Below, piece by piece: positions 1 through 64,000 of a stretch of DNA of 64,000 nucleotides. How positions within the stretch are numbered: position 1 is the first letter of the stretch; each line of letters opens with the position of its first letter. The notes beneath the pieces were generated by a model that worked only from the letters and a program-made list of their open reading frames with translations, was not told where the DNA came from and did no database searches. The position numbers were made by a program, and so were the translations under genes. Source of the stretch: an uncultured Poribacteria bacterium (GTDB lineage Bacteria; Poribacteria; WGA-4E; WGA-3G); the NCBI GenBank assembly GCA_958296135.2, contig CATQHZ020000001.1:4896001-4960000 (forward strand). The letters are read 5' to 3'.

Positions 1-249
1 CAGTCGGCAGATCACCGAACTGGTCGGGAAATCTTTGATTTGGTAATAATTCGCGTACGTAGACTCGAACTGTGGATTCCCCAGACAAAACCGTGCCATC
101 AACGATTTTTGCCCCAATGCCCCAGCCGATTATATCTTCTGAGATGGGCCCGGGCTCTATTGATCTTCCAACTGCCTCCGCTGAGACAGACGGACCACGA
201 AAGTACGCGGATACCGCCTGCTTGCCTTAAGTTGTCTTGGAGTGAGCAT
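1..249 (-). pseudogene. 5' part of a gene running off the window edge, with an apparent frameshift after codon ~9
   Basis: GGAGG RBS then ATG at 249 gives MLTPRQLKA, and that frame stops at ~157. The shifted frame reads KQAVSAYFRG...IIGWGIGAKIVDGTVLSGESTVRVYVRELLPNQRFPDQFGDLPT and is open to the edge. One extra A at ~223 would join the two. Confidence 0.45.
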
Positions 250-392
250 GCAAACCTCCGGTTTGGTTTAGGCTTAATGCCTAACACTTACTATACACAA
301 TTTTTCTACAAAAAACAACATTAAAATTTTCATGAAAGGCGAGGGACAGGCCCTCGCCCTACGTTTCGCGGTAGGCGCGCTTTGAAAGCGCG

Positions 393-1796
393 CTACTTCC
401 GAATCAACATCTTCTTGGTTGCAGAGAATTCACCGGCTTTGAGCGTGTAGAAATACACCCCGCTCGCAACAGGCTCTCCCTGTGCATTTCGGCCATCCCA
501 ATATGCAGCACGGGATTTGTCCGAATAGACACCCGCTGGAACTTGGCCCAACTCCAATGTGCGAACCAGTTTCCCATCCGCCGAATGGATGGAGACCGAG
601 ACTTCAGCAGACTGTGCCAACTGATACGGTATCCACGTTTCCGGGTTAAACGGATTCGGATAGTTCTCCAGTAGTGCTGTTACGGGCGGTGCCAGTTGCG
701 CGGGTTGTTCGGGTGCCGCAAGTGCACTCCCGCCTGTCCAACGGTAGATGCGGACGTAGCCATCCGAACAGCCGACAGCCATCTTTTTTCCGTCGTCACT
801 AAATGCGATGCAATACGGCGTGGACGGAATATTAACTCTCGCATCAAGATCACCGTTGGAAATGTCCCAGAAAAGCACCTGTTGGCTCCCTGTCTTATCT
901 CCACAATACGCGAGAATTTCCCCGTTCGGCGTGAATTCTATGTCGCGTATATAGTAACTCGAGTCGAGGGTACGCAGCAGATCACCGCTCCAATTCCAGA
1001 TGTAGAGGCGGTTCTGCCAATCGACTCCGGCTACCCGTATGGAGTTATTGGAATAGTTATCGGTGATTGCAATGTCTTTAATGGATTCTGAGCCCCAGTA
1101 GTTATCGGTTATTTTGCCATCGGGACCATAAGTCCATTCATCAATGTTGCGGTCGCCATCCGCGACGTAGACTCTCGATCCGTCAGGAAGGATATCTATA
1201 GCGTTCATGTCCAAATGGTCCGCTCCTCCTGCGATTTTGAGTTGCCACCCGTTGGTCCCCCATGTGTCATAGATTGCCCAGCCGTGATGACGGACCTCTA
1301 CGCAGACGGGGCCGAACGCAACAGTCTGATCCCATTCAGCACATGAATTACCACCTGCTACTGCGACATAGTCCGCATCATCGTCTATAGCGATCTGTCG
1401 CCCCGACGAGCTACCAAAACCGCCAACTATGTGAGTCGAAGCGATACCGGGCATGTCGCCAGTTGTATGCCGCAAGTGAAGGCTCTGATTGTACATCACG
1501 GCGAGAACACTGAAATTCTTTGCAACGTCAATAGAGTGCACGCGTCCGCTGCCATTCCAATCTCTCCACCAGTACCGGCCTGACGAGATGTCCCATTTGT
1601 AAAGCCGATCTCCCTTACCGAAGAAGACCTCGTTGTTGCCCTTAAACCCTACATCGAGGATCTCGGAATTAATATCCTCATCGTTGGCCTGACCGTTAAG
1701 ACTCAGGTCATACACCCATGATTGCGCTGCTGTCATCTGGCATAACGTTGCCATGAGCAGCACGGCAGTTAGGGTGAAAACTAAACTTCTCATCAT
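393..1796 (-). CDS. Secreted WD40/beta-propeller protein with a T9SS type-A-like/FlgD-Ig C-terminal domain
   Basis: Signal peptide (LVFTLTAVLLMATL...AAQ) and WD-like repeats (LFWDISNG, IAFSDDGKKMAVG). C-terminus LENYPNPFNPETWIPYQL...ASGVYFYTLKAGEFSATKKMLIRK. AAGGAG RBS before ATG 1796. Confidence 0.85.
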   Translation of the reverse strand: MMRSLVFTLTAVLLMATLCQMTAAQSWVYDLSLNGQANDEDINSEILDVGFKGNNEVFFGKGDRLYKWDISSGRYWWRDWNGSGRVHSIDVAKNFSVLAVMYNQSLHLRHTTGDMPGIASTHIVGGFGSSSGRQIAIDDDADYVAVAGGNSCAEWDQTVAFGPVCVEVRHHGWAIYDTWGTNGWQLKIAGGADHLDMNAIDILPDGSRVYVADGDRNIDEWTYGPDGKITDNYWGSESIKDIAITDNYSNNSIRVAGVDWQNRLYIWNWSGDLLRTLDSSYYIRDIEFTPNGEILAYCGDKTGSQQVLFWDISNGDLDARVNIPSTPYCIAFSDDGKKMAVGCSDGYVRIYRWTGGSALAAPEQPAQLAPPVTALLENYPNPFNPETWIPYQLAQSAEVSVSIHSADGKLVRTLELGQVPAGVYSDKSRAAYWDGRNAQGEPVASGVYFYTLKAGEFSATKKMLIRK

Positions 1797-2178
1797 AATT
1801 CTCCTTGCTCGCCACAAGAGCAAGCAATAAAAATGATTGTGGTTAATAGCGGCGGCATTACTCGCGCCGCCGCATCACATCGGAAAAACACCTGCCGCCA
1901 TCAAGATCGCTATCCCGTTGCCCCCATCTCCTCGGTTCGCCCACTCCATCGAAAACGCGCGAAGACAGTAACTCACGCCCCCAAACGCAGCGCGCGGAAA
2001 CTTCTCGCTGAGGCAAAACTGGACAAACGGGGAAAATAATGGAAACGGTGGCAACCGGAAACGTGGCAGGGAAATGCATCGGGCCAGTCCCAATGCAACA
2101 GAAATAGCCCGCCACGCAAAGAATGCGTGCGGGATTGATGACAAAACGCCGAATATCGACGCTGTCAAGCGGATAAAT

Positions 2179-2358
2179 TTACTTAACGCCCGTGAATGTC
2201 GGGGGGGGGGTGAAGCCTCCCCTTGGGGCATCAAGGCGAACGGGAACGTGTGACGGCGCGACAACGGGCATAGACGCACGGTGCGCGTGCATCTCACGGT
2301 GCCCTGGCAGGTCTACGGTGACCTTTTTCGCAATGGGATTCAAAATTCGCTGGTTCAC
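2179..2358 (-). CDS. Putative 59-aa leader ORF containing a G10/C10 tract
   Basis: GAGGA RBS, then GTG 2358 to TAA 2179 (VNQRILNP...GFTPPPTFTGVK). Lies just downstream of a consensus promoter. Confidence 0.35.
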   Translation of the reverse strand: MNQRILNPIAKKVTVDLPGHREMHAHRASMPVVAPSHVPVRLDAPRGGFTPPPTFTGVK

Positions 2359-2439
2359 GTGTCGTTCCTCGTTCAGCTAGTTTGCGGATTTCGTTCTCGC
2401 GGTGGCGCGTTTTTTCGCGCCTTCACCACGTTTGCATTT

Positions 2440-2469
2440 ATTATACACAAAAAATGCAATAAATGTCAA
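2440..2469 (-). promoter_or_regulatory. Sigma70-type promoter
   Basis: TTGACA-18 bp-TATAAT on the minus strand, pointing toward the WD40 gene. Confidence 0.75.
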
Positions 2470-2599
2470 CGTTTTTTCGCGAAAAATCGAGAAAACAGTC
2501 GAATTTAAGCGAAAAATTGACAAAAACGTTCAAAACTGATGTTATTTTAGCAAATTTTGCATTTTTTGTCAAGTTTTGCAAAAAAACGAAAAACGCTCC

Positions 2600-3382
2600 C
2601 TCTACCGTAGCGCGAGGGCCTGTCCCTCGCGATCTCCCGAAGAAAACAGCCTTCTTTGAACGTAGCGCGAGGGCCTGTCCCTCGCGATCTCCCGACCTAT
2701 GCGAGAACCGTCCTTGGTTGAGGTGCCTAAGGACGGTTTCTGTGACGACCGAGGCATGGCGAGGCACAGGACCTCGCCCTACGGTGAGGGGGGCGGGACT
2801 TAGCCGTAGCGCGAGGGCCGTTACGCCGAAACTTTGTCCTCTCTGCAGCCTCGCTGCAGAGATGTCCACTGTCCCTCGCGATCTCTCGACCGCCACGAAA
2901 AATGCCCGCAGCCCAGAAGCCGCGAACGTTTTTGACAGGATCGGGCATGGCGAGGCACAGGCCCTCGCCCTACGGTGAGGGGGCGGGACTTAGCCGTAGC
3001 GCGAGGGCCGTTACGGTCACGCCTACAGCAAACGTGCGTGTGTCGCCCCGCGTAAACACGGTCACGTCTACAGTAAACGTGCGTGTGTCGCCCCGCGTAA
3101 ACACGCTACCTTACTTTAACGTTGTCCTCTCTGCAGCCTCGCTGCAGAGATGTCCACTGTCCCTCGCGATCTCTCGACCGCCACGAAAAATGCCCGCAGC
3201 CCAGAAGCCGCGAACGTTTTTGACAGGATCGGGCATGGCGAGGCACAGGCCCTCGCCCTACGGTGAGGGGGGGGGCGGCTCGATGCATAGCGAGGGACAG
3301 GCGCTGGCTCGAGTTGAAAGATAGCGCGATGGTTCGTTTCGGGCGGCTCGATGCATAGCGAGGGACAGACCCGCGCCCTACG
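2600..3382. repeat. Cluster of GTAG-palindrome REP-like elements with nested insertions and a duplicated block
   Basis: Multiple CGTAGCGCGAGGGCCTGTCCCTCGCG and GGCGAGGCACAGGCCCTCGCCCTACG units. Positions 2835-2985 are repeated at ~3123-3272. Confidence 0.9.
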
Positions 3383-3435
3383 TTTTGCAAGGAATGAACG
3401 CGCATCGTCCCTACATCCCTTTAACTGTTTTCACC

Positions 3436-5382
3436 CTACGGCCAAAAATTATACATCGGCTGCTGCGTCACAACACTAATTAGACTCCAAATCCCACCTA
3501 CCGTGAAATCGCCGAGCATCAACCCTATCGCGAACATCACTAAACGTTGCGAAGCGCGCGGGCCCGCTATCTTCAAGACTGCCCACTTGACAACAGAACT
3601 CACTAACATGCAACTCCAGAGATACCGCATCCCCCAATCGCTACAGACGACAAACCCGATCGGATGGAACGGCCACCAGAAGAAACGCGCCCGCATAAAC
3701 ATCAAAACCGTCGAAAAGCACAACCCGAAAAGGATGCCGCCGGTGGCATAGAAATTCGGCTCCGTCGGATAATAGAGCCAGCGTTGCAACCCGTTGAAGA
3801 CGCGCCCACCGAAGCCTGTCGCCCAACTACTGGTGCCGCTCATGTTCAACGCGCCGTAGGTATAAAATAGATACAGGATAACGCCGAATACCATCACGGC
3901 GGCGAACGCGGAAATGCCGAGTATCGCGAAGAACAACCGACTCGGCGCGATAGCGGAACGTTCCAAGAGTTTGAAGCCTTCCAACTGATGTGGCATCGGG
4001 TTGCTGGTATAACTCCGATTGAACCAGCGGTAGAGCGTCAATGCAACAAGGTTATTCGTGCCGAGTGCCCGCGTGCCGAAACTGTCAACGAGGATGTGGT
4101 GGTTCGGCATGTTCTCCATCGCATGCACAGGGAACCCTTGCTCGGCGCGCATCCGCGTCAGCACGAAGACGATGATGAAATAGATGGCGAAAAAGAGCGG
4201 CATCAACCAGAACGACATGCCGATACGCTTGGAGAAGAGGAAGAGTAGCGCGAGCCCACCGATGATACCCCACAGCGCAAATCGATAGGATACCGGTTCA
4301 TCTGCATCTTCGCCAGTGCGGTGCCGCGCGATGCGGAAAACACCCCGGAAATGCCGCAGGTTCAGCACGAACACGGAGATGAAAATTCCGACCGCGGCAC
4401 CGAAGCACTGCCTGTCGATATACGGAAACCCCGGCAGGCTAGAGAGCCCGGCTGCACTGGTGATGACTAATTGCGCCTTATAGAAGAGGAAGAAGAACCA
4501 ACTTGAAAACGCCAGATCGAGCGGCATCAACAGCCCTAGCCCGATGACGAACGGATAATAGGACATGCTGATACCGCCGATGGCGTTCCACGGCTTTTCT
4601 GTAAAAAGATGTCCGAACCCTTGCCACCCGCCGATGCGCTTAATCGGCAGATTCGGAATTGTTGGATAGAGGAAACTGAGCCCGTTTAGCACGGCAATTG
4701 AGGCGGCAATTCCGAATCCGAGCCACGTGATACGATGCGAGAATAGCGATTTTGTATTGTGGGTGACGTGAAAGGCGATTTGTGTAATCGGATAGGCGAG
4801 CCGTTCGCGTTCTACCCACTGCTTCCGCAAGATGACGTTAATGCACAACATCACAAGGACGATAGCCGTCATGAACGCCGCCCACGCTAGCGTCGGCCCG
4901 AGCCAGGCACTAATAATTTCTAGCGTGGTGAGGCTCGATTCACCGGTGTAATACCCTGCAAGCACTTTCTGTTCATCAACGAGGAGCCATCTCGGTAGGT
5001 AATCCCAAAAGAGCTGCTTCCATTCGTTTTCGGGGGTGGCGAACCAGAAGGCGTGTCCAATGGTAGTGACGAGAATCGTCATTAGCGTGATGGACGGGAA
5101 CGCGCACGCCGTGCTGAGCAGAATGTATATCGTGAGGAGCTCCGCATTGTCAAGTAGAACTCGGCGCGTCGTTCGCTTGGCGACAAGGGTGAGCAGCGTC
5201 AACGCGAAGACGACGAAAACGACGTTGTAAAACGGAACGGCGTAGGTATTCAGCGCATACCCGACGAGCCCGACTTCACCCGCGATAATCCAATAAAAAT
5301 TGAACGGCATCAGCACGAGCGTGATGGCGATGGATTTCCACGTTACGCCTTGTGCGCGATGTAGGCGTTCATCATCCTGCAT
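3436..5382 (-). CDS. Large polytopic membrane protein (DUF6785/DUF6784-like, putative peptide transporter)
   Basis: 648 aa with many TM helices; motifs RKQWVERERLAYPI and WWPFHPIGF. Confidence 0.75.
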   Translation of the reverse strand: MQDDERLHRAQGVTWKSIAITLVLMPFNFYWIIAGEVGLVGYALNTYAVPFYNVVFVVFALTLLTLVAKRTTRRVLLDNAELLTIYILLSTACAFPSITLMTILVTTIGHAFWFATPENEWKQLFWDYLPRWLLVDEQKVLAGYYTGESSLTTLEIISAWLGPTLAWAAFMTAIVLVMLCINVILRKQWVERERLAYPITQIAFHVTHNTKSLFSHRITWLGFGIAASIAVLNGLSFLYPTIPNLPIKRIGGWQGFGHLFTEKPWNAIGGISMSYYPFVIGLGLLMPLDLAFSSWFFFLFYKAQLVITSAAGLSSLPGFPYIDRQCFGAAVGIFISVFVLNLRHFRGVFRIARHRTGEDADEPVSYRFALWGIIGGLALLFLFSKRIGMSFWLMPLFFAIYFIIVFVLTRMRAEQGFPVHAMENMPNHHILVDSFGTRALGTNNLVALTLYRWFNRSYTSNPMPHQLEGFKLLERSAIAPSRLFFAILGISAFAAVMVFGVILYLFYTYGALNMSGTSSWATGFGGRVFNGLQRWLYYPTEPNFYATGGILFGLCFSTVLMFMRARFFWWPFHPIGFVVCSDWGMRYLWSCMLVSSVVKWAVLKIAGPRASQRLVMFAIGLMLGDFTVGGIWSLISVVTQQPMYNFWP

Positions 5383-5409
5383 GCGGCGAGTTCCTCCGCG
5401 TAAAGCATG

Positions 5410-5740
5410 TCAAGATACCTCTTCATCCTTCTTGTGCTGCGCGAGGGCCGCCGCGAACCTGTCAAAGTCAGTGGACACGCGGGCAAAGAGCCGATGAATC
5501 TGCTTTGCATGCGCCTCGGTGAGCTCGTAAACCAGCTCTTCGGGATAGATGTTGCGAACTTTGTGGCGGAATTCTAAGAGTTCCCCAAGGAGTACCGCCG
5601 TTTCTTGGGAGATGACAGGCGGCCGTTGCGTGCGAGGTTCTGCCATCTGCACAAGCAAGGCTTTGTGCCACTCTTCGCCACTCGGCACGTGTCTGTCTAT
5701 CTCACGGGCAATCCGCTCAAAAATCTGCTCAATAGTGGTG
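5410..5740 (-). pseudogene. N-terminally truncated HepT-like (HEPN) RNase toxin
   Basis: IEQIFERIAREID...PSGEEWHKALL...FRHKVRNIY carries an RHxxxxxY HEPN-type motif. Similarity ends at a REP element at ~5746, and no nucleotidyltransferase partner is present. Confidence 0.65.
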
Positions 5741-5869
5741 TCCGACCGCGGGGGACAGTGGACATCTCTGCAGACAACGTCTCGGCGTAACGGCCCCCAC
5801 GCCTAGGTAATTCTCTGCAGGAAGCCTGCAGAGATTTTTTGCCTCTAGACGTGCCCCCGCTAGGTGTGC

Positions 5870-6853
5870 CTACGGCAAGATGGCCCCGGCATACACATCT
5901 TGCAATGCATCTTCGGGGTGCGGTTCGGGACTGTTTTTGGCGAACGCGAGGGCATCCTCCAAATCCTTAGCGAGCTCTGCCTCAATCGTCGAGAGCTCCG
6001 GTTCGGTAACGCCTTCCTTCTCGGTGAGGACTGCGGCGAGCCGCCGAATCGGGTCGCGTTTCCGCTCCTGCTCTTGCACCTCTTCCCTATCGCGGTAGGA
6101 TGTCCCCGGGTCGCCGATGTGGTGCCCCCGGAACCGGTAGGTATCGCAATTGAGGAGCGTCGGTCCGCCGCCTTCGCGTGCGCGCGTGACTGCCTCCTGC
6201 GCCGCCGCGTAAACCTTAAGCACATCGTTGCCATCGACGGTGACACCCGGCATATCGTAGGCAGGGGCACGAACGGCGATATCCTCTACGCGTTGATGCT
6301 CGCGCTGCGGTGTGCCCATCCCGAATCGGTTGTTCTCACAGACAAACACCACCGGCAAAGCCCACACAGCGGCAAGATTGAGGGTTTCATGGAAGACACC
6401 CTGGTTCGTCGCGCCATCGCCGAAGAAGGAGACAGCGACTTGTTTCGTGCGCCGGAGTTTGGCAGAGAGCCCGGCGCCGGCGGCAAGCGGAATGCCCGCG
6501 CCGACAACGCCGTTGGCACCCAAAATCCCAGTCGCTTTATCGGCGATGTGCATGGAGCCGCCCTTGCCTTTACAGTAGCCTGTCGTGCGCGCGAACAACT
6601 CCGCCATCATCCGGTCGCGTTTGCCGCCCTTCGCAATGAGATGCCCGTGCCCGCGGTGCGTGCTGGTAATGTAATCGGCATCTTCAAGGTGCGCGCAAAC
6701 GCCTACGGCTGTCGCTTCCTCACCGATATAGAGGTGCAAGAAGCCGGGGAGTTGCCCGCTCTGATACAGTGTCCCGGCGGCTTCTTCAAACTGACGGATT
6801 TCTACCATCTTGCGGTACATCCAAAGCATCCGGTCTTTGCTCGGTTTTGACAT
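5870..6853 (-). CDS. TPP-dependent dehydrogenase E1 alpha subunit (pyruvate/acetoin dehydrogenase family)
   Basis: GFLHLYIGEEA, STHRGHGH, GKGGSMH, FFGDGATNQG and YRFRGHHIGD motifs. Confidence 0.92.
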   Translation of the reverse strand: MSKPSKDRMLWMYRKMVEIRQFEEAAGTLYQSGQLPGFLHLYIGEEATAVGVCAHLEDADYITSTHRGHGHLIAKGGKRDRMMAELFARTTGYCKGKGGSMHIADKATGILGANGVVGAGIPLAAGAGLSAKLRRTKQVAVSFFGDGATNQGVFHETLNLAAVWALPVVFVCENNRFGMGTPQREHQRVEDIAVRAPAYDMPGVTVDGNDVLKVYAAAQEAVTRAREGGGPTLLNCDTYRFRGHHIGDPGTSYRDREEVQEQERKRDPIRRLAAVLTEKEGVTEPELSTIEAELAKDLEDALAFAKNSPEPHPEDALQDVYAGAILP

Positions 6854-7066
6854 CGTTTTCTTCCTTTTTGTATTGGCGCAAAGCGTTCGGTAAAGCAGGT
6901 TTGGCAGGGGAACCTCCTCTGCGTCTCCGCTGCGCTGGGGCCCCTTTGGCTAAAATGAAACAGGTCATTCCTGTCTGAAACAGCGCACGGGCGAGGGTGC
7001 GCGCTTACAACGCGCGCCTAGTCCATCCTAATGACAGATAAAACGCCTGGCTCAGGCACTAATAAT

Positions 7067-7095
7067 ATGATACAAAAATCGCAGTGAAATGTCAA
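7067..7095 (-). promoter_or_regulatory. Sigma70 promoter for the E1-alpha gene
   Basis: TTGACA-17 bp-TATCAT on the minus strand. Confidence 0.65.
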
Positions 7096-7444
7096 CCTAT
7101 TTTATTTTTCTCGGGCGATTTCGTTTTCTCCGCAGGGGCGCGCTTTTCTCTGTGCCCATTTTTAATAGTGACAGATGTGACACTTTTTCTCTCTTTTTTG
7201 CAACAGCCGCGGTGACACGATGAGAGTTCATTTGACTTTCGTGACGATATCGCTGCCGTATGGGGGCGCATTGCGCAAAACAGCCGATTTTGCCAGGAGC
7301 ACTTTGGTTTTCATAGAGCCATCCGCCCTTACACACACCGCGTGCACGCCTCCAGAAAAGTATCCGATTTAAGACTGAAACTTCCTGCAATTGCAAAAGA
7401 CAGAGACAGGCTAACTAAACGTCTCGGCAATGTAAAAAAAATTA

Positions 7445-7473
7445 TTGCATTTTAACGCAAAATGTGTTAAAAT
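7445..7473 (+). promoter_or_regulatory. Sigma70 promoter for the HNH-rnpA-yidC operon
   Basis: TTGCAT-17 bp-TAAAAT. Confidence 0.55.
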
Positions 7474-7539
7474 ATATACATATCCTAAAAACTCGGCGGT
7501 ATCTGGAGGAAACGAACCGGTTCTGTCAGGGGAAATTCA

Positions 7540-8079
7540 ATGGAAACGTCTGTCTTGGTTCTCAACGCCAGTTATGAGGCGATTAACATTTGCAATATAA
7601 GGCGTGCCTTGAAGATGGTTTTCAAGGGGACGGCGCAGACAGAAGAGGCATCGGAAGCGGTGCTTCATTCTCCCAGCGCGGTGATGCAAGTGCCGCACGT
7701 CATCCGGCTGGTAAATTACGTGAACGTGCCGCGCAGCGTCGTCAAATTCTCGCGCAAGAACGTCCTCGTCCGCGACCGGCACCGGTGCCAATACTGTCGG
7801 CAGGAATTCCCGACAGCCCTGCTCACGTTGGACCATGTCGTGCCGCTCTCCCGCGGCGGCACAACCACCTGGGAAAACGTCGTCACCGCCTGTAAAAAGT
7901 GTAACAACAAAAAGGGCAACCAGCTCGTCTCGGAAGCAAAGATGCGCCTCGAACGGCAGCCGAAAACGCCCTCAATCCTGACCTATTTGCAGCTCAACCG
8001 TTCCAGCGGCTATCACGGGCGCGGTTACCATCCATCGTGGAGAAAATATCTGTATCTCAACTATGACTATTCGACGTAA
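7540..8079 (+). CDS. HNH endonuclease (McrA-like)
   Basis: VLVLNASYE N-terminus and RD..RCQYC...TLDHVVPLSRGG..TWENVVTACKKCNNKKG. Confidence 0.92.
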   Translation: METSVLVLNASYEAINICNIRRALKMVFKGTAQTEEASEAVLHSPSAVMQVPHVIRLVNYVNVPRSVVKFSRKNVLVRDRHRCQYCRQEFPTALLTLDHVVPLSRGGTTTWENVVTACKKCNNKKGNQLVSEAKMRLERQPKTPSILTYLQLNRSSGYHGRGYHPSWRKYLYLNYDYST

Positions 8080-8121
8080 CCGAGGCAGCCCGTAGGAGAG
8101 AACGCCCGCGTCTTGACACCG

Positions 8122-8396
8122 ACGCATCGGGACAGGGAGGGCCCTCCTACGGGCTGACGCATCGGGACAAGGAGGGCCCTCCTACTGCCCAACGCATCGG
8201 AACAGGGATGTCCCTCCTACGGCCTAACGCATCGGGACAAGGATGTCCCTCCTACTGCCCAACGCATCGGGACAAGGATGTCCCTCCTACGGCCTAACGC
8301 ATCGGGACAGGGAGGGCCCTCCTACGGGCTGACGTATCGGGACAAGGAGGGCCCTCCTACGGGCTGACGTATCGGGACAGGGAGGGCCCTCCTACT
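8122..8396. repeat. Tandem array of eight 35-bp REP-like units
   Basis: ACGCATCGGGACAGGGAGGGCCCTCCTACGGGCTG with a period of 35, minor variants and no unique spacers. Confidence 0.9.
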
Positions 8397-8414
8397 GCAC
8401 AGGGCCGGCGAATT

Positions 8415-8804
8415 ATGCAATACCAACTGCACCCGGACAGACTCAAAAAGCGGTGGGAATTCCAGCGTGCCTATCAGAAAGGTAGGAAATACTTGAATCG
8501 CTATTTTGTGATATACGTATTTGCGCGCTCGCAAAGCGCGCCCACCAGCGGAGACACGGAAACGATTGCCGATTGCAATGCCGGTGCACGCTTGGGAATC
8601 ACCGCCAGCAAAAAAGTGGGCAAAAGCGTCCAACGCAACCGGGTCAAACGGCTCATCCGTGAAGCGTTCCGCGCGCTGCGGCCACGGATGCAGCCAGAAT
8701 ACGATGTGGTGGTTGTCGGTAGAACAGCCGCCTGCCCCCTCACGTGTCAGGAGGCACAACGGGGATTATATAGCCTCTTCCGCAGAGCCGCTATCTTGAA
8801 GTGA
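8415..8804 (+). CDS. rnpA: Ribonuclease P protein component
   Basis: [15 protein letters not shown] and [25 protein letters not shown] (RNR motif). Confidence 0.95.
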
Positions 8805-8815
8805 GAGGCGCAAAG

Positions 8816-9022
8816 ATGATGATATTCCAACACGCCATTCGCTTTTATCGCCGGTTTATTTCGCCAATGCTGCCGCGGACGTGCCGATTCTACCCAACGT
8901 GTTCGCAGTACGCGCTAGAGGCACTGAAACGGTATGGCACCATCAAAGGCATCTGGCTAACGCTAAAACGACTTTCAAAATGCCACCCGTATCACCCCGG
9001 TGGCTTCGACCCGCTCAAATAA
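8816..9022 (+). CDS. yidD: Membrane protein insertion efficiency factor
   Basis: YRRFISP...[11 protein letters not shown]...[11 protein letters not shown]. Confidence 0.95.
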
Positions 9023-9150
9023 ATGGTTGTAGGGTCGCGAAGCGTTCGTTCAGGGTTATCTTGGCAGAGCCGCTGTCCTGCACAGGGGTTATCTCTGCAG
9101 GAAAACCTGTCAAAGAAAACATCAAACCACCGCTAGGAAATAGGGGAAAA

Positions 9151-10986
9151 ATGGGAGCACGATACATTATTGCCATGGTTCTCATGATTGCAGTCATGCT
9201 CGCGTGGAGCCTGCTGTTCAGCGAACGTTTTGCACCGCAACCGGAAGAACCAGCAACTACTGAACAAACCGAAACAACTGATACAAAGGAAACCGCCGTA
9301 GAAGAGATACCGCCGACGGTGAACGAGGTGACACCACCGCTCAATTCCGACTTTTTTGCGCCGATTCAGGAAAGTCCCGAGGATGCGAAGGTGCATGTCC
9401 AGACCGGCAACTATCACATCACCTTTAATGAAAAATTCGCGATTGCGAAACGGTGGGAATTGGCTCACTTCGCCGACCGGGCGGATATCACAGAGGTGCC
9501 CCTGAACCTGATACCGGACGATGCGCTCAATTGCCTCGCGCTGCGGTTTGGGAACGCACAGCTGCAACTTGATTCACTCAGCACCACATGGCAGGCGGAT
9601 AAATCGGAAATAGCCCTCGCGGCGGCTCAGGAGCCGGAAACGCTCACTTTCACGACGACGATTGCGGAGAAACTGCATGTCGCAAAGCAGCTCACCTTCT
9701 ATCCGGATACCTACACCGTCGATTTGGCATTGACGTTCCGGAATGTCTCCGATGCCCCCTTGCTCATAGGCGGTACTGAGCCCACCAGCGGCTACCAACT
9801 CCGCTGGGGCGCGGGCATCAACGCGGATTTACTCCGACACGAGAAAAAGAGCGGGAAACGCGGCAGACACGGCAAGGAGGGCGCGAAGACTATCCTTGAC
9901 GAAGGAAATCCGACGCGCGAACTAAAGGAGGAACAAGCACTATCTACAGTCCTCTGGGCAGCATTGGACAGCCAATACTTCAGCGCAGTTATGATTCCCG
10001 ACCCGGGGTTGGAAGCAACCTATCTGTTGGATGCATCTAAAGCGGCGAATAAGAACGACATCCAGACCGCGGCACCGACAGAAACAGCAGTCCTGGCAAT
10101 CCCGCGGTTTCAACTTGCCTCCCAAAAAGAGGTGACGCACGCTTTTCAGCTCTATGTCGGTCCGAAGGACGATGCGCTCCTCAAACAGGTAACGGCACCC
10201 AACGCGCCGGAAAAACCGGTTCGCCTCTCCAAAATCATCGATTTCGGGTTTTTCTGGCCGGTTGCATGGGGAATGCTCTGGATATTCAAGGGTTTGCACG
10301 CAGTCTTCCAAAATTACGGCATCGCCATTATCCTGCTGACCTTGCTGATGAAGGTAGTCTTCTACCCGCTCACCCGCAAGGGACACCACTCCATGAAGGA
10401 GATGCAGAAACTTCAACCGGAATTAGCGGAACTCAAGGAGAAATACCGCGATGACCCGCAGAAACTGAACCGCGCCACGATGCGCCTCTATAAAGAGCAC
10501 GGCGTTAACCCGTTAGGCGGCTGTATCCCGATGCTCCCACAACTGCCGATTTTCTGGGCACTGTTTTCCCTACTCGGCAGTGCAGTTGAACTGCGCGGCG
10601 CACCGTTCTTACTCTGGATTGATGATCTTTCTGCACCAGACGTTTTGTTTGAGCTCCCGTTTACGATACCGCTGATCTTCACGGAAATCGATGCTGTCCG
10701 TTTTCTGCCGATACTGAACGGGCTCACCACGTGGCTACAGCAGAAACTCGGAGTAGGGATGACACCGACGCCGACTGGTGATAACATGCAGGCGAAACTG
10801 ATGCAGTTTATGCCGCTGCTTTTCGTCTTTCTTTTTTACAACTGGGCATCCGGATTTGTGTTATACTGGTTGTGCAATAACGTCTTCACGATGGCGCAGC
10901 AATATTTACAGACACGGTATTCGGACGATGCGGAACAGCCAACACCCGCATCGAACAAAAAGACGAGCGGCCCACGGAAACGCTAA
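9151..10986 (+). CDS. yidC: Membrane protein insertase
   Basis: YVGPK, IDFGFF, NYGIAIILLT, GVNPLGGCIP, FLLWIDDLSAPD; synteny with rnpA and yidD. Confidence 0.95.
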   Translation: MGARYIIAMVLMIAVMLAWSLLFSERFAPQPEEPATTEQTETTDTKETAVEEIPPTVNEVTPPLNSDFFAPIQESPEDAKVHVQTGNYHITFNEKFAIAKRWELAHFADRADITEVPLNLIPDDALNCLALRFGNAQLQLDSLSTTWQADKSEIALAAAQEPETLTFTTTIAEKLHVAKQLTFYPDTYTVDLALTFRNVSDAPLLIGGTEPTSGYQLRWGAGINADLLRHEKKSGKRGRHGKEGAKTILDEGNPTRELKEEQALSTVLWAALDSQYFSAVMIPDPGLEATYLLDASKAANKNDIQTAAPTETAVLAIPRFQLASQKEVTHAFQLYVGPKDDALLKQVTAPNAPEKPVRLSKIIDFGFFWPVAWGMLWIFKGLHAVFQNYGIAIILLTLLMKVVFYPLTRKGHHSMKEMQKLQPELAELKEKYRDDPQKLNRATMRLYKEHGVNPLGGCIPMLPQLPIFWALFSLLGSAVELRGAPFLLWIDDLSAPDVLFELPFTIPLIFTEIDAVRFLPILNGLTTWLQQKLGVGMTPTPTGDNMQAKLMQFMPLLFVFLFYNWASGFVLYWLCNNVFTMAQQYLQTRYSDDAEQPTPASNKKTSGPRKR

Positions 10987-10987
10987 C

Positions 10988-11182
10988 ACAAATCCGTAGG
11001 GTGAGGGCCTGTTCCTCAACATGCCACGAATTATCGCAAATCCGTAGGGTGAGGGCCTGTTCCTCAACATGCCACGAATTATCACACAAATCCGTAGGGT
11101 GAGGGCCTGTTCCTCAACATGCCACGAATTATCACACAAATCCGTAGGGTGAGGGCCTGTCCCTCAACATGCCACGAATTAT
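10988..11182. repeat. Four tandem ~48-50-bp REP-like units
   Basis: CAAATCCGTAGGGTGAGGGCCTGTTCCTCAACATGCCACGAATTATC repeated four times. Confidence 0.9.
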
Positions 11183-11199
11183 CAAAGGAGAACCTCACT

Positions 11200-11823
11200 G
11201 TGCAAAACTATATTGAAACTGAGGGCACCACTGTCGATGAGGCAATTGAACGTGCCCTCACCGAATTGAATGTGGCGCGCGCCGATGTCACGCTTGATGT
11301 CCTGAATGAACCGACAAAGGGCATTCTGAACTTTGGCGCGAAACCCGCCAAAGTCCGTGCGACGCTCAGGGAGGATGCCGCCACTGCTCCGGACACAATT
11401 CTGAAGGAATTGCTGACGCGGATAGGCATCAATGCCGATATTGAATTGGAAGTGATTGATGGCAACACACACCTCAACATGACAACGGACGCGCCCGCGC
11501 TGCTCATCGGAAAACATGGCCAGACGCTTGATGCCCTTGAACGTCTGCTCAACTGTATCGTCAATAAAGCGTCGGAGGTCAAGAACCGCGTTTTTATTGA
11601 CACGGAGGGTTACCGCGTCCGCCGAGAACAGTCGCTTGTGGAGCTCGCGCATCAGGTGGCGACGAAGGTGCGGCACACGGGACGTGAAGTCGTCCTTGCA
11701 CCGATGTCACCCCGCGACCGGCGCATCATTCATCTTACGTTAAAACCCGACAATGTTGTGAATACCTACAGCCAGGGTGAAGGCGATCTGCGCCGCGTTA
11801 TCGTCACAACGGAGGAACCTTAG
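11200..11823 (+). CDS. jag: Jag/EloR/KhpB RNA-binding protein (Jag_N, KH, R3H)
   Basis: EGTTVDEAIE, LIGKHGQTLDAL, PMSPRDRRIIH; AAGGAG RBS before GTG; synteny. Confidence 0.92.
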   Translation: MQNYIETEGTTVDEAIERALTELNVARADVTLDVLNEPTKGILNFGAKPAKVRATLREDAATAPDTILKELLTRIGINADIELEVIDGNTHLNMTTDAPALLIGKHGQTLDALERLLNCIVNKASEVKNRVFIDTEGYRVRREQSLVELAHQVATKVRHTGREVVLAPMSPRDRRIIHLTLKPDNVVNTYSQGEGDLRRVIVTTEEP

Positions 11824-11979
11824 GGATGCTCGGGCAGCGCGCTTGCAAAGCACGCCTACGGAATTGATGGAAAGCCGATTTTGACGTAGGTTTATAGGTT
11901 TACCTATAAACCGAAGATGTGCTGTTTGGCTTTCGCAAACAGCACTGCGTCAAAATCGGAATCGGAACGAGGCGACGTT

Positions 11980-13515
11980 ATGGGATTCGACGATACTATT
12001 GCTGCCATCGCAACGCCACGCGGCGAAGGCGGCATCGGCATAGTCCGGGTCAGTGGTTCGCGCGCGATTGACATCGCCTGTCAGGTGTTTCGTTCGCCGC
12101 GCGGGGTTTCACCCGCCGAACTGCCAACGCATACGCTGACATACGGGCACGTTGTTAGTCTTTTGCCCGCGGGGGACATCGCGGGGGACAGGCCCCCGCG
12201 CTACGAGAAAAAAACGGACTCTCAACCAAGGCACTATGAACAAATTGACGAGGTGCTGCTCGGGGTAATGCGCGCGCCGAAAACCTACACAGCCGAAGAC
12301 ATCGTCGAATTCAATTGCCACGGTGGAATTGTGCCGCTAACAGCGGTGCTAGAAGTCGTCGTGAAGGCAGGGGCTCGGCTCGCAGAGCCGGGCGAATTTA
12401 CCAAACGCGCCTTCCTCAACGGCCGCCTCGATTTGGCGCAGGCGGAGGCTGTCGCGGAACTCATCGGTTCAAAAACAGAACTCAGCCGGAAAATCGCCCT
12501 CAACGCACTAGAAGGCAAACTTTCAGAGAACGTCAATCATCTCAGCGACAGGGTTGCAGGATTATTGGCAGAAATCGAGGCATCCATCGACTTCCCAGAG
12601 GAAGAACTAGATTTCATGAAGGTGGAGATGCAGCACCAAACGGCGCACACTATTCAAGCAGATTTAACGCGCTTGCTAGAAACCGCCGAAGAAGGACGGC
12701 TCATCAAGGAAGGAATCAACGTTGCCATTTTAGGCAAGCCGAACGTCGGCAAATCCAGTCTCCTCAATGCGCTCGTGCAGCGTGAGCGCGCGATTGTCAC
12801 CGACATCCCCGGCACCACGCGCGATACGATTGAGGAGACGATTCTTCTGATGTTGCAGGAACCCACGGCAATTGGGCGGAAAAACGTTACTGATGAAGAA
12901 GACGTTATTTTCTGCAACGATACGAAAAGCCTCGGCGGCATCCCGATGAACCTCATCGATACCGCCGGCATCCGACAGACAGCAGACATCGTTGAACAGG
13001 AAGGGGTTCAACGAAGTAAAGCGGTGCTGGATAAAGCGGAATTCCTGCTGCTGATGTTTGATGCGTCGCAACCCTTGGCTGAAGCGGATGTGGAACTCTT
13101 GCAAACGGCGAATTCACATCAGGCAATCCTCATCTTAAATAAAACGGATTTGCCTATTGTCACTCGGCCAGAGGCACTGCGTGAATTTTGCCCCGAAAAA
13201 CGGGTAGTGCAGACAGCAATTCCGGAAGGGAACGGCTTAGATGCGCTGAAAGCGGCTATTCGTGAGGCACTGCTCGGTGACGCATTTGTGATGGGCGATT
13301 CGCCGATTGTTACCAATGCGCGGCATCAAGACGCGTTGCGGCGCGCTAACCAAGGGCTCAACGATGCAATCGAGAGTTTAGCAAACGCAATGCCCCCGGA
13401 ACTCGTCGCCGTAGATTTGCACATCAGTCTCGATGCCCTCGGCGACATCGTCGGAAAAACGACAACGGAAGACATTCTGGACCGGATTTTCTCGCAGTTC
13501 TGCATCGGCAAATAA
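11980..13515 (+). CDS. mnmE: tRNA modification GTPase, with two insertions
   Basis: [35 protein letters not shown] and terminal FSQFCIGK. Confidence 0.96.
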
Positions 13516-13517
13516 TT

Positions 13518-13847
13518 TGCAGAAGCTTTTTACCGTAGCGCGGGGGCCCGGCAGTCACTAACTGCCGAGGGTTTCCCCCGCGATGCCCGTGCTGCCAGTC
13601 GCACTGACGTTGTCAATGCTCATGGTTGTGGCTTTTCTGCTGTCCATAGGCGCGCTGCCACCTTGTCCGTAGGCGCGGTTTGATGCAGAAGCTTTTTACC
13701 GTAGCGCGGGGGCCCGGCAGTCACTAACTGCCGAGGGTTTCCCCCGCGATGCCCGCGCTGCCAGTCGCACTGACGTTGTCAATGCTCATGGTTGTGGCTT
13801 TTCTGCTGTCCATAGGCGCGGTGACACCTTGTCCGTAGGCGCGGTTT
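13518..13847. repeat. Direct duplication of a 166-bp REP-containing unit
   Basis: 13518-13683 is nearly identical to 13684-13847. Confidence 0.9.
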
Positions 13848-13983
13848 CAAACGGCATCGTGTATTTTAATTTTTATTGGAACTTTTATCGGCACAAGGTG
13901 TGTTTAAGAATGATACGCAATGAACCTTCGTCGTTTGAGTTCGTCCTACGCCTCAGATTCATTGGGTATACAAGGAGTTTTCC

Positions 13984-14169
13984 ATGTTAGCAACGAAACA
14001 ACAGTGGTGCCCGCGCTGCCAACGGCATGTATTAGCCGAGCAGAAGCAGTCCCACGTTGGTAGACAGAAGAACCTAGTTAAGATAATTGTTACGTGCCTC
14101 AAGTGTCGGACAACGCTGTCAAGCAAAACCGCGGTTGCATCGGCTCTTGAGGAATCAACCGAGAATTAA
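13984..14169 (+). CDS. Small zinc-ribbon protein (61 aa)
   Basis: CPRC...CLKC motif pair; AAGGAG RBS. Confidence 0.6.
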   Translation: MLATKQQWCPRCQRHVLAEQKQSHVGRQKNLVKIIVTCLKCRTTLSSKTAVASALEESTEN

Positions 14170-14310
14170 TCCGAAAGAAACCGTTAGGCGCGAGATGTTA
14201 GGCTCGTGCCGTAACTCAGCTCCAACAGAGTGCAATGTCTAATGGACAGTCGTGGCTATCCATTCCTTTTAAGCATTCCAGCGGAGTGCAATGTCTATAG
14301 GAGAAAAAAC

Positions 14311-15213
14311 ATGTTTAAATCCGTTTTGTCCCGTCTCTCACTGGCGATAGTTTTGCTGATGGCAGTCGCAATTCCTGCGCACATCGCAGACGCGGAAATC
14401 GAGTGGGGGAAGTCAATTGAAGAAGGGATGAAAGCCGCGGCGAAAGCCGACAAACCGCTCATGCTCGATTTCTACACCGATTCGTGAGGTGCGTGTGCTC
14501 GGCTGGATGCCGAAACGTTCACTGACGCTAACATCACTACCATCGCCGGAAAGTTTGTGCCTGTCAAAGTCAATCTGAGTTATCCGGATGATCTGGCGGC
14601 TCAGGATGCCGCGAGACGGTATGGGATTAGAAGCATCCCGACAATCACGTTCCTCAGCAAGGATGGCGGATTCATCGGCGAAAGCATCGGGTTCCTCCCA
14701 CCGGAACAATTCGCGCCGGTAATGGAAAACGCTTTGCAAGCCGAAGTGATGTTCCAAGAAAAATTGGCGAAGCTAAAGGAGATGCCCGACGATGCCAAAC
14801 TGAACGGCGAAATCGCGCTCACCTATCTGGAGCGGCAGCAACTGGAAAAAGCAATTCCGCTCAGCGAGAAAACGTTTAAAGGTGACGCGGACAATACGAC
14901 GGGACTCCTGCCCAAACTGCACACCGCCTTGGGCATCGCCTACGGCATGACACCGGAAGACGATGAAAATGTCGAGGTGTCTCGTGAGAAAGCTGTCACG
15001 CATCTCCGCACCGTCATCAACGCCTATCCGGAAAGCGATGTGTACGAACAGGCGCAGCATTATCTCGGCGTAGTGTATGCCATCCGAGAGGAATTTGACA
15101 AAGCCATCGAGGTGCTTGAGAAGTTGGTGCAGCATGCTACCGACGAACAGATTCGGATGGCAGCGGAAGCCATGCTTGAACAGGTAAGAGATTTGAGCCA
15201 ACACGGGCAGTAG
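14311..15213 (+). CDS. Secreted thioredoxin-fold plus TPR-like protein; probable selenoprotein (UxxC) with in-frame TGA at 14485-14487
   Basis: The two track ORFs are in the same frame. Read-through gives KPLMLDFYTDS-U-GACARLDAETF...RSIPTITF (thioredoxin fold), followed by TPR-like helices. A hairpin lies directly after the TGA. Confidence 0.85.
14484..14522 (+). promoter_or_regulatory. Putative bacterial SECIS element
   Basis: Upper stem TCGGC/GCCGA around a G-containing loop TGGAT, 16 nt after the TGA. Lower pairing GTGA/TCAC and GCGT/ACGT. Confidence 0.65.
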
Positions 15214-15270
15214 GCGGCGCGGTTTGAAACCGAGCCATCAGTTTGTCAGGGCGGATTTCCATAGCCGCCC

Positions 15271-16002
15271 TCACACTTCATTATCATCATTTCCTAAACC
15301 AGCAACCTCCGCCGGGGACAGCAACCGATGCTGCCCCGGCGGCAGATTGCCGAGTCTCAGCTCACCTACCTGAATTCGCTTTAATCGGACAACGCGGTGC
15401 CCTACCGCTTTAAACATCAAACGCACCTGCCGTTTCTTCCCTTCGTGGATAATTACCTGGATTTGTGAAACCGTGCCCTCGGTGCAGGCGCGCCCGCCTA
15501 CGCGCGATACCTCCGCCGGCGCAGTGCTCCCACCGGGAATAGTGACACCTTCGCGCAACCGCTGAATGGCCTTGTCACTCGGAACGCCATCCACCCACGC
15601 GAGATAGGTTTTCGGAATCTCGTGACTCGGATGCGTCAGCCGATAGGCGAAGTCACCGTCGTTTGTCAACAGCAACAGCCCCTCTGTCTCTAAATCCAAG
15701 CGGCCGACAGGATAGATATTTTCAGAGATGTCTCGCACTAAGTCCATGACAATCGGGCGGCCCCGCTCATCCCGCCGCGTTGTCACATAGCCGGCAGGTT
15801 TATGGAGCATGACGTAGATGCGTTGCGCTGGCAGTGTGACGCGTTGCCCTTCAAACCTAACGCAATCGGTATCCATGTCAAGGGGATGCCCCGGCATGAA
15901 AATCTGCACACCGTTGACGGTGACGCGTCCCTCGTGAATCGCTTTCTTCACGGCTCGCCGCGAGGCGATGCCTGCAGTGGCGATATATTTTTCAAGTCTC
16001 AT
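15271..16002 (-). CDS. rRNA pseudouridine synthase (RluB/RsuA family)
   Basis: MRLEKYIA S4 domain, YPVGRLD and HEGKKRQVRLM. Confidence 0.92.
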   Translation of the reverse strand: MRLEKYIATAGIASRRAVKKAIHEGRVTVNGVQIFMPGHPLDMDTDCVRFEGQRVTLPAQRIYVMLHKPAGYVTTRRDERGRPIVMDLVRDISENIYPVGRLDLETEGLLLLTNDGDFAYRLTHPSHEIPKTYLAWVDGVPSDKAIQRLREGVTIPGGSTAPAEVSRVGGRACTEGTVSQIQVIIHEGKKRQVRLMFKAVGHRVVRLKRIQVGELRLGNLPPGQHRLLSPAEVAGLGNDDNEV

Positions 16003-16129
16003 TTTTGGGTTGTTCGCAATGCATTCCAAGCAGAAGCTTTTTACCGTAGGACGAGGGCCTGTGCCTCGCCATGCACCGGCCCCCGCGATGCTCCCAACCT
16101 AAGGCACTTTACGGGAATGTGTTCTTTTC

Positions 16130-16774
16130 TTACTGATGAAACCATTGGACTTCCCATCCCCTTTCGGTGGCGATTTGCTGTAACCGCCGGTCAGGATTTA
16201 CGGCGACAGGATGCCCGAAGAGCGCCAATTTATGCACATCGGTGTGATGATTGCCGTAGGCGTAAGAACCTGCCAGGTCAAACGCGTGTGTCTCTGCTAA
16301 CTGCAGTGCCAGTTTTCCTTTGTTTTGCGCGTAGGGATGCAACCCGATGCGTCGCCCTGTAAACTTCCCATCTACCACTTCCAGTTCATGCGCTATCAGC
16401 ATGTCGGTTCGGAAATGCTCGTGAAACGGCTTGACGAGGAGCTCCAACGAACCCGACATCAGGACAATCGTTCGCCCTTCTTCTCGATGGAAGCGCATTA
16501 ATTCTGGGATGCGCGGCGAAATGTTATCGCGCAGTGATGCCACAAAACAGGTTCGCGCGATGTCGCGGAGACGCGTCTCTTCCAACCCGCGGAGATGCAT
16601 CTTGTTGGACTTTGCTTGCGGCAGATGCCGCACCTGCAGGAAATTGGCTATCCACGCCAGCAGATTCAGTATCGGGATTTCGCCGTGCTCCAAGAGATAC
16701 GTCAGGAAAACCTGCTCTGAAGAGAGGCCGATGATTGTGCCATCCAGATCGAACACCGCACACGTTTTTGTCAT
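16130..16774 (-). CDS. HAD-IB family hydrolase (SerB-like)
   Basis: FDLDGT, MSGS and AYGN...D...GHPVAVNPD. Confidence 0.88.
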   Translation of the reverse strand: MTKTCAVFDLDGTIIGLSSEQVFLTYLLEHGEIPILNLLAWIANFLQVRHLPQAKSNKMHLRGLEETRLRDIARTCFVASLRDNISPRIPELMRFHREEGRTIVLMSGSLELLVKPFHEHFRTDMLIAHELEVVDGKFTGRRIGLHPYAQNKGKLALQLAETHAFDLAGSYAYGNHHTDVHKLALFGHPVAVNPDRRLQQIATERGWEVQWFHQ

Positions 16775-17592
16775 ATTTTTTGCCCTAACGCCACACGATA
16801 CGCCTTCACCGCCGCATCCATGCCGATATAGAGGGCATCCGCCATCAAATGGTGCCCGATGGATACCTCCAGGAGCCCCGGCACTTTCTGCATACGCGGG
16901 AGGTTCTCCAGGTTCAAATCATGCCCGGCGTTGACTCCCATGCCGAGGCGAGTCGCTGCCGCTGCCGCCGTGACAAGCTGCCCGAGCTCACGTTCAATCT
17001 CTGCTTCCGTTTGTGCCATCGCATAAGGAGCGGTATAGAGTTCGACCCGGTCTGCGCCGATATCGCGAGTCATCGCTATCTGCTCACAATCTGTACCGCT
17101 GAATAGGCTGACACGGATGCCAGCACTCTTCATCGACGCGATGATAGGTTTCAGCATGTCGCCATCTTCGCGGATGTCCCAGACGGTGTGACTTGTTACT
17201 TCGCCTTTGACGACAGGGACAAGGGTGCATTGCGTGGGTTGTGTGCGTAGCACCATCTCAATCAAATCTGGCCTCGGGTCGCCTTCAATGTTATATTCAA
17301 TGTTTTTCGTTTTTCGCGAGGGATTCGGATATGCAGACCGGTCGAATAACAGCCCCCTGCGTAACCTGTCATCGCCGTTGGCGATGACTAGATTTTTTTG
17401 ATACAAATGCGCGGCGATGTCGCGGACATCTGCGGGGGTGATGTGGCGCTGATCTGCGCGGGGATGCACGGTGATGCCTTGCGCACCCGCGGCGATACAG
17501 GTATCTACCGCTTTGATGAGCTCTGGGATGTCGCCCCCACGCGAATTGCGCAACGTGGCGATTTTGTTGACGTTGACGCTGAGCACTGTCAT
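16771..17592 (-). CDS. pdxJ: Pyridoxine 5'-phosphate synthase, with a ~25-aa insertion
   Basis: LSVNVNKIATLRNSRG, ITVHPRADQRHI, VNAGHDL and EVSIGH. Confidence 0.95.
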   Translation of the reverse strand: MTVLSVNVNKIATLRNSRGGDIPELIKAVDTCIAAGAQGITVHPRADQRHITPADVRDIAAHLYQKNLVIANGDDRLRRGLLFDRSAYPNPSRKTKNIEYNIEGDPRPDLIEMVLRTQPTQCTLVPVVKGEVTSHTVWDIREDGDMLKPIIASMKSAGIRVSLFSGTDCEQIAMTRDIGADRVELYTAPYAMAQTEAEIERELGQLVTAAAAATRLGMGVNAGHDLNLENLPRMQKVPGLLEVSIGHHLMADALYIGMDAAVKAYRVALGQKI

Positions 17593-17649
17593 TTTTTTCT
17601 CCTCTCTAAAGCGCGAAGGACTGTCCTTCGCTAACCTTTACCGCCCCTT

Positions 17650-17862
17650 TCACCGTAGCGCGAGGGCCGTTACGCCGAAACTTTGTCATATCTGCAGCCT
17701 CGCTGCAGATATGTCCACTGTCCCTCGCAATCGTAGATTGAAACGAAGAACCGCTCCTTCCACCGTAGCGCGAGGGCCGTTACGCCGAAACTTTGTCATA
17801 TCTGCAGCCTCGCTGCAGATATGTCCACTGTCCCTCGCAATCGTAGATTGAAACGAAGAACC
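17650..17862. repeat. Tandem duplication (110-bp period) of a REP carrying the 50-bp loop insertion
   Basis: Two copies of CACCGTAGCGCGAGGGCC-GTTACG...GTCCAC-TGTCCCTCGCAATCGTAGATTGAAACGAAGAACCG. Confidence 0.9.
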
Positions 17863-17883
17863 GGGTCTGCAAGACTCTGGAAC

Positions 17884-19329
17884 TTACGGAAAAATGCCCA
17901 ATTGCAGATACGCCTCCGCAATTTTATCGATAGCGGTAATAAACGAAGCTGTGCGAAGGTCTGCAGCAGGGCAGCGTCGCCGATGTGTCTCGCGAATTTC
18001 ATGATACGCCGTTATCATCGTATCCTCAAGTCCCGAATCCACTAAGTCATTTTCGTCAGCACCGTGCCCGATGAGCGCAATTTCTGTCGATGAAAATTGA
18101 TAGCCGGTCGCTTTCTCGACGGCTTGTAGCATGCTTTTATATTGGTTTTCTTCAAATCGCCTGCCGAGCCGGCCAAACCGCACGTGCGAGAGGTTGCGCA
18201 GCCATTCAAAATAGGAGACGGTAACACCCCCGGCGTTGAGATAGGTATCCGGAAGAATCAGCATGTTTCGCTGTTTGAGGTGTTCGTCTGCTGCTGCCGT
18301 TGTCGGGCCGTTCGCCGCTTCGGCGAGGATACGTGCCTTGAGGCGCGGTGCGTTCTCCGCCGTGATCTGGTTTTCTACCGCCGCTGGCACGAGGATATCG
18401 CATGCCAATTCCAACCCATCTTGCGGATTATCAATGAGGGTAGCATCGGGATAATTACGAATCGAACCGCTCTCCTCACGACACGCGAAGACCTTTTCGA
18501 CATCAAGTCCTTCGGGGTTATAGAGCGCGCCATCTATCTCAATGATGCCTGTCACGATGGCTTCGCCTTCGCTGAGAAACTTGGCGGCGTGGTATCCGAC
18601 GTTGCCGAACCCTTGGACTACGACGGTTTTGCCGGGGAGGCCGGTGGAGAGCCCGAGCCGTTTCATATCTTCTGCAATCGCGCATGCCTCGCGGAGCCCG
18701 AAGAAAACGCCCCTGCCGGTGGCTTCCTTTCTGCCGCGAATGCCGTTTTGCTCAATCGGTTTCCCGGTCACGCAGGCGATTGCATCGAGTTTATCCGCCG
18801 CCATGCCGAGATAGGTATCCAACATCCACGCCATTTCGGTTTCGCTGGTGCCGAAATCGGGGGCAGGCACGTCTACGCCGGGGCCGATGTAGTTTTTCTG
18901 GATGAGTTCATAGGTATAGCGGCGGGTGATGCGCTCCAATTCACTCTCGGAGTACTCGCACCTATCCAGCTGGATTCCCCCTTTCGCGCCGCCGAACGGC
19001 ACATCAACGATAGCACATTTGTAAGTCATCAACGCCGCCAATGCCATAATCTCGTCTTCATTCACGAGGGTGCTGTAGCGGATGCCGCCTTTCGTCGGCA
19101 GTTTATGATGGCTATGTTCGGCGCGCCAGCCGTGCAGCGTCTCAATCGTGCCATCGTCACGTTTAATCGGAAACGTGAAGTGGCAGCTGCTGTTGCAAAT
19201 CTTGATTTGCTCTAACATCCCCCGCGGGTGCGTTGTAAACCGCGCAGCGCTATCAAATTGTTGGTTCACCTTTTGAAAAAAGGATTTTTGTATTGGCGCA
19301 AGGCGTTCAATTAGGGTTTCTGTCGCCAT
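17884..19329 (-). CDS. gdhA: Glutamate dehydrogenase (Glu/Leu/Phe/Val dehydrogenase family)
   Basis: PTKGGIRY, MTYKCA..VPFGGAKGG, DVPAPD, VQGFGNVG and NAGGVTVSYFEW. Confidence 0.93.
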   Translation of the reverse strand: MATETLIERLAPIQKSFFQKVNQQFDSAARFTTHPRGMLEQIKICNSSCHFTFPIKRDDGTIETLHGWRAEHSHHKLPTKGGIRYSTLVNEDEIMALAALMTYKCAIVDVPFGGAKGGIQLDRCEYSESELERITRRYTYELIQKNYIGPGVDVPAPDFGTSETEMAWMLDTYLGMAADKLDAIACVTGKPIEQNGIRGRKEATGRGVFFGLREACAIAEDMKRLGLSTGLPGKTVVVQGFGNVGYHAAKFLSEGEAIVTGIIEIDGALYNPEGLDVEKVFACREESGSIRNYPDATLIDNPQDGLELACDILVPAAVENQITAENAPRLKARILAEAANGPTTAAADEHLKQRNMLILPDTYLNAGGVTVSYFEWLRNLSHVRFGRLGRRFEENQYKSMLQAVEKATGYQFSSTEIALIGHGADENDLVDSGLEDTMITAYHEIRETHRRRCPAADLRTASFITAIDKIAEAYLQLGIFP

Positions 19330-19477
19330 GTCGGTTTTCTCCGTAGCCCCGCATGCGCCGTTGTTGCATGCTAGGTTTTTTGGCGGAGTTTGCAAAGACA
19401 TTGTCAATCGTTACGTCTACAGACGTTTTTGTTGTCATTTCGGTTCGGTAGGCGCGCTTTGAAAGCGCGCCTCTCAT

Positions 19478-20338
19478 TTACCGTTGCCGGATGAACTTTT
19501 GTAAGCGCGCATCCGCTTGGACTTCGCCGACGTAGATGTCGCCGCGCGAATCGCACCAGATGCCGTGCGGACAGGCGAGAAATTCGCCGGGGACGGTGCT
19601 ACCGCGCTCACTGCCCCATTGTGAGACTACCTCGCCATCCAGCGTCAGGATAGTGACACGCTGGTCCAATTCTGCGACGTAGATGAGCTCATCCTCGTCA
19701 ATATAGATAGTGTCGGGATGCAGAAGATTGCCCCACTCCTCAATGTATTCGCCATCCAGCGTGAAAAATTGGATGCGATTGTTCTCCCGGTCTGCCACCA
19801 TGAGCCGATTGCGCGGATCGACTCTGACGCAGTGCGGCAAGTCAAATTCGCCGGGGCCACTTCCCGGTTGCCCCCAAGACTTGATTAGTTCTCCCTCAGG
19901 GGAGTATTTATGAACGCGGGCGTTGCCGTAGCCATCGCAGATAAACATCTCGCCATCGGGGCCGAGAGCCAGATCGGTGGGCTGGTTGAAGGGTTCGCCT
20001 TCGGGGCCCGGTTTGTCGGGTGTGCCGAGCGTCATCAGCAGTTCGCCCTCTGTAGTGAACTTGCGCATGACATGGGTGTCGCGTTCTACGCAGTAGACGT
20101 AGTCTTCGGCATCAATGAAAATGCCGTGCGCGTCCTTGAGAATGTCCTCACCCCAAGAGGCAAGGAAATTGCCATCCCGGTCGAAGACTATCATCGGCCG
20201 TTCGCTGCGGCTGTAGACATAAACCCGGTCTTGCGAATCCACGGCAATAGCGGGGATCCAGCCAAATTCCCATCCTTCCGGCAGCGTCCACCAATTTTCT
20301 TGCACCGTGTACTGATGCGAGCCTTGTCCAAAAGTCAT
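19478..20338 (-). CDS. NHL-repeat protein (peptidyl-alpha-hydroxyglycine amidating lyase-like)
   Basis: Repeated FNQPTDLA, DGYGNARVHKY, GEFDLPH and VADRENNRIQ units; GGAGAG RBS before ATG 20338. Confidence 0.88.
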   Translation of the reverse strand: MTFGQGSHQYTVQENWWTLPEGWEFGWIPAIAVDSQDRVYVYSRSERPMIVFDRDGNFLASWGEDILKDAHGIFIDAEDYVYCVERDTHVMRKFTTEGELLMTLGTPDKPGPEGEPFNQPTDLALGPDGEMFICDGYGNARVHKYSPEGELIKSWGQPGSGPGEFDLPHCVRVDPRNRLMVADRENNRIQFFTLDGEYIEEWGNLLHPDTIYIDEDELIYVAELDQRVTILTLDGEVVSQWGSERGSTVPGEFLACPHGIWCDSRGDIYVGEVQADARLQKFIRQR

Positions 20339-20445
20339 GAGTTCTCTCCAATCAAAACGATTTGGGAACGATTTTAGCAGGTTTCCTGCAATTTCGCAAG
20401 CGAGATTTTCGTTGTTCGCAAGGCGTTGTGAAACCGGTGAGTGTA

Positions 20446-22113
20446 TCAGCATTCCCCTCTCAGTTGTGACACCGAACACCGATATGCCGCCTCTTCCTCC
20501 GACAAATCGGACGGCCGCTCCTGCACCACCGGAATCACATAACTCCGAATTTTGAATCCCTCTACTATCTCTGTCTCCGTGCGCGGCTCCGGATTCTCAC
20601 GATGGTCGAATACGACATAGTAGCCTTCCGATGCTTCTTCCAATTGGAGATAGGCAGCCAACTGTTTCTTGCCGCCCTGATACTCCCGTTCACTCCCCCA
20701 TATCTTGAACTCCACGATATACTTCCGGTCGCGGTGCAACACTACCAGATCCATCCGGCCCCGCCCTGTCGGCAGTTCTAGATACAGGTTCCCGCGCATC
20801 GTCCGCACGAACGTATCAAGATAAGTGGCAAGCAGATGTTGCCCAATTGATTCGCGCGGGAGGTCTGGTTCTTGGAGGATTCGGAACCCGATGCGCGCGA
20901 TGAAGTCGCGGAAGTTATCCAACAGCGGCTCCATGGCGAGATGTCCGTCTGCGGTGAGATAATCCGAGAACTGGATGCCGCTGTCTTCTGGGAAGTAGTC
21001 CCGCCGCAGCCCGTTAATCGCCGGTTGGAACGCTTGCATGATGCACACCTGATAAATCGGATTGACGCTCTCACATAAGTCCCCGGCCCCCCTCTTGATG
21101 ACACCGTAAGAGGTAAGTTCGCTCATGAGTTCATCGCGCGGATTGAAATCCACCCCTTTTTCCGAAGTGGCGATTTCCATGAGGACGCGTTCAAAGTGAG
21201 GATGCCTGCGGACATTGGTAGTCAGATGATGAAAGTTGACGTTTTGTTCCCGTAGGAGCGCGGTATGCGCCTTTGCAAAATGCGCAACGGTAATGGTTTC
21301 CGTTTTCGCGATATCCAGCTCCGCCGTGAGAATTTGCGCGAGGCGGTTGACGAGAAACGGCTGTCCCGCTGTCTGCCGATGCAACAACTCCATGACATCC
21401 GGTGCGAACGCTTGTCCTACCTCCTCGGTATACTGCCCGAAGAGTTCCTGCACTTGTGCCAGCGTGAAGTTTGACAAAGCGAACTCATCCTGAATATTGA
21501 ACGGCGAAATAGATCTGTCGTAATTCAGCTGCGTAATGCTTTTCACGCCGACGATGCCGACGCTGTAAGGACACCGCGCACGGGTGCTGTCTTCAAGGTA
21601 GATATCGCGAAGGGTGTATAGAAAATCGCTCAAGACGGTTTGCGGGATGCCGTCAAATTCGTCAATCACGAGCACCACCTGCCGCGCATCCAGCACACTC
21701 GGCAACTCCCAAAAGAACTCGCGCAATGAAAACTGGTCTGTGAGCGTGGCATTCTCGAAAAATTGCGTTAAAGTGTCCGGTAGTACACGCTCCCATCGCT
21801 GAAAAACTCGCGTAATTGCCCGCCAAATGTCACGATGGAGAACCCGATAAAACGTCTCCGGAGTAGCGTTTCTGTAAGTCTGGAAACTCAACGCAAGCGG
21901 AAAATAGTCCGAGTCTTCGGTAGCGAGCAGCTCCAAGGCGCGGCGGAAGAACGTCGTCTTACCTGTCTGACGCGGCGCGAAGATGACGACATAACGTCCC
22001 TCTTCCACGCGGTGGATGAAATCGGCGAGCTCCTCCGTGCGCGCGACGACGTAGTTGCGTTCGAGTTTCACGGGCCCGCGGGTTTCAAAGGTTTTGGTTT
22101 GTCGATGCTCCAT
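20446..22113 (-). CDS. AAA-like ATPase with a C-terminal PD-(D/E)XK-type domain
   Basis: Walker A APRQTGKTT, Walker B VIDEFD, SPFNI and GRGRMDL...IVEFK. Confidence 0.85.
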   Translation of the reverse strand: MEHRQTKTFETRGPVKLERNYVVARTEELADFIHRVEEGRYVVIFAPRQTGKTTFFRRALELLATEDSDYFPLALSFQTYRNATPETFYRVLHRDIWRAITRVFQRWERVLPDTLTQFFENATLTDQFSLREFFWELPSVLDARQVVLVIDEFDGIPQTVLSDFLYTLRDIYLEDSTRARCPYSVGIVGVKSITQLNYDRSISPFNIQDEFALSNFTLAQVQELFGQYTEEVGQAFAPDVMELLHRQTAGQPFLVNRLAQILTAELDIAKTETITVAHFAKAHTALLREQNVNFHHLTTNVRRHPHFERVLMEIATSEKGVDFNPRDELMSELTSYGVIKRGAGDLCESVNPIYQVCIMQAFQPAINGLRRDYFPEDSGIQFSDYLTADGHLAMEPLLDNFRDFIARIGFRILQEPDLPRESIGQHLLATYLDTFVRTMRGNLYLELPTGRGRMDLVVLHRDRKYIVEFKIWGSEREYQGGKKQLAAYLQLEEASEGYYVVFDHRENPEPRTETEIVEGFKIRSYVIPVVQERPSDLSEEEAAYRCSVSQLRGEC

Positions 22114-22149
22114 AGTCAGTTCCTCCAGCGGAGCAGACAGAGACATCCG

Positions 22150-22336
22150 CTCATTGAAAAATCTCCTTTTATTGTGCGCGGGGTTGAGGCACTCGGATTG
22201 GAAACGTAATCTATCTCTCTCTGTCGGCGCGCGTGGTTCGCGCGGGGTTGTGTCAAAACGTTTGTTTTGACGGGTTTGTGTTTATGCGAGGGAGAGGGTT
22301 TTCTCTCTCCCTCGCGCGAGGGGAACAGGGACATCC
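22150..22336 (-). promoter_or_regulatory. Paralog-array spacer fused to a variant of the conserved structured leader
   Basis: GTCAAAACAAACGTTTTGACACAA, then CCCCGCGCG hairpin, AGATTACGTTTCCAATCC, hairpin remnant and AAAAGGAG. Confidence 0.7.
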
Positions 22337-23173
22337 CTATCTTTTCAGACGCGCAACGGCTTCCTTTATGCCCATGGCTATAGGGTACATAATCTCATCG
22401 TTTGCTTGCAGCGCCTCCAATTTCGGCAGGAGGATGTACTCTACAATGCCATCTAATTCCGCACGGTGCTGCGCCCCGATATGGCTTAAGACCTCAGAAG
22501 CTACACTCATGCCCATGCTGCCCAAGTTATCGGGAAATTGCGGCGATGGATCTTCTTCACCTTCACCCATATCGTCCAGATAGGGGATGAGATAGGGGAC
22601 AACGGGCGGCCCCATGGCGATGAGGGCTCTCTGGACATTGCCACTGAATATGTTCTCACCACACTGATATGCGATGAGGGTTTCGATGGACCGCGGGTCG
22701 CGGAGATCGGCGAGTGGGTCTAGCAGGCTGTAGATTTCTTCGGCGTGTGCCTCACCCTCAATCATATCGGGGGGTGGCATCAATTGCTGTATCAGCCCTG
22801 GGGTTCGGGGGTCAGCGGTGCCGCCCCAGGCGAATCGGTTGTCGGCGATGTCGTCAAGTTTGGCCCAGGCTTTGGCGACGGGGTCGTCTGCATCGAGTTC
22901 GTCGAGGTTGCCGGGTTTGACGAGTGCTGGCAGTTCAATATGTTGTTGCCAGTCGACGCTGGGTATCAGGTCGCCGGTGTCGTCATGTGCATCGTCGGCG
23001 GCGGGTTTCCAGTCACCGTCGGGTTTCCCGTGGCCGCCGGGTTGTTCGTCGGCGGGTGGTGGCACGGGGAGTGCTGCGTCAAAGCGCTGCTTCTGCCATT
23101 CGGCGTAGAAGTAGATGGCGAGGCAGAACGCGAGTAGGAGGCATAAGCTGCTGATGAGGGTTTTGGCGTTCAT
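22337..23173 (-). CDS. Membrane-anchored HEAT-like paralog P1 (locus A)
   Basis: N-terminal TM plus YFYAEWQKxxFDAALP; HEAT/PBS-like LRDPRSIETL...ALIAMGPPVVPYLIPYL; AGGAG RBS. Confidence 0.85.
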   Translation of the reverse strand: MNAKTLISSLCLLLAFCLAIYFYAEWQKQRFDAALPVPPPADEQPGGHGKPDGDWKPAADDAHDDTGDLIPSVDWQQHIELPALVKPGNLDELDADDPVAKAWAKLDDIADNRFAWGGTADPRTPGLIQQLMPPPDMIEGEAHAEEIYSLLDPLADLRDPRSIETLIAYQCGENIFSGNVQRALIAMGPPVVPYLIPYLDDMGEGEEDPSPQFPDNLGSMGMSVASEVLSHIGAQHRAELDGIVEYILLPKLEALQANDEIMYPIAMGIKEAVARLKR

Positions 23174-23342
23174 GAGGGTTCTCCTATTGGAAACGTTTTA
23201 TGGCAATCAAGTATCGAGACGCGGGAGTCTCTCCTACCGAAGGGGAGTCGAGACGCGGGAGTCTCTCCTACCGGGCCTCAAGACCTTTTGTCTCTCCTAC
23301 GGGACTCCGCTTCATCTCGGTTTCGACTCCCTAACAACCGCG

Positions 23343-26300
23343 CTACTTATTAACCAGCAGCTGATTAAACAGCGCGCGCGTCGTCTCTGTCCACTTGCCG
23401 TAATCCCTCGAAAACGCTGCATCCGCCGGATTCTCCTCGGTATGCGCATACCCGAGCCGCCGTGCCAACTGTTCTAACTCGGAACGATTCGTGGGTAAGG
23501 CTTCCAACGGCCGGTCATGCACAATCCGCAGCGCGTTCTCGACGCGCCTCAGGTATTGATATGCCTCGGACAATCCCTCTCGCTGTGTCGCTGTCAGCAC
23601 GCCGATGTCGTGCAATCTGTCGACTGCGAAGAGGGTGTTTTGCTCGCGGATCGAAACTGCGTCAGTTCCGTGGACGAGTTGAAGGGTTTGCACGGCGAAT
23701 TCAATGTCAACCAGGCCGCCGTATCCAGATTTGACATTCGGGGCGGGTGCCTTGGTTTGTCCGCGCCGTCTGCGGGGTGTTCTCGGTTTCCGTGTGGCTT
23801 GCGCCTCTTTCCGTTGGCGCGTTCGGACAATTTCGGCGATGCCTTCCGGTGTGAGCGGTGCGCCGTATGCAAACCCGTGTGCGATGTCCAAGAACCGCGC
23901 GCCCACACCCTCGGTGTCTCCCGCGACCGGTCTGGCGCGTGTCAATGCCTGACGTTCCCAGGTCTGCGCCGTGGTGTCGTAGTAGTGCTGGTACCCTTCC
24001 AACGGCAGTGCAATCGCGCCGCCCTTGCCGTGAGGCCGGAGCCTCAGGTCGAGTTCGTAGATACCCATCCCCTGATTTCCCGCGAGTTGCTTTACCAGCT
24101 CCAAGCCGAGGGCGGAGAAATAGTTCGCGTTCGGCGTGCCTTTCGTCGTTTCGCCATCTTCCGAGTAGACGAACATGATGTCCAAATCGGAGCTAAAGTT
24201 GAGCTCGCGGCCGCCAAATTTGCCGAGGGCGATAATCGCGAACGTCACCGGGTTGCCATCGGGATTGCGGGGTATGCCGTGCGCCTCGCGAATCTGCGCT
24301 TCTACCTGCCGGTAGAGAGCCTGTGTGACTGCTTCAGCCAGGTCGGAGAGCTCTGTCGTCGTCGTGGGGAGCGTGGCATTGCCGAGGATATTCCGCAAGG
24401 CGATGCGCCAGATTTCGTCGTTCTTATACCGTCGCAGCAAGGGCAGCATTTTTCCCTCTGGCGCGCTTTCCACAACCTTGAGTGCTTCCGCCTGTTTCTC
24501 CTCAAGCGTCTTGGCGCGTTCTACCAAGTCAGGCACCGTGAGCAGGTCGAAGAGTTCGGGGCTCCCGACGAGGAGCTCGGCAAGATAGAGGCTGGTGCCA
24601 CAGACACCGGTGAGTGTTTCCAGGGTTGAGGGTTTCTCCAAGAACATGGTGTAGTAACTACTGCGTGCGCCGACCTTATCGGCAAAGGCGGAGAGGTAGC
24701 GGAGCGCCATGTCCGGATTGGGTGAATCGCGCAAGATGTTGAGGAGCGTGGGTGCGAGTTTAAAGAAGGAACGCCGCACACTGGGTGAAAACTGGACACC
24801 ATCGCCGCCGTTCGCGAGTCTTTTCAGCAACCGCTGGGCCTCCTTCACACTCTCGAATCCGTAAGAACGGAGGAGTTCATCGAGTTGCTGCGTCTCGTCT
24901 TCCGCGAGCAACACCCCGATGTCCACGCCGGTTTCTTCATGCTGCAGTGCGGTGGCGGTTACCTCTTCAAAGATGGCGCGGACGCGTTCGGTGTGGGCAC
25001 GGTGCTGCCGCCGAAACGCTTCCAATTCATCGCCATCCCTGGTGCTACGATAGCCGGTGCGCCGAGCCAATTCACGCTCTTCTTCCTCCTTGTCGGGAAT
25101 GGAGTACCGCTGCTGGTCTGCCTCAATTTGGATGCGGTGTTCCACGGTGCGCAGGAACCGATACGCGGTTGCGAGTGCTTCTACATCGTCCGAGCTCAGC
25201 AACTGCGCCTCTTCCAACGCCGCAAGCGTCTTCAACGTATTCTGCGAGCACAGCGACTTGCGTCTCCCGCCGTGAATCATCTGGAGACACTGGACGGTAA
25301 ACTCAATATCCCGAATTGCACCGGGACCGAGTTTGACGTGTTTCTGCAGGTTACCCTTTTCACTCACGATGCGTTCTTCAATGCGCGCTTTCGTGCCACG
25401 AATATCCGCCTTAATTTCGCTCAAGGTCACGCCGTCTAAATAGCGTTGATAGACAAACGGTTGGATCATCCGGATGAACTCTTGCCCGAGGGTGTGGACA
25501 TCGCCAGCGACAGGCCGTGCCTTAATCAACGCCTGCCGCTCCCAGAGTTCACCCCAGCCTTCGTAATAACTCTCATAACTTTCCATGGAGCGGGCAATCA
25601 CGCCGGCACTGCTTTCGGGACGGAGGCGGATGTCAACGCGGAAGACGTATCCCTCAGACTTTATCTCGCTCATCGCCTTGATGATAAACTCGCACAACCG
25701 GGCGTAGTATTGATAATTCGGCGTGCCGGTGTCGGTGTAGCCATCGTCGGAATAGACGAAGAGTAGATCGATGTCGGAACTAAAGTTGAGTTCAGAACCG
25801 CCGAGTTTGCCCATGCCAACGACAACGAATTCGGCGGGTGCGGTGCCGTCTTCGTTCAGAGGTGTGCCGAACCTGGCTTTGAGCACGACATCGCGCCCGA
25901 GCTCATAACAGTGCTGTAACGTCGCTTCTGCGAGATTGCTCAACTCTAACGTGACGGTTTCAAGGCTTGCGATTTCGAGCAGGTCGCGTACGCCGATGCG
26001 GAGGCTTTCTAGGCGTTTATAGCGGCGCATCTCGTTGAGTTTACCGTCAAGCTCGGGCACTTCCGCAAGCAGTTCGCCGAGCTCATCGTAATAGAACTGC
26101 TGCGTTTTGGACACTTCCATGATACCGGGGTTCAGGATGTCAAAGAAGAATTCGGGGTTGCGGATGAGGATATCCGACAGGTAAGAGGAGGCACCGAGGC
26201 TCTGCAGCACGCGCCGCGTGAGCTCGGGGGTGTTGACTAAGAGTTCATAGAGCCACTTCTGGCTGAAGGCTGCTTCGGCGAAGCGTGAGAAGTGGTTCAG

Positions 26301-26528
26301 GGCTGCGATTGCCCTGGGTGAGTCGAGTGCCTGCACGAGCAGGGGTGTGGCGAGTTGCGCGAAGGCGGCTTGCGTGTCGGCATCGTCACCTGCAAGCACT
26401 TTTAACCGCCGGTCGAGGTCGGTTTGTTGCAGTCCTGCGCTTTCTGCGACCTCACGTGTGACTTGCGTGAGGCGGCTGCGTTGTTCTTCAGGCACGTGCG
26501 TGAGCCAGTTGGTTGTGATATTATTCAT
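23343..26528 (-). CDS. glnE: Bifunctional glutamine synthetase adenylyltransferase/deadenylyltransferase
   Basis: Two nucleotidyltransferase domains: GMGKLGGSELNFSSDIDL...VDIRLRP and ALGKFGGRELNFSSDLDI...LDLRLRP. Confidence 0.93.
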   Translation of the reverse strand: MNNITTNWLTHVPEEQRSRLTQVTREVAESAGLQQTDLDRRLKVLAGDDADTQAAFAQLATPLLVQALDSPRAIAALNHFSRFAEAAFSQKWLYELLVNTPELTRRVLQSLGASSYLSDILIRNPEFFFDILNPGIMEVSKTQQFYYDELGELLAEVPELDGKLNEMRRYKRLESLRIGVRDLLEIASLETVTLELSNLAEATLQHCYELGRDVVLKARFGTPLNEDGTAPAEFVVVGMGKLGGSELNFSSDIDLLFVYSDDGYTDTGTPNYQYYARLCEFIIKAMSEIKSEGYVFRVDIRLRPESSAGVIARSMESYESYYEGWGELWERQALIKARPVAGDVHTLGQEFIRMIQPFVYQRYLDGVTLSEIKADIRGTKARIEERIVSEKGNLQKHVKLGPGAIRDIEFTVQCLQMIHGGRRKSLCSQNTLKTLAALEEAQLLSSDDVEALATAYRFLRTVEHRIQIEADQQRYSIPDKEEEERELARRTGYRSTRDGDELEAFRRQHRAHTERVRAIFEEVTATALQHEETGVDIGVLLAEDETQQLDELLRSYGFESVKEAQRLLKRLANGGDGVQFSPSVRRSFFKLAPTLLNILRDSPNPDMALRYLSAFADKVGARSSYYTMFLEKPSTLETLTGVCGTSLYLAELLVGSPELFDLLTVPDLVERAKTLEEKQAEALKVVESAPEGKMLPLLRRYKNDEIWRIALRNILGNATLPTTTTELSDLAEAVTQALYRQVEAQIREAHGIPRNPDGNPVTFAIIALGKFGGRELNFSSDLDIMFVYSEDGETTKGTPNANYFSALGLELVKQLAGNQGMGIYELDLRLRPHGKGGAIALPLEGYQHYYDTTAQTWERQALTRARPVAGDTEGVGARFLDIAHGFAYGAPLTPEGIAEIVRTRQRKEAQATRKPRTPRRRRGQTKAPAPNVKSGYGGLVDIEFAVQTLQLVHGTDAVSIREQNTLFAVDRLHDIGVLTATQREGLSEAYQYLRRVENALRIVHDRPLEALPTNRSELEQLARRLGYAHTEENPADAAFSRDYGKWTETTRALFNQLLVNK

Positions 26529-26764
26529 GGTTTGCTCCTTTCCGTGCTGTGCGCGGTGGCGCGATTTTAACGATGCATGCATTGTCCTTTCGGGGTGCTG
26601 CTGGATTCCTGTTACACTAAGGTTTTCGCAAAGGTGCAGGACTCACTAACTTTTTTGCGATTTTTCTACAGCACCAACGAAGATGAGGGCCTTTCGACCC
26701 ATTTCTCGGGCGGCTTGCCAGTGTTGGTTTCGTGCCTCCGCGACAGATGGCAGGGTCACGAGCA

Positions 26765-26992
26765 CTAATGTCGGGCCTTCTGGAGAACCTGCCCTATCTG
26801 CTTTGTCAGCAGGCCGGCGCAAAAGCCGACGCAAAAAAGCAGATAGGCGAGGATTGCAATCACGAATGCGGTGACGATGAGACTTGTAACAACACGAGGT
26901 TCTTCAAAAATCTCAACGATACGCGGCAGTCTTGCGCAAAATGCAGCAGCCAAGTACACAAGATACTGGCGCTTCAGTTTAGAAATGAACAC
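26765..26992 (-). CDS. Possible small membrane protein downstream of the conserved leader
   Basis: 75-aa ORF with a hydrophobic segment directly after the leader motif; RBS is weak. Confidence 0.35.
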   Translation of the reverse strand: MFISKLKRQYLVYLAAAFCARLPRIVEIFEEPRVVTSLIVTAFVIAILAYLLFCVGFCAGLLTKQIGQVLQKARH

Positions 26993-26999
26993 AATATTT

Positions 27000-27120
27000 T
27001 TCCGTGCGCGCGTGATGTGCGCGGTTGGTAAACGTTATCTGAAGTCCGCGCGGGGTTGTGTCAAAATTCGTAGTTTTGACAATTATAACTGATTTTAACA
27101 CGAATTGATTTTTTTGTCAA
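27000..27120 (-). promoter_or_regulatory. Promoter plus conserved structured leader
   Basis: TTGACA-17-TAAAAT, then TGTCAAAA/TTTTGACA hairpin, AGATAACGTTTACCAACC and a GCGC hairpin. Confidence 0.7.
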
Positions 27121-27357
27121 GAATAATGCGCGTTAAAATATGCGATTCAGTTGGTAGCGGCGAGAGCCGGGTCCTCGTGCTACGGTTCGGGTTGATGATA
27201 CCGCAGGCATCAAGACGCGGGAGGGCGCGCCTACAAAGCATCGAGACCTTTTGTCTCTCCTACCTGTCTCAAGACTGGGAGGACTCTCCTACCGGATATG
27301 CTGCGATTGCATGGCGGGGGACGGGCCCCCGCCACGCGGGAGTGGCCGGGAGTGCCG

Positions 27358-28161
27358 TTATTGCTTCAGCCGGTCAATTTGTTCCTCCACGTCTTTCCTC
27401 ACATCTGACGAAGATGTGGTTGCGAGTATCTCCTCCAATTTCGGCAGGAGGATGTATTCGACGATGCCATCTAATTCCTCCCGGTGCCGCTTCCCGATAT
27501 TGGCTAAGAAACCCGAGGCTGTAATGAAGCCCAAAAAAGCCTCTCCCTCTCTGGGGGGCTCTTCCTCCAGGTAGGGGAGGAGATAGGGGATGGCGAGCGG
27601 CCCCATGGCGGAGACTGCGGGGCCCAGAGGTGCGTACGCCATGTCACTCCAACAGAGGTAAGCGACGAGGGTTTCGATGGCTCTCGGATCTCGGAGGCGG
27701 ATGAGATCGTCCAGCGGTAGGAGGATTTCTTCTGCGTGTCCGTCATCCTCGATTCCATCGGGTCTCGGCATGAGTTGCGCGATGAGCCCTGGGGTTCGGG
27801 GGTCTGCGGTGCCGCCCCAGGCGAAGGGGTTTTCAGCGAGGGAGTCAACTTTTGCCCAGGCCTTAGCGACAGGGTCGTCTGCATCAAGTTCGTCGAGGTT
27901 GCCGGGTTTGGCGGCTTCGTGCGGCTGGGTGTTCGGTGGTTTCCAGTCAACGCTGGGTATGAGTTCGGTCTCGCCGGTGTCGTCATGTGCATCGTCGGCG
28001 TGCCATTCACCGTCGTGCCAGTGGCCGCCGGGTTGTTCGTCGGCGGGTGGTGGCACGGGGAGTGCTGCGTCAAAGTGCTGCTTCTGCCATTCGGCGTAGA
28101 AGTAGATGGCGAGGCAGAGCGCGAGCAGGATACATAAGCTGCTGATGATTTTGGTTTTCAT
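27358..28161 (-). CDS. Membrane-anchored HEAT-like paralog P2 (locus B)
   Basis: Same architecture as P1; carries the GGHWHDGEWH allele; AGGAG RBS. Confidence 0.85.
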   Translation of the reverse strand: MKTKIISSLCILLALCLAIYFYAEWQKQHFDAALPVPPPADEQPGGHWHDGEWHADDAHDDTGETELIPSVDWKPPNTQPHEAAKPGNLDELDADDPVAKAWAKVDSLAENPFAWGGTADPRTPGLIAQLMPRPDGIEDDGHAEEILLPLDDLIRLRDPRAIETLVAYLCWSDMAYAPLGPAVSAMGPLAIPYLLPYLEEEPPREGEAFLGFITASGFLANIGKRHREELDGIVEYILLPKLEEILATTSSSDVRKDVEEQIDRLKQ

Positions 28162-28315
28162 TTCGGTTCTCCTTTGGAAACGTTTTATAGCAATCAAGTA
28201 TTGAGACGCAGGAGGGCTCTCCTACCGAACGCATCGAGACGCGGGAGGGCGCGCCTACAAAGCATCGAGACCAGGAGGTCTCTCCTACGGGGAGTCGAGA
28301 CTGGGCAGTGGTTGT

Positions 28316-28400
28316 TTCATCGCCCCGGTTGCGGGGAGATGAAGAGGTGTTGTTCGGTGAGCCCTAACGTGATGCGCCGGTCGTCTTTTTCGATATTCAA
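28316..28400 (-). pseudogene. 3' remnant of the gspC-like gene
   Basis: Encodes EKDDRRITLGLTEQHLFISPQP, matching the end of 40935-41417. Confidence 0.7.
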
Positions 28401-28511
28401 ACATTGCTAAAGATGTTCTTTGTTTTAGTCAGTCAGTCAGTCAGTCGGGGCCCCACGAGGGCAGGCTCTCGCGCTACGGACTCAGGGACGGTAGAAAAGG
28501 CAATAGCGTCT

Positions 28512-29711
28512 TCAATACTTCCCCCGAAACGTCACACTCATAACATGATGACGATAGTTGAGGAAATCCAGGACCGGGTCTGCCTCATTTGTGCGGTTTT
28601 GCGTGAACTGATATTCGGCGTTCAACGTGAGATATGAAAAGAATTGCCAATTCGCTTGTGCCAGCACGCCGAATTGTGTATCGCTGCGGTTCGGTGCGTT
28701 TTCTGGGCTCAGCCCTGTCTCATCCCGAATCTGTCTACCTTCAAAGCGCACCCACAGCCGAGAAAGCCGCAACCGAAACCATCGCGCGGTATCCACTCGA
28801 TAAAACGCGCTTAGGGCGGCTTCGGCACTGGCGAAATTGAAGAAGTTGACGTTGGAACGGTTGAGAAAGAGGTTGAATTCTTCCTGAAAAACGAGGTGCT
28901 CTGCTGCTACTTGTAGCACTTTTGCTGAACCGAAATGTCGCCAATCGCGTCGGCGTTCGTCGTCTGCAAGTCCGGTGACACCTAAAATAAGGTTATTCAA
29001 GTTAGTCTGGTAACTTCCGTATTCAAGTCCGTATTCGGTTTTGGCAAGCATCTGTCTTGGCAGGCTAAATTGCAGTCGGGCGGTGGCTTTGTGCCTGTTT
29101 GAGCCGATGAGGAGAAAGTCTTCTCGGAGGGAACTTTCATCGTCAAATCGGTGGATGCGCAGTTGATATTCTAGCACGCGCCCAAAGCGGATGCCGAGCT
29201 GCCGTTCGGTGTTGTTATAGACATCGGATGTGCGCGCGAGGCGTTGAAACTGATGCGAGGCGACGATGGGCGGCAATCCTTCCGCCGGGCGGAAGCTGAG
29301 CTCGGTTAAGAACGTGTCGGTGAACGCGTCGAATTCGTTGAGTTTTCCTTCGGCCCCGGTGTAGTTCTCTATCTGCGGCGCGTATTGCAGGTTGAGCCGA
29401 AACCTGTGGGCGATGGGCAATTCGCCGCGGAAGTTCATGCCGATGCGGCTGATGAGCCCTTCCAACTGCGGATTCTCTTGTCCGGCGAGGCTGCTGGTGT
29501 AAGGATCGACGCTCAAACCGAGTTCAATGTGATTGTTGAACGTGTTGGAGAGGTGGTAATCTATCGTGAGTTTTGCGGCATCCGATTCGGGAGCTTCCTG
29601 TTTTTTGGGGAGGAGGCTTTGGCCGAATTCGGGTTGGAATTGTGCGCGTGCCAAGAGGGGCGCGCCTATGATGAGCATGCATAGAGAAAAAAAGCGTGAT
29701 ATTTTTTTCAT
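28512..29711 (-). CDS. Putative outer-membrane beta-barrel protein
   Basis: Signal peptide, alternating beta-strand pattern and aromatic C-terminus; ATGA overlap with the upstream gene. Confidence 0.65.
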   Translation of the reverse strand: MKKISRFFSLCMLIIGAPLLARAQFQPEFGQSLLPKKQEAPESDAAKLTIDYHLSNTFNNHIELGLSVDPYTSSLAGQENPQLEGLISRIGMNFRGELPIAHRFRLNLQYAPQIENYTGAEGKLNEFDAFTDTFLTELSFRPAEGLPPIVASHQFQRLARTSDVYNNTERQLGIRFGRVLEYQLRIHRFDDESSLREDFLLIGSNRHKATARLQFSLPRQMLAKTEYGLEYGSYQTNLNNLILGVTGLADDERRRDWRHFGSAKVLQVAAEHLVFQEEFNLFLNRSNVNFFNFASAEAALSAFYRVDTARWFRLRLSRLWVRFEGRQIRDETGLSPENAPNRSDTQFGVLAQANWQFFSYLTLNAEYQFTQNRTNEADPVLDFLNYRHHVMSVTFRGKY

Positions 29712-31528
29712 CGGTTTCCTCTGAATAATTTCAATTTTCCTTCCGAGGCGATGAGCGTATAGCAGGCCTCGATTTCCGATGCGATTTTCGATGCGATTGG
29801 GGCATCGCGAGGGAGAAACTCTCGCTCTACGGGGGCGGCAGTTGGTTCGTTTGGGGTGCCCCAAAGTAGCAAATAGTCGACGTTGTCAGCATACGCGCAC
29901 AAATCGATCTTTTCGGGCTGCCAATGGACGATTTGTACCCACTCCTTCTCTTGGATGGGTGTCTCAAAATCGGCGTTGAAGCGGACCGGAAAATAGTCAA
30001 ACTGCACTTCGTAGTTGCCGAGGTTAATGCCCCCGTTGTCAAGGCAGTAGTAGTTCGCGGCGTTGACGAAGATGCCGACTTTGAGGGAACTCCCCCTCGG
30101 CTCAAAATGGAGCGGCAAGATAACTTTGTTTTTCTCTATCTTCCCAACAAAGGCGTTGAATTCGCGCAATTCGGCGTTGAGATTTTTGCAAAGCACCCCG
30201 ATGTAAAGCACGTTTATCACGGCGAGCAATGTTACGATGCCGGTAAAAACCTGCCGCCACCGCGGTTTATCGCTTTCACGAAACCAAGCGAATAGCGTGA
30301 GTGTGGCGAGAATGGCGAGTCTATCGTTTACCCAGCCGCCTGGCCCGATGGAGTTCGGCAAGATTAGATACAACCCGAAAAGCACGCCGGATAGGATGAG
30401 GAAGGCACGGGGTGCATTCATACCGTAGCGCGAGGGCCTGTCCCTCGCGAACCCCCGGTCTCCAACAGACTCGTCCGGCACCCCGTAGCGCGAGGGCCTG
30501 TCCCTCGCGAACCCCCGGTCTTCATGAAAATCTTCGGCATGGCGAGGGGAACCCTCGGCGATTCGCGCTCGCCGGCCCCTCGTCCTACGGGGCCGGGAGG
30601 TTCTTCTATTTTGCCAAAGTGTCCACACGGCAAGAAAAATTAGGAGCGCGGAGACGGCGTAGGAAATCAGTGCCTGCGCTTCGTTGAAGGCGATTAGGAC
30701 TTTCAAACCGAGGAGGTTATCTAGTAGTTCGCCGAGGCGATTCAGTCCGAATTCTGGGGGCTCCCCTGCCACCAGATCAGATGTGGGGAGATAGACGAGC
30801 AACAGCAGTGCGGCGGGGAGAATAGAGAGCCCTGTCCGGAAGATTTGCGGCAGGTTCCGCTTGAAATGGAGCACGGACAGCAGCGCGATGGCGAATAAGA
30901 GGAACGCGTAAGAAATGAGATGCGCGAAATAGGTGATGACGATGAGCAGGTTCAACAGCACGGCGCGCTTCAGACTTATCGCATCCCGATGTCGATACCA
31001 ATACCCGAGCGTCAGGAAGAAGAGCGGCACACTCACGGCGAAATTATAGAATCCCATCAACAGGAGGTAGTTGTAGATAAAGGTGAAACTGAGGATGACG
31101 AGCGACTGTCGGCCCGGCTCTTTTGTAAGGGGGTTCGATTGGCCGAACTTGGCACTAACATTCTGCAGCGTATCTCGTCGGAGGGTTTCTGGCTTATACC
31201 TGTGTGCGGCGTTCAGAAAATAACGCATCGCCAGCGGGAATAGGATGACGTAGAGGCTCAGAAACACCTTCTCTGCGATGAGCGGCGGGAAGACGAACAT
31301 CAGCATCGCCAATGCGAAATGCGAGAGCCAGTTCGGGAAAGGATACCAATTGATTTCGTAATAGGCGCGGAATTCGTAGTCGGGGTTGCGGTATTCGGTT
31401 AAAATCTGCGAGTTATAGACATGGCTCACGCCGTCTTGCGTTGGAAAATAGGGGAACAGCCATATCGGTAGCAGGTAGGCGATAATGAGCGCGCCCAGTA
31501 GCAGTGTGGATTTTGAGAAGAATGCCAT
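29708..31528 (-). CDS. Polytopic membrane protein (possible GT-C glycosyltransferase) with in-frame REP insertions
   Basis: PTQDGVSHVYN N-terminal loop, many TM helices and MGFYNF; RGFARDRPSRYG occurs twice and is REP-encoded. Confidence 0.7.
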   Translation of the reverse strand: MAFFSKSTLLLGALIIAYLLPIWLFPYFPTQDGVSHVYNSQILTEYRNPDYEFRAYYEINWYPFPNWLSHFALAMLMFVFPPLIAEKVFLSLYVILFPLAMRYFLNAAHRYKPETLRRDTLQNVSAKFGQSNPLTKEPGRQSLVILSFTFIYNYLLLMGFYNFAVSVPLFFLTLGYWYRHRDAISLKRAVLLNLLIVITYFAHLISYAFLLFAIALLSVLHFKRNLPQIFRTGLSILPAALLLLVYLPTSDLVAGEPPEFGLNRLGELLDNLLGLKVLIAFNEAQALISYAVSALLIFLAVWTLWQNRRTSRPRRTRGRRARIAEGSPRHAEDFHEDRGFARDRPSRYGVPDESVGDRGFARDRPSRYGMNAPRAFLILSGVLFGLYLILPNSIGPGGWVNDRLAILATLTLFAWFRESDKPRWRQVFTGIVTLLAVINVLYIGVLCKNLNAELREFNAFVGKIEKNKVILPLHFEPRGSSLKVGIFVNAANYYCLDNGGINLGNYEVQFDYFPVRFNADFETPIQEKEWVQIVHWQPEKIDLCAYADNVDYLLLWGTPNEPTAAPVEREFLPRDAPIASKIASEIEACYTLIASEGKLKLFRGNR

Positions 31529-31550
31529 GGTGAGTCCTCTAAAATATGTC

Positions 31551-32156
31551 TCACGCGGTTTGTTCTACCATGCTGGCGAGGATGCCGAGGATTTTGTCGC
31601 ACTGCGAGATTTGGTAGGCGTTCATGTCAATATGGAGTTGCTGTCCTTCCAATTTGAGGAACAGCCAATCTAGTCCTGACGTGATGCCCCCATAAACGCA
31701 AGGAATGTCATTCCCCTCTTCCGCGTTGAAGCGTTGCGCCGCCACCATCTCGGCAACACACTGCCCGAGTCCGGCTTCTAGGTTATCGTTTTTTGCCGCA
31801 ACCAGGACGATGACAGGTGCCTCTAAGGAAAATTGCAGCGGCGACAGACTTATCAAAAAATCGCAAACACCCATTAAGCCGTTATCTTTATCTACGTTGA
31901 AGTTGATGCCCGAAAAAAGACTGACGCGCCGGTTGAAGTGTTCGCGAAGTTCAACGAGCAGATCGGCGACAATCAGTTCGGATTTCGCCTTCTCTGTGCC
32001 GATAGCGACAGCTAACGGTGCTTTTTTCGCCAACGCTTTGGTAAGTTCAGTGCTCGGCTCCACCGGTTCAATGTCGGCAAAGATGCCTTGGAGATCAAGT
32101 TTTTCGAGGTGAAATGCTTCCCGTACCATCTCCAAGGTCCAACTGCTATATGCCAT
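31551..32156 (-). CDS. Hypothetical protein with a restriction-endonuclease-like fold
   Basis: TEKAKSELIV, GVCDFL, V(A)AK and GLGQCVAEMVAAQRFN; GGAGG RBS. Confidence 0.7.
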   Translation of the reverse strand: MAYSSWTLEMVREAFHLEKLDLQGIFADIEPVEPSTELTKALAKKAPLAVAIGTEKAKSELIVADLLVELREHFNRRVSLFSGINFNVDKDNGLMGVCDFLISLSPLQFSLEAPVIVLVAAKNDNLEAGLGQCVAEMVAAQRFNAEEGNDIPCVYGGITSGLDWLFLKLEGQQLHIDMNAYQISQCDKILGILASMVEQTA

Positions 32157-32269
32157 GATGGGAGCCCTCCCTGAGAAGAGTTTCGTTTTCGTTATTGCAT
32201 ATTTTTTGACTCGCTGCTATGATAGTATATCATTTTAATGCGAACATTGCAAGGAAAAAGGAGATTCTC

Positions 32270-33052
32270 ATGAGAATACTGTTATTTTGGATAATCCTCG
32301 GCGCGACGCTTGCGCTTGGGATACACAGCGATGCAATTCGCGATGATGCAGACCTGGTTGTTTACTACTCCTTTGACGAAGATGAGAAGGAGGTAGCGGA
32401 CGACAGCGGCAACGGATTCGATGCCGAAATCTCTGCGGCAGACTGGAGCAAAGAGGGTAAATTTGGCGGTGCCATGGAATTTGATGGCGCGAGCAGTGCT
32501 GTCAAAAGCCCACCCGAAATCCCCGGCCTCACCGATGGAGAATTAACGGCGATGACTGTGGAGCATTGGGTGATGCTCAGCGCGATAACCGGTGATACAC
32601 AGCAGGTTTGGGAGTCGTTGAACGCCGCCGGTGCTTGGCCCGCAGAGACTTTCATCGAAGGTGCCGCCGAGATGGTGTTTTACATCTACGACACGAAAGG
32701 CACTGAACATCGCACGCCTATCCCGGAATTGCCCACCAAAAAGTGGGTGCATATCGCCGGCACCTATGATGGCAAAGTCCAGAAGTCCTATTTCAACGGC
32801 AAAGTCGTAAGTGAGGATGCGTGGAGTGGGAAATTTGTTATCTTCCCTTCGCCGGCGGGTGCTATCGTCCTCGGTAAGGACAACGAAGCGGATATCCAGC
32901 ATCTCAACGGCTTTATCGATGAGTTTGCGTTCTATACGCGCGCCTTGACAGAGGCTGAAATTAACGCCGATATGAACAAAGGCGTGCTATTTGCGGTAGA
33001 CCCGGCGGCGAAATTGAGCACGACGTGGGCAGGCATTAAGGCGGGGTATTGA
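32270..33052 (+). CDS. Secreted LamG/concanavalin-like domain protein
   Basis: LVVYYSFDE, DDSGNG, GKFGGAMEFDG, WVHIAGTYDG and GFIDEFAFYTRALT; C-terminus AVDPAAKLSTTWAGIK. Confidence 0.88.
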   Translation: MRILLFWIILGATLALGIHSDAIRDDADLVVYYSFDEDEKEVADDSGNGFDAEISAADWSKEGKFGGAMEFDGASSAVKSPPEIPGLTDGELTAMTVEHWVMLSAITGDTQQVWESLNAAGAWPAETFIEGAAEMVFYIYDTKGTEHRTPIPELPTKKWVHIAGTYDGKVQKSYFNGKVVSEDAWSGKFVIFPSPAGAIVLGKDNEADIQHLNGFIDEFAFYTRALTEAEINADMNKGVLFAVDPAAKLSTTWAGIKAGY

Positions 33053-33126
33053 AGGGAAAATTTTCGTGCCGGTTGAGGGTTCGCGAGGGCCAGGTCTTCG
33101 CGCGACGGTTAAAAATTTGACAATAA

Positions 33127-34095
33127 ATGCGAATTTTGCTAACATGTCTGCTGAGCCTCGTGCTTGCTATCGGTAACACTTCGGGACAACTGATGCCGCC
33201 TGTCCCCTTCGCGTTTGCATCAGATGTGAACGGTGATTGGGACATCTACCTGACAGACACGGCGGGCGCGCAACCGGTGAATCTCACGAACCACCCGGAT
33301 GCGGATTACTATCCGAGTTGGGCACCCGATGGCACGCAGCTCGCCTTTTTCTCACGGCGCGATGCAAATCACGAAATCTACGTGATGCACGCCGATGGCA
33401 CGAATCAGAGACGTGTGACGCATCACCCGGCAACCGATAAGGCACCCGCCTGGGCACCCGATGGCGAACGCATCGCTTTCACGTCCAATCGGAAAGGGCA
33501 TTTTGACATCTACCTGCTGCATCTTAAAAGTGGCGAACTGGTCAGTCTGACCGGAAACCCGTTTCAAGACGAGGTGCCGACCTGGGCACCCGATGGAAAC
33601 AAACTCGTTTTCCATTCAAAACGGGGACTCAATTGGGATGTCTACGTGATAGATGTCAACAGCCAAGTGGAACAGCGGTTGACGCATCAGCGGTTGATGG
33701 ATGTCTACCCGGCGTGGGCACCCGATGGCGCGAGCATCGTGTATGCTTCAATGCGTGGCGACGACTTCGATCTCTGGACGATGGAAACCGATGGAGGGAA
33801 CAAGAATCCCATCACCGACACGCCAACGGACGAGGCGGTTCCCGCCTGGTCTGCCGATGGGGCCTACATCGCGTTTCAATTTGAGAAGGATGGCAGATGG
33901 GTTATCCAACTCATGAAGGCAGATGGGAGCGAACGCCGTGAACTGATTGACAACAATGCTTGGGCCGCGCAACCGAAATGGAAGCCTATTGGTTCGGATG
34001 CGCTGCGAATAAAAGCGGCGGGTGGATATAGTCGGCAAAAACTTTGGCCACCCCTACAAATTCGGCAGTGGGGCGACATTAAAGCCCCAAAATAA
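33127..34095 (+). CDS. Secreted TolB-like PD40-repeat beta-propeller protein
   Basis: Repeated PxWAPDG units and DIY/EIYVM motifs. Confidence 0.88.
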   Translation: MRILLTCLLSLVLAIGNTSGQLMPPVPFAFASDVNGDWDIYLTDTAGAQPVNLTNHPDADYYPSWAPDGTQLAFFSRRDANHEIYVMHADGTNQRRVTHHPATDKAPAWAPDGERIAFTSNRKGHFDIYLLHLKSGELVSLTGNPFQDEVPTWAPDGNKLVFHSKRGLNWDVYVIDVNSQVEQRLTHQRLMDVYPAWAPDGASIVYASMRGDDFDLWTMETDGGNKNPITDTPTDEAVPAWSADGAYIAFQFEKDGRWVIQLMKADGSERRELIDNNAWAAQPKWKPIGSDALRIKAAGGYSRQKLWPPLQIRQWGDIKAPK

Positions 34096-34114
34096 AAATA
34101 AAGGAGATGTTTTT

Positions 34115-34762
34115 ATGCGTTATAGAACGTTCATATTTGGGATGCTCTTCATAGCCGGTGCCTTGCTGATAAGTGGGCTCAGCTACGGCTTTGATTGGGC
34201 AATTGAAGCAGAAATGGCGGACACCATTGAAGCACCGATGATAGTCGCTGACGATGCGGATGCCTCCGGCGGCCAATATGTGTGGATGGAAGGCCCACCC
34301 GCAACCGGCGGCGGGGGTGAAGGCTGGGTGGAATACAAACTGGACCTGCCTGCTGGCACCTATGCCTTGTGGGGCAAAGTCATCGCCGAAGATGGCAATA
34401 GCGATTCGTTCTGGGTGACATGGCAACCCGCCGATGCGGACGAAGACGCGCAGCTGACACAGAATACCGAGTTCCGATGGGGTGTCGGCCAAAGCGCAGA
34501 GTGGCACTGGGACCGGATTAATCACTGGCTCGATGGCGGGACGTTTGAACGGGAATGGGAACAGCCCGGCGGCGAAACTACGCTCCGCATCGCTGTCCGC
34601 GAAGACGCAACGAAGTTAGATGTGATTTTCATCACGGATAACCTCTCCGAGGACGCAGCGGAAGTAGGCCCCCGCGACCCGGGCCCCGAAGATTCTCTCA
34701 CCCCGGTTGAACCGCAAGATAAACTTGCAACAACGTGGGGAAAACTGAAACAGGCACGGTAA
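34115..34762 (+). CDS. Secreted protein, putative carbohydrate-binding jelly-roll; paralog of the next gene
   Basis: Signal peptide, IEAE, ASGG.Y, GTYALWG, DGNSDSFWV and REDATKLD; tail PVEPQDKLATTWGKLK. Confidence 0.75.
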   Translation: MRYRTFIFGMLFIAGALLISGLSYGFDWAIEAEMADTIEAPMIVADDADASGGQYVWMEGPPATGGGGEGWVEYKLDLPAGTYALWGKVIAEDGNSDSFWVTWQPADADEDAQLTQNTEFRWGVGQSAEWHWDRINHWLDGGTFEREWEQPGGETTLRIAVREDATKLDVIFITDNLSEDAAEVGPRDPGPEDSLTPVEPQDKLATTWGKLKQAR

Positions 34763-34869
34763 CTTCTGGTGGTTCCGGGAGGCGCGGTTTGAAACCGCGC
34801 CTACGGGGAGTGTGCAACTCGGTAGGGCGAGCCGACAACGCGCCTTACCGTAAAAGAAAGGAGGTTTTT

Positions 34870-35544
34870 ATGAAATACTGGGTAATTTTTCTTCTACTCT
34901 TTCTGCCGGTGTTCGCCGGGATTCCAGCGGGATTCGGTGCCGATATCGAAATCGCTTTGGAAGCCGAACTGGCGGATGAGATTGTAGAACCGATGATTAT
35001 TGACGAAGAAAAAACGGCTTCCGATGGGAAATTCATCTGGATGGAAGGACTGCCTGCCACCGGGGGCGGCGGTGTCGGTTGGGCAGAATTTATCATCAAT
35101 ATCCCCGCACCCGGCAAGTATGCACTCTGGGGACATGTTACCGCATGGGATGGCAACAGCGATTCCTTTTGGGTAACATGGCAACCCGCCGACCCGGACG
35201 AAGACGCGCAACAGACGCAGAATACTGAGTTCCGCTGGGGTGTCGCACAAGGCGGCGCATGGCACTGGGACCGCATCAATCACTGGCTTGATGGCGGCAC
35301 ATTCGACCGGGAGTGGAAGTTCGCGAAAGCCGGCGAAACCGTCCTCCGCATCGCCGTGCGCGAAGACGCGACGATGCTAGACGCGCTGTTTGTCACATCA
35401 AATGTCAAAGCAACGGCAGAGGATGCCGCAAACGTCCGTCTACCTACCGACAAGGACCGGAAAATCCAGATTGAGGGACTTGCCGTGGACGCAAAAGGCA
35501 AAGCCGCTACGACATGGGGCTCCCTCAAAAAGGCGTATCGGTAA
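34870..35544 (+). CDS. Secreted protein, putative carbohydrate-binding jelly-roll; tandem paralog
   Basis: Core highly similar to the previous gene (DSFWVTWQPAD, HWDRINHWLDGGTF); tail AVDAKGKAATTWGSLKK. Confidence 0.75.
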   Translation: MKYWVIFLLLFLPVFAGIPAGFGADIEIALEAELADEIVEPMIIDEEKTASDGKFIWMEGLPATGGGGVGWAEFIINIPAPGKYALWGHVTAWDGNSDSFWVTWQPADPDEDAQQTQNTEFRWGVAQGGAWHWDRINHWLDGGTFDREWKFAKAGETVLRIAVREDATMLDALFVTSNVKATAEDAANVRLPTDKDRKIQIEGLAVDAKGKAATTWGSLKKAYR

Positions 35545-35966
35545 TACCCACCGAACTCGTTTCTTACACCGTAGGGCGAGGGCCTGTCCCTCGCCATGCT
35601 TAGGGCGTTCCTCATATCGTTTTTTATACCGTAGGGCGAGGGCCTGTCCCTCGCCATGCCCGCCTCCCATATCCAGCCATTCCGAAACAGATAGGACCGG
35701 TTGCGATAATATTCAATTCGCCACCGGTCAAATCCCCGTTCAAATTCAACGACGCGCGCCGGTGGGCCGAGGCGGTGTTGCAAATCTTCAGCCGCCTGCT
35801 TATCGCGCGTAACAAGCGAGTGTGTCAAATAGGCGAGCCCACCGAGGATCCCGACGAGCGTGAGTTTCCCTCTATTTTTCGCCGAAAGGAATCCTTCTGC
35901 TTGTGGGATGCCGCCTAAAAAAAGGAAGGCGATGAGGAAGAGGCAAACTGTTTTTTTAGGTTTCAT
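35280..35966 (-). CDS. Small secreted or membrane protein whose frame runs through REPs into the antisense of the neighbouring gene
   Basis: The first ~100 aa look protein-like (signal peptide, TM). They are followed by MARDRPSPYG twice, which is REP-encoded, and a 265-bp antisense overlap. The true 3' end is uncertain. Confidence 0.5.
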   Translation of the reverse strand: MKPKKTVCLFLIAFLFLGGIPQAEGFLSAKNRGKLTLVGILGGLAYLTHSLVTRDKQAAEDLQHRLGPPARVVEFERGFDRWRIEYYRNRSYLFRNGWIWEAGMARDRPSPYGIKNDMRNALSMARDRPSPYGVRNEFGGYYRYAFLREPHVVAALPFASTASPSIWIFRSLSVGRRTFAASSAVALTFDVTNSASSIVASSRTAMRRTVSPAFANFHSRSNVPPSSQ

Positions 35967-36324
35967 CCGGTTTCTGACGCTCCTGCATGGCGAGGCACAA
36001 GGCCGCGCCCTACGGTAAAGGGAAGGTTTTCGTAATCGAGAGACCGCGAGGCACAAGGCCGCGCCCTACGGTAAAGGGGAGGTTTTCGTGATCGAGAGTC
36101 TGGCGCGAGCTGTTCCCATTCGGCGATGATGGTTTTTCCATCGTCGGGCGGTTGGCTGCACCGCTAGTGCGAGTGTGGTGGAAAAACCATAGGGGACTCT
36201 GGCCCAAAAAGCGAGTCCTCGCCGCCGTGCTCTTGGACAAATTCACGCTTCTTCTCCAGATACACATCGTTCCCTGGATGCGGATAGAGTTGTGCTTGAA
36301 GTTCCGCGTGCCTTGGGACGCGGT

Positions 36325-36415
36325 TTCTGTGAAAAAATCGCGTTAAAAGTTGCGATTTCTATCAACTTCGTATTAAGAATACCACATTATTGTTCGTTTG
36401 TCTGTCAAATTAAAA
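36325..36415 (-). promoter_or_regulatory. Near-identical copy of the promoter region at 41505-41590
   Basis: Shares TCTGTGAAAAAATCGCGTTAAAAGTTGCGATTTCTATCAACTTCGTATTAA...CACATTATTGTTCGTTTGTC. Confidence 0.7.
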
Positions 36416-36507
36416 TGCGGAAAAATTGAAGAAAGTTGCTGCGTACGCTTCTGCTTGAAAAGCGAGGAGCCACAAGAGGACAGCGATGGGGAGAATCAAT
36501 GTGTGTT

Positions 36508-36981
36508 TCATTGTTGTCCTCCCCTGTAGACGCGTGGCGGCCGTCGTGGCGGCCTTTTTGCGTCATGGGCTCTGCTCCTTTCCCACCAATCCTCCTGCTT
36601 TTGCATGTGTGTCTTTAGTTTTTCAGCGAAGGCTAGCCGTTCTTCGGGCATCATGTTGGCGATGCGTTGGTGCTCCTCTGCGACGCGTTTGTTTATCATT
36701 TCAATACCGCCTTCACCGCTTATATGAGGAAAAGGATCCTCTCGGTCCAATAACTCCCCTTCGGCTCTCAGTATGATTTCTTTTTCTGCCCATGCGCGGT
36801 ATTCGGGGGAATAACCCTTCGTGCTTCGGATGACCCGCAACCGTTCGACGTATTCCGGGGTTGCGAGGATGTCCTCTAGCGATGCATCAAATTCCTGCTT
36901 CTGCCATTCGGCCCAGAAGTAGATGCCGGTGCAGAAAGCGATGAGGATGGCTATCGCGATAACCGGGTTTTTCGGGTTCAT
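36508..36981 (-). CDS. Membrane-anchored protein sharing only the N-terminal anchor with the paralog family
   Basis: IAILIAFCTGIYFWAEWQKQEFDASL followed by an unrelated helical region; GGAG RBS behind the conserved leader. Confidence 0.75.
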   Translation of the reverse strand: MNPKNPVIAIAILIAFCTGIYFWAEWQKQEFDASLEDILATPEYVERLRVIRSTKGYSPEYRAWAEKEIILRAEGELLDREDPFPHISGEGGIEMINKRVAEEHQRIANMMPEERLAFAEKLKTHMQKQEDWWERSRAHDAKRPPRRPPRVYRGGQQ

Positions 36982-36994
36982 TATCAAATTCTCC

Positions 36995-37130
36995 ATTGCG
37001 CGCTTTTGATGGCGCGCGGTTGGTAAACGTTATCTATATCTCTCTGTCGGCGCGAGTGGTTCGCGCGGGGTTGTGTCAAAATGGATTTGACAGGTTAAAG
37101 TTGATTTTAACACGCATTGATTTTTTCTGA
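36995..37130 (-). promoter_or_regulatory. Conserved structured leader with a promoter-like element
   Basis: TAAAAT box, TGTCAAA/TTTGACA hairpin, CGCG hairpin, AGATAACGTTTACCAACC, GCGCGC hairpin and RBS. Confidence 0.7.
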
Positions 37131-37194
37131 AGAAAAGTACGCGTTAAAATGTGTGATGGGCGGATAGAAATATCCACCCTGACAGATTGCGCGT

Positions 37195-38013
37195 CTACTT
37201 TTTGAGTTGGCGGATGGCCTCCTTCACTCGTCTGCTCCTGGGATCCTCCGCCAGTATCCGCTCGAGTTTTGGCAGGATGATGTGTGCCACGATGCCGTCT
37301 AAGTCTGACCGGTGCTGTGTGCCAACCTGCCTTAGGATTCTAGCAGCGTTCGCCACGCCTCTGGTATAATGTTCGTCCCCTTCTTTCAAATCCAGATAGG
37401 GGATGAGGTAGGGAACAGATGGGGGTCCCATGGCGACGAGTGCTTCGGTGAGAGGGCTGCCTCCAATAGGGCTCTCAACCTGATAAGCGACGAGGATTTC
37501 AATGGAGCGGGGATCGCGGAGGGGACAGAGTGCCTCCATCAACATGACGATTTCTTCGGTATTGTCGTCAGGGCCCCCTTCGTAGCCAAGGTTCACCGGT
37601 GGTGGTGTCAATTGCGCGATGAGTGCTGGGGTTCGGGGGTCTGCGGTGCCGCCCCAGGCGAAGGGATTTTCCATAATATAGTCAAGTTTGGCCCAGGCTT
37701 TGGCAACCGGGTCCTCGGCATCAAGTTCGGCGAGGTTTTCGGGTTTGCTTGCCTCGTGCGGGCTGCCGGTGCTGGGTGGTTTCCAGTCGTCGCTGGGTAT
37801 GAGTTCGGTCTCGCCGGTGTCGTTATTGTGTGCATCGTCGGCGGGTTTCCAGTCACCGTCGGGTTTCCCGTGGCCGCCGGGTTGTTCGTCGGCGGCGGGT
37901 GGCACGGGGAGTGCTGCGTCGAATTGTGCTTTCTGCCATTCAGCATAGAAGTAGATGGCGAGGCAGAGCGCGAGCAGGATGCAGATTGCGCTGATGATAG
38001 TTTTGCCGTTCAT
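37195..38013 (-). CDS. Membrane-anchored HEAT-like paralog P3 (locus C)
   Basis: Family motifs present; variable blocks are divergent. Confidence 0.85.
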   Translation of the reverse strand: MNGKTIISAICILLALCLAIYFYAEWQKAQFDAALPVPPAADEQPGGHGKPDGDWKPADDAHNNDTGETELIPSDDWKPPSTGSPHEASKPENLAELDAEDPVAKAWAKLDYIMENPFAWGGTADPRTPALIAQLTPPPVNLGYEGGPDDNTEEIVMLMEALCPLRDPRSIEILVAYQVESPIGGSPLTEALVAMGPPSVPYLIPYLDLKEGDEHYTRGVANAARILRQVGTQHRSDLDGIVAHIILPKLERILAEDPRSRRVKEAIRQLKK

Positions 38014-38127
38014 TTGGGTTCTCCTATTGGAAACGTTTTTGTGTCAAAACGTTTGTTTTGACGGGTTGGTGTTTATGCGAGGGAGAGGGTTTTCTCTCTC
38101 CCTCGCGCGAGGGGAACAGGGACATCC

Positions 38128-38961
38128 CTATCTTTTCAGACGCGCAACGGCTCCCTTTATGCCCATGGCTATAGGGTACATAATCTTATCGTTTGCTTGC
38201 AGCGCCTCCAATTTCGGCAGGAGGATGTACTCTACAATGCTATCTAATTCCGCACGGTGCTGCGCCCCGATATGGCCTAAGACCTTAGAAGCTACACTCA
38301 TGCCCCTGCTGCCCAAGTTATCGGGAAATTGCGGCGATGGATCTTCTTCACCTTCACCCATATCGTCCAGATAGGGGATGAGATAGGGGACAACGGGCGG
38401 CCCCATGGCGATGAGGGCTCTCTCAACATTGCCACTCATTATGTTCCCACCACACTGATATGCGATGAGGGTTTCGATGGACCGCGGGTCGCGGAGATCG
38501 GCGAGTTCGTCTAGCAAGGCACCGATTTCTTCTGCATGGGCCTCGCTCTCAAGATAGTCAACTATCGGTGTCAATTGTTGGACGAGCCCTGCGGTTCGGG
38601 GGTCTGCGGTGCCGCCCCAGGCGAAGGGGTTTTCCATAATATAGTCAAGTTTGGCCCAGGCCTTGGCGATGGGGTCGGCTGCATCGAGTTCGTCGAGGTT
38701 GCCGGGTTTGACGAGTGCTGGCAGTTCAATATGTTGTTGCCAGTCGACGCTGGGTATCAGGTCGCCGGTGTCGTCATGTGCATCGTCGGCGGGTTTCCAG
38801 TCACCGTCGGGTTTCCCGTGGCCGCCGGGTTGTTCGTCGGCGGCGGGTGGCACGGGGAGTGCTGCGTCGAATTGTGCTTTCTGCCATTCAGCATAGAAGT
38901 AGATGGCGAGGCAGAGCGCGAGTAGGATGCAGATTGCGCTGATGAGGGTTTTGGCGTTCAT
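38128..38961 (-). CDS. Membrane-anchored HEAT-like paralog P4 (locus C)
   Basis: Middle block matches P6; C-terminal block matches P1/P5. Confidence 0.85.
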   Translation of the reverse strand: MNAKTLISAICILLALCLAIYFYAEWQKAQFDAALPVPPAADEQPGGHGKPDGDWKPADDAHDDTGDLIPSVDWQQHIELPALVKPGNLDELDAADPIAKAWAKLDYIMENPFAWGGTADPRTAGLVQQLTPIVDYLESEAHAEEIGALLDELADLRDPRSIETLIAYQCGGNIMSGNVERALIAMGPPVVPYLIPYLDDMGEGEEDPSPQFPDNLGSRGMSVASKVLGHIGAQHRAELDSIVEYILLPKLEALQANDKIMYPIAMGIKGAVARLKR

Positions 38962-39075
38962 GAGGGTTCTCCTATTGGAAACGTTTTTGTGTCAAAACGT
39001 TTGTTTTGACAGGTTTGTGTTTATGCGAGGGACAGGGTTTTCTCTCTCCCTCGCGCGAGGGGAACAGGGACATCC

Positions 39076-39912
39076 CTATCTTTTCAGACGCGCAACGGCT
39101 TCCTTTATGCCCATGGCTATAGGGTACATAATCTTATTGTTTGCTTGCAGCGCCTCCAATTTCGGCAGGAGGATGTACTCTACAATGCCATCTAATTCCG
39201 CACGGTGCTGCGCCCCGATATGGCTTAAGACATTAGCAGCTACACTCATGCCCCTGCTGCCCAAGTTATCGGGAAATTGCGGCGATGGATCTTCTTCACC
39301 TTCACCCATATCGTCCAGATAGGGGATGAGATAGGGGACAACGGGCGGCCCCATGGCGATGAGGGCTCTCTCAACATTGCCACTCATTATGTTCCCACCA
39401 CACTGATATGCGATGAGGGTTTCGATGGACCGCGGGTCGCGGAGATCGGCGAGTGGGTCTAGCAGGCTGTAGATTTCTTCGGCGTGTGCTTCACCCTCAA
39501 TCATATCGGGGGGTGGCATCAATTGCTGTATCAGCCCTGGGGTTCGGGGGTCAGCGGTGCCGCCCCAGGCGAATCGGTTGTCGGCGATGTCGTCAAGTTT
39601 GGCCCAGGCTTTGGCGATGGGGTCGTCTGCATCGAGTTCGTCGAGGTTGCCGGGTTTGACGAGTTCTGGCAGTTCAATATGTTGTTGCCAGTCGACGCTG
39701 GGTATCAGGTCGCCGGTGTCGTCATGTGCATCGTCGGCGGCGGGTTTCCAGTCACCGTCGGGTTTCCCGTGGCCGCCGGGTTGTTCGTCGGCGGCGGGTG
39801 GCACGGGGAGTGCTGCGTCGAATTGTGCTTTTTGCCATTCGGCGTAGAAGTAGATAGCAAGGCAGAGCGCGAGCAGGATGCAGAAGCTGCTGATGAGGGT
39901 TTTGGCGTTCAT
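39076..39912 (-). CDS. Membrane-anchored HEAT-like paralog P5 (locus C)
   Basis: Nearly identical to P1. Confidence 0.85.
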   Translation of the reverse strand: MNAKTLISSFCILLALCLAIYFYAEWQKAQFDAALPVPPAADEQPGGHGKPDGDWKPAADDAHDDTGDLIPSVDWQQHIELPELVKPGNLDELDADDPIAKAWAKLDDIADNRFAWGGTADPRTPGLIQQLMPPPDMIEGEAHAEEIYSLLDPLADLRDPRSIETLIAYQCGGNIMSGNVERALIAMGPPVVPYLIPYLDDMGEGEEDPSPQFPDNLGSRGMSVAANVLSHIGAQHRAELDGIVEYILLPKLEALQANNKIMYPIAMGIKEAVARLKR

Positions 39913-40029
39913 GAGGGTTCTCCTATTGGAAACGTTTTTGTGGCAAAACGTTTGTTTTCACAGATTGGTGTTTATGCGCGGGAGAGGGTTTCTCTCTCCC
40001 GCGCGAGGGTCAGGGCCGGGGTGGCGGCC

Positions 40030-40830
40030 CTATCTTTTGAGCCGGGCGATGGCCTCCTCCAAGTCCCGTACTCGAATCTCTGTAGGGAATGGATCTGTAA
40101 GTGCCAGCCCCAATTGTTTCTCCAATTTTGGCAGGATGATGTGTTTGACGATACCGTCTAACTCCACCCGGTGCCGGGCCCCGATATGGCCCAAGACATG
40201 AGGGGCAACATACACGCCCATGGCCTCATCGTCCTCTTCGTCCAGATAGGGGATGAGGTAGGGGACAACGGGCGGCCCCATGGCGATGAGGGCTTCGCTG
40301 ACAGGGGCAGTTCCTATGTTACCCCCACACTGATAAGCGACGAGGGTTTCGATGGACCGCGGGTCGCGGAGATAGGCGAGTTCGTCTAGCAAGGCACCGA
40401 TTTCTTCTGCATGGGCCTCGCTCTCAAGATAGTCAACTATCGGTGTCAATTGTTGGACGAGCCCTGGGGTTCGGGGGTCTGCGGTGCCGCCCCAGGCGAA
40501 GGGATTTTCCATAATATAGTCAAGTTTGGCCCAGGCTTTGGCGACGGGGTCGTCTGCATCGAGTTCGTCGAGGTTGCCGGGTTTGACGAGTTCTGGCAGT
40601 TCAATATGTTGTTGCCAGTCGACGCTGGGTATCAGGTCACCGGTGTCGTTATGTGCATCGTCGGCGTGCCATTCACCGTCGTGCCAGTGGCCGCCGGGTT
40701 GTTCGTCGGCGGCGGGTGGCACGGGGAGTGCTGCGTCGAATTGTGCTTTCTGCCATTCGGCGTAGAAGTAGATAGCAAGGCAGAGCGCGAGCAGGAGGCA
40801 TATTGCGCTGATGAGGGTTTTGGCGTTCAT
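40030..40830 (-). CDS. Membrane-anchored HEAT-like paralog P6 (locus C)
   Basis: GGHWHDGEWH allele; C-terminal block shared with P7 and P9. Confidence 0.85.
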   Translation of the reverse strand: MNAKTLISAICLLLALCLAIYFYAEWQKAQFDAALPVPPAADEQPGGHWHDGEWHADDAHNDTGDLIPSVDWQQHIELPELVKPGNLDELDADDPVAKAWAKLDYIMENPFAWGGTADPRTPGLVQQLTPIVDYLESEAHAEEIGALLDELAYLRDPRSIETLVAYQCGGNIGTAPVSEALIAMGPPVVPYLIPYLDEEDDEAMGVYVAPHVLGHIGARHRVELDGIVKHIILPKLEKQLGLALTDPFPTEIRVRDLEEAIARLKR

Positions 40831-40934
40831 GAGGGTTCTCCTTTGGAAACGTTTTATAGCAATCAAGTCGAGACCAGGAGGGCTCTCCTACAAGAGGGCC
40901 TCGAGACCTTTTGTCTCTCCTACAGGACTCCGCT

Positions 40935-41417
40935 TCATCTCGGGTGCGGGGAGATGAAGAGGTGTTGTTCGTTGAGACCTAACGTGATGCGCCGGTTGTC
41001 CTTTTCAAGGACGACCTGTTTAGGGGCAATCATAACCAAGCACCAGCCGTTTTGGGACACATCATCGAGCGTGACGAAGTGAATCTGTTGCGTGTCGACC
41101 GCTTTCAAGACAGCTTGATAGTGATTGCGTTCGTCTATCAAGATAGTTCCGACGAGGTGGAAGGGGACATCGCTTTTGGGTTCGGGCTTCCAACCGAGGG
41201 GTCGGAACAGGTTATTGTCGATAATCACCTGATAGTGTTCGGGGAGTTCTTCGCCCCATTCGGATGCGCGTGTGCTTTCAGGTGATATTTGGGTGTCGGT
41301 TTCGGGTGGCTCTACGGGTAACGTCCGTTTCGGTTGAGGTTGTTCCCGTGTGATGAGTAGGCCGCCGCTTATCACGAGCAGCAGCATCGCGATGGATGCG
41401 GCGAGGGTTTTCATCAC
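40935..41417 (-). CDS. GspC/PilP-like bitopic protein (T2SS protein C HR-domain-like)
   Basis: N-terminal TM, IIDNNLFRP, FHLVGTIL, QAVL and IAPKQVVLEKD..RITL pattern; AAGGAG RBS. Confidence 0.6.
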   Translation of the reverse strand: MMKTLAASIAMLLLVISGGLLITREQPQPKRTLPVEPPETDTQISPESTRASEWGEELPEHYQVIIDNNLFRPLGWKPEPKSDVPFHLVGTILIDERNHYQAVLKAVDTQQIHFVTLDDVSQNGWCLVMIAPKQVVLEKDNRRITLGLNEQHLFISPHPR

Positions 41418-41429
41418 GGTTTGATTTCT

Positions 41430-41590
41430 CCTTTTGTTGGGCGCGTGGCTGAGGCGCGCGGTTGGTAAACGTTATCTATGGACCGAGCGAACGTTTCGCG
41501 CGGTTCTGTGAAAAAATCGCGTTAAAAGTTGCGATTTCTATCAACTTCGTATTAATTGTCCCACATTATTGTTCGTTTGTCAAATTAAAA
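41430..41590 (-). promoter_or_regulatory. Promoter plus conserved leader heading locus C
   Basis: TTGACA box, CCG..CGG hairpin, AGATAACGTTTACCAACC, GCGCG hairpin and RBS. Confidence 0.65.
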
Positions 41591-41760
41591 TTGAAAAATG
41601 AGGAAAATGTGACTTTTTTGTTTAAACCTTGACAAAAAGATATTTTTCGTGTATTCTATCCTGAAGTATGATTTTTGTATTGCCCAGCAGTGGTTTCGCT
41701 GTATCTGTGCAGGAAACGTTACGCCTGGCGACAATACAAAAACGTTGGAGCGTGATTGGC

Positions 41761-42876
41761 ATGAAGTCCACGAAAGGAACTCGCCACACGGAAGGTGCTA
41801 CAAACGGCACGAGAGATTTAACGCTTGCGGACGTGAAACAGGAACTGTATAACCGACATCATCCTAGTTTGACGTTCCTCGATATCGAAGCACACGCCAA
41901 GACTATCCATAGGATACGCGCCCTGAAGCAGAAGCATGACGTTGTCATGCTCGGGCACAACTATATGGAGCCCCTCGTTTTTGGGTTATCCGACAAAGCC
42001 GAACAGGGTGATTCACTCGGGCTCAGCATGTATGCCGCAAAGACAGAGGCACAATACCTCATCTTTAACGGTGTGCCGTTCATGGCGGAAACAGCCAAGA
42101 TTCTGAGCCCCGATAAAACTGTGCTGGTCGCGGATAAGACAGCAGGCTGTTCGCTTGCCGATAACTTCGGCGCAGAAGATGTCAAGGTGTTGAAAGCACT
42201 TTACCCGGGCGCGCCGGTGATGATTTACGTTAACAGTTATGCTGAAGCGAAGGCAGAATCCGATATCTGCTGCACGTCTGCTAACGCAGCGCATATCGCC
42301 AAGTCGCTACCGGGCGATACTGTTATTTTTGTGCCAGATATCTTCTTCGCGCAGAATCTGGAGGAAGAGCTCAAGGGTGAAAAAACGGTTGCCTACCCCG
42401 GCAAGGACAACACGGCGCGCGGCGCAGTCTGCGAGGTGCACGAACGGTTTACGCTGGCTGACTTGCTGGCAATCCGGGAGTCGTTTGAGATTCCAAAAGG
42501 ACATTCGCATCGCAAGTTGTATGCGCACTGGGAATGCCGCCCGGATGTCCTGAAGGAAGCTGATTTTTACGGCAGCACCAGTCAGATTATGAAGGACATC
42601 GCGGCACGCGTCGCGGGGGATGGATTAGAGCGTGCCTTCGTCGCATCGGAGTGCGAACTCACTTCAAATCTCGCGCAGGAATTCCCGGCTGTCCAATTCT
42701 GGACAGCGTGCTCCATCCGATGCACGCACATGGCGAAGGTGAGTCTCGGCAAAATCGCCAACATCCTTGAAGCCATCGATGAGGGTGCCGACCTCGGTGA
42801 ATTCGAGGTAACGCTGGATGCGGATGTCATTGACAACGCGCGTGCGCCTATTGAACGGATGTTGGAGTTTTCGTAA
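41761..42876 (+). CDS. nadA: Quinolinate synthase
   Basis: GHNYM, GDSLGL, FMAETAKILSP, AGCSLA, YVNS, DICCTSANA and CxHM; upstream TTGACA-17-TATTCT at 41629. Confidence 0.93.
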   Translation: MKSTKGTRHTEGATNGTRDLTLADVKQELYNRHHPSLTFLDIEAHAKTIHRIRALKQKHDVVMLGHNYMEPLVFGLSDKAEQGDSLGLSMYAAKTEAQYLIFNGVPFMAETAKILSPDKTVLVADKTAGCSLADNFGAEDVKVLKALYPGAPVMIYVNSYAEAKAESDICCTSANAAHIAKSLPGDTVIFVPDIFFAQNLEEELKGEKTVAYPGKDNTARGAVCEVHERFTLADLLAIRESFEIPKGHSHRKLYAHWECRPDVLKEADFYGSTSQIMKDIAARVAGDGLERAFVASECELTSNLAQEFPAVQFWTACSIRCTHMAKVSLGKIANILEAIDEGADLGEFEVTLDADVIDNARAPIERMLEFS

Positions 42877-42894
42877 TTCGCGAGGCGTGGTTGA

Positions 42895-43455
42895 GTCTGG
42901 CGAGGGCCCGGCGAGCGCGAATCGCCGAGGGTGCCCCTCGCAATCGGGGCATGGCGCGGCACAGGACCGCGACCTACGGTACAAGAAGCCTTTTCACCGT
43001 AGCGCGAGGGCCGTCACGCCGAAACGTTGTCATCTCTGCAGCCTCGCTGCAGAGATGTCCACTGTCCCTCGCGATCGTTCACACAACAAGAAAGCCCCTT
43101 TTTACTCGCGCAAGGCATGGCGCGAGCACAGGACCGCGCCCTACGGTACAAGTAGCCTTTTCACCGTAGCACGAGGGAAAACCTGGCGAGCGCGATCCAA
43201 ACGGCCCCTTTCACCGTAGCGCGAGGGCCTGTCCCTCGCGATCTCTCTCGCACCAAAACCGCCCGCAGCCCCGATCGCGAGGGAAAACCTGTCCCTCGCG
43301 ATCGGGGCATGGCGCGGCACAGGACCGCGCCCTACGGTAAGGGAAGGGGCTCGTGTCGATCGAGAGACCGCGAGGCACAGGACCTCGCGCTACGGGCCGC
43401 GGGGCGCGAGCGGCGCGGCACAGGCCCTCGCGCTACGGGCCGCGGGGGCGCGATG
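42895..43455. repeat. REP cluster between convergent genes, including both loop-insertion types
   Basis: Multiple GTAG-palindrome units in both orientations; 50-bp insert at 43013-43062. Confidence 0.9.
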
Positions 43456-43462
43456 GGGTGAA

Positions 43463-44518
43463 CTAAAATCGCGTAATGACAGAGACCCGGTGTGCATTGC
43501 CTACATAAGCATCAGGGACGTAGGCGTAATCGAATTGGAAGTCGATGTTCGCTAAGGCATCATCGCCGCTGCGCCGCACGCCGATGCCGAGTGCCAACCC
43601 GTTCGCCGGATTGTCGTTCAAACCGATACGGTAACCGATGCGCGCCGCCACAGCATCGTAAAACCATCGTTCCGCGCCGACGTGGAAACTGGGGGCGGCA
43701 TCAATTAACGGGATATGCGCATCCGCGCCGAATGCCCAAAGTTCAAGCGCGGGCAGTACCTCATCATCGGATTCAGAGGCATCGAGGCCAGAAGTTTCTC
43801 CTACGGAGGCATCGGGACTAGAAGTCCCACCTACTGGCTCCTTCCACGTCCGGTACGCCATGCCTGCACGGATAGCTATCGGGAGATTCTCGCCGCCATC
43901 TAGGAAACCAGCGTTTTGCACCGCAACGCCGATACCCAAGTGATTGTCAACAAGGCGCAGGAGGATGCCGACATCCGCTGCGACACCATAAGAGTTCTGG
44001 ATGTCTAACTGCTGTGAGATCATCTTCGCCGTGCCGCCGACAGACATCGCCGAGCCCAACGGGAAGGCGAGCGATAGCCCGGTGGCGAAGCCGCCTACGG
44101 TGACGGTGCTGTCCGGCTCCTTCGTCGGGCTGATGCGCCGCTCAATCTCGGTGAAGCTGCCGAGGAAACTGGCTCCCCAAGTGAACCGTTCGGTGCGCTG
44201 CGCGTAGCCGACTGTCTGGTTGTTAATGTCGGCAAACGAGAAGTGCTGCATCGCCGTGAGCTCTCTGTCCTGAACGGAGGTGAGCCCGGCGGGATTCCAA
44301 AAGATGGTGTTAATATCGTTCGCGATGCCAGCGAACGCGCCGCCCATGCCTGCCGGGCGGCTGCCCCCCTCGATTTTAAGGAAGGCGGCACCGGCGGTGC
44401 CGGCATCGTCATGGATATTCACCGCCAGCGCGCTTGGGTTAAGAAGGCACAGCGCACCGACAGAAAGGGACACCACGATGAGTATCTGTTGAATTTTTCG
44501 TATGCACAAATTTTGCAA
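43463..44518 (-). CDS. PorV/PorQ-family outer-membrane beta-barrel
   Basis: AAFLKIEGGSRPAGMGGAF, IFWNPAGL and FDYAYVP...GNAHRVSVITRF; GAGGAG RBS before TTG 44518. Confidence 0.8.
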   Translation of the reverse strand: MQNLCIRKIQQILIVVSLSVGALCLLNPSALAVNIHDDAGTAGAAFLKIEGGSRPAGMGGAFAGIANDINTIFWNPAGLTSVQDRELTAMQHFSFADINNQTVGYAQRTERFTWGASFLGSFTEIERRISPTKEPDSTVTVGGFATGLSLAFPLGSAMSVGGTAKMISQQLDIQNSYGVAADVGILLRLVDNHLGIGVAVQNAGFLDGGENLPIAIRAGMAYRTWKEPVGGTSSPDASVGETSGLDASESDDEVLPALELWAFGADAHIPLIDAAPSFHVGAERWFYDAVAARIGYRIGLNDNPANGLALGIGVRRSGDDALANIDFQFDYAYVPDAYVGNAHRVSVITRF

Positions 44519-44582
44519 GGTTTTTCTCCTCAAGGAAGCACGGTTGGATGAAGTTTCAAATTTAAAACGGACACTCTCCACA

Positions 44583-44787
44583 CACGGGTATCTCCGTAGG
44601 AGAACCCTCCTGGTCTCGATGCATCGGGTATCTCCGTAGGAGAACCCTCCTGGTCTCGATGCATGCGGTATCGGGCGCGGTTGGAAACCGCGCCTACCGG
44701 GGTGTGATAAGGGTATCTCCGTAGGAGAGCCCTCCTGGTCTCGATGCATCGGGTATCTCCGTAGGAGAGCCCTCCTGGTCTCGATGC
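44583..44787. repeat. Cluster of second-family REPs (CGTAGGAGAG...TCTCGATGC)
   Basis: GGGTATCTCCGTAGGAGA(A/G)CCCTCCTGGTCTCGATGC four times, plus a GCGCGGTTGGAAACCGCGCCTAC unit. Confidence 0.9.
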
Positions 44788-44802
44788 GGTGTGTGACAAA
44801 AC

Positions 44803-47800
44803 TTAGTCAACAACAAGCACCTTCCCGACAACGTTCGCACGGTTGCCAGTGGCATTGAACGCCTCTAAACGGAAAATGTAGATACCTCGCGCAACCGGAT
44901 TGCCTGCCTGATTTCTCAAATTCCATTTCAGCAGCTGATCATTCCGCATCCCCGATACAACATCAGGATAGGTTTGCGAGAGCACCATGTCGCCGCTCCA
45001 GTCGTAGATGCTCAACGTCAACTCCACGGTGTCACCCATCGGCACGTTCACATCAAACGAGAAGAACGCCACATCGCCTCTGGAGATGCGCAGTGGATTT
45101 GGCCAGCCAAACGTTGAACCCCGGAAGGTCAGCGATACAGACATCGTATACTTGCCGATGTCGTAAACCTCGTAGTTGCCGGCTTTGTCGGTAACGCGAA
45201 CATCCAGGTCATACTCACCGGAACGCGAGGGTAGGAAATCCAGAGACCAGCGGCTCCACGGTTCCTCTTCGGCGTTGCTATCGTCTACTGCAGGCACCGG
45301 GTCGATGGGTTGTTCGTCCGGTCCGGTGCCGACAATTTCCACAAGCCACACGCCGGATGCTGGCACCTGCTGTTCATTATCGCCGATGCGCTGTGTGCCG
45401 CTCGGGTCTGTCGCAGTGCCTTCCAGGGGCAGTGCCTCATCAGTCAACTCCTTTACGCCGCCATCGCTCGTTAGGGTAGCAGTCGGAGCCGTCGTTTCAT
45501 AGAGGAACTCCGTCGTGATCGAATCCTGTGGCGCGAAGCCGAGAAATTCAGCGTCGTTTCCGACACTCGTCACCGTTACCTGATAAAGCCCGCGGGTAGT
45601 CAAGCCTGCCGATTTGAACACCAACGTATCAACACCGTTCTGCTGCGTCGTGCCGGCGAGTTGTGCGCCGCCAGGGGCCTTCACAACAATTCTTGACTGC
45701 GCGAGGTTCACCCCCAAGCCATCGTCAAACATATTGGCTTGGATGACGACACCGCCTGTCGTAGAAATCGCTGTTGGGTAGTCCAGCGCGTTGGCATCCA
45801 CCAGCAGTGGTGCGCCGTTGATAAGCAGCGTGCTGTCATCAATAACCGGGGGTGCTGTATCGTAGGTAAACACCTTTTCATAAGGCGCGCTGCTGTTCCC
45901 CGCCCGGTCCTTCGGCGAGACGGTGATGCGGTATTCGCCATCGTTTGAGCCATCATCTGCGAGCGGCGTTGTCAAGCGGAAACGGAGGGTATCCTGCGAG
46001 GCATCCTCCACTTTGCCTGAAATCGTCTTCCCACCGTTCGGTGAAATGCGTTCAAACGAGAGCCAGTCATCGTCCAAATTCTCCCAATCAATGCCAGATT
46101 GGTTATCGGTGAGTTTGACCTGGATTTCCGTGAGGGAGTTGTTAACACCCGATTCGGTGACAACAAGTTGAATGTCCTCAGTTTCCAATTCCGGTGCTTC
46201 CGTATCGTAGGTGAACGTCAAGCTTTGGGCATCACCGCTGCGTCCGGAGGCACTAATCGGCGTAAACTCAATGGTATAAATGCCATCTTCGGAGCCGTCT
46301 TGCGCCAGCGGGCGCGCCAACGTATAGGTAAGCCGGGAAGCATCGCGCTGTTGTTGCCCAGGGATGACGCGCGCGCCAGGGCCGAGCAACCGAAGCGTGG
46401 AGAGATGTCTCGCCTCTGTCTTGGCATCAGCCGACTCCAGTTCCACTTCGATGCGTGAAATTTTCTCGTTGGTGAAGGCATCTTCCGCCGGCGCAGTGAC
46501 CGGTTCTGTGGAGACGACGCTCGGTAACGTGCGCGAAAGTAGGAAACTGCGCTCAAACCGCAATGCGTCACCGTTGCCGGCTCTATCCCGCACTTGGACA
46601 CGGATGCGGTAACGTCCATCTTCTACCAACGGATTGAGATTCAGTGTCAGTTCAGATTCCCCATTGTTGCTAAGGGCCCCAGTGATGGAGGTCCCCCCCG
46701 GTGCAACCAATGTCAACGTCGTCGCGGAGAAGTCTATCCCGCTACCGCCTGCATCTTCCAAAGTCGCTTCAACCTGAGACACGTCGTCGGTGAGAATGTC
46801 ACCGTCCGCCGGCACGGTGCTGACGAGCTGCGGTGCCTGCGTGTCGTAGACAATGCTATGTTCTGCCTCATACCTATTTCCCGATTTGTCAACGAGGGTT
46901 ACCCGGACGGTATATTCTCCATCCTCGCTGCCATCTTTAGCGAGAGGTTGCGGCAGCGTGAGGAAAAGCCTGTCAGTCTCATTGTGCGTCAGGTCTGTCG
47001 GAACCTGACTTCCCGCCGCATCAAGCAGTGTCATCGACTGCTCTTCCACCCAGAATTCGGCAGGGCCGACATCTGCAACGGTGACACTCAGCTGCGCCAA
47101 TGCTGATGGGGCGGACAGATAAGTGACAGGTTGACTCATATCCATCGGGGATGCATCGGTTATCTCCGGCGGTTGGGTATCAAAGACAAACTGGCGGTAG
47201 ACAGCCGCGCCTTGCCGCCCCGCTTTATCGCGCGGCGTTATCGTCACCGTATAACGGCCGTCAGCAGTGCCATCGAGCGGCAACGCACTCGGCACCCAGG
47301 TCAATGCGTCTACACCGTCATCGGTTGTCGTACCGGGGACAGGAGTGCCAGCAGCGTTTGCAACGGTGATGGTTGAACCACCTTCGCCGAGTGCCACGCC
47401 TGCACCGCTCGGGTCTGCCAACATCGCGACGATGCTTGTGGCTTCGCCGTTGACATAAACGATACCGCCTGCTTTACCATCTATCCGCACCGATGTCACA
47501 CTCGGTAAGTCAACATCGAGGCGGAAGCGGTAAGTCACCGCGCCCCGCGCAGTATTGCCAGCGATATCCTGTGGCGTAATGCTCAAGGTATAGATACCCA
47601 GTGCCTGCGGCGCAACAAACTGCGCTCTTAATACGGTAGACTGGGGCTCGAGAGGAACAGGCTCTTGCGCTACGGTCACCGGCATCAGTGTCAGTGACAG
47701 CGTCTCGTCCTCCGGGTTTGTTAACGTAACCGTCGTGTTGGCAAAGTCCACGCGGGTAGTTGCTTCTTCAAACGCAATCTCCAGCTCACTGAAACCGAGT

Positions 47801-50800
47801 TCCGTAATCACCGTCGGCTGTGTGGCAACGAGCCGGGTCGGCTCCGCCGTGTTTAACGTCACGCCGGAGACTTGCGGCACCTGCGTATCATAAACCACAG
47901 CGTAGTCCGCTTGCGTCTCATTGCCCGCTCTGTCCACCAGCGTGAGCGTGACGGTATAAGTGCCATCGGCACTGCCATCTATCGGCAACGGGTCCGTCAA
48001 CGTGAGGAACACCTGGTCTGTCTCGTTGTGCTTCAGCGCCGAGGGCACCTCGTCGCCATCAGGCGCGCGGAAGTGAACCCGCTGCGCCGCTAAGTCTAAC
48101 GCCGCCGGGCCGACATCCGCCACGGTGAAACGCACCTGCGGATTTTGTGAGAAACTGGCATTGACATAGGTACGCGGTTGATTCAGAACGATTGGTGTCG
48201 CTTCGGTTACCCGCGGCGGTTGGGTATCAAAGACAAACTGGCGGTAGACAGCCGCGCCTTGCCGCCCCGCTTTATCGCGCGGCGTTATCGTCACCGTATA
48301 ACGGCCGTCAGCAGTGCCATCGAGCGGCAATACCCCCGGCACCCAGGTCAATTCGGCCACACCGTTATCCGTTGTCGTGCCGGGGACAGGAGTGCCAGCA
48401 GCGTTTGCAACGGTGATGGTTGAACCGCCTTCACCCAGGGCGATGCCTGCACCGCTCGGGTCTACCAGGGTGGCGACGATGCTCGTGGCTTCGCCGTTGA
48501 CATAAACGATACCGCCGACTTTGCCATCTATCCGCACCGATGTCACACTCGGTAAGTCAACATCGAGGCGAAAGCGGTAAGTCACCGCGCCCCGCGCAGT
48601 ATTGCCAGCGATATCCTGTGGCGTAATGCTCAAGGTATAGATACCCAGTGCCTGCGGCGCAACAAACTGCGCTCTTAATACGGTAGACTGGGGCTCGAGA
48701 GGGACAGGCTCTTGCGCTACGGTCACCGGCATCAGTGTCAGTGACAGCGTCTCGTCCTCCGGGTTTGTTAACGTAACCGTCGTGTTGGCAAAGTCCACGC
48801 GGGTAGTTGCTTCTTCAAACGCAATCTCCAGCTCACTGAAACCGAGTTCCGTTATCACCGTCGGCTGTGTGGCGACGAGCCGTGTCGGCTCCGCCGTGTT
48901 TAATGTCACGTCGGAGACTTGCGGCACCTGTGTGTCATAAACCACCGCGTAGTCTGCTTGCGTCTCATTGCCCGCTCTGTCCACCAGCGTGAGCGTGACG
49001 GTATAAGTGCCATCGGCACTGCCATCTATCGGCAACGGGTCCGTCAACGTGAGGAACACCTGGTCTGTCTCGTTGTGCTTCAGCGCCGAGGGCACCTCGT
49101 CGCCATCAGGCGCGCGGAAGTGAACCTGCTGCGCCGCTAAGTCTAACGCCGCCGGACCGACATCCGCCACGGTGAAACGCACCTGCGGATTTTGTGAGAA
49201 ACTGGCATTGACATAGGTACGCGGTTGATTCAGAACGATTGGTGTCGCTTCGGTTACCCGCGGCGGTTGGGTATCAAAGACAAACTGGCGGTAGACAGCC
49301 GCGCCTTGCCGCCCCGCTTTATCGCGCGGCGTTATCGTCACCGTATAACGGCCGTCAGCAGTGCCATCGAGCGGCAATACCCCCGGCACCCAGGTCAATT
49401 CGGCCACACCGTTATCCGTTGTCGTGCCGGGGACAGGAGTGCCAGCAGCGTTTGCAACGGTGATGGTAGAACCGCCTTCACCCAGGGCGATGCCTGCACC
49501 GCTCGGGTCTACCAGGGTGGCGACGATGCTCGTGGCTTCGCCGTTGACATAAACGATACCGCCGACTTTGCCATCTATCCGCACCGATATCACACTCGGG
49601 ACGTTGACATCAAGGCGGAAGCGGTAAGTCACCGCGCCGCGCGCCACATTCCCGGCAATGTCTTGCGGTGTGATGCTGAGCGTATATACCCCGAGGGCCT
49701 GCGGCGCAACGAACCGCGCTGTCACCTGCGTTGTGCCTTTCGGCGTGAGCGTCAACGGGAGCGTCTCGTTCTCCGGGCCTGTCAACGTCATCGTCGTGTT
49801 GGCAAAGTCCACACGCGTGGTTGCTTCTTCAAACGCAATCTCCAGCTCACTGAAACCGAGTTCCGTAATCACCGTCGGCTGTGTGGCAACGAGCCGTGTC
49901 GGCTCCGCCGTGTTTAACGTCACGTCGGAGACTTGCGGCACCTGTGTGTCGTAAACCACCGCGTAGTTTGCTTGCGTCTCATTGCCCGCTCTGTCCACCA
50001 AAGACACGGCGATAGAATAACTACCGTCCGCGCTGCCATCTACCGCCAAGGGTTCTGTGAACGTTAAGAACATCCGGTCCGTCTGGTTACGAGTAACAAC
50101 CGCGCTGAGTGCCGTGCCATCAGCACCGAGGAGTTGTGCAGTCTGTTCGGACATCTCGACACCCGCCGGGCCGACATCGGCCACGGTGAAACTGAGCTCG
50201 GTATCGCTCGCAAAGCCGGCAGTGACAAACGTGACAGGGGCCGTCAGCGACAGCGGTGCTGCGTCTGTTATCTGTGGCGATTGCGTATCATAAATAAACT
50301 GCCGTCGCGCCACTTCGCCTTGCCGCCCGGCTTTATCTACCGGGGTGACAGTGACTGTGTAGCGTCCATCGGCGGTGCCATCTGTCGGCTGTCCAATCGC
50401 CTGCCATACAAGCTCGGTTGTCCCCTGAACGGTTGTAACGCCCGGTATCTCCGTCCCATCGGCATTGGTGACACTGATTCTCGAACCTTCGTTACCAAAC
50501 GCCAAGCCTGTTCCTGTCGGTGCTGTCAATGTGGCGACAATGCTCGTCGCGCCGCCGTTAACGTAAACGACAGTCCCGATTTTCCCACCGATTGCAACAG
50601 CACTGACTCTTGGCAATGCAACATCAAGTCGGAACGGATAGACAAACGGGCGCGGGCTGACATTACCGGCGTAGTCTTGCGGCGTAACGGAGAGACTGTA
50701 GTTCCCGGAGGCTGTTAACCTTGAGAAATTGAGCGTCAAACTGCTTTTCCCATCATGCGTCACGTTAATCGCGATTGCCTCGCCATCGGGCCCCGTCAAA

Positions 50801-53574
50801 GACACGGCGGTATTGCCGATGTCAATGTCAAGCGGTGTCGGGGCATCCCCTGCAGTTTCCTCAAAAGTCACCGTGATACGAGAGAACCCTTCCGCTATGA
50901 CAGGAATGCGCTCGGTGGCTATCTCCATCGGCGGCGTTGTCAACGCGACGACGCTCGTAATTGATGGCAGCTCCGTATCCACATCTAAGCGGAATCGGTA
51001 GACAAACGGACGTGCACTGACGTTACCGACATAGTCTTGCGGCGTAACTGAGAGCGTGTAGTCTCCCGATGCCAGCAATTTTGAAAAATTAACGCTTACC
51101 GTGCTGTTGCGAGGGACAGCCCCTCGCGCGACGTTAACATTGAGGTTGATGGCGATGTCTGTTCCGCCCGGTCCTGTCAGCGTCACAGCGGTGTTGCCTA
51201 TGTCAATATCGTCTTCTTCAAACCCTACCGTGATGCGGGAGAACGCCTCTGCAATGACAGGAATGCGCTCTGCGCCCATGTCTGTCGGAGTTCCTGTCAA
51301 CGCCTGCACGGTGGTAATTCGCGGAAACTGGGTATCCACGTTGAACGTGAAATCCTCTGTCCACCGTTGCCCACTAAAATCTACGAACGTAGCAGTGATG
51401 GTGTATTCTCCATCCGCTGAGCCATCGTCGGGGAGGACGGCTTCCGTGCGCCAGGTCAGCCGTCGGTTCTCTTCGTCAGCAGGGGCGGGAGCGATGTTCC
51501 TCGGAATAGGCACGCCACCGGGGGATTTTACGACGAGCGTCGATGCATCAAAGTCTATGCCGACACCGATGTAGTCAACGAGCTCTACGGCGACGAGCCC
51601 CTCGGCAGCCGCGGTGAGACTGTTTACCGTTGACGTTTCCGGCCGGAGCAAGCGGATTTTGGGAGCCGTTTGACTCACCAAAAAGAACTCTCGACGTGCC
51701 GCCGCGCCCTGGTTTCCGGCACGATCGACCGGCGTAACCTCGATTACGTAAAGCCCATCATCTGAACCATCTACGGCGAAGGGAGCGAGGACTGTCAGCG
51801 TCGCTGTCTCTGTGCCGTTGCTCGTGATGTTTACCGGCACCTCCGTGTCGTTGTGCATGAGCCCGAAGGTGCTCTGGACGAAGTCAATGCCGCTGGTGCT
51901 TTCCTGGAGGTTCACCTGCACCTGCGTGAGGGACGACACCGTCTCGTTTGAGTCCGGAACGGTGGAGACAAGCGTCGGAATCTGTGTATCGTAGATAAAT
52001 TGGAAACTTTCAGTCTCCGTGTTACCGAGTCTATCTGCAACGGTGACATCAAGCGTGTAGATTCCATCTTGGCTTCCGTCTCTGCTGACAAGCGGCTGGG
52101 CTAACAAGAGAGCGACGCGGTTGTTATCCCGGTCTGGAATGATTTGGGGCTCGGGAGCAGGGGTTCCTCCTACTGGATGAAAAGTGATAGTTGCGCCTGT
52201 TTCCACATCTACCCCTGTCCCTGCACTTCCATCAGGATTGGCATCGCTAAACGTGGCGGCGATTTGGTAAAGGGGTGCCGAGTGATAGAGCCTCTTCTGA
52301 ATTCCGCTAAACGCCTCTCCCTCTTCACTTGCGCTTAAGGTGACAAGCTGCGGGGCGCGGTTGTCGTAGATGAAAGGCACCTGCGTCTCTGTCCGATTGC
52401 CGGCTTTGTCAACGGCATCGATGACTATCGTGTATTCGCCATCCTGTTCACCGTTCGTTGGAACTAACGGCGTGAGGAACTCCAAGCGGATTTTGTCTTC
52501 CGAAGGAGACACTTGCTGTCCCAAGACGGGCCTTTCGTCCGGCGCAGTCAAACGGATAGTTGAGGAACCGCGGCTGAGTCCATCCTCAAGGTTATCAGCA
52601 AGCGTTGCCTCAACGAATGTCACCTCCCCGTTTACGCCTCGGCTCGGCGGAATGTCCCCTTGACTAGTGGCTACGCTGATTAACGTGGGCGCGGCGGTAT
52701 CGTAGGTGAAAGTTGTCGTGCCTTCGGCGGGGTTTCCCGCTTGATCAACGATGGTATAAGATAAGGTGTAGGTGCCGTTTTCGCCCAGTGTATCCAGCTG
52801 ATTTCCTAAGGTCAGCGTGAGGGCTGTGCCTGTAAGCGTCGTCGCGCCGCTCAGCACCGTGCCATCTTCGGCAGTAAGACTGATTGCTGTCTGATTATCG
52901 GTGAAATCAATCTCGGTTCCGGATCCTTTGTCGGCTGTCACGGTGATGGAGCTGAGGGTTGCGGCGATGTAGCCGCCATCGACGAGGGTAACGTTTCCAT
53001 TTCCCTGCACGCGCGTAATGTTGGGTGGCTCCCGATCGATGATGATTGCAGCAGTTGCGCCCACCAGGTACTTGTTTGAATGCTCTGGCCCAACGGGGTT
53101 GAGAGCATTCCCCTGTTCCTCCATAGGCACGTGGGCAATGGTGAAACGAAGCTGCAACGTATAGGAACCGTCGGGTAGTTCTCTCCCGTTGCCATCTTCA
53201 CCATCCCAACGGTAGATATAACTCCCGCTGCTAGTTCGGAGGTTAGAATTGGGAACTTGAAACTCGGTGCCGTTTCGGAGGAATACGAGCTCCGTTTCGT
53301 GGACATCTTCGGAGATGCTATAGGAAACGTTGATGGTATCTTGGACACCGTCGTTGTTGGGCGAAAATTGGTGTGCATCAACACTGATGGAGGCCCGAAC
53401 ATCCCAGGCTTCTCCAAAAGCGTCATGCGGTTGAGTTTGCCCCACATGTGCTTCTGACGGAACAGCAAGCATGATAAAAAAGGTTAGACAGATGACTCCC
53501 TGAATTAGGGCTGTTAATAGCACGTGGTAGTTTTTCATGGATGTATTATTGTTTCTTGGCACTGGTTTCTCCAT
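44803..53574 (-). CDS. Giant 2923-aa secreted Ig-like repeat protein with FlgD-like N-terminus and T9SS-like C-terminal domain
   Basis: Signal peptide; FSPNNDGVQD...WDGEDGNG..LPDGSY; many DGSxDGxY...DxAGN...YDTQ.P repeats; C-terminus WPNPLR...WNLRNQAGNPVARGIYIFRL...GKVLVVD. Confidence 0.88.
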   Translation of the reverse strand: MEKPVPRNNNTSMKNYHVLLTALIQGVICLTFFIMLAVPSEAHVGQTQPHDAFGEAWDVRASISVDAHQFSPNNDGVQDTINVSYSISEDVHETELVFLRNGTEFQVPNSNLRTSSGSYIYRWDGEDGNGRELPDGSYTLQLRFTIAHVPMEEQGNALNPVGPEHSNKYLVGATAAIIIDREPPNITRVQGNGNVTLVDGGYIAATLSSITVTADKGSGTEIDFTDNQTAISLTAEDGTVLSGATTLTGTALTLTLGNQLDTLGENGTYTLSYTIVDQAGNPAEGTTTFTYDTAAPTLISVATSQGDIPPSRGVNGEVTFVEATLADNLEDGLSRGSSTIRLTAPDERPVLGQQVSPSEDKIRLEFLTPLVPTNGEQDGEYTIVIDAVDKAGNRTETQVPFIYDNRAPQLVTLSASEEGEAFSGIQKRLYHSAPLYQIAATFSDANPDGSAGTGVDVETGATITFHPVGGTPAPEPQIIPDRDNNRVALLLAQPLVSRDGSQDGIYTLDVTVADRLGNTETESFQFIYDTQIPTLVSTVPDSNETVSSLTQVQVNLQESTSGIDFVQSTFGLMHNDTEVPVNITSNGTETATLTVLAPFAVDGSDDGLYVIEVTPVDRAGNQGAAARREFFLVSQTAPKIRLLRPETSTVNSLTAAAEGLVAVELVDYIGVGIDFDASTLVVKSPGGVPIPRNIAPAPADEENRRLTWRTEAVLPDDGSADGEYTITATFVDFSGQRWTEDFTFNVDTQFPRITTVQALTGTPTDMGAERIPVIAEAFSRITVGFEEDDIDIGNTAVTLTGPGGTDIAINLNVNVARGAVPRNSTVSVNFSKLLASGDYTLSVTPQDYVGNVSARPFVYRFRLDVDTELPSITSVVALTTPPMEIATERIPVIAEGFSRITVTFEETAGDAPTPLDIDIGNTAVSLTGPDGEAIAINVTHDGKSSLTLNFSRLTASGNYSLSVTPQDYAGNVSPRPFVYPFRLDVALPRVSAVAIGGKIGTVVYVNGGATSIVATLTAPTGTGLAFGNEGSRISVTNADGTEIPGVTTVQGTTELVWQAIGQPTDGTADGRYTVTVTPVDKAGRQGEVARRQFIYDTQSPQITDAAPLSLTAPVTFVTAGFASDTELSFTVADVGPAGVEMSEQTAQLLGADGTALSAVVTRNQTDRMFLTFTEPLAVDGSADGSYSIAVSLVDRAGNETQANYAVVYDTQVPQVSDVTLNTAEPTRLVATQPTVITELGFSELEIAFEEATTRVDFANTTMTLTGPENETLPLTLTPKGTTQVTARFVAPQALGVYTLSITPQDIAGNVARGAVTYRFRLDVNVPSVISVRIDGKVGGIVYVNGEATSIVATLVDPSGAGIALGEGGSTITVANAAGTPVPGTTTDNGVAELTWVPGVLPLDGTADGRYTVTITPRDKAGRQGAAVYRQFVFDTQPPRVTEATPIVLNQPRTYVNASFSQNPQVRFTVADVGPAALDLAAQQVHFRAPDGDEVPSALKHNETDQVFLTLTDPLPIDGSADGTYTVTLTLVDRAGNETQADYAVVYDTQVPQVSDVTLNTAEPTRLVATQPTVITELGFSELEIAFEEATTRVDFANTTVTLTNPEDETLSLTLMPVTVAQEPVPLEPQSTVLRAQFVAPQALGIYTLSITPQDIAGNTARGAVTYRFRLDVDLPSVTSVRIDGKVGGIVYVNGEATSIVATLVDPSGAGIALGEGGSTITVANAAGTPVPGTTTDNGVAELTWVPGVLPLDGTADGRYTVTITPRDKAGRQGAAVYRQFVFDTQPPRVTEATPIVLNQPRTYVNASFSQNPQVRFTVADVGPAALDLAAQRVHFRAPDGDEVPSALKHNETDQVFLTLTDPLPIDGSADGTYTVTLTLVDRAGNETQADYAVVYDTQVPQVSGVTLNTAEPTRLVATQPTVITELGFSELEIAFEEATTRVDFANTTVTLTNPEDETLSLTLMPVTVAQEPVPLEPQSTVLRAQFVAPQALGIYTLSITPQDIAGNTARGAVTYRFRLDVDLPSVTSVRIDGKAGGIVYVNGEATSIVAMLADPSGAGVALGEGGSTITVANAAGTPVPGTTTDDGVDALTWVPSALPLDGTADGRYTVTITPRDKAGRQGAAVYRQFVFDTQPPEITDASPMDMSQPVTYLSAPSALAQLSVTVADVGPAEFWVEEQSMTLLDAAGSQVPTDLTHNETDRLFLTLPQPLAKDGSEDGEYTVRVTLVDKSGNRYEAEHSIVYDTQAPQLVSTVPADGDILTDDVSQVEATLEDAGGSGIDFSATTLTLVAPGGTSITGALSNNGESELTLNLNPLVEDGRYRIRVQVRDRAGNGDALRFERSFLLSRTLPSVVSTEPVTAPAEDAFTNEKISRIEVELESADAKTEARHLSTLRLLGPGARVIPGQQQRDASRLTYTLARPLAQDGSEDGIYTIEFTPISASGRSGDAQSLTFTYDTEAPELETEDIQLVVTESGVNNSLTEIQVKLTDNQSGIDWENLDDDWLSFERISPNGGKTISGKVEDASQDTLRFRLTTPLADDGSNDGEYRITVSPKDRAGNSSAPYEKVFTYDTAPPVIDDSTLLINGAPLLVDANALDYPTAISTTGGVVIQANMFDDGLGVNLAQSRIVVKAPGGAQLAGTTQQNGVDTLVFKSAGLTTRGLYQVTVTSVGNDAEFLGFAPQDSITTEFLYETTAPTATLTSDGGVKELTDEALPLEGTATDPSGTQRIGDNEQQVPASGVWLVEIVGTGPDEQPIDPVPAVDDSNAEEEPWSRWSLDFLPSRSGEYDLDVRVTDKAGNYEVYDIGKYTMSVSLTFRGSTFGWPNPLRISRGDVAFFSFDVNVPMGDTVELTLSIYDWSGDMVLSQTYPDVVSGMRNDQLLKWNLRNQAGNPVARGIYIFRLEAFNATGNRANVVGKVLVVD
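47150..50000. repeat. Intragenic tandem repeats with a 1047-bp (349-aa) period
   Basis: Near-identical shadow ORFs start at 47131, 48178 and 49225. Confidence 0.9.
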
Positions 53575-53859
53575 GGCATTCTGTTCATTGAAACATGGGG
53601 AGCCGAATTGTCCCCTGGAGACTGCGAGGGACAGACCCCCGCGCTACGGTATGAAAACGGGTTTAAAAATGGGACGAAATTCGCCCCCGAATTCGCGGTT
53701 TAACAGATTAGACGCAGAACTCTGAAAAAGGTTGAAAAAAAGTATCAATTCTCTATCGGGCTGCTCAAACTTTTTTCACGATGCGTGCATAACCTTTTAA
53801 AATGTTGCCGGAGCGGTGTGACGCTCGGGTCTTCGCAAGGTCAGGAGGTTATGCACATT

Positions 53860-54032
53860 TTATTGTGCGCGTTGGTTAGGCACGCGGTTGGTAAACGTTA
53901 TCTCTATCTCTCTGTCGGCGCGAGGGGTTCGCGCGGGGTTGCGTCAAAACGTTTGTTTTCACAGATTGGTGTTTATGCGCGGGAGAGGGTTTCTCTCTCC
54001 CACGCGCGAGGGTCAGAGCCGGGGTGGCGGCC
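53860..54032 (-). promoter_or_regulatory. Paralog-array spacer fused to the conserved leader
   Basis: AAAACAAACGTTTTGACGCAA, CCCCGCGCG hairpin, AGATAACGTTTACCAACC and GCGT/ACGC hairpin. Confidence 0.7.
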
Positions 54033-54842
54033 CTATCTTTTGAGCCGGGCGATGGCCTCCTCCAAGTTCCGTATTCGAATCTCTGTAGGGAATGGATCTG
54101 TAAGTGCCAGACCCAATTGTTTCTCCAATTTTGGCAGGATGATGTGTTTGACGATACCGTCTAACTCCACCCGGTGCCGGGCCCCGATATGGCCCAAGAC
54201 ATGAGGGGCAACATACACGCCCATGGCCTCATCGTCCTCTTCGTCCAGATAGGGGAGGAGGTAGGGGACAACGGGCGGGCCCATGGCGATGAGGGCTTCG
54301 CGGACAGGGGCAGTTCCTATCTTACCCCCACACTGATAAGCGACGAGGGTTTCGATGGACCGCGGGTCGCGGAGATAGGCGAGTTCGTTTAGCAAGTCGC
54401 CGATTTCTTCTGCATGGGCCTCGCTCTCAAGAGAGTCGACTATCGGTGTCAATTGTTGGACGAGCCCTGGGGTTCGGGGGTCTGCGTTGCCGCCCCAGGC
54501 GAAGGGGTTGTCGGCGATTTCGTCAAGTTGTGCCCAGGCTTTGGCAACCGGGTCTTCGGTGTCTGCCTCGGCGAGGTTTTCGGGTTTGCTTGCCTCGTGC
54601 GGGCTGCCGGTGCTGGGTTTCCAGTCAACGCTGGGTATCAGGTCACCGGTGTCGTTATCGTGTGCATCGTCGGGTTTCCAGTCACCGTCGGGTTTCCCGT
54701 GGCCGCCGGTTTCGGTGTCATCGGCGGGTGGTGGCACGGGGAGTGCTGCGTCGAATTGCTGCTGCCAGTCGGCGTAGAAGTAGAGGGCGAGGCAGAGCGC
54801 GAGCAGGAGGCAGATTGCGCTGATGAGGGTTTTGCCGTTCAT
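54033..54842 (-). CDS. Membrane-anchored HEAT-like paralog P7 (locus D)
   Basis: Family motifs; linker like P3 and C-terminus like P6. Confidence 0.85.
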   Translation of the reverse strand: MNGKTLISAICLLLALCLALYFYADWQQQFDAALPVPPPADDTETGGHGKPDGDWKPDDAHDNDTGDLIPSVDWKPSTGSPHEASKPENLAEADTEDPVAKAWAQLDEIADNPFAWGGNADPRTPGLVQQLTPIVDSLESEAHAEEIGDLLNELAYLRDPRSIETLVAYQCGGKIGTAPVREALIAMGPPVVPYLLPYLDEEDDEAMGVYVAPHVLGHIGARHRVELDGIVKHIILPKLEKQLGLALTDPFPTEIRIRNLEEAIARLKR

Positions 54843-54958
54843 GAGGGTTCTCCTTTGGAAACGTTTTTGTGTCAAAACGTTTGTTTTGACGGATTGGTAT
54901 TTATGCGTGGGAGAGGGTTTCTCTCCCGCGCGCGACGGTAACTGTCGGAGTTATGTCC

Positions 54959-55753
54959 CTATTGTTTGAGGGCGACGATGGCCTCCTTCACGCGCCCCTG
55001 CTTATAAGAGCTTATAAATCCCTCTGCGAGCAGCTGCTCGAATCTTGGGAGGATAATGTGTTCGACGATACCGTCTAGGTCTGCCCGGTGCTGGGTCCCG
55101 ATTGCGCTTAAGATCCTGGCGGCTTTCAGTACGCCCTTAGAACCTTTTTTCTCCTTAAGTGCCTCGTCCAGATAGGGGACGAGGTGTGGGACCACGGGGG
55201 GGCCCAGGGCGATGAGGGTTTGGGTAGCAAGGCCGGAGCTCATGCCGCTGTCGCATTGATAGGCGACGAGTGCCTCAATGGCGTTGGGATCTCGGAGTTT
55301 GGCGAGATCCGTCAGCACGAAGCTGAGGTCCATTGCGTGTGCTTCGCTCCTCATTCCCCTGGGTGGCGGCCATTCGAGTTGCGCGATGAGTTCGTCGGTT
55401 TGGGGGTGTGCGGTTCCTCCCCATGCGAATCGGTTCTCGGCGATTTCGTCGAGTTTTGCCCAGGCTTTAGCGATGGGGTCGTCTGGGTCGAGTTCGCCGA
55501 GGTTTTCGGGTCTGACGAGTTCTCGCGGTTCGATATGTTGTTGCCAGTCGTCGCTGGGTATCAGGTCACCGGTGTCGTTATCGTGTGCATCGTCGCCGGG
55601 TTTCCCGTGGCCGCCGGGTTGTTCGTCGGCGGCGGGGGGTGGCACGGGGAGTGCTGCGTCGAATCGCTGCTGCTGCCAGTCGGCGTAGAAGTAGAGGGCG
55701 AGGCAGAACGCGAGTAGGAGGCAGATTGCGCTGATGAGGGTTTTGCCGTTCAT
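54959..55753 (-). CDS. Membrane-anchored HEAT-like paralog P8 (locus D)
   Basis: Family motifs; unique variable blocks. Confidence 0.85.
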   Translation of the reverse strand: MNGKTLISAICLLLAFCLALYFYADWQQQRFDAALPVPPPAADEQPGGHGKPGDDAHDNDTGDLIPSDDWQQHIEPRELVRPENLGELDPDDPIAKAWAKLDEIAENRFAWGGTAHPQTDELIAQLEWPPPRGMRSEAHAMDLSFVLTDLAKLRDPNAIEALVAYQCDSGMSSGLATQTLIALGPPVVPHLVPYLDEALKEKKGSKGVLKAARILSAIGTQHRADLDGIVEHIILPRFEQLLAEGFISSYKQGRVKEAIVALKQ

Positions 55754-55928
55754 GAGGGTTCTCCTTTGGAAACGTTTTTGTGTCAAAACGTTTGTTTTGA
55801 CGGGTTTGTGTTTATGTGTGGGAGAGGGTTTCTCTCCCGCGCGCGACGGTAATGGTACCGCAGGCATCGAGACCGGGAGGGCTCTCCTACCGGGCCCGCG
55901 CGCGATGGTGAGGGCCGGGGTGGTGGCC

Positions 55929-56747
55929 CTATCTTTTGAGCCGGGCGATGGCCTCCTCCAAGTCCCGTATTCGAATCTCTGTAGGGAATGGATCTGTAAG
56001 TGCCAGCCCCAATTGTTTCTCCAATTTTGGCAGGATGATGTGTTTGACGATACCGTCTAACTCCACCCGGTGCTGGGCCCCGATATGGCCCAAGACATGA
56101 GAGGCAACATACACGCCCATGGCCTCATCGTCCTCTTCGTCTAGATAGGGGAGGAGGTAGGGGACAACGGGCGGCCCCATGGCGATGAGGGCTTCGCGGA
56201 CAGGGGCAGTTCCTATCTTACCCCCACACTGATAAGCGACGAGGGTTTCGATGGACCGCGGGTCGCGGAGATAGGCGAGTTCGTTTAGCAGTCCCAAGAT
56301 TTCTTCTGCATGGGCCTCGCTCTCAAGATAGTCAACTATCGGTGTCAATTGTTGGACGAGCCCTGGGGTTCGGGGGTCTGCGGTGCCGCCCCAGGCGAAG
56401 GGATTTTCGGCGAGTTCGTCAAGTTTTGCCCAGGCTTTGGCAACCGGGTCCTCGGTGTCTGCCTCGGCGAGGTTTTCGGGTTTGCTTGCCTCGTGCGGGC
56501 TGCCGGTGCTGGGTTGCCAGTCGTCGCTGGGGATGAGTTCAGTTTCACCGGTGTCGTCATGTGCATCGTCGGCGGGTTTCCATTCGCCATCAGGTTTCCC
56601 GTGGCCGCCGGTTTCGGTGTCATCAGCGGGTGGTGGCACGGGGAGTGCTGCGTCGAATCGCTGCTGCTGCCAGTCGGCGTAGAAGTAGAGGGCGAGGCAG
56701 AGCGCGAGGAGGAGGCAGATTGCGCTGATGAGGGTTTTGCCGTTCAT
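55929..56747 (-). CDS. Membrane-anchored HEAT-like paralog P9 (locus D)
   Basis: Close to P7 and P6. Confidence 0.85.
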   Translation of the reverse strand: MNGKTLISAICLLLALCLALYFYADWQQQRFDAALPVPPPADDTETGGHGKPDGEWKPADDAHDDTGETELIPSDDWQPSTGSPHEASKPENLAEADTEDPVAKAWAKLDELAENPFAWGGTADPRTPGLVQQLTPIVDYLESEAHAEEILGLLNELAYLRDPRSIETLVAYQCGGKIGTAPVREALIAMGPPVVPYLLPYLDEEDDEAMGVYVASHVLGHIGAQHRVELDGIVKHIILPKLEKQLGLALTDPFPTEIRIRDLEEAIARLKR

Positions 56748-56904
56748 GAGGGTTCTCCTATTGGAAACGTTTTATAGCAATCAAGTCGAGACCAGGAGGT
56801 CTCTCCTACCGAAGGGAAGTCGAGACCGGGAGGTCTTTCCTACAAGCGAGGTCTCTCCTACAAGAGGGCATCGAGACCGGGAGGGCTCTCCTACGGGACT
56901 CCGC

Positions 56905-57112
56905 TTCATCTCGGTTGCCAGGAGATGAAGAGGTGTTGTTCGTTGAGCACTAACGTGATGCGCCGGTTGTCCTTTTCAAGGACGACCTGTTTGGGTGCAA
57001 TCATAACCAAACGCCAGCCGTTTTGGGACACATCATCGAGCGTGACGAAGTGAATCTGTTGCGTGTCGACAGATTTCAAGACGGCTTGATAGTGATTGCG
57101 TTCGTCTTTGCG
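56905..57112 (-). pseudogene. 5'-deleted copy of the gspC-like gene
   Basis: The RBS region GGAGAAATCAAACCG is joined almost directly to DERNHYQAVLK...EQHLFIS; the start codon and 5' half are missing. Confidence 0.8.
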
Positions 57113-57114
57113 GT

Positions 57115-57250
57115 TTGATTTCTCCTGGTGCGTGGGTTAGGTGCGCGGTTGGTAAACGTTATCTACGGGCCGCGTGATCGATTTCGCGCGGGTGCTGTGA
57201 AAAATTGCAATCATGTTTAAATGATACCACATTTTTGCTCGTTTGCCAAG
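57115..57250 (-). promoter_or_regulatory. Promoter plus conserved leader heading locus D
   Basis: TTGGCA...TATCAT, CCGCG/CGCGG hairpin and AGATAACGTTTACCAACC. Confidence 0.65.
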
Positions 57251-57633
57251 TCATCATTTCGCGCGACAGTCGCGCGATTGTTTTTTATTTTCATTAAAAC
57301 CGCGTGTTATGTCAAAAAATGCAAGGGCGTTTTTTTCATATAACGGGCGCAATTGAATAATAGCGTTGCCAACCTTGATGATGCGCAATCGTTTATTTCT
57401 CATCGAAAACGGGCGGATATAGAAATCCGACCTTACTAACGTTTTCAGGTTTTCGCTGCGGTTTTGCGCGAGTGACGTAATAATTCTATCATTTTTGCGA
57501 TTTTTGTCAAAAACGTGAAAAAAGTAAAGTTGAGGGAGCGCGAGGGACAGGTTTTCCCTCGCGCTACGGTTTAATGAGCCGGCCGGGAGCGCGCGGGGGA
57601 CAGGTCTTCCCTCGCGCTACGGCTTAATGAGCC

Positions 57634-58641
57634 CTACCCAATCTCCCCATTCGCGACCATCGTCAATAAGGCAGAATCGTCCGTCGTGAGCGGTAAATGA
57701 ATCTTCGCGCGCCGGCGGCTGGACTCATACGTCGCGAAGATGAGCTCTGTCGCTTGCAGTGCCTTGCGGCCGCTTAACTCTGGCTCACGGCCCGTCTTGA
57801 TGCAGTGGACAAGATCGAGGACGGAGAGCGTCGTCGCATCGCGTTCGGGAACCAAACCGCTGAGATTGGGCTGTTCCCAGTCGGCACCCTCGCGGAGGAT
57901 GCGAATCGGCGCGCCACCGCCGCCGACATCAATGATACCCTTCGTGCCGATAAGCCGATTGGCAAAGCCGGATAAGCCGGTCCCGCCAGTAGCCAGTAAC
58001 CCTTCCACGCCGTTTTTCCAGCGCAGCCACGATATGCCGCTTGTCTCTACCTGCGTTCCGAAAACGGTTCGTTCTTCGGCTACATCTATTTGACCGGTAA
58101 CCCAGTCAATGGGTTCGTCATTATTGTAAAAAAAGAACATGTCAAACCAATGCGTTCCCCAGTCAAGCAAATTTGGGCAGGCGGCTTCAAGCCGCCGCAA
58201 TTCGCCGATTGCGCCTTCATTCGCGAGCCGTTTCGCCTTGATGAACTGCGCGCCGAACCGGCGTTGATGGCAGAACGTGATGACGACATCGTTGTCAACG
58301 CACGCCTGATAAAGTGCCTTCGCCTCGCCCCAGGTCGGTGCCATCGGTTTCTCGCAGTGGATCGCCTTGATTCCGCTGTTGGCGGCAGCGATAACCATGT
58401 CCTTATGGAGGGCAATCCACGTGCAGACGCTGACGAAATCAAGCGATTCGTTGTCTAGCATTTCCTGATAGTTTTCGTAGGTATTCGGCACGTCAAACTG
58501 CTCGGCGAAAGCGTTGCGTGCGTCTTCAACCGGGTCAGAACACGCGACGATGTCGACATCTGGGGATGCCTCATAGCCGCGTGCGTGCGAGCGTCCGCGC
58601 CCGCCGCATCCGATGATACCTGCTTTGAAGGTGGTTTCCAT
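57634..58641 (-). CDS. Gfo/Idh/MocA family oxidoreductase
   Basis: GIIGCGGRG, CEKPMA and DWGTHWFD; AAGGAG RBS. Confidence 0.9.
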   Translation of the reverse strand: METTFKAGIIGCGGRGRSHARGYEASPDVDIVACSDPVEDARNAFAEQFDVPNTYENYQEMLDNESLDFVSVCTWIALHKDMVIAAANSGIKAIHCEKPMAPTWGEAKALYQACVDNDVVITFCHQRRFGAQFIKAKRLANEGAIGELRRLEAACPNLLDWGTHWFDMFFFYNNDEPIDWVTGQIDVAEERTVFGTQVETSGISWLRWKNGVEGLLATGGTGLSGFANRLIGTKGIIDVGGGGAPIRILREGADWEQPNLSGLVPERDATTLSVLDLVHCIKTGREPELSGRKALQATELIFATYESSRRRAKIHLPLTTDDSALLTMVANGEIG

Positions 58642-59044
58642 GCACATTCTCCTTTTCGCCCCTGTAACCGTAGGCGAGGGACAGGCCCTCGCAGTGTGCT
58701 TTGATCGGGAGATTGCGAGAGACAGGTTTTCCCTCGCGCTACGACTTAAGGGAGCTGTATCACAAGTTAGGTTAAAACGCAAGTAACGTTTTTCACGGCC
58801 CAGGACCCTTTAGTTTTCGATTTCTGTGGGATATTGCGAAAATCCACAATGCTCCCTCTCAGTAGGTAAGACTCGCTCGAACAACAGAATGAGAGAACAA
58901 AGACAGGCCGTTCTCCCCGGTAGGAGAGACCGCCCGCGTCTCGATGCACCCCTGCACCGTCCACACAAGGCGGGCGCGCCTCCCGCTCCCAGACACAGGC
59001 CGCGTTCTCCCCGGTAGGAGAGACCTCCCGCGTCTCGATGCACC

Positions 59045-59959
59045 TCACGCGCCAACATTGACAACCTTCAAGGAGAAGTGCGTCCATACCTCATCAAACC
59101 CCTTGTCGCCGAGATACGTGCCGCCGTATGCCGCGACGCGATACGCCTTGCCGGTCGCCGCGCTTAATTGCTCGGCTATCTCAAACAACTCGCTTTCGTG
59201 CCGCGGACGTTCCGGGGCAGTGACGCGACATTTGAGAAAGTTCGGGGGCTGCGAGTGGCGTTCGTCATACGCGAGATGAGCGTAGTCCTTCAAAATCGTT
59301 TGCAGCATCTTCGGCGTTTCACTGCGTCTGCGGATGAGGGCTGCTACGGCTTTCTGGGAGGCTTCTGCCAGCACCTTTGGCGGCGTTGCTGCGGGTGTCC
59401 CGTTGCAGTGCCTGAAAGCAAATTCCTGCCACTCTTCCTCAGCATTGTCGCCGTTTGAATAAGTTGCGCCGTAGGATGCCACCTGATAGGGCTCCCGGGT
59501 CAGAGTGCTAAACCGGCGGGTTATCTCAAAGAGAGCCCGAGGATCCGCCGGGAAGTTCGATGCTAGCACACGACATCTTAAGAGCGTCGGCGGTTCCGAG
59601 CCGCCTTCATCGTATTCAAGGTAGTCGTCATCCGCCAAGAGAGTTTGGAGAGTTCTCGGTATATTGTCTCGTCGAACGAGTTGAACAATCTCCGCTGCTG
59701 CCTCCCGCAGATTTTCGTTTAACTCCTGCCGAGAGATGCCATTGAGTTCATCATCTTCAAGCGTCGCGATGAAGATGCCTTTGCTTAGATCCATGGGGAA
59801 CCCGCTTTTTTGCGCAACGCCATCGCGGGCATACCGGACACGCCCGCCAAAAGTCGGGCCGTACTTCCGGATGTCAAGAAATTCCATCCGAAGAAACGCG
59901 ATGGAATTCCTTTCTTTGACCTCTTTCAGGTCAACGAGACGCATTTCAAATCGGCTCAT
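59045..59959 (-). CDS. Hypothetical protein with an internally duplicated ~85-aa domain
   Basis: LQT.L.D...L.YDE..S.PP..L.CRV...LFEI...Y.VA.YG.TY...W..F occurs twice; AGGAG RBS. Confidence 0.75.
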   Translation of the reverse strand: MSRFEMRLVDLKEVKERNSIAFLRMEFLDIRKYGPTFGGRVRYARDGVAQKSGFPMDLSKGIFIATLEDDELNGISRQELNENLREAAAEIVQLVRRDNIPRTLQTLLADDDYLEYDEGGSEPPTLLRCRVLASNFPADPRALFEITRRFSTLTREPYQVASYGATYSNGDNAEEEWQEFAFRHCNGTPAATPPKVLAEASQKAVAALIRRRSETPKMLQTILKDYAHLAYDERHSQPPNFLKCRVTAPERPRHESELFEIAEQLSAATGKAYRVAAYGGTYLGDKGFDEVWTHFSLKVVNVGA

Positions 59960-59979
59960 CGTTATTTCTCCTAGGATAG

Positions 59980-60585
59980 TTAGAAACCTGATTCAGCGAA
60001 CACCTCAAAACGCCGCTCGACCCAGTCCGGAGGAACATGACTGCGGATAAGCATTTCTGCATCCCGTAGCGAATGCACAAGTGTCTTGAACTGCAGTGTG
60101 AGATTGGGCTCGCAAGGTGCACCTGGTCCCGGTGGTTGAGGGTGCCGGCCCACCAGAAAATCCGACATCAATCCGGGGTTAGCAACCCCTAGCAAAAAAT
60201 CGGGAAGCCCGTTGTGCTGGTAAAATGGAACGGCTCCTTGCGAATCGGCGTGGATCGGATGCTGTAAGGTCTGCACTACTTCCTCAACAGGATCCCAGAA
60301 TTGCAGGTCCCGGGACAAATCTTCTTCAATCCTTATTTCGTAAACGTAGGCTGGATTATCGGGGCTCGGATTCTCCTTACCAAAAAACACGGCATAGGTC
60401 CACGCCACTGCATACGAACGAGTCAACGAAATGTAAGGGCTCTCTTCAGTCCCTATCGCGACATGCGTTATCAATGCCTCGGGTGTCAGACCTACTTCCG
60501 GCAAATGCGCCGCAAAACCCACCCGGCGGGAATCGTTTTTATGCCAATGTGTCCCAATCCCCGCGCCTTTATAGAATGTGGGCAT
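59980..60585 (-). CDS. Putative ADP-ribosyltransferase (enterotoxin A/pertussis S1/scabin-like fold)
   Basis: FYKG...GF...L.THV...SPYISLTRS..VA..YA...YVYEI...DAEML....VP; AAGGAGG RBS; own TTGACA promoter at ~60642-60671. Confidence 0.6.
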   Translation of the reverse strand: MPTFYKGAGIGTHWHKNDSRRVGFAAHLPEVGLTPEALITHVAIGTEESPYISLTRSYAVAWTYAVFFGKENPSPDNPAYVYEIRIEEDLSRDLQFWDPVEEVVQTLQHPIHADSQGAVPFYQHNGLPDFLLGVANPGLMSDFLVGRHPQPPGPGAPCEPNLTLQFKTLVHSLRDAEMLIRSHVPPDWVERRFEVFAESGF

Positions 60586-60874
60586 AAACCCTCCTTGAGA
60601 AATCTTTTTTCGCGATTGACACCGATGTCCAATTCTGATATAATTTACCGCAAATTGAGTCAAAATGTCAAGTTTTTTTGCCGCTATTTTTTCGTATTGG
60701 CGCAAAGCGTTAGGCAGTTGCTTCTGGGGCAATGACCGGATATTACCAGGTCTGCATGCACCGTTGTTGCCTGCTGCGTTCTTGATGCTATTTCAACGAA
60801 GGAATCGCGGTTAGAAAATCGCTCCTGCCTGAACAGCTGGTAACTAGTACCAGACCTAAAGGAGGTAGAGAAAA

Positions 60875-61282
60875 ATGGCAAACGTAAAACACGCCCTAGT
60901 CGAATATCCGATTCAGGATAACGTGCGGCTTGAGGCGTATTGGCGAGACGATGCCGGCGGGCGCGGCCCCGCAGCATCGCTGTATGTGCATGACGACGAG
61001 ATTATGCGCTTCGACTGCTTCGGCGACGATAACGGACACTGCCACTTCAATCTGCGGCAGACGCGCGGCAGAAGATGGATGTACCCCGCTGGTTCGTTCC
61101 GGGACCACATTCAGCAGAGCCTGTTCGATCTCCGAAACAACCTCGGGTTCTGCCTCCAGACGCACCAAGACGAACGGGTGCAGAAGATGCAGATAGACGC
61201 GGCAAGCCTTGAACAAGCATCGCGCGCAATGGCGGCGCAACTGCTGACATTCGCCGATGAGTTGACAGAGGAACCGGCATGA
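60875..61282 (+). CDS. Hypothetical protein
   Basis: AAGGAGG RBS; RFDCFG..GHCH motif; ATGA overlap with nnr. Confidence 0.7.
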   Translation: MANVKHALVEYPIQDNVRLEAYWRDDAGGRGPAASLYVHDDEIMRFDCFGDDNGHCHFNLRQTRGRRWMYPAGSFRDHIQQSLFDLRNNLGFCLQTHQDERVQKMQIDAASLEQASRAMAAQLLTFADELTEEPA

Positions 61283-62895
61283 AGGTTGTCACGGCGGCGG
61301 AAATGCGCCAGATCGACAGCGATACGATAGAACGCATCGGCATTCCCGGCATCGTCCTGATGGAAACCGCCGGGAATGCCATCGTCCGCTCCATCCAACG
61401 TCACTATCCTGACTGCCGGCGCATCAGCATCTTTGTCGGCAAAGGGAATAATGGCGGTGATGGGCTCGTCATCGCGCGGCAGTTGGCGCATGCCGGTTGC
61501 GATGTGCATATTTTCCTCGTCTCTCCCGCGGAAAGTTTTACCGGCGACGCAGCAACGAACCTCCAAATTGCCCAGAATTTAGGGCTGCCGATGGAGGAAA
61601 TCACAGCACCGGTAGAAACCATCTCCCGCGCACAGACAACCGCACCGCATACCGTAGCGCAATGGACTCTGTTTGTCGATGCAATTTTCGGCACGGGACT
61701 CCGCCGACCGGTTGTCGGGAAGATTGCCACGGTGATTGACTGGATGAATCGTCTCCCCGTGCCTACCGTCGCGGTTGACTTGCCTTCTGGGTTGGATGCC
61801 GATACCGGGAAGCCACTCGGCGCGTGTGTTCGCGCAGATAGGACGGTGACTATCGGGCTGCCGAAGCGCGGGCTGTTGTTGCACCCCGGTGCCGAGTTCG
61901 CCGGAAAACTGGAAATTGCAGACATCGGTTTTCCCAAATCGGTTATTGACGCGCAAAATATCGGCGTGAATTGGACAACAGCGCAGGCAGCGACACAGTG
62001 GCTGCCGCCTCGGCCGGATGCCTCTCATAAAGGCAGTTATGGACGCGTCCTCGTCGTCGCCGGCTCAACAGGAATGACAGGCGCGGCGGCTTTGGCCAGT
62101 GAGGCAGCATTGCGCATCGGCGCAGGCATCGTCACCCTCGCAATCCCGAAAAGTCTGAACCCGATTTTGGAGATGAAGCTGTCTGAGGTGATGACGTTGC
62201 CTTTACCAGAAACGGCGGCAGGCAGTTTGGCGGCAGCCGCCGCCGAACCTATCCTCGAATTTGCAGACAAGACAAAATCGGTGATGGCTATCGGGCCGGG
62301 GTTGTCGCAACACCCGGAAACTGTGGCACTTGTCCACCGCTTGGTTCACGCGAAATCGGGATTTAGCATGATAATTGACGCAGATGGGTTAAACGCACTG
62401 AACCAAACCATCACACCTTCTACCGGAGCGCGAGGGCCTGTTCCTCGCGCTCGCTCGAATACTGACATCGTCCTTACGCCGCACCCCGGTGAGATGGCAC
62501 GTTTAATAGGAACAACTATCCCACAAATAGAGGCAGACCGGCTCGGCACAGCACAGAAATTTTCACAGGAATGGGGTGTCACCCTTTTGCTCAAGGGCGC
62601 GCCTACCGTCACCGCGTGTACGGACAGGAGTCTCTGGATAAATTCAACCGGCAACCCCGGCATGGCGACAGCCGGCATGGGAGATGTCCTCACCGGCATC
62701 ATCGCCGGTTTGATGGCGCAAGGGTTGTCAGGCGAAAGGGCGGCTGGGCTTGGCTGTTATCTCCACGGCTTAGCGGGGGACATCGCAGCGGAATCGTTCG
62801 GCATGCATGGATTGACAGCAGGCGATGTGCTAAACGCTGTGCCTCAGGCGATTAAGGCTCAAGACACCCCTGCGAAAACCTCCCGGAGAACGTAG
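61279..62895 (+). CDS. nnr: Bifunctional NAD(P)H-hydrate epimerase/dehydratase (YjeF)
   Basis: LMETAG, GKGNNGGDG, DAIFGTG, HKGSYG, LTPHPGEM and ATAGMGDVLTG. Confidence 0.94.
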   Translation: MKVVTAAEMRQIDSDTIERIGIPGIVLMETAGNAIVRSIQRHYPDCRRISIFVGKGNNGGDGLVIARQLAHAGCDVHIFLVSPAESFTGDAATNLQIAQNLGLPMEEITAPVETISRAQTTAPHTVAQWTLFVDAIFGTGLRRPVVGKIATVIDWMNRLPVPTVAVDLPSGLDADTGKPLGACVRADRTVTIGLPKRGLLLHPGAEFAGKLEIADIGFPKSVIDAQNIGVNWTTAQAATQWLPPRPDASHKGSYGRVLVVAGSTGMTGAAALASEAALRIGAGIVTLAIPKSLNPILEMKLSEVMTLPLPETAAGSLAAAAAEPILEFADKTKSVMAIGPGLSQHPETVALVHRLVHAKSGFSMIIDADGLNALNQTITPSTGARGPVPRARSNTDIVLTPHPGEMARLIGTTIPQIEADRLGTAQKFSQEWGVTLLLKGAPTVTACTDRSLWINSTGNPGMATAGMGDVLTGIIAGLMAQGLSGERAAGLGCYLHGLAGDIAAESFGMHGLTAGDVLNAVPQAIKAQDTPAKTSRRT

Positions 62896-63073
62896 GGCGG
62901 GGGCCTGTCCCCCGCCGTGCCAGCTCATCTCCCGTGGCCCGTAGGGCGGGGGCCTGTCCCCCGCCAAGCATCAAGCGCAAGGGACAGACCTTCGCCCTAC
63001 GGACAGCCGGACAGGCCGAGGGGAATTTGGAACGATACATTCGCGAAAATCTTAATTTTTCAAGGAGACATCA

Positions 63074-63856
63074 ATGGAACTCGGATTGACAGGAAAAGTC
63101 GCCGTCATTACCGGCGGTAGCGAAGGAATTGGCAAAGGTATCGCGACGCGCCTCTCCGCTGAAGGCGCGAACGTCGCTATCTGTGCGCGACGCGAGGAAG
63201 TTTTAACGGATGCAGCAGCGGAAATTCGCGCGCAAACAAGCAGCGAAGTCCTCGCAATTCCCGCAGACGTGACAGCTCCAGAAACGCTGCAGAATTTTAT
63301 CGGACAAACCGCATCCCACTTTGGCAAGATCGACATTTTAATCAACAACGCCGGACGTTCGGCGGCAGACGCGTTTGAAGCGACGAGCGACGCAGAATGG
63401 TACGCCGATCTGGATTTGAAGTTGATGGGCGCGGTGCGTTGCGCGCGTTTGGTGATTCCACACATGAAAGCCAACGGTAGCGGTAGAATCATCAACATTA
63501 CGCATCCGGGTGGCAAACAGCCGGGCGCAGGTTCGGTTCCCACTTCTGTCAGTCGAGCGGCAGGCATCGCGTTGACGAAGGCACTCTCCAAAGAACTTTT
63601 ACCCCATAACATCTTGGTAAACACCGTGTGTCTCACCTCTATTAAGAGCGCGCAGGGAGAACGCGCATGGCAGGCGGCGGGTTCACCGGGAACGCTTGAG
63701 GCATATTGGGACGCGCGCGGCGCGGAGCATCCCCTCGGCCGTTTAGGCGAACCGGAGGAAGTAGGCAATTTAGTCGCCTTCCTCGCTTCAGACTGCGCGG
63801 CGTTTATCACCGGCACCGCGATTAACATTGACGGTGGACTCTCCGCAGTGGTATAA
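63074..63856 (+). CDS. SDR family oxidoreductase
   Basis: TGGSEGIG, NNAG, PLGRLG.PEE and FITGTAINIDGG. Confidence 0.92.
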   Translation: MELGLTGKVAVITGGSEGIGKGIATRLSAEGANVAICARREEVLTDAAAEIRAQTSSEVLAIPADVTAPETLQNFIGQTASHFGKIDILINNAGRSAADAFEATSDAEWYADLDLKLMGAVRCARLVIPHMKANGSGRIINITHPGGKQPGAGSVPTSVSRAAGIALTKALSKELLPHNILVNTVCLTSIKSAQGERAWQAAGSPGTLEAYWDARGAEHPLGRLGEPEEVGNLVAFLASDCAAFITGTAINIDGGLSAVV

Positions 63857-64000
63857 GCATCGCGGTTGCAAACCGCACCTCCCAGCCCCTATCGGAACCG
63901 TAGCACGAGGGAAAACCTGTCCCTCGCAAACCCCATCGGCGCGGTTTCAAACCGCGCCTACCATCCCCGTAGGAGAGACCTCCCGGTCTCGATGCCCGGT

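Follow-up and report, generated by a model that had tools for sequence, protein, structure and literature searches.

The window analysed here, a stretch of 64,000 nucleotides, carries mosaic membrane-anchored HEAT-like paralogs, and the question raised by this locus is whether they form a system of combinatorial diversification comparable to antigenic-variation cassettes, as the initial annotation proposed. Ordinary gene-family evolution was preferred as the best explanation as a whole, with a probability of about 75%: 11 copies in five old subfamilies exchange sequence from copy to copy, and a repertoire of related membrane-tethered binders would arise passively, with no variation machine dedicated to it. 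The protein family itself was previously unstudied.

Gene copies, protein architecture and partner gene

The open reading frames and translations confirmed nine intact paralogs on the minus strand in the layout 1+1+4+3, with the count and places first noted (Table 1). Counted from the homologous Met, the proteins P1-P9 are 264-278 aa long; the ORF list starts P2 with TTG at 28197 (homologous Met at 28161), P6 at 40866, P7 at 54875 and P8 at 55867. The genome search revealed two more full-length copies outside the window, X1 (C1:3557269-3558054) and X2 (C1:2755-3567), which gave 11 full-length copies at six loci. All 11 are intact and separately translatable, each with its own Shine-Dalgarno sequence. 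P2 shares 66-71% nt identity with all other copies.

Table 1. Positions of family genes, neighbouring genes, blocks absent in congeners and repeats in the window (paralog coordinates include the stop codon)
Feature	Position	Strand	Description
P1	22337..23173	-	278 aa, HEAT-like, P5 type; 96% nt identity to P5
P2	27358..28161	-	267 aa from homologous Met; only member of its type in the genome
P3	37195..38013	-	272 aa, P3/X2 type; 97% nt identity to X2
P4	38128..38961	-	Chimera: start P3-like, middle P6-like, end P5-like
P5	39076..39912	-	Reference paralog for structure and searches
P6	40030..40830	-	First gene of four-gene array; P6/P7/P9/X1 type
P7	54033..54842	-	P6-type paralog
P8	54959..55753	-	Only member of its type in the genome
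P9	55929..56747	-	P6 type; first gene of three-gene array
ORF160	40935..41417	-	Membrane-anchored, PilP/GspC-HR-like beta domain (AF2 model); directly upstream of P6
N-module gene downstream of P3	36508..36996	-	Family-like anchor module only; different, coiled-coil-like C-terminal part
P1 block	22138..23329		1192 bp; absent in G002 (20 bp) and G001 (about 123 bp)
P2 block	26559..28491		1933 bp; absent in G002 (159 bp)
N-module gene + P3-P6 + ORF160 block	35964..41603		5640 bp; absent in G002 (95 bp)
P7-P9 block	53658..57591		3934 bp; absent in G002 (469 bp)
Spacer palindrome GTCAAAAC-GTTT-GTTTTGAC	38043..38062, 22252..22271, 38991..39010, 54871..54890, 55782..55801		
REP-like palindromic repeat cluster	56786..56894		Upstream of P9
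Similar REP-like clusters	about 23174..23329, 28196..28288, 40868..40924		Upstream of P1, P2 and P6, respectively

Based on the models, the proteins are predicted to consist of three parts, namely an N-terminal membrane anchor, a disordered linker that is acidic and rich in proline and histidine, and, at the C-terminus, a HEAT/ARM-like alpha-solenoid spanning about 180 aa. The anchor claimed at the outset was recovered as a predicted helix at residues 3-34. The HEAT-like fold also gained support: Pfam HEAT_PBS matched below the gathering cut-off in five of the nine copies, the family profile matched the CpcF lyase (E 2.3e-4), and structural matches (VIA) reached Z 8-10 to HEAT/ARM/TOG proteins and Z 8.4 to 5n3u_B. 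Because of the charge distribution, the solenoid is predicted to face the periplasm, and the protein is probably anchored in the inner membrane rather than exposed on the cell surface; our best guess for the family is a periplasm-facing HEAT/ARM-like binder. Of the variable blocks first noted, two fall in the disordered linker and a third in a low-confidence loop, which speaks against the diversification reading. Like the PBS-lyase HEAT-like proteins (PF03130; CpcE/CpcF, PDB 5n3u), the family has a helical-repeat solenoid, but it differs from them in its sub-cut-off Pfam score and in carrying a membrane anchor and linker. As phycobiliproteins are not known from Poribacteria, activity as a lyase is improbable.

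The family is restricted to Poribacteria. Twelve of 24 further genomes from the same taxonomic family carried it, as did none of the 16 genomes of three sister families, with copy numbers of 0 to 11 across related genomes. Among 42 related loci, 38 were titled Poribacteria and 4 'uncultured bacterium', and 107 cluster representatives of 1.84 billion were matched at E <= 0.001.

Within the close subfamily ORF160 is the conserved partner gene, and the founding unit consists of a family gene plus a PilP/GspC-HR-like gene. The matches listed by Foldseek for the ORF160 model (11 rows, within ranks 1-12) were all PilP, GspC-HR, PulC or LspC. Its N-terminal membrane helix, disordered linker and small beta domain are those of PilP/GspC, and the beta domain superposes on the PilP and GspC/PulC HR domains with an rmsd of 2.4-2.8 A over about 69 residues. 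However, ORF160 reached no sequence-family threshold (GspC_delta E 0.12), and unlike PilP/GspC of the type IV pilus and type II secretion it lies away from the genome's one secretin gene and is paired with a HEAT-like gene. Twelve ORF160 homologs were found on the same contig as family homologs, and P9, X2, X1 and P2 each have a remnant of the ORF160 3' end upstream. Since the founding unit includes this partner, a role of the family proteins in the cell envelope is suggested, perhaps next to the only secretin machine of the cell.

Mosaic structure and age of the gene segments

All motif assignments made initially were borne out in the translations: GGHWHDGEWH in P2 and P6; QQHIE in P1, P4, P5, P6 and P8; STGSPHEASKPENL in P3, P7 and P9; TPIVD.LESEAHAEEI in P4, P6, P7 and P9; MPPPDMIEGEAH in P1 and P5; DDMGEGEEDPSPQF in P1, P4 and P5; and EEDDEAMGVYV in P6, P7 and P9. 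The motifs behind the pattern of constant and variable blocks therefore stood, but the sharpness of the contrast had been overstated, because 127 of the 183 solenoid columns differ among the 11 copies. P4 proved to be a chimera as described, identical to P3 over nt 45-183, to P6 over nt 395-501 and to P5 over nt 495-714 (aligned nt).

Segmental conversion or recombination between copies was found to be real by the PHI and AU tests, the breakpoint scan and the identical tracts. The mosaic far exceeds what chance would give: with 291 informative sites, PHI gave a z of about -21, compared with a mean z of -0.22 and a minimum of -2.77 in 30 single-tree simulations run with matched site rates. A single tree for all blocks was rejected, as each of the four segments rejected the ML trees of the other three (AU, p <= 2e-4); the segment borders were picked after data inspection, which is partly answered by an unbiased breakpoint scan that placed the main break at ungapped nt 300, with a gain of 70 log-likelihood units for two topologies. 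For the whole-gene tree the outcome was uneven: segments A and B rejected it, C did so only marginally (p 0.0145), and D did not. Tracts of 100-250 nt with 100% identity join otherwise divergent copies, and the partners switch along the gene; the tract joining P7 and X1, which lie 1.39 Mb apart, measures 250 nt. PHI was also significant in the related genomes G005, G015 and G014 (without simulation control).

In a tree built from 84 solenoid sequences, the copies of this genome grouped with outsiders in five clades (supports 1.0, 1.0, 0.96, 0.85 and 0.12), and their common ancestor covered 82 of the 84 tips. What looked like "alleles" in the C-terminal two thirds are thus five old subfamilies that predate the split from the nearest sequenced congener and whose closer relatives, for each of them, are found in other organisms; the median inter-type dS of the 3' part was 0.80, and the backbone dS against the congener G002 was 0.40-0.58 (six genes). 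Over the anchor and disordered linker, 10 of the 11 own copies formed an exclusive genome-specific clade (support 0.997), and the median inter-type dS of the 5' part (300 nt) was 0.33, below that of the 3' part in 45 of 45 pairs. The solenoid of P8 shares 87% identity with the outsiders P0045, P0074 and P0053 and 53% with own copies of other types, while its N-terminal part shares 56% with these outsiders and 77% with own other-type copies. GHGKP was found in 0 of 83 foreign homologs and the GHWH form in 62 of 83. The same trend appeared elsewhere: in G014 all 4 N-terminal parts, but none of the 4 solenoids, had their nearest neighbour in that same genome, and in G015 N-terminal parts reached up to 95% identity where solenoids shared 69-72%. 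The exchange mainly homogenises the N-terminal third, a case of concerted evolution, with few true chimeras such as P4.

Assembly, mobility and diversification as alternatives

It was considered highly improbable that the copy number and the chimeras are assembly artefacts of strain mixing or mis-joined repeats. The source is a metagenome-assembled genome with an estimated contamination of 3.6%, the short-read contigs of four runs end at repeats and leave the arrays unbridged, and the array order rests on the deposited contig; but the copies sit within a 5.0-Mb contig, three other genomes, including one that is a single 4.0-Mb contig, also have arrays with recombination signal, and at least two family ORFs were present at 18 of the 42 related loci. 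In all four runs, which represent one sample, a P2-specific 595-nt contig was recovered at backbone depth (22/121/112/40 vs 20/122/107/40), and the P3/X2-type contig had about twice that depth, matching two copies. The position of the genes poses another question. The congener G002 lacks all six own family loci at the syntenic positions, so the units move or turn over, and the site corresponding to G002's single copy is empty in this genome. A difference at seven of seven loci between two congeners exceeds usual passive duplication and hints at a mobility mechanism. The units might be cargo of an unrecognised mobile process that inserts copies of an ORF160 remnant, REP-like repeats and N-module gene(s) at intergenic hot spots rich in REP repeats, perhaps aided by the Y1 (RAYT/IS200-like) transposases of the genome; we regard this as unlikely. 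REP-like repeats and an ORF160 remnant precede every first-of-array gene, P2 is bordered by such repeats on either side, and the genome has 212 REP-like copies in total along with two Y1_Tnp genes, but spacers rich in REP repeats abound in it, so that the proximity may be chance, and the Y1_Tnp genes lie more than 100 kb away. The empty P2 site of G002 holds GTAGGAGAGCCCTCCCTGTCTCGA, which is REP-like by eye with a regex count of zero, while its empty site for the four-gene array has no REP-like copy; the equivalent of 35964..41603 in G001 bears 3.6 kb of other genes, including a different N-module-like gene. The 5' truncation points vary and the 3' ends differ, leaving no defined element termini, and no target-site duplication was seen at P1. 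The spacer palindrome of Table 1 has five copies genome-wide, every one in family spacers.

Programmed or selected diversification, in which exchange is favoured for new binding-surface combinations, for example in the recognition of phage or of a sponge host, after the manner of multi-locus antigen families, was judged quite improbable. Four-gamete block combinations do exist (the first two blocks show them in P1, P2, P3 and P6), as does the P4 chimera, and the copy number varies widely among related genomes. The dN/dS of the family (0.3-0.6) was about three times higher than that of backbone genes (0.09-0.19), which fits relaxed constraint as well as partial diversifying selection, but it stays below 1. 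Near-identical tracts showed nonsynonymous:synonymous ratios of 10:1 (P1-P5), 6:0 (P4-P5) and 8:1 (P6-X1, segment D), small counts from pairs that are not independent, and this excess could reflect positive selection after duplication. According to PMC8163846, sponge-associated genomes are enriched in HEAT-kind repeat proteins, and Poribacteria rank among the richest. Against this stand the main signal, which is homogenisation of anchor and linker and not solenoid shuffling, the old solenoid types common to other organisms, and the predicted periplasmic, inner-membrane-tethered site. As first remarked, the window holds no recombinase or reverse transcriptase; genome-wide, RVT_1 and tyrosine recombinase gave no match, and none of the three resolvase genes lies in the window. 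No partial or silent cassettes were present in the genome, no phase-variation-type repeat tracts were found, and in place of a G4 element of the pilE kind one G4-like motif was found, inside P8 only. Taken with the dN/dS values, these results did not sustain the comparison to antigenic-variation cassettes.

The pilE/pilS, vlsE/vls and msp2 systems use one expression site with promoterless partial donors, and pilE also a G4 element; opa genes are phase-variable by a pentamer repeat, and their products are surface-exposed outer-membrane barrels under immune selection. Segmental non-reciprocal transfer among related sequences is common to the former and to the present family, but their single expression site, partial donors and G4 element are all missing here. 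Like the multi-locus opa family of Neisseria (PMC13183285, PMC2265424), the present family has several intact dispersed loci, no silent-cassette archive and inter-locus mosaic alleles. Unlike opa, it has no repeat tract and a predicted inner-membrane tether, and the exchanged part is a conserved module and not a set of hypervariable loops.

Under ordinary gene-family evolution, homologous recombination, for which RecA is present in the genome, would act on the 11 copies. Interlocus gene conversion would overwrite the 5' third again and again, giving a concerted anchor and linker and genome-only alleles such as GHGKP, and rare conversion or unequal crossing-over within the solenoid would give chimeras such as P4. 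By segmental duplication, units would be copied out of the arrays, together with stretches of varying length from the 3' end of the upstream gene, and land in intergenic sites rich in REP-like repeats, giving the 1+1+4+3 layout missing in congeners. Interlocus gene conversion leading to concerted evolution of prokaryotic paralogs is a general phenomenon (PMC6053082, PMC8223754). The present family shares its marks: over part of the gene same-genome paralogs are closer to each other than to their orthologues, the identical tracts end sharply, and RecA-type recombination is at hand with no dedicated machinery. Differently from that general picture, conversion here is confined to anchor and linker in 11 copies at six loci and in five old subfamilies, and it reaches genes with unrelated C-terminal domains. 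Eleven other genes in the genome have the N-terminal module alone in common with the family, and the module in genes with unrelated C-terminal domains shows up to 98% nt identity.

Mosaic copies and evidence for recombination

The nine HEAT-like paralogs (P1-P9) were found on the minus strand in the 1+1+4+3 arrangement described by the initial annotation, and all nine were intact where it had placed them. Every motif listed there was recovered by translation in precisely the copies named for it. The proteins were 264-278 aa long when counted from the homologous start codon, and GGAGA lay 7-8 nt 5' of the ATG in all 11 full-length copies of the genome, that is, P1-P9 and the two copies X1 and X2 outside the window (see table). 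The main contig, C1, on which the window spans 4896001-4960000, comprised 5.01 Mb of the 5.19-Mb genome, the completeness of which was 94.7%. If C1 were circular, 10 of the 11 copies would be confined to some 97 kb (C1:4918340 via the contig end to 3567), or roughly 2% of the chromosome. Short-read contigs (one sample, four runs) were fragmented at the family repeats; the joints listed had 20-32-nt sides at REP-like repeats and were thus uninformative as to alternative chimeras.

Recombination between the copies was tested in several ways. A PHI test written for the purpose gave z = -21 across 291 informative sites. For 30 control alignments generated by simulation from one ML tree, in which the empirical per-site rates were preserved in position and rate heterogeneity was thereby controlled, the mean z was -0.22 and the minimum -2.77, compared with -19.5 for the real data under the same settings. 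In the AU test, based on four segments (A-D) picked after data inspection, each segment rejected the ML trees of the three others (p <= 2e-4), and the whole-gene tree was rejected by A and B, marginally by C (p 0.0145), but not by D. In an unbiased single-breakpoint scan the main break fell at nt 300 (ungapped), with a gain of 70 log-likelihood units for two topologies over one with free branch lengths. Additionally, 85 pairwise identical fragments exceeded the global 95% permutation threshold in a GENECONV-like scan, those at aligned nt 670-693 being shared gaps that are to be disregarded. One fragment of 250 nt was shared by P7 and X1, the loci of which are 1.39 Mb apart. P4, which had been proposed to be a chimera, shared identical fragments of 139 nt with P3, 107 nt with P6 and 220 nt with P5, and proved to be one. 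Taken together, PHI, AU tests, breakpoint scan and identical tracts bore out the proposed segmental recombination or gene conversion between copies, and the genome holds several intact loci with mosaic alleles from inter-locus recombination. PHI was also significant, here without simulation control, in three other family-bearing genomes (G005, z -5.8; G015, -36.6; G014, -18.8).

Coordinates of copies, blocks, repeats and associated genes (positions in the window unless preceded by a contig name; G001 and G002 are congeneric genomes)
Feature	Coordinates	Remark
X1, full-length copy outside the window	C1:3557269-3558054	
X2, full-length copy outside the window	C1:2755-3567	
P1 block	22138-23329	1192 bp here, 20 bp at the G002 site
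P2 block	26559-28491	1933 bp here, 159 bp at the G002 site
Block of N-module gene, P3-P6 and ORF160	35964-41603	5640 bp here, 95 bp at the G002 site
P7-P9 block	53658-57591	3934 bp here, 469 bp at the G002 site
P3-P6 array site in G001 (L092)	G001:C121:5900-9900	3.6 kb of other genes
REP-like clusters upstream of the first genes of the loci	23174-23329, 28196-28288, 40868-40924, 56786-56894	
Perfect 8-4-8 palindrome GTCAAAAC GTTT GTTTTGAC	22252-22271, 38043-38062, 38991-39010, 54871-54890, 55782-55801	
ORF160	40935-41417	
N-module gene in the window	36508-36996	adjoins P3
N-module genes elsewhere	C1 ~2402.3-2405.0 kb, 538.3-539.6 kb, 463 kb, 1113 kb	
Only secretin gene of the genome	C1:3183907-3184437	
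Ig-like protein gene	44803-53574 (-)	2923 aa
Gene without Pfam match	31551-32156 (-)	201 aa
AAA_35 ATPase gene	20446-22146 (-)	PDDEXK_9-tailed

Old solenoids and a homogenised anchor-linker module

The solenoid tree included the 11 own copies and 73 homologs from other organisms, which remained from 83 after sequences shorter than 230 aa, or without any difference from an own copy, had been removed. The own copies fell into five clades, P1/P4/P5, P6/P7/P9/X1, P3/X2, P8 and P2 (support 0.96, 0.85, 1.0, 1.0 and 0.12, respectively), each with foreign relatives, and their common ancestor covered 82 of the 84 tips. When the tree was built from residues 1-95, every own copy except P2 (10 of 11) joined one exclusive clade with a support of 0.997. 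The contrast was clearest for P8: identity of the solenoid was 87% to the foreign clade-mates against 53% to the other own types, and the corresponding values for the N-terminal part were 56% and 77%. Between types, the median dS was 0.33 over the first 300 nt of the alignment but 0.80 over the rest, and the 5' value was below the 3' value in 45 of 45 inter-type pairs. The likeness of the N-terminal parts is therefore not explained by constraint at the protein level.

The linker motifs were distributed in a similar way. GHGKP was absent from all 83 foreign homologs, 62 of which carried the GHWH..EWH form retained by P2 and P6; judged by this distribution, GHGKP is an allele specific to this genome that has spread through four of the five types. 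QQHIE was found among the 83 in three homologs only, P0045, P0053 and P0079, the last of which (179 aa) was not in the tree. Because P0045 and P0053 are clade-mates of P8, the motif distribution suggests that QQHIE passed from the P8 type to other types. The same tendency was detected in other genomes: in G014 the nearest neighbour lay in the same genome for four of four N-terminal parts and for none of four solenoids, and in G015 N-terminal identity reached 95% where the solenoids were 69-72% identical. Given the trees, the dS contrast, the motif spread and these other genomes, the exchange acts mainly to keep the anchor-linker module evolving in concert, and solenoid chimeras arise occasionally. 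Both signs of concerted evolution by gene conversion were observed, namely closeness of the paralogs in the converted part and rejection of a single tree. Overall, a Poribacteria family that is as yet uncharacterised shows concerted evolution combined with duplication. This provides a clear example of domain-limited concerted evolution, in which a module is homogenised over 11 copies and even over genes with unrelated C-termini.

Six backbone genes compared with G002 showed a dS of 0.40-0.58 and a dN/dS of 0.09-0.19. Since the inter-type dS of the solenoids, which reaches 1.3 in the final segment, equals or exceeds the backbone dS, the family types are older than the split from G002. A recent burst from one gene might be imagined from the single copy carried by G002, and was ruled out by the solenoid tree and the dS comparison. 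The dN/dS of the family was 0.3-0.6, a value below 1 but indicating weaker constraint than in the backbone genes. In recently shared tracts, the ratios of nonsynonymous to synonymous changes were 10:1, 6:0 and 8:1; these small and dependent counts hint at selection, or at relaxation following copying.

The initial annotation had gone further and proposed a diversification system analogous to antigenic-variation cassettes. This part was not upheld, as concerted evolution of the anchor-linker module dominates and the corresponding machinery was not found. Cassette-type antigenic variation uses one expression locus and promoterless partial donors, whereas here all 11 copies were full-length, and no C-terminal-only fragments or partial cassettes were detected genome-wide (tblastn E 1e-3, blastn E 1e-5). 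With regard to a diversity-generating retroelement, RVT_1 was absent from the 94.7%-complete genome. For a shufflon or invertase, no Phage_integrase match was found in the genome and none of its three resolvase genes lay in the window, in agreement with the earlier remark that no dedicated recombinase or reverse transcriptase is visible in the window; the nine window copies also all share one strand. Unlike opa-like phase-variable families, which have a switching repeat tract, the 11 units with 250 nt upstream of each contained no homopolymer longer than 7 nt and no repeat of more than four units. The only G4-like motif was inside P8, with none beside the arrays, the inverted-repeat search of the array gave one weak pair, and the promoter and terminator scan was not usefully above the shuffled expectation. 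RecA was present in the genome. The finding reveals no new variation mechanism. As a separate observation, Phage_integrase (tyrosine recombinase, XerC/D-type), for which the 94.7%-complete genome gave no match, was present in 14 of 14 control genomes.

The family was present in 12 of 24 other genomes of the same taxonomic family and in none of 16 genomes from three sister families, with 0 to 11 full-length copies per genome (one in G002, none in G001). The species-genome collection contained 42 related loci, 38 of them titled Poribacteria and four "uncultured bacterium"; at least two family ORFs were found at 18 of the 42, which indicated that tandem arrays are common. A search of 1.84 billion cluster representatives yielded 107 at E <= 0.001. 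These results, which are relevant to sponge-symbiont genomics, define a Poribacteria-only protein family in which a His/Pro/acidic linker connects the anchor to a HEAT-like solenoid.

Protein fold, ORF160 and the wider N-terminal module

The AlphaFold2 model of P5, built from a 50-sequence alignment (mean pLDDT 85), began with a long hydrophobic helix (residues 3-34), which was followed by disorder over residues 35-95 (pLDDT 45-50) and by an all-helical domain (residues 96-278). Pfam HEAT_PBS (PF03130) matched five of the nine window copies at 13.7-17.2 bits (E 0.0074-0.097), below the gathering cut-off of 20.9 bits, and was absent from the other four. With the family profile (50 members), E was 2.3e-4 for 5n3u_B (CpcF, a phycocyanobilin lyase subunit) and 0.007 for an alphaRep, which points weakly to a specific similarity with a solved PBS-lyase HEAT-like protein. 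Foldseek searches of the P5 model against PDB gave designed armadillo proteins as top matches (E 0.012) and nothing at E <= 0.001; VIA-align Z was 8-9.8 to HEAT/TOG/ARM proteins (8.4 to CpcF), short of the value of about 13 advised for helical repeats. "HEAT-like solenoid" is thus a reasonable description of the fold and not a statement of family membership. The protein atlas returned unnamed clusters and HEAT leads (scores 0.88-0.91), NCBIfam gave sub-threshold matches only, and PADLOC and PHROGs had no match for four paralogs, ORF160 or an N-module gene. The family carries neither name nor function in the libraries searched, its cluster members being likewise nameless, and no literature on it was found under Poribacteria with HEAT repeat or gene conversion.

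Few basic residues precede the anchor helix and acidic residues come after it, so an N-in, C-out topology is predicted, which would place the solenoid in the periplasm. Cys17 was conserved in 11 of 11 copies and in 10 of 11 genes sharing only the N-terminal module. The residue preceding it was L or F, a poor fit to the usual lipobox required for lipidation.

In the protein encoded by ORF160, the gene directly upstream of P6, a disordered linker joins a membrane helix to a beta domain, and only this domain (residues 80-150) was modelled with confidence. All Foldseek matches listed (ranks 1-12, 11 rows) were PilP, GspC-HR, PulC-HR or LspC, with a best E of 7e-4 and an rmsd of 2.4-2.8 A over about 69 residues, and the beta domain is accordingly assigned an HR-domain fold. 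Against NCBIfam GspC_delta, ORF160 scored 12 bits, below the sequence-family cut-off of 150. The only secretin gene is about 1.75 Mb away, hence ORF160 does not belong to a secretin operon. Twelve of 25 foreign ORF160 homologs (E <= 2e-33) were matched to family homologs by an equal length of the longest contig; as these included contigs of 1.9-4.8 kb, the pair of HEAT-like gene and ORF160 is conserved in the close subfamily. Among distant relatives, an ORF160-like gene lay within 3 kb at 4 of 42 loci. A role beside a secretin machine is a lead and not an established result.

Eleven further genes of the genome matched the family over the first 40-65 residues only. They share the anchor, the EWQK..FDASLP.PP motif and the His-rich linker, and have at least three other C-terminal types; eight of eight of the proteins had no Pfam match at E <= 0.01. 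The N-terminal module is exchanged between families too: the first 196-215 nt of the gene at C1 ~2402.4 kb were 96-98% identical to two genes with unrelated C-termini, and 5' ends this similar were shared by neighbouring genes. A broader reading, which we regard as rather unlikely, would be that Poribacteria own a cassette-like envelope superfamily in which conversion keeps the anchor-linker uniform within each genome for docking one shared partner, perhaps a PilP/GspC-like protein and a secretin machine. The C-terminal domains, of the HEAT-like and at least three further types, would then be interchangeable and be copied into REP-rich intergenic hot spots. If true, strains would differ from one another in the set of periplasmic or secreted-substrate adaptors that they carry.

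Chromosomal position, spacer repeats and neighbouring genes

A 32-kb stretch of G002 was collinear with window positions 18930-59969 at 78-90% identity and lacked all four family loci; the syntenic G002 sites were also without X1 and X2. The flanks of the sole G002 copy matched C1 at about 776-792 kb, where our genome has no copy. P1 was absent from G001, which had about 123 bp at that junction, and the P3-P6 array site of G001 was occupied by other genes. Family genes therefore wholly shift chromosomal position between congeneric genomes. Two proteins encoded at the G001 site were of 634 aa with a HEFGH zincin motif, and of 462 aa with an N-module-like anchor and a His-rich linker. The P3-P6 site is a possible hot spot for genes of this kind.

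REP-like palindromes and a remnant of the 3' end of ORF160 were found upstream of every first-of-array gene, the remnants varying in length (66, 51 or 23 residues; for P1, about 20 nt). The P1 block ends within the 5' leader of a next gene, indicating that it was copied out of an array. Neither target-site duplication nor common termini were seen at the family loci. We read this pattern as duplication of segments, whose ends vary from case to case, into spacers rich in REP-like repeats; a dedicated mobility process is conceivable.

The REP-like palindrome (GTAGGAGAG.C....G.TCTCGA) occurred in 212 copies on C1 and in none on contigs C2-C4. A second palindromic family (GCGAGGGACAG..CCCTCGCGCTACGG) gave rise to RDRPSPYG-like peptides in spurious ORFs, and its depth in short-read contigs was about 50 times that of the backbone. 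Elsewhere the genome carries two Y1_Tnp genes. The perfect 8-4-8 palindrome had five copies genome-wide, all in family spacers, where it closely precedes the ribosome-binding site of genes inside the arrays, a position in which it could serve as an operator or RNA-processing hairpin.

The neighbours in the window were housekeeping or envelope genes, including GlnE, NadA, an outer-membrane-like protein and a GFO/IDH oxidoreductase. The 2923-aa protein of bacterial Ig-like domains contained several long, near-identical internal repeats and is likely prone to recombination as well. The 201-aa gene and the AAA_35 ATPase gene each had dozens of paralogous DNA matches in G002, tandem runs included, and are further expanded families of this lineage.
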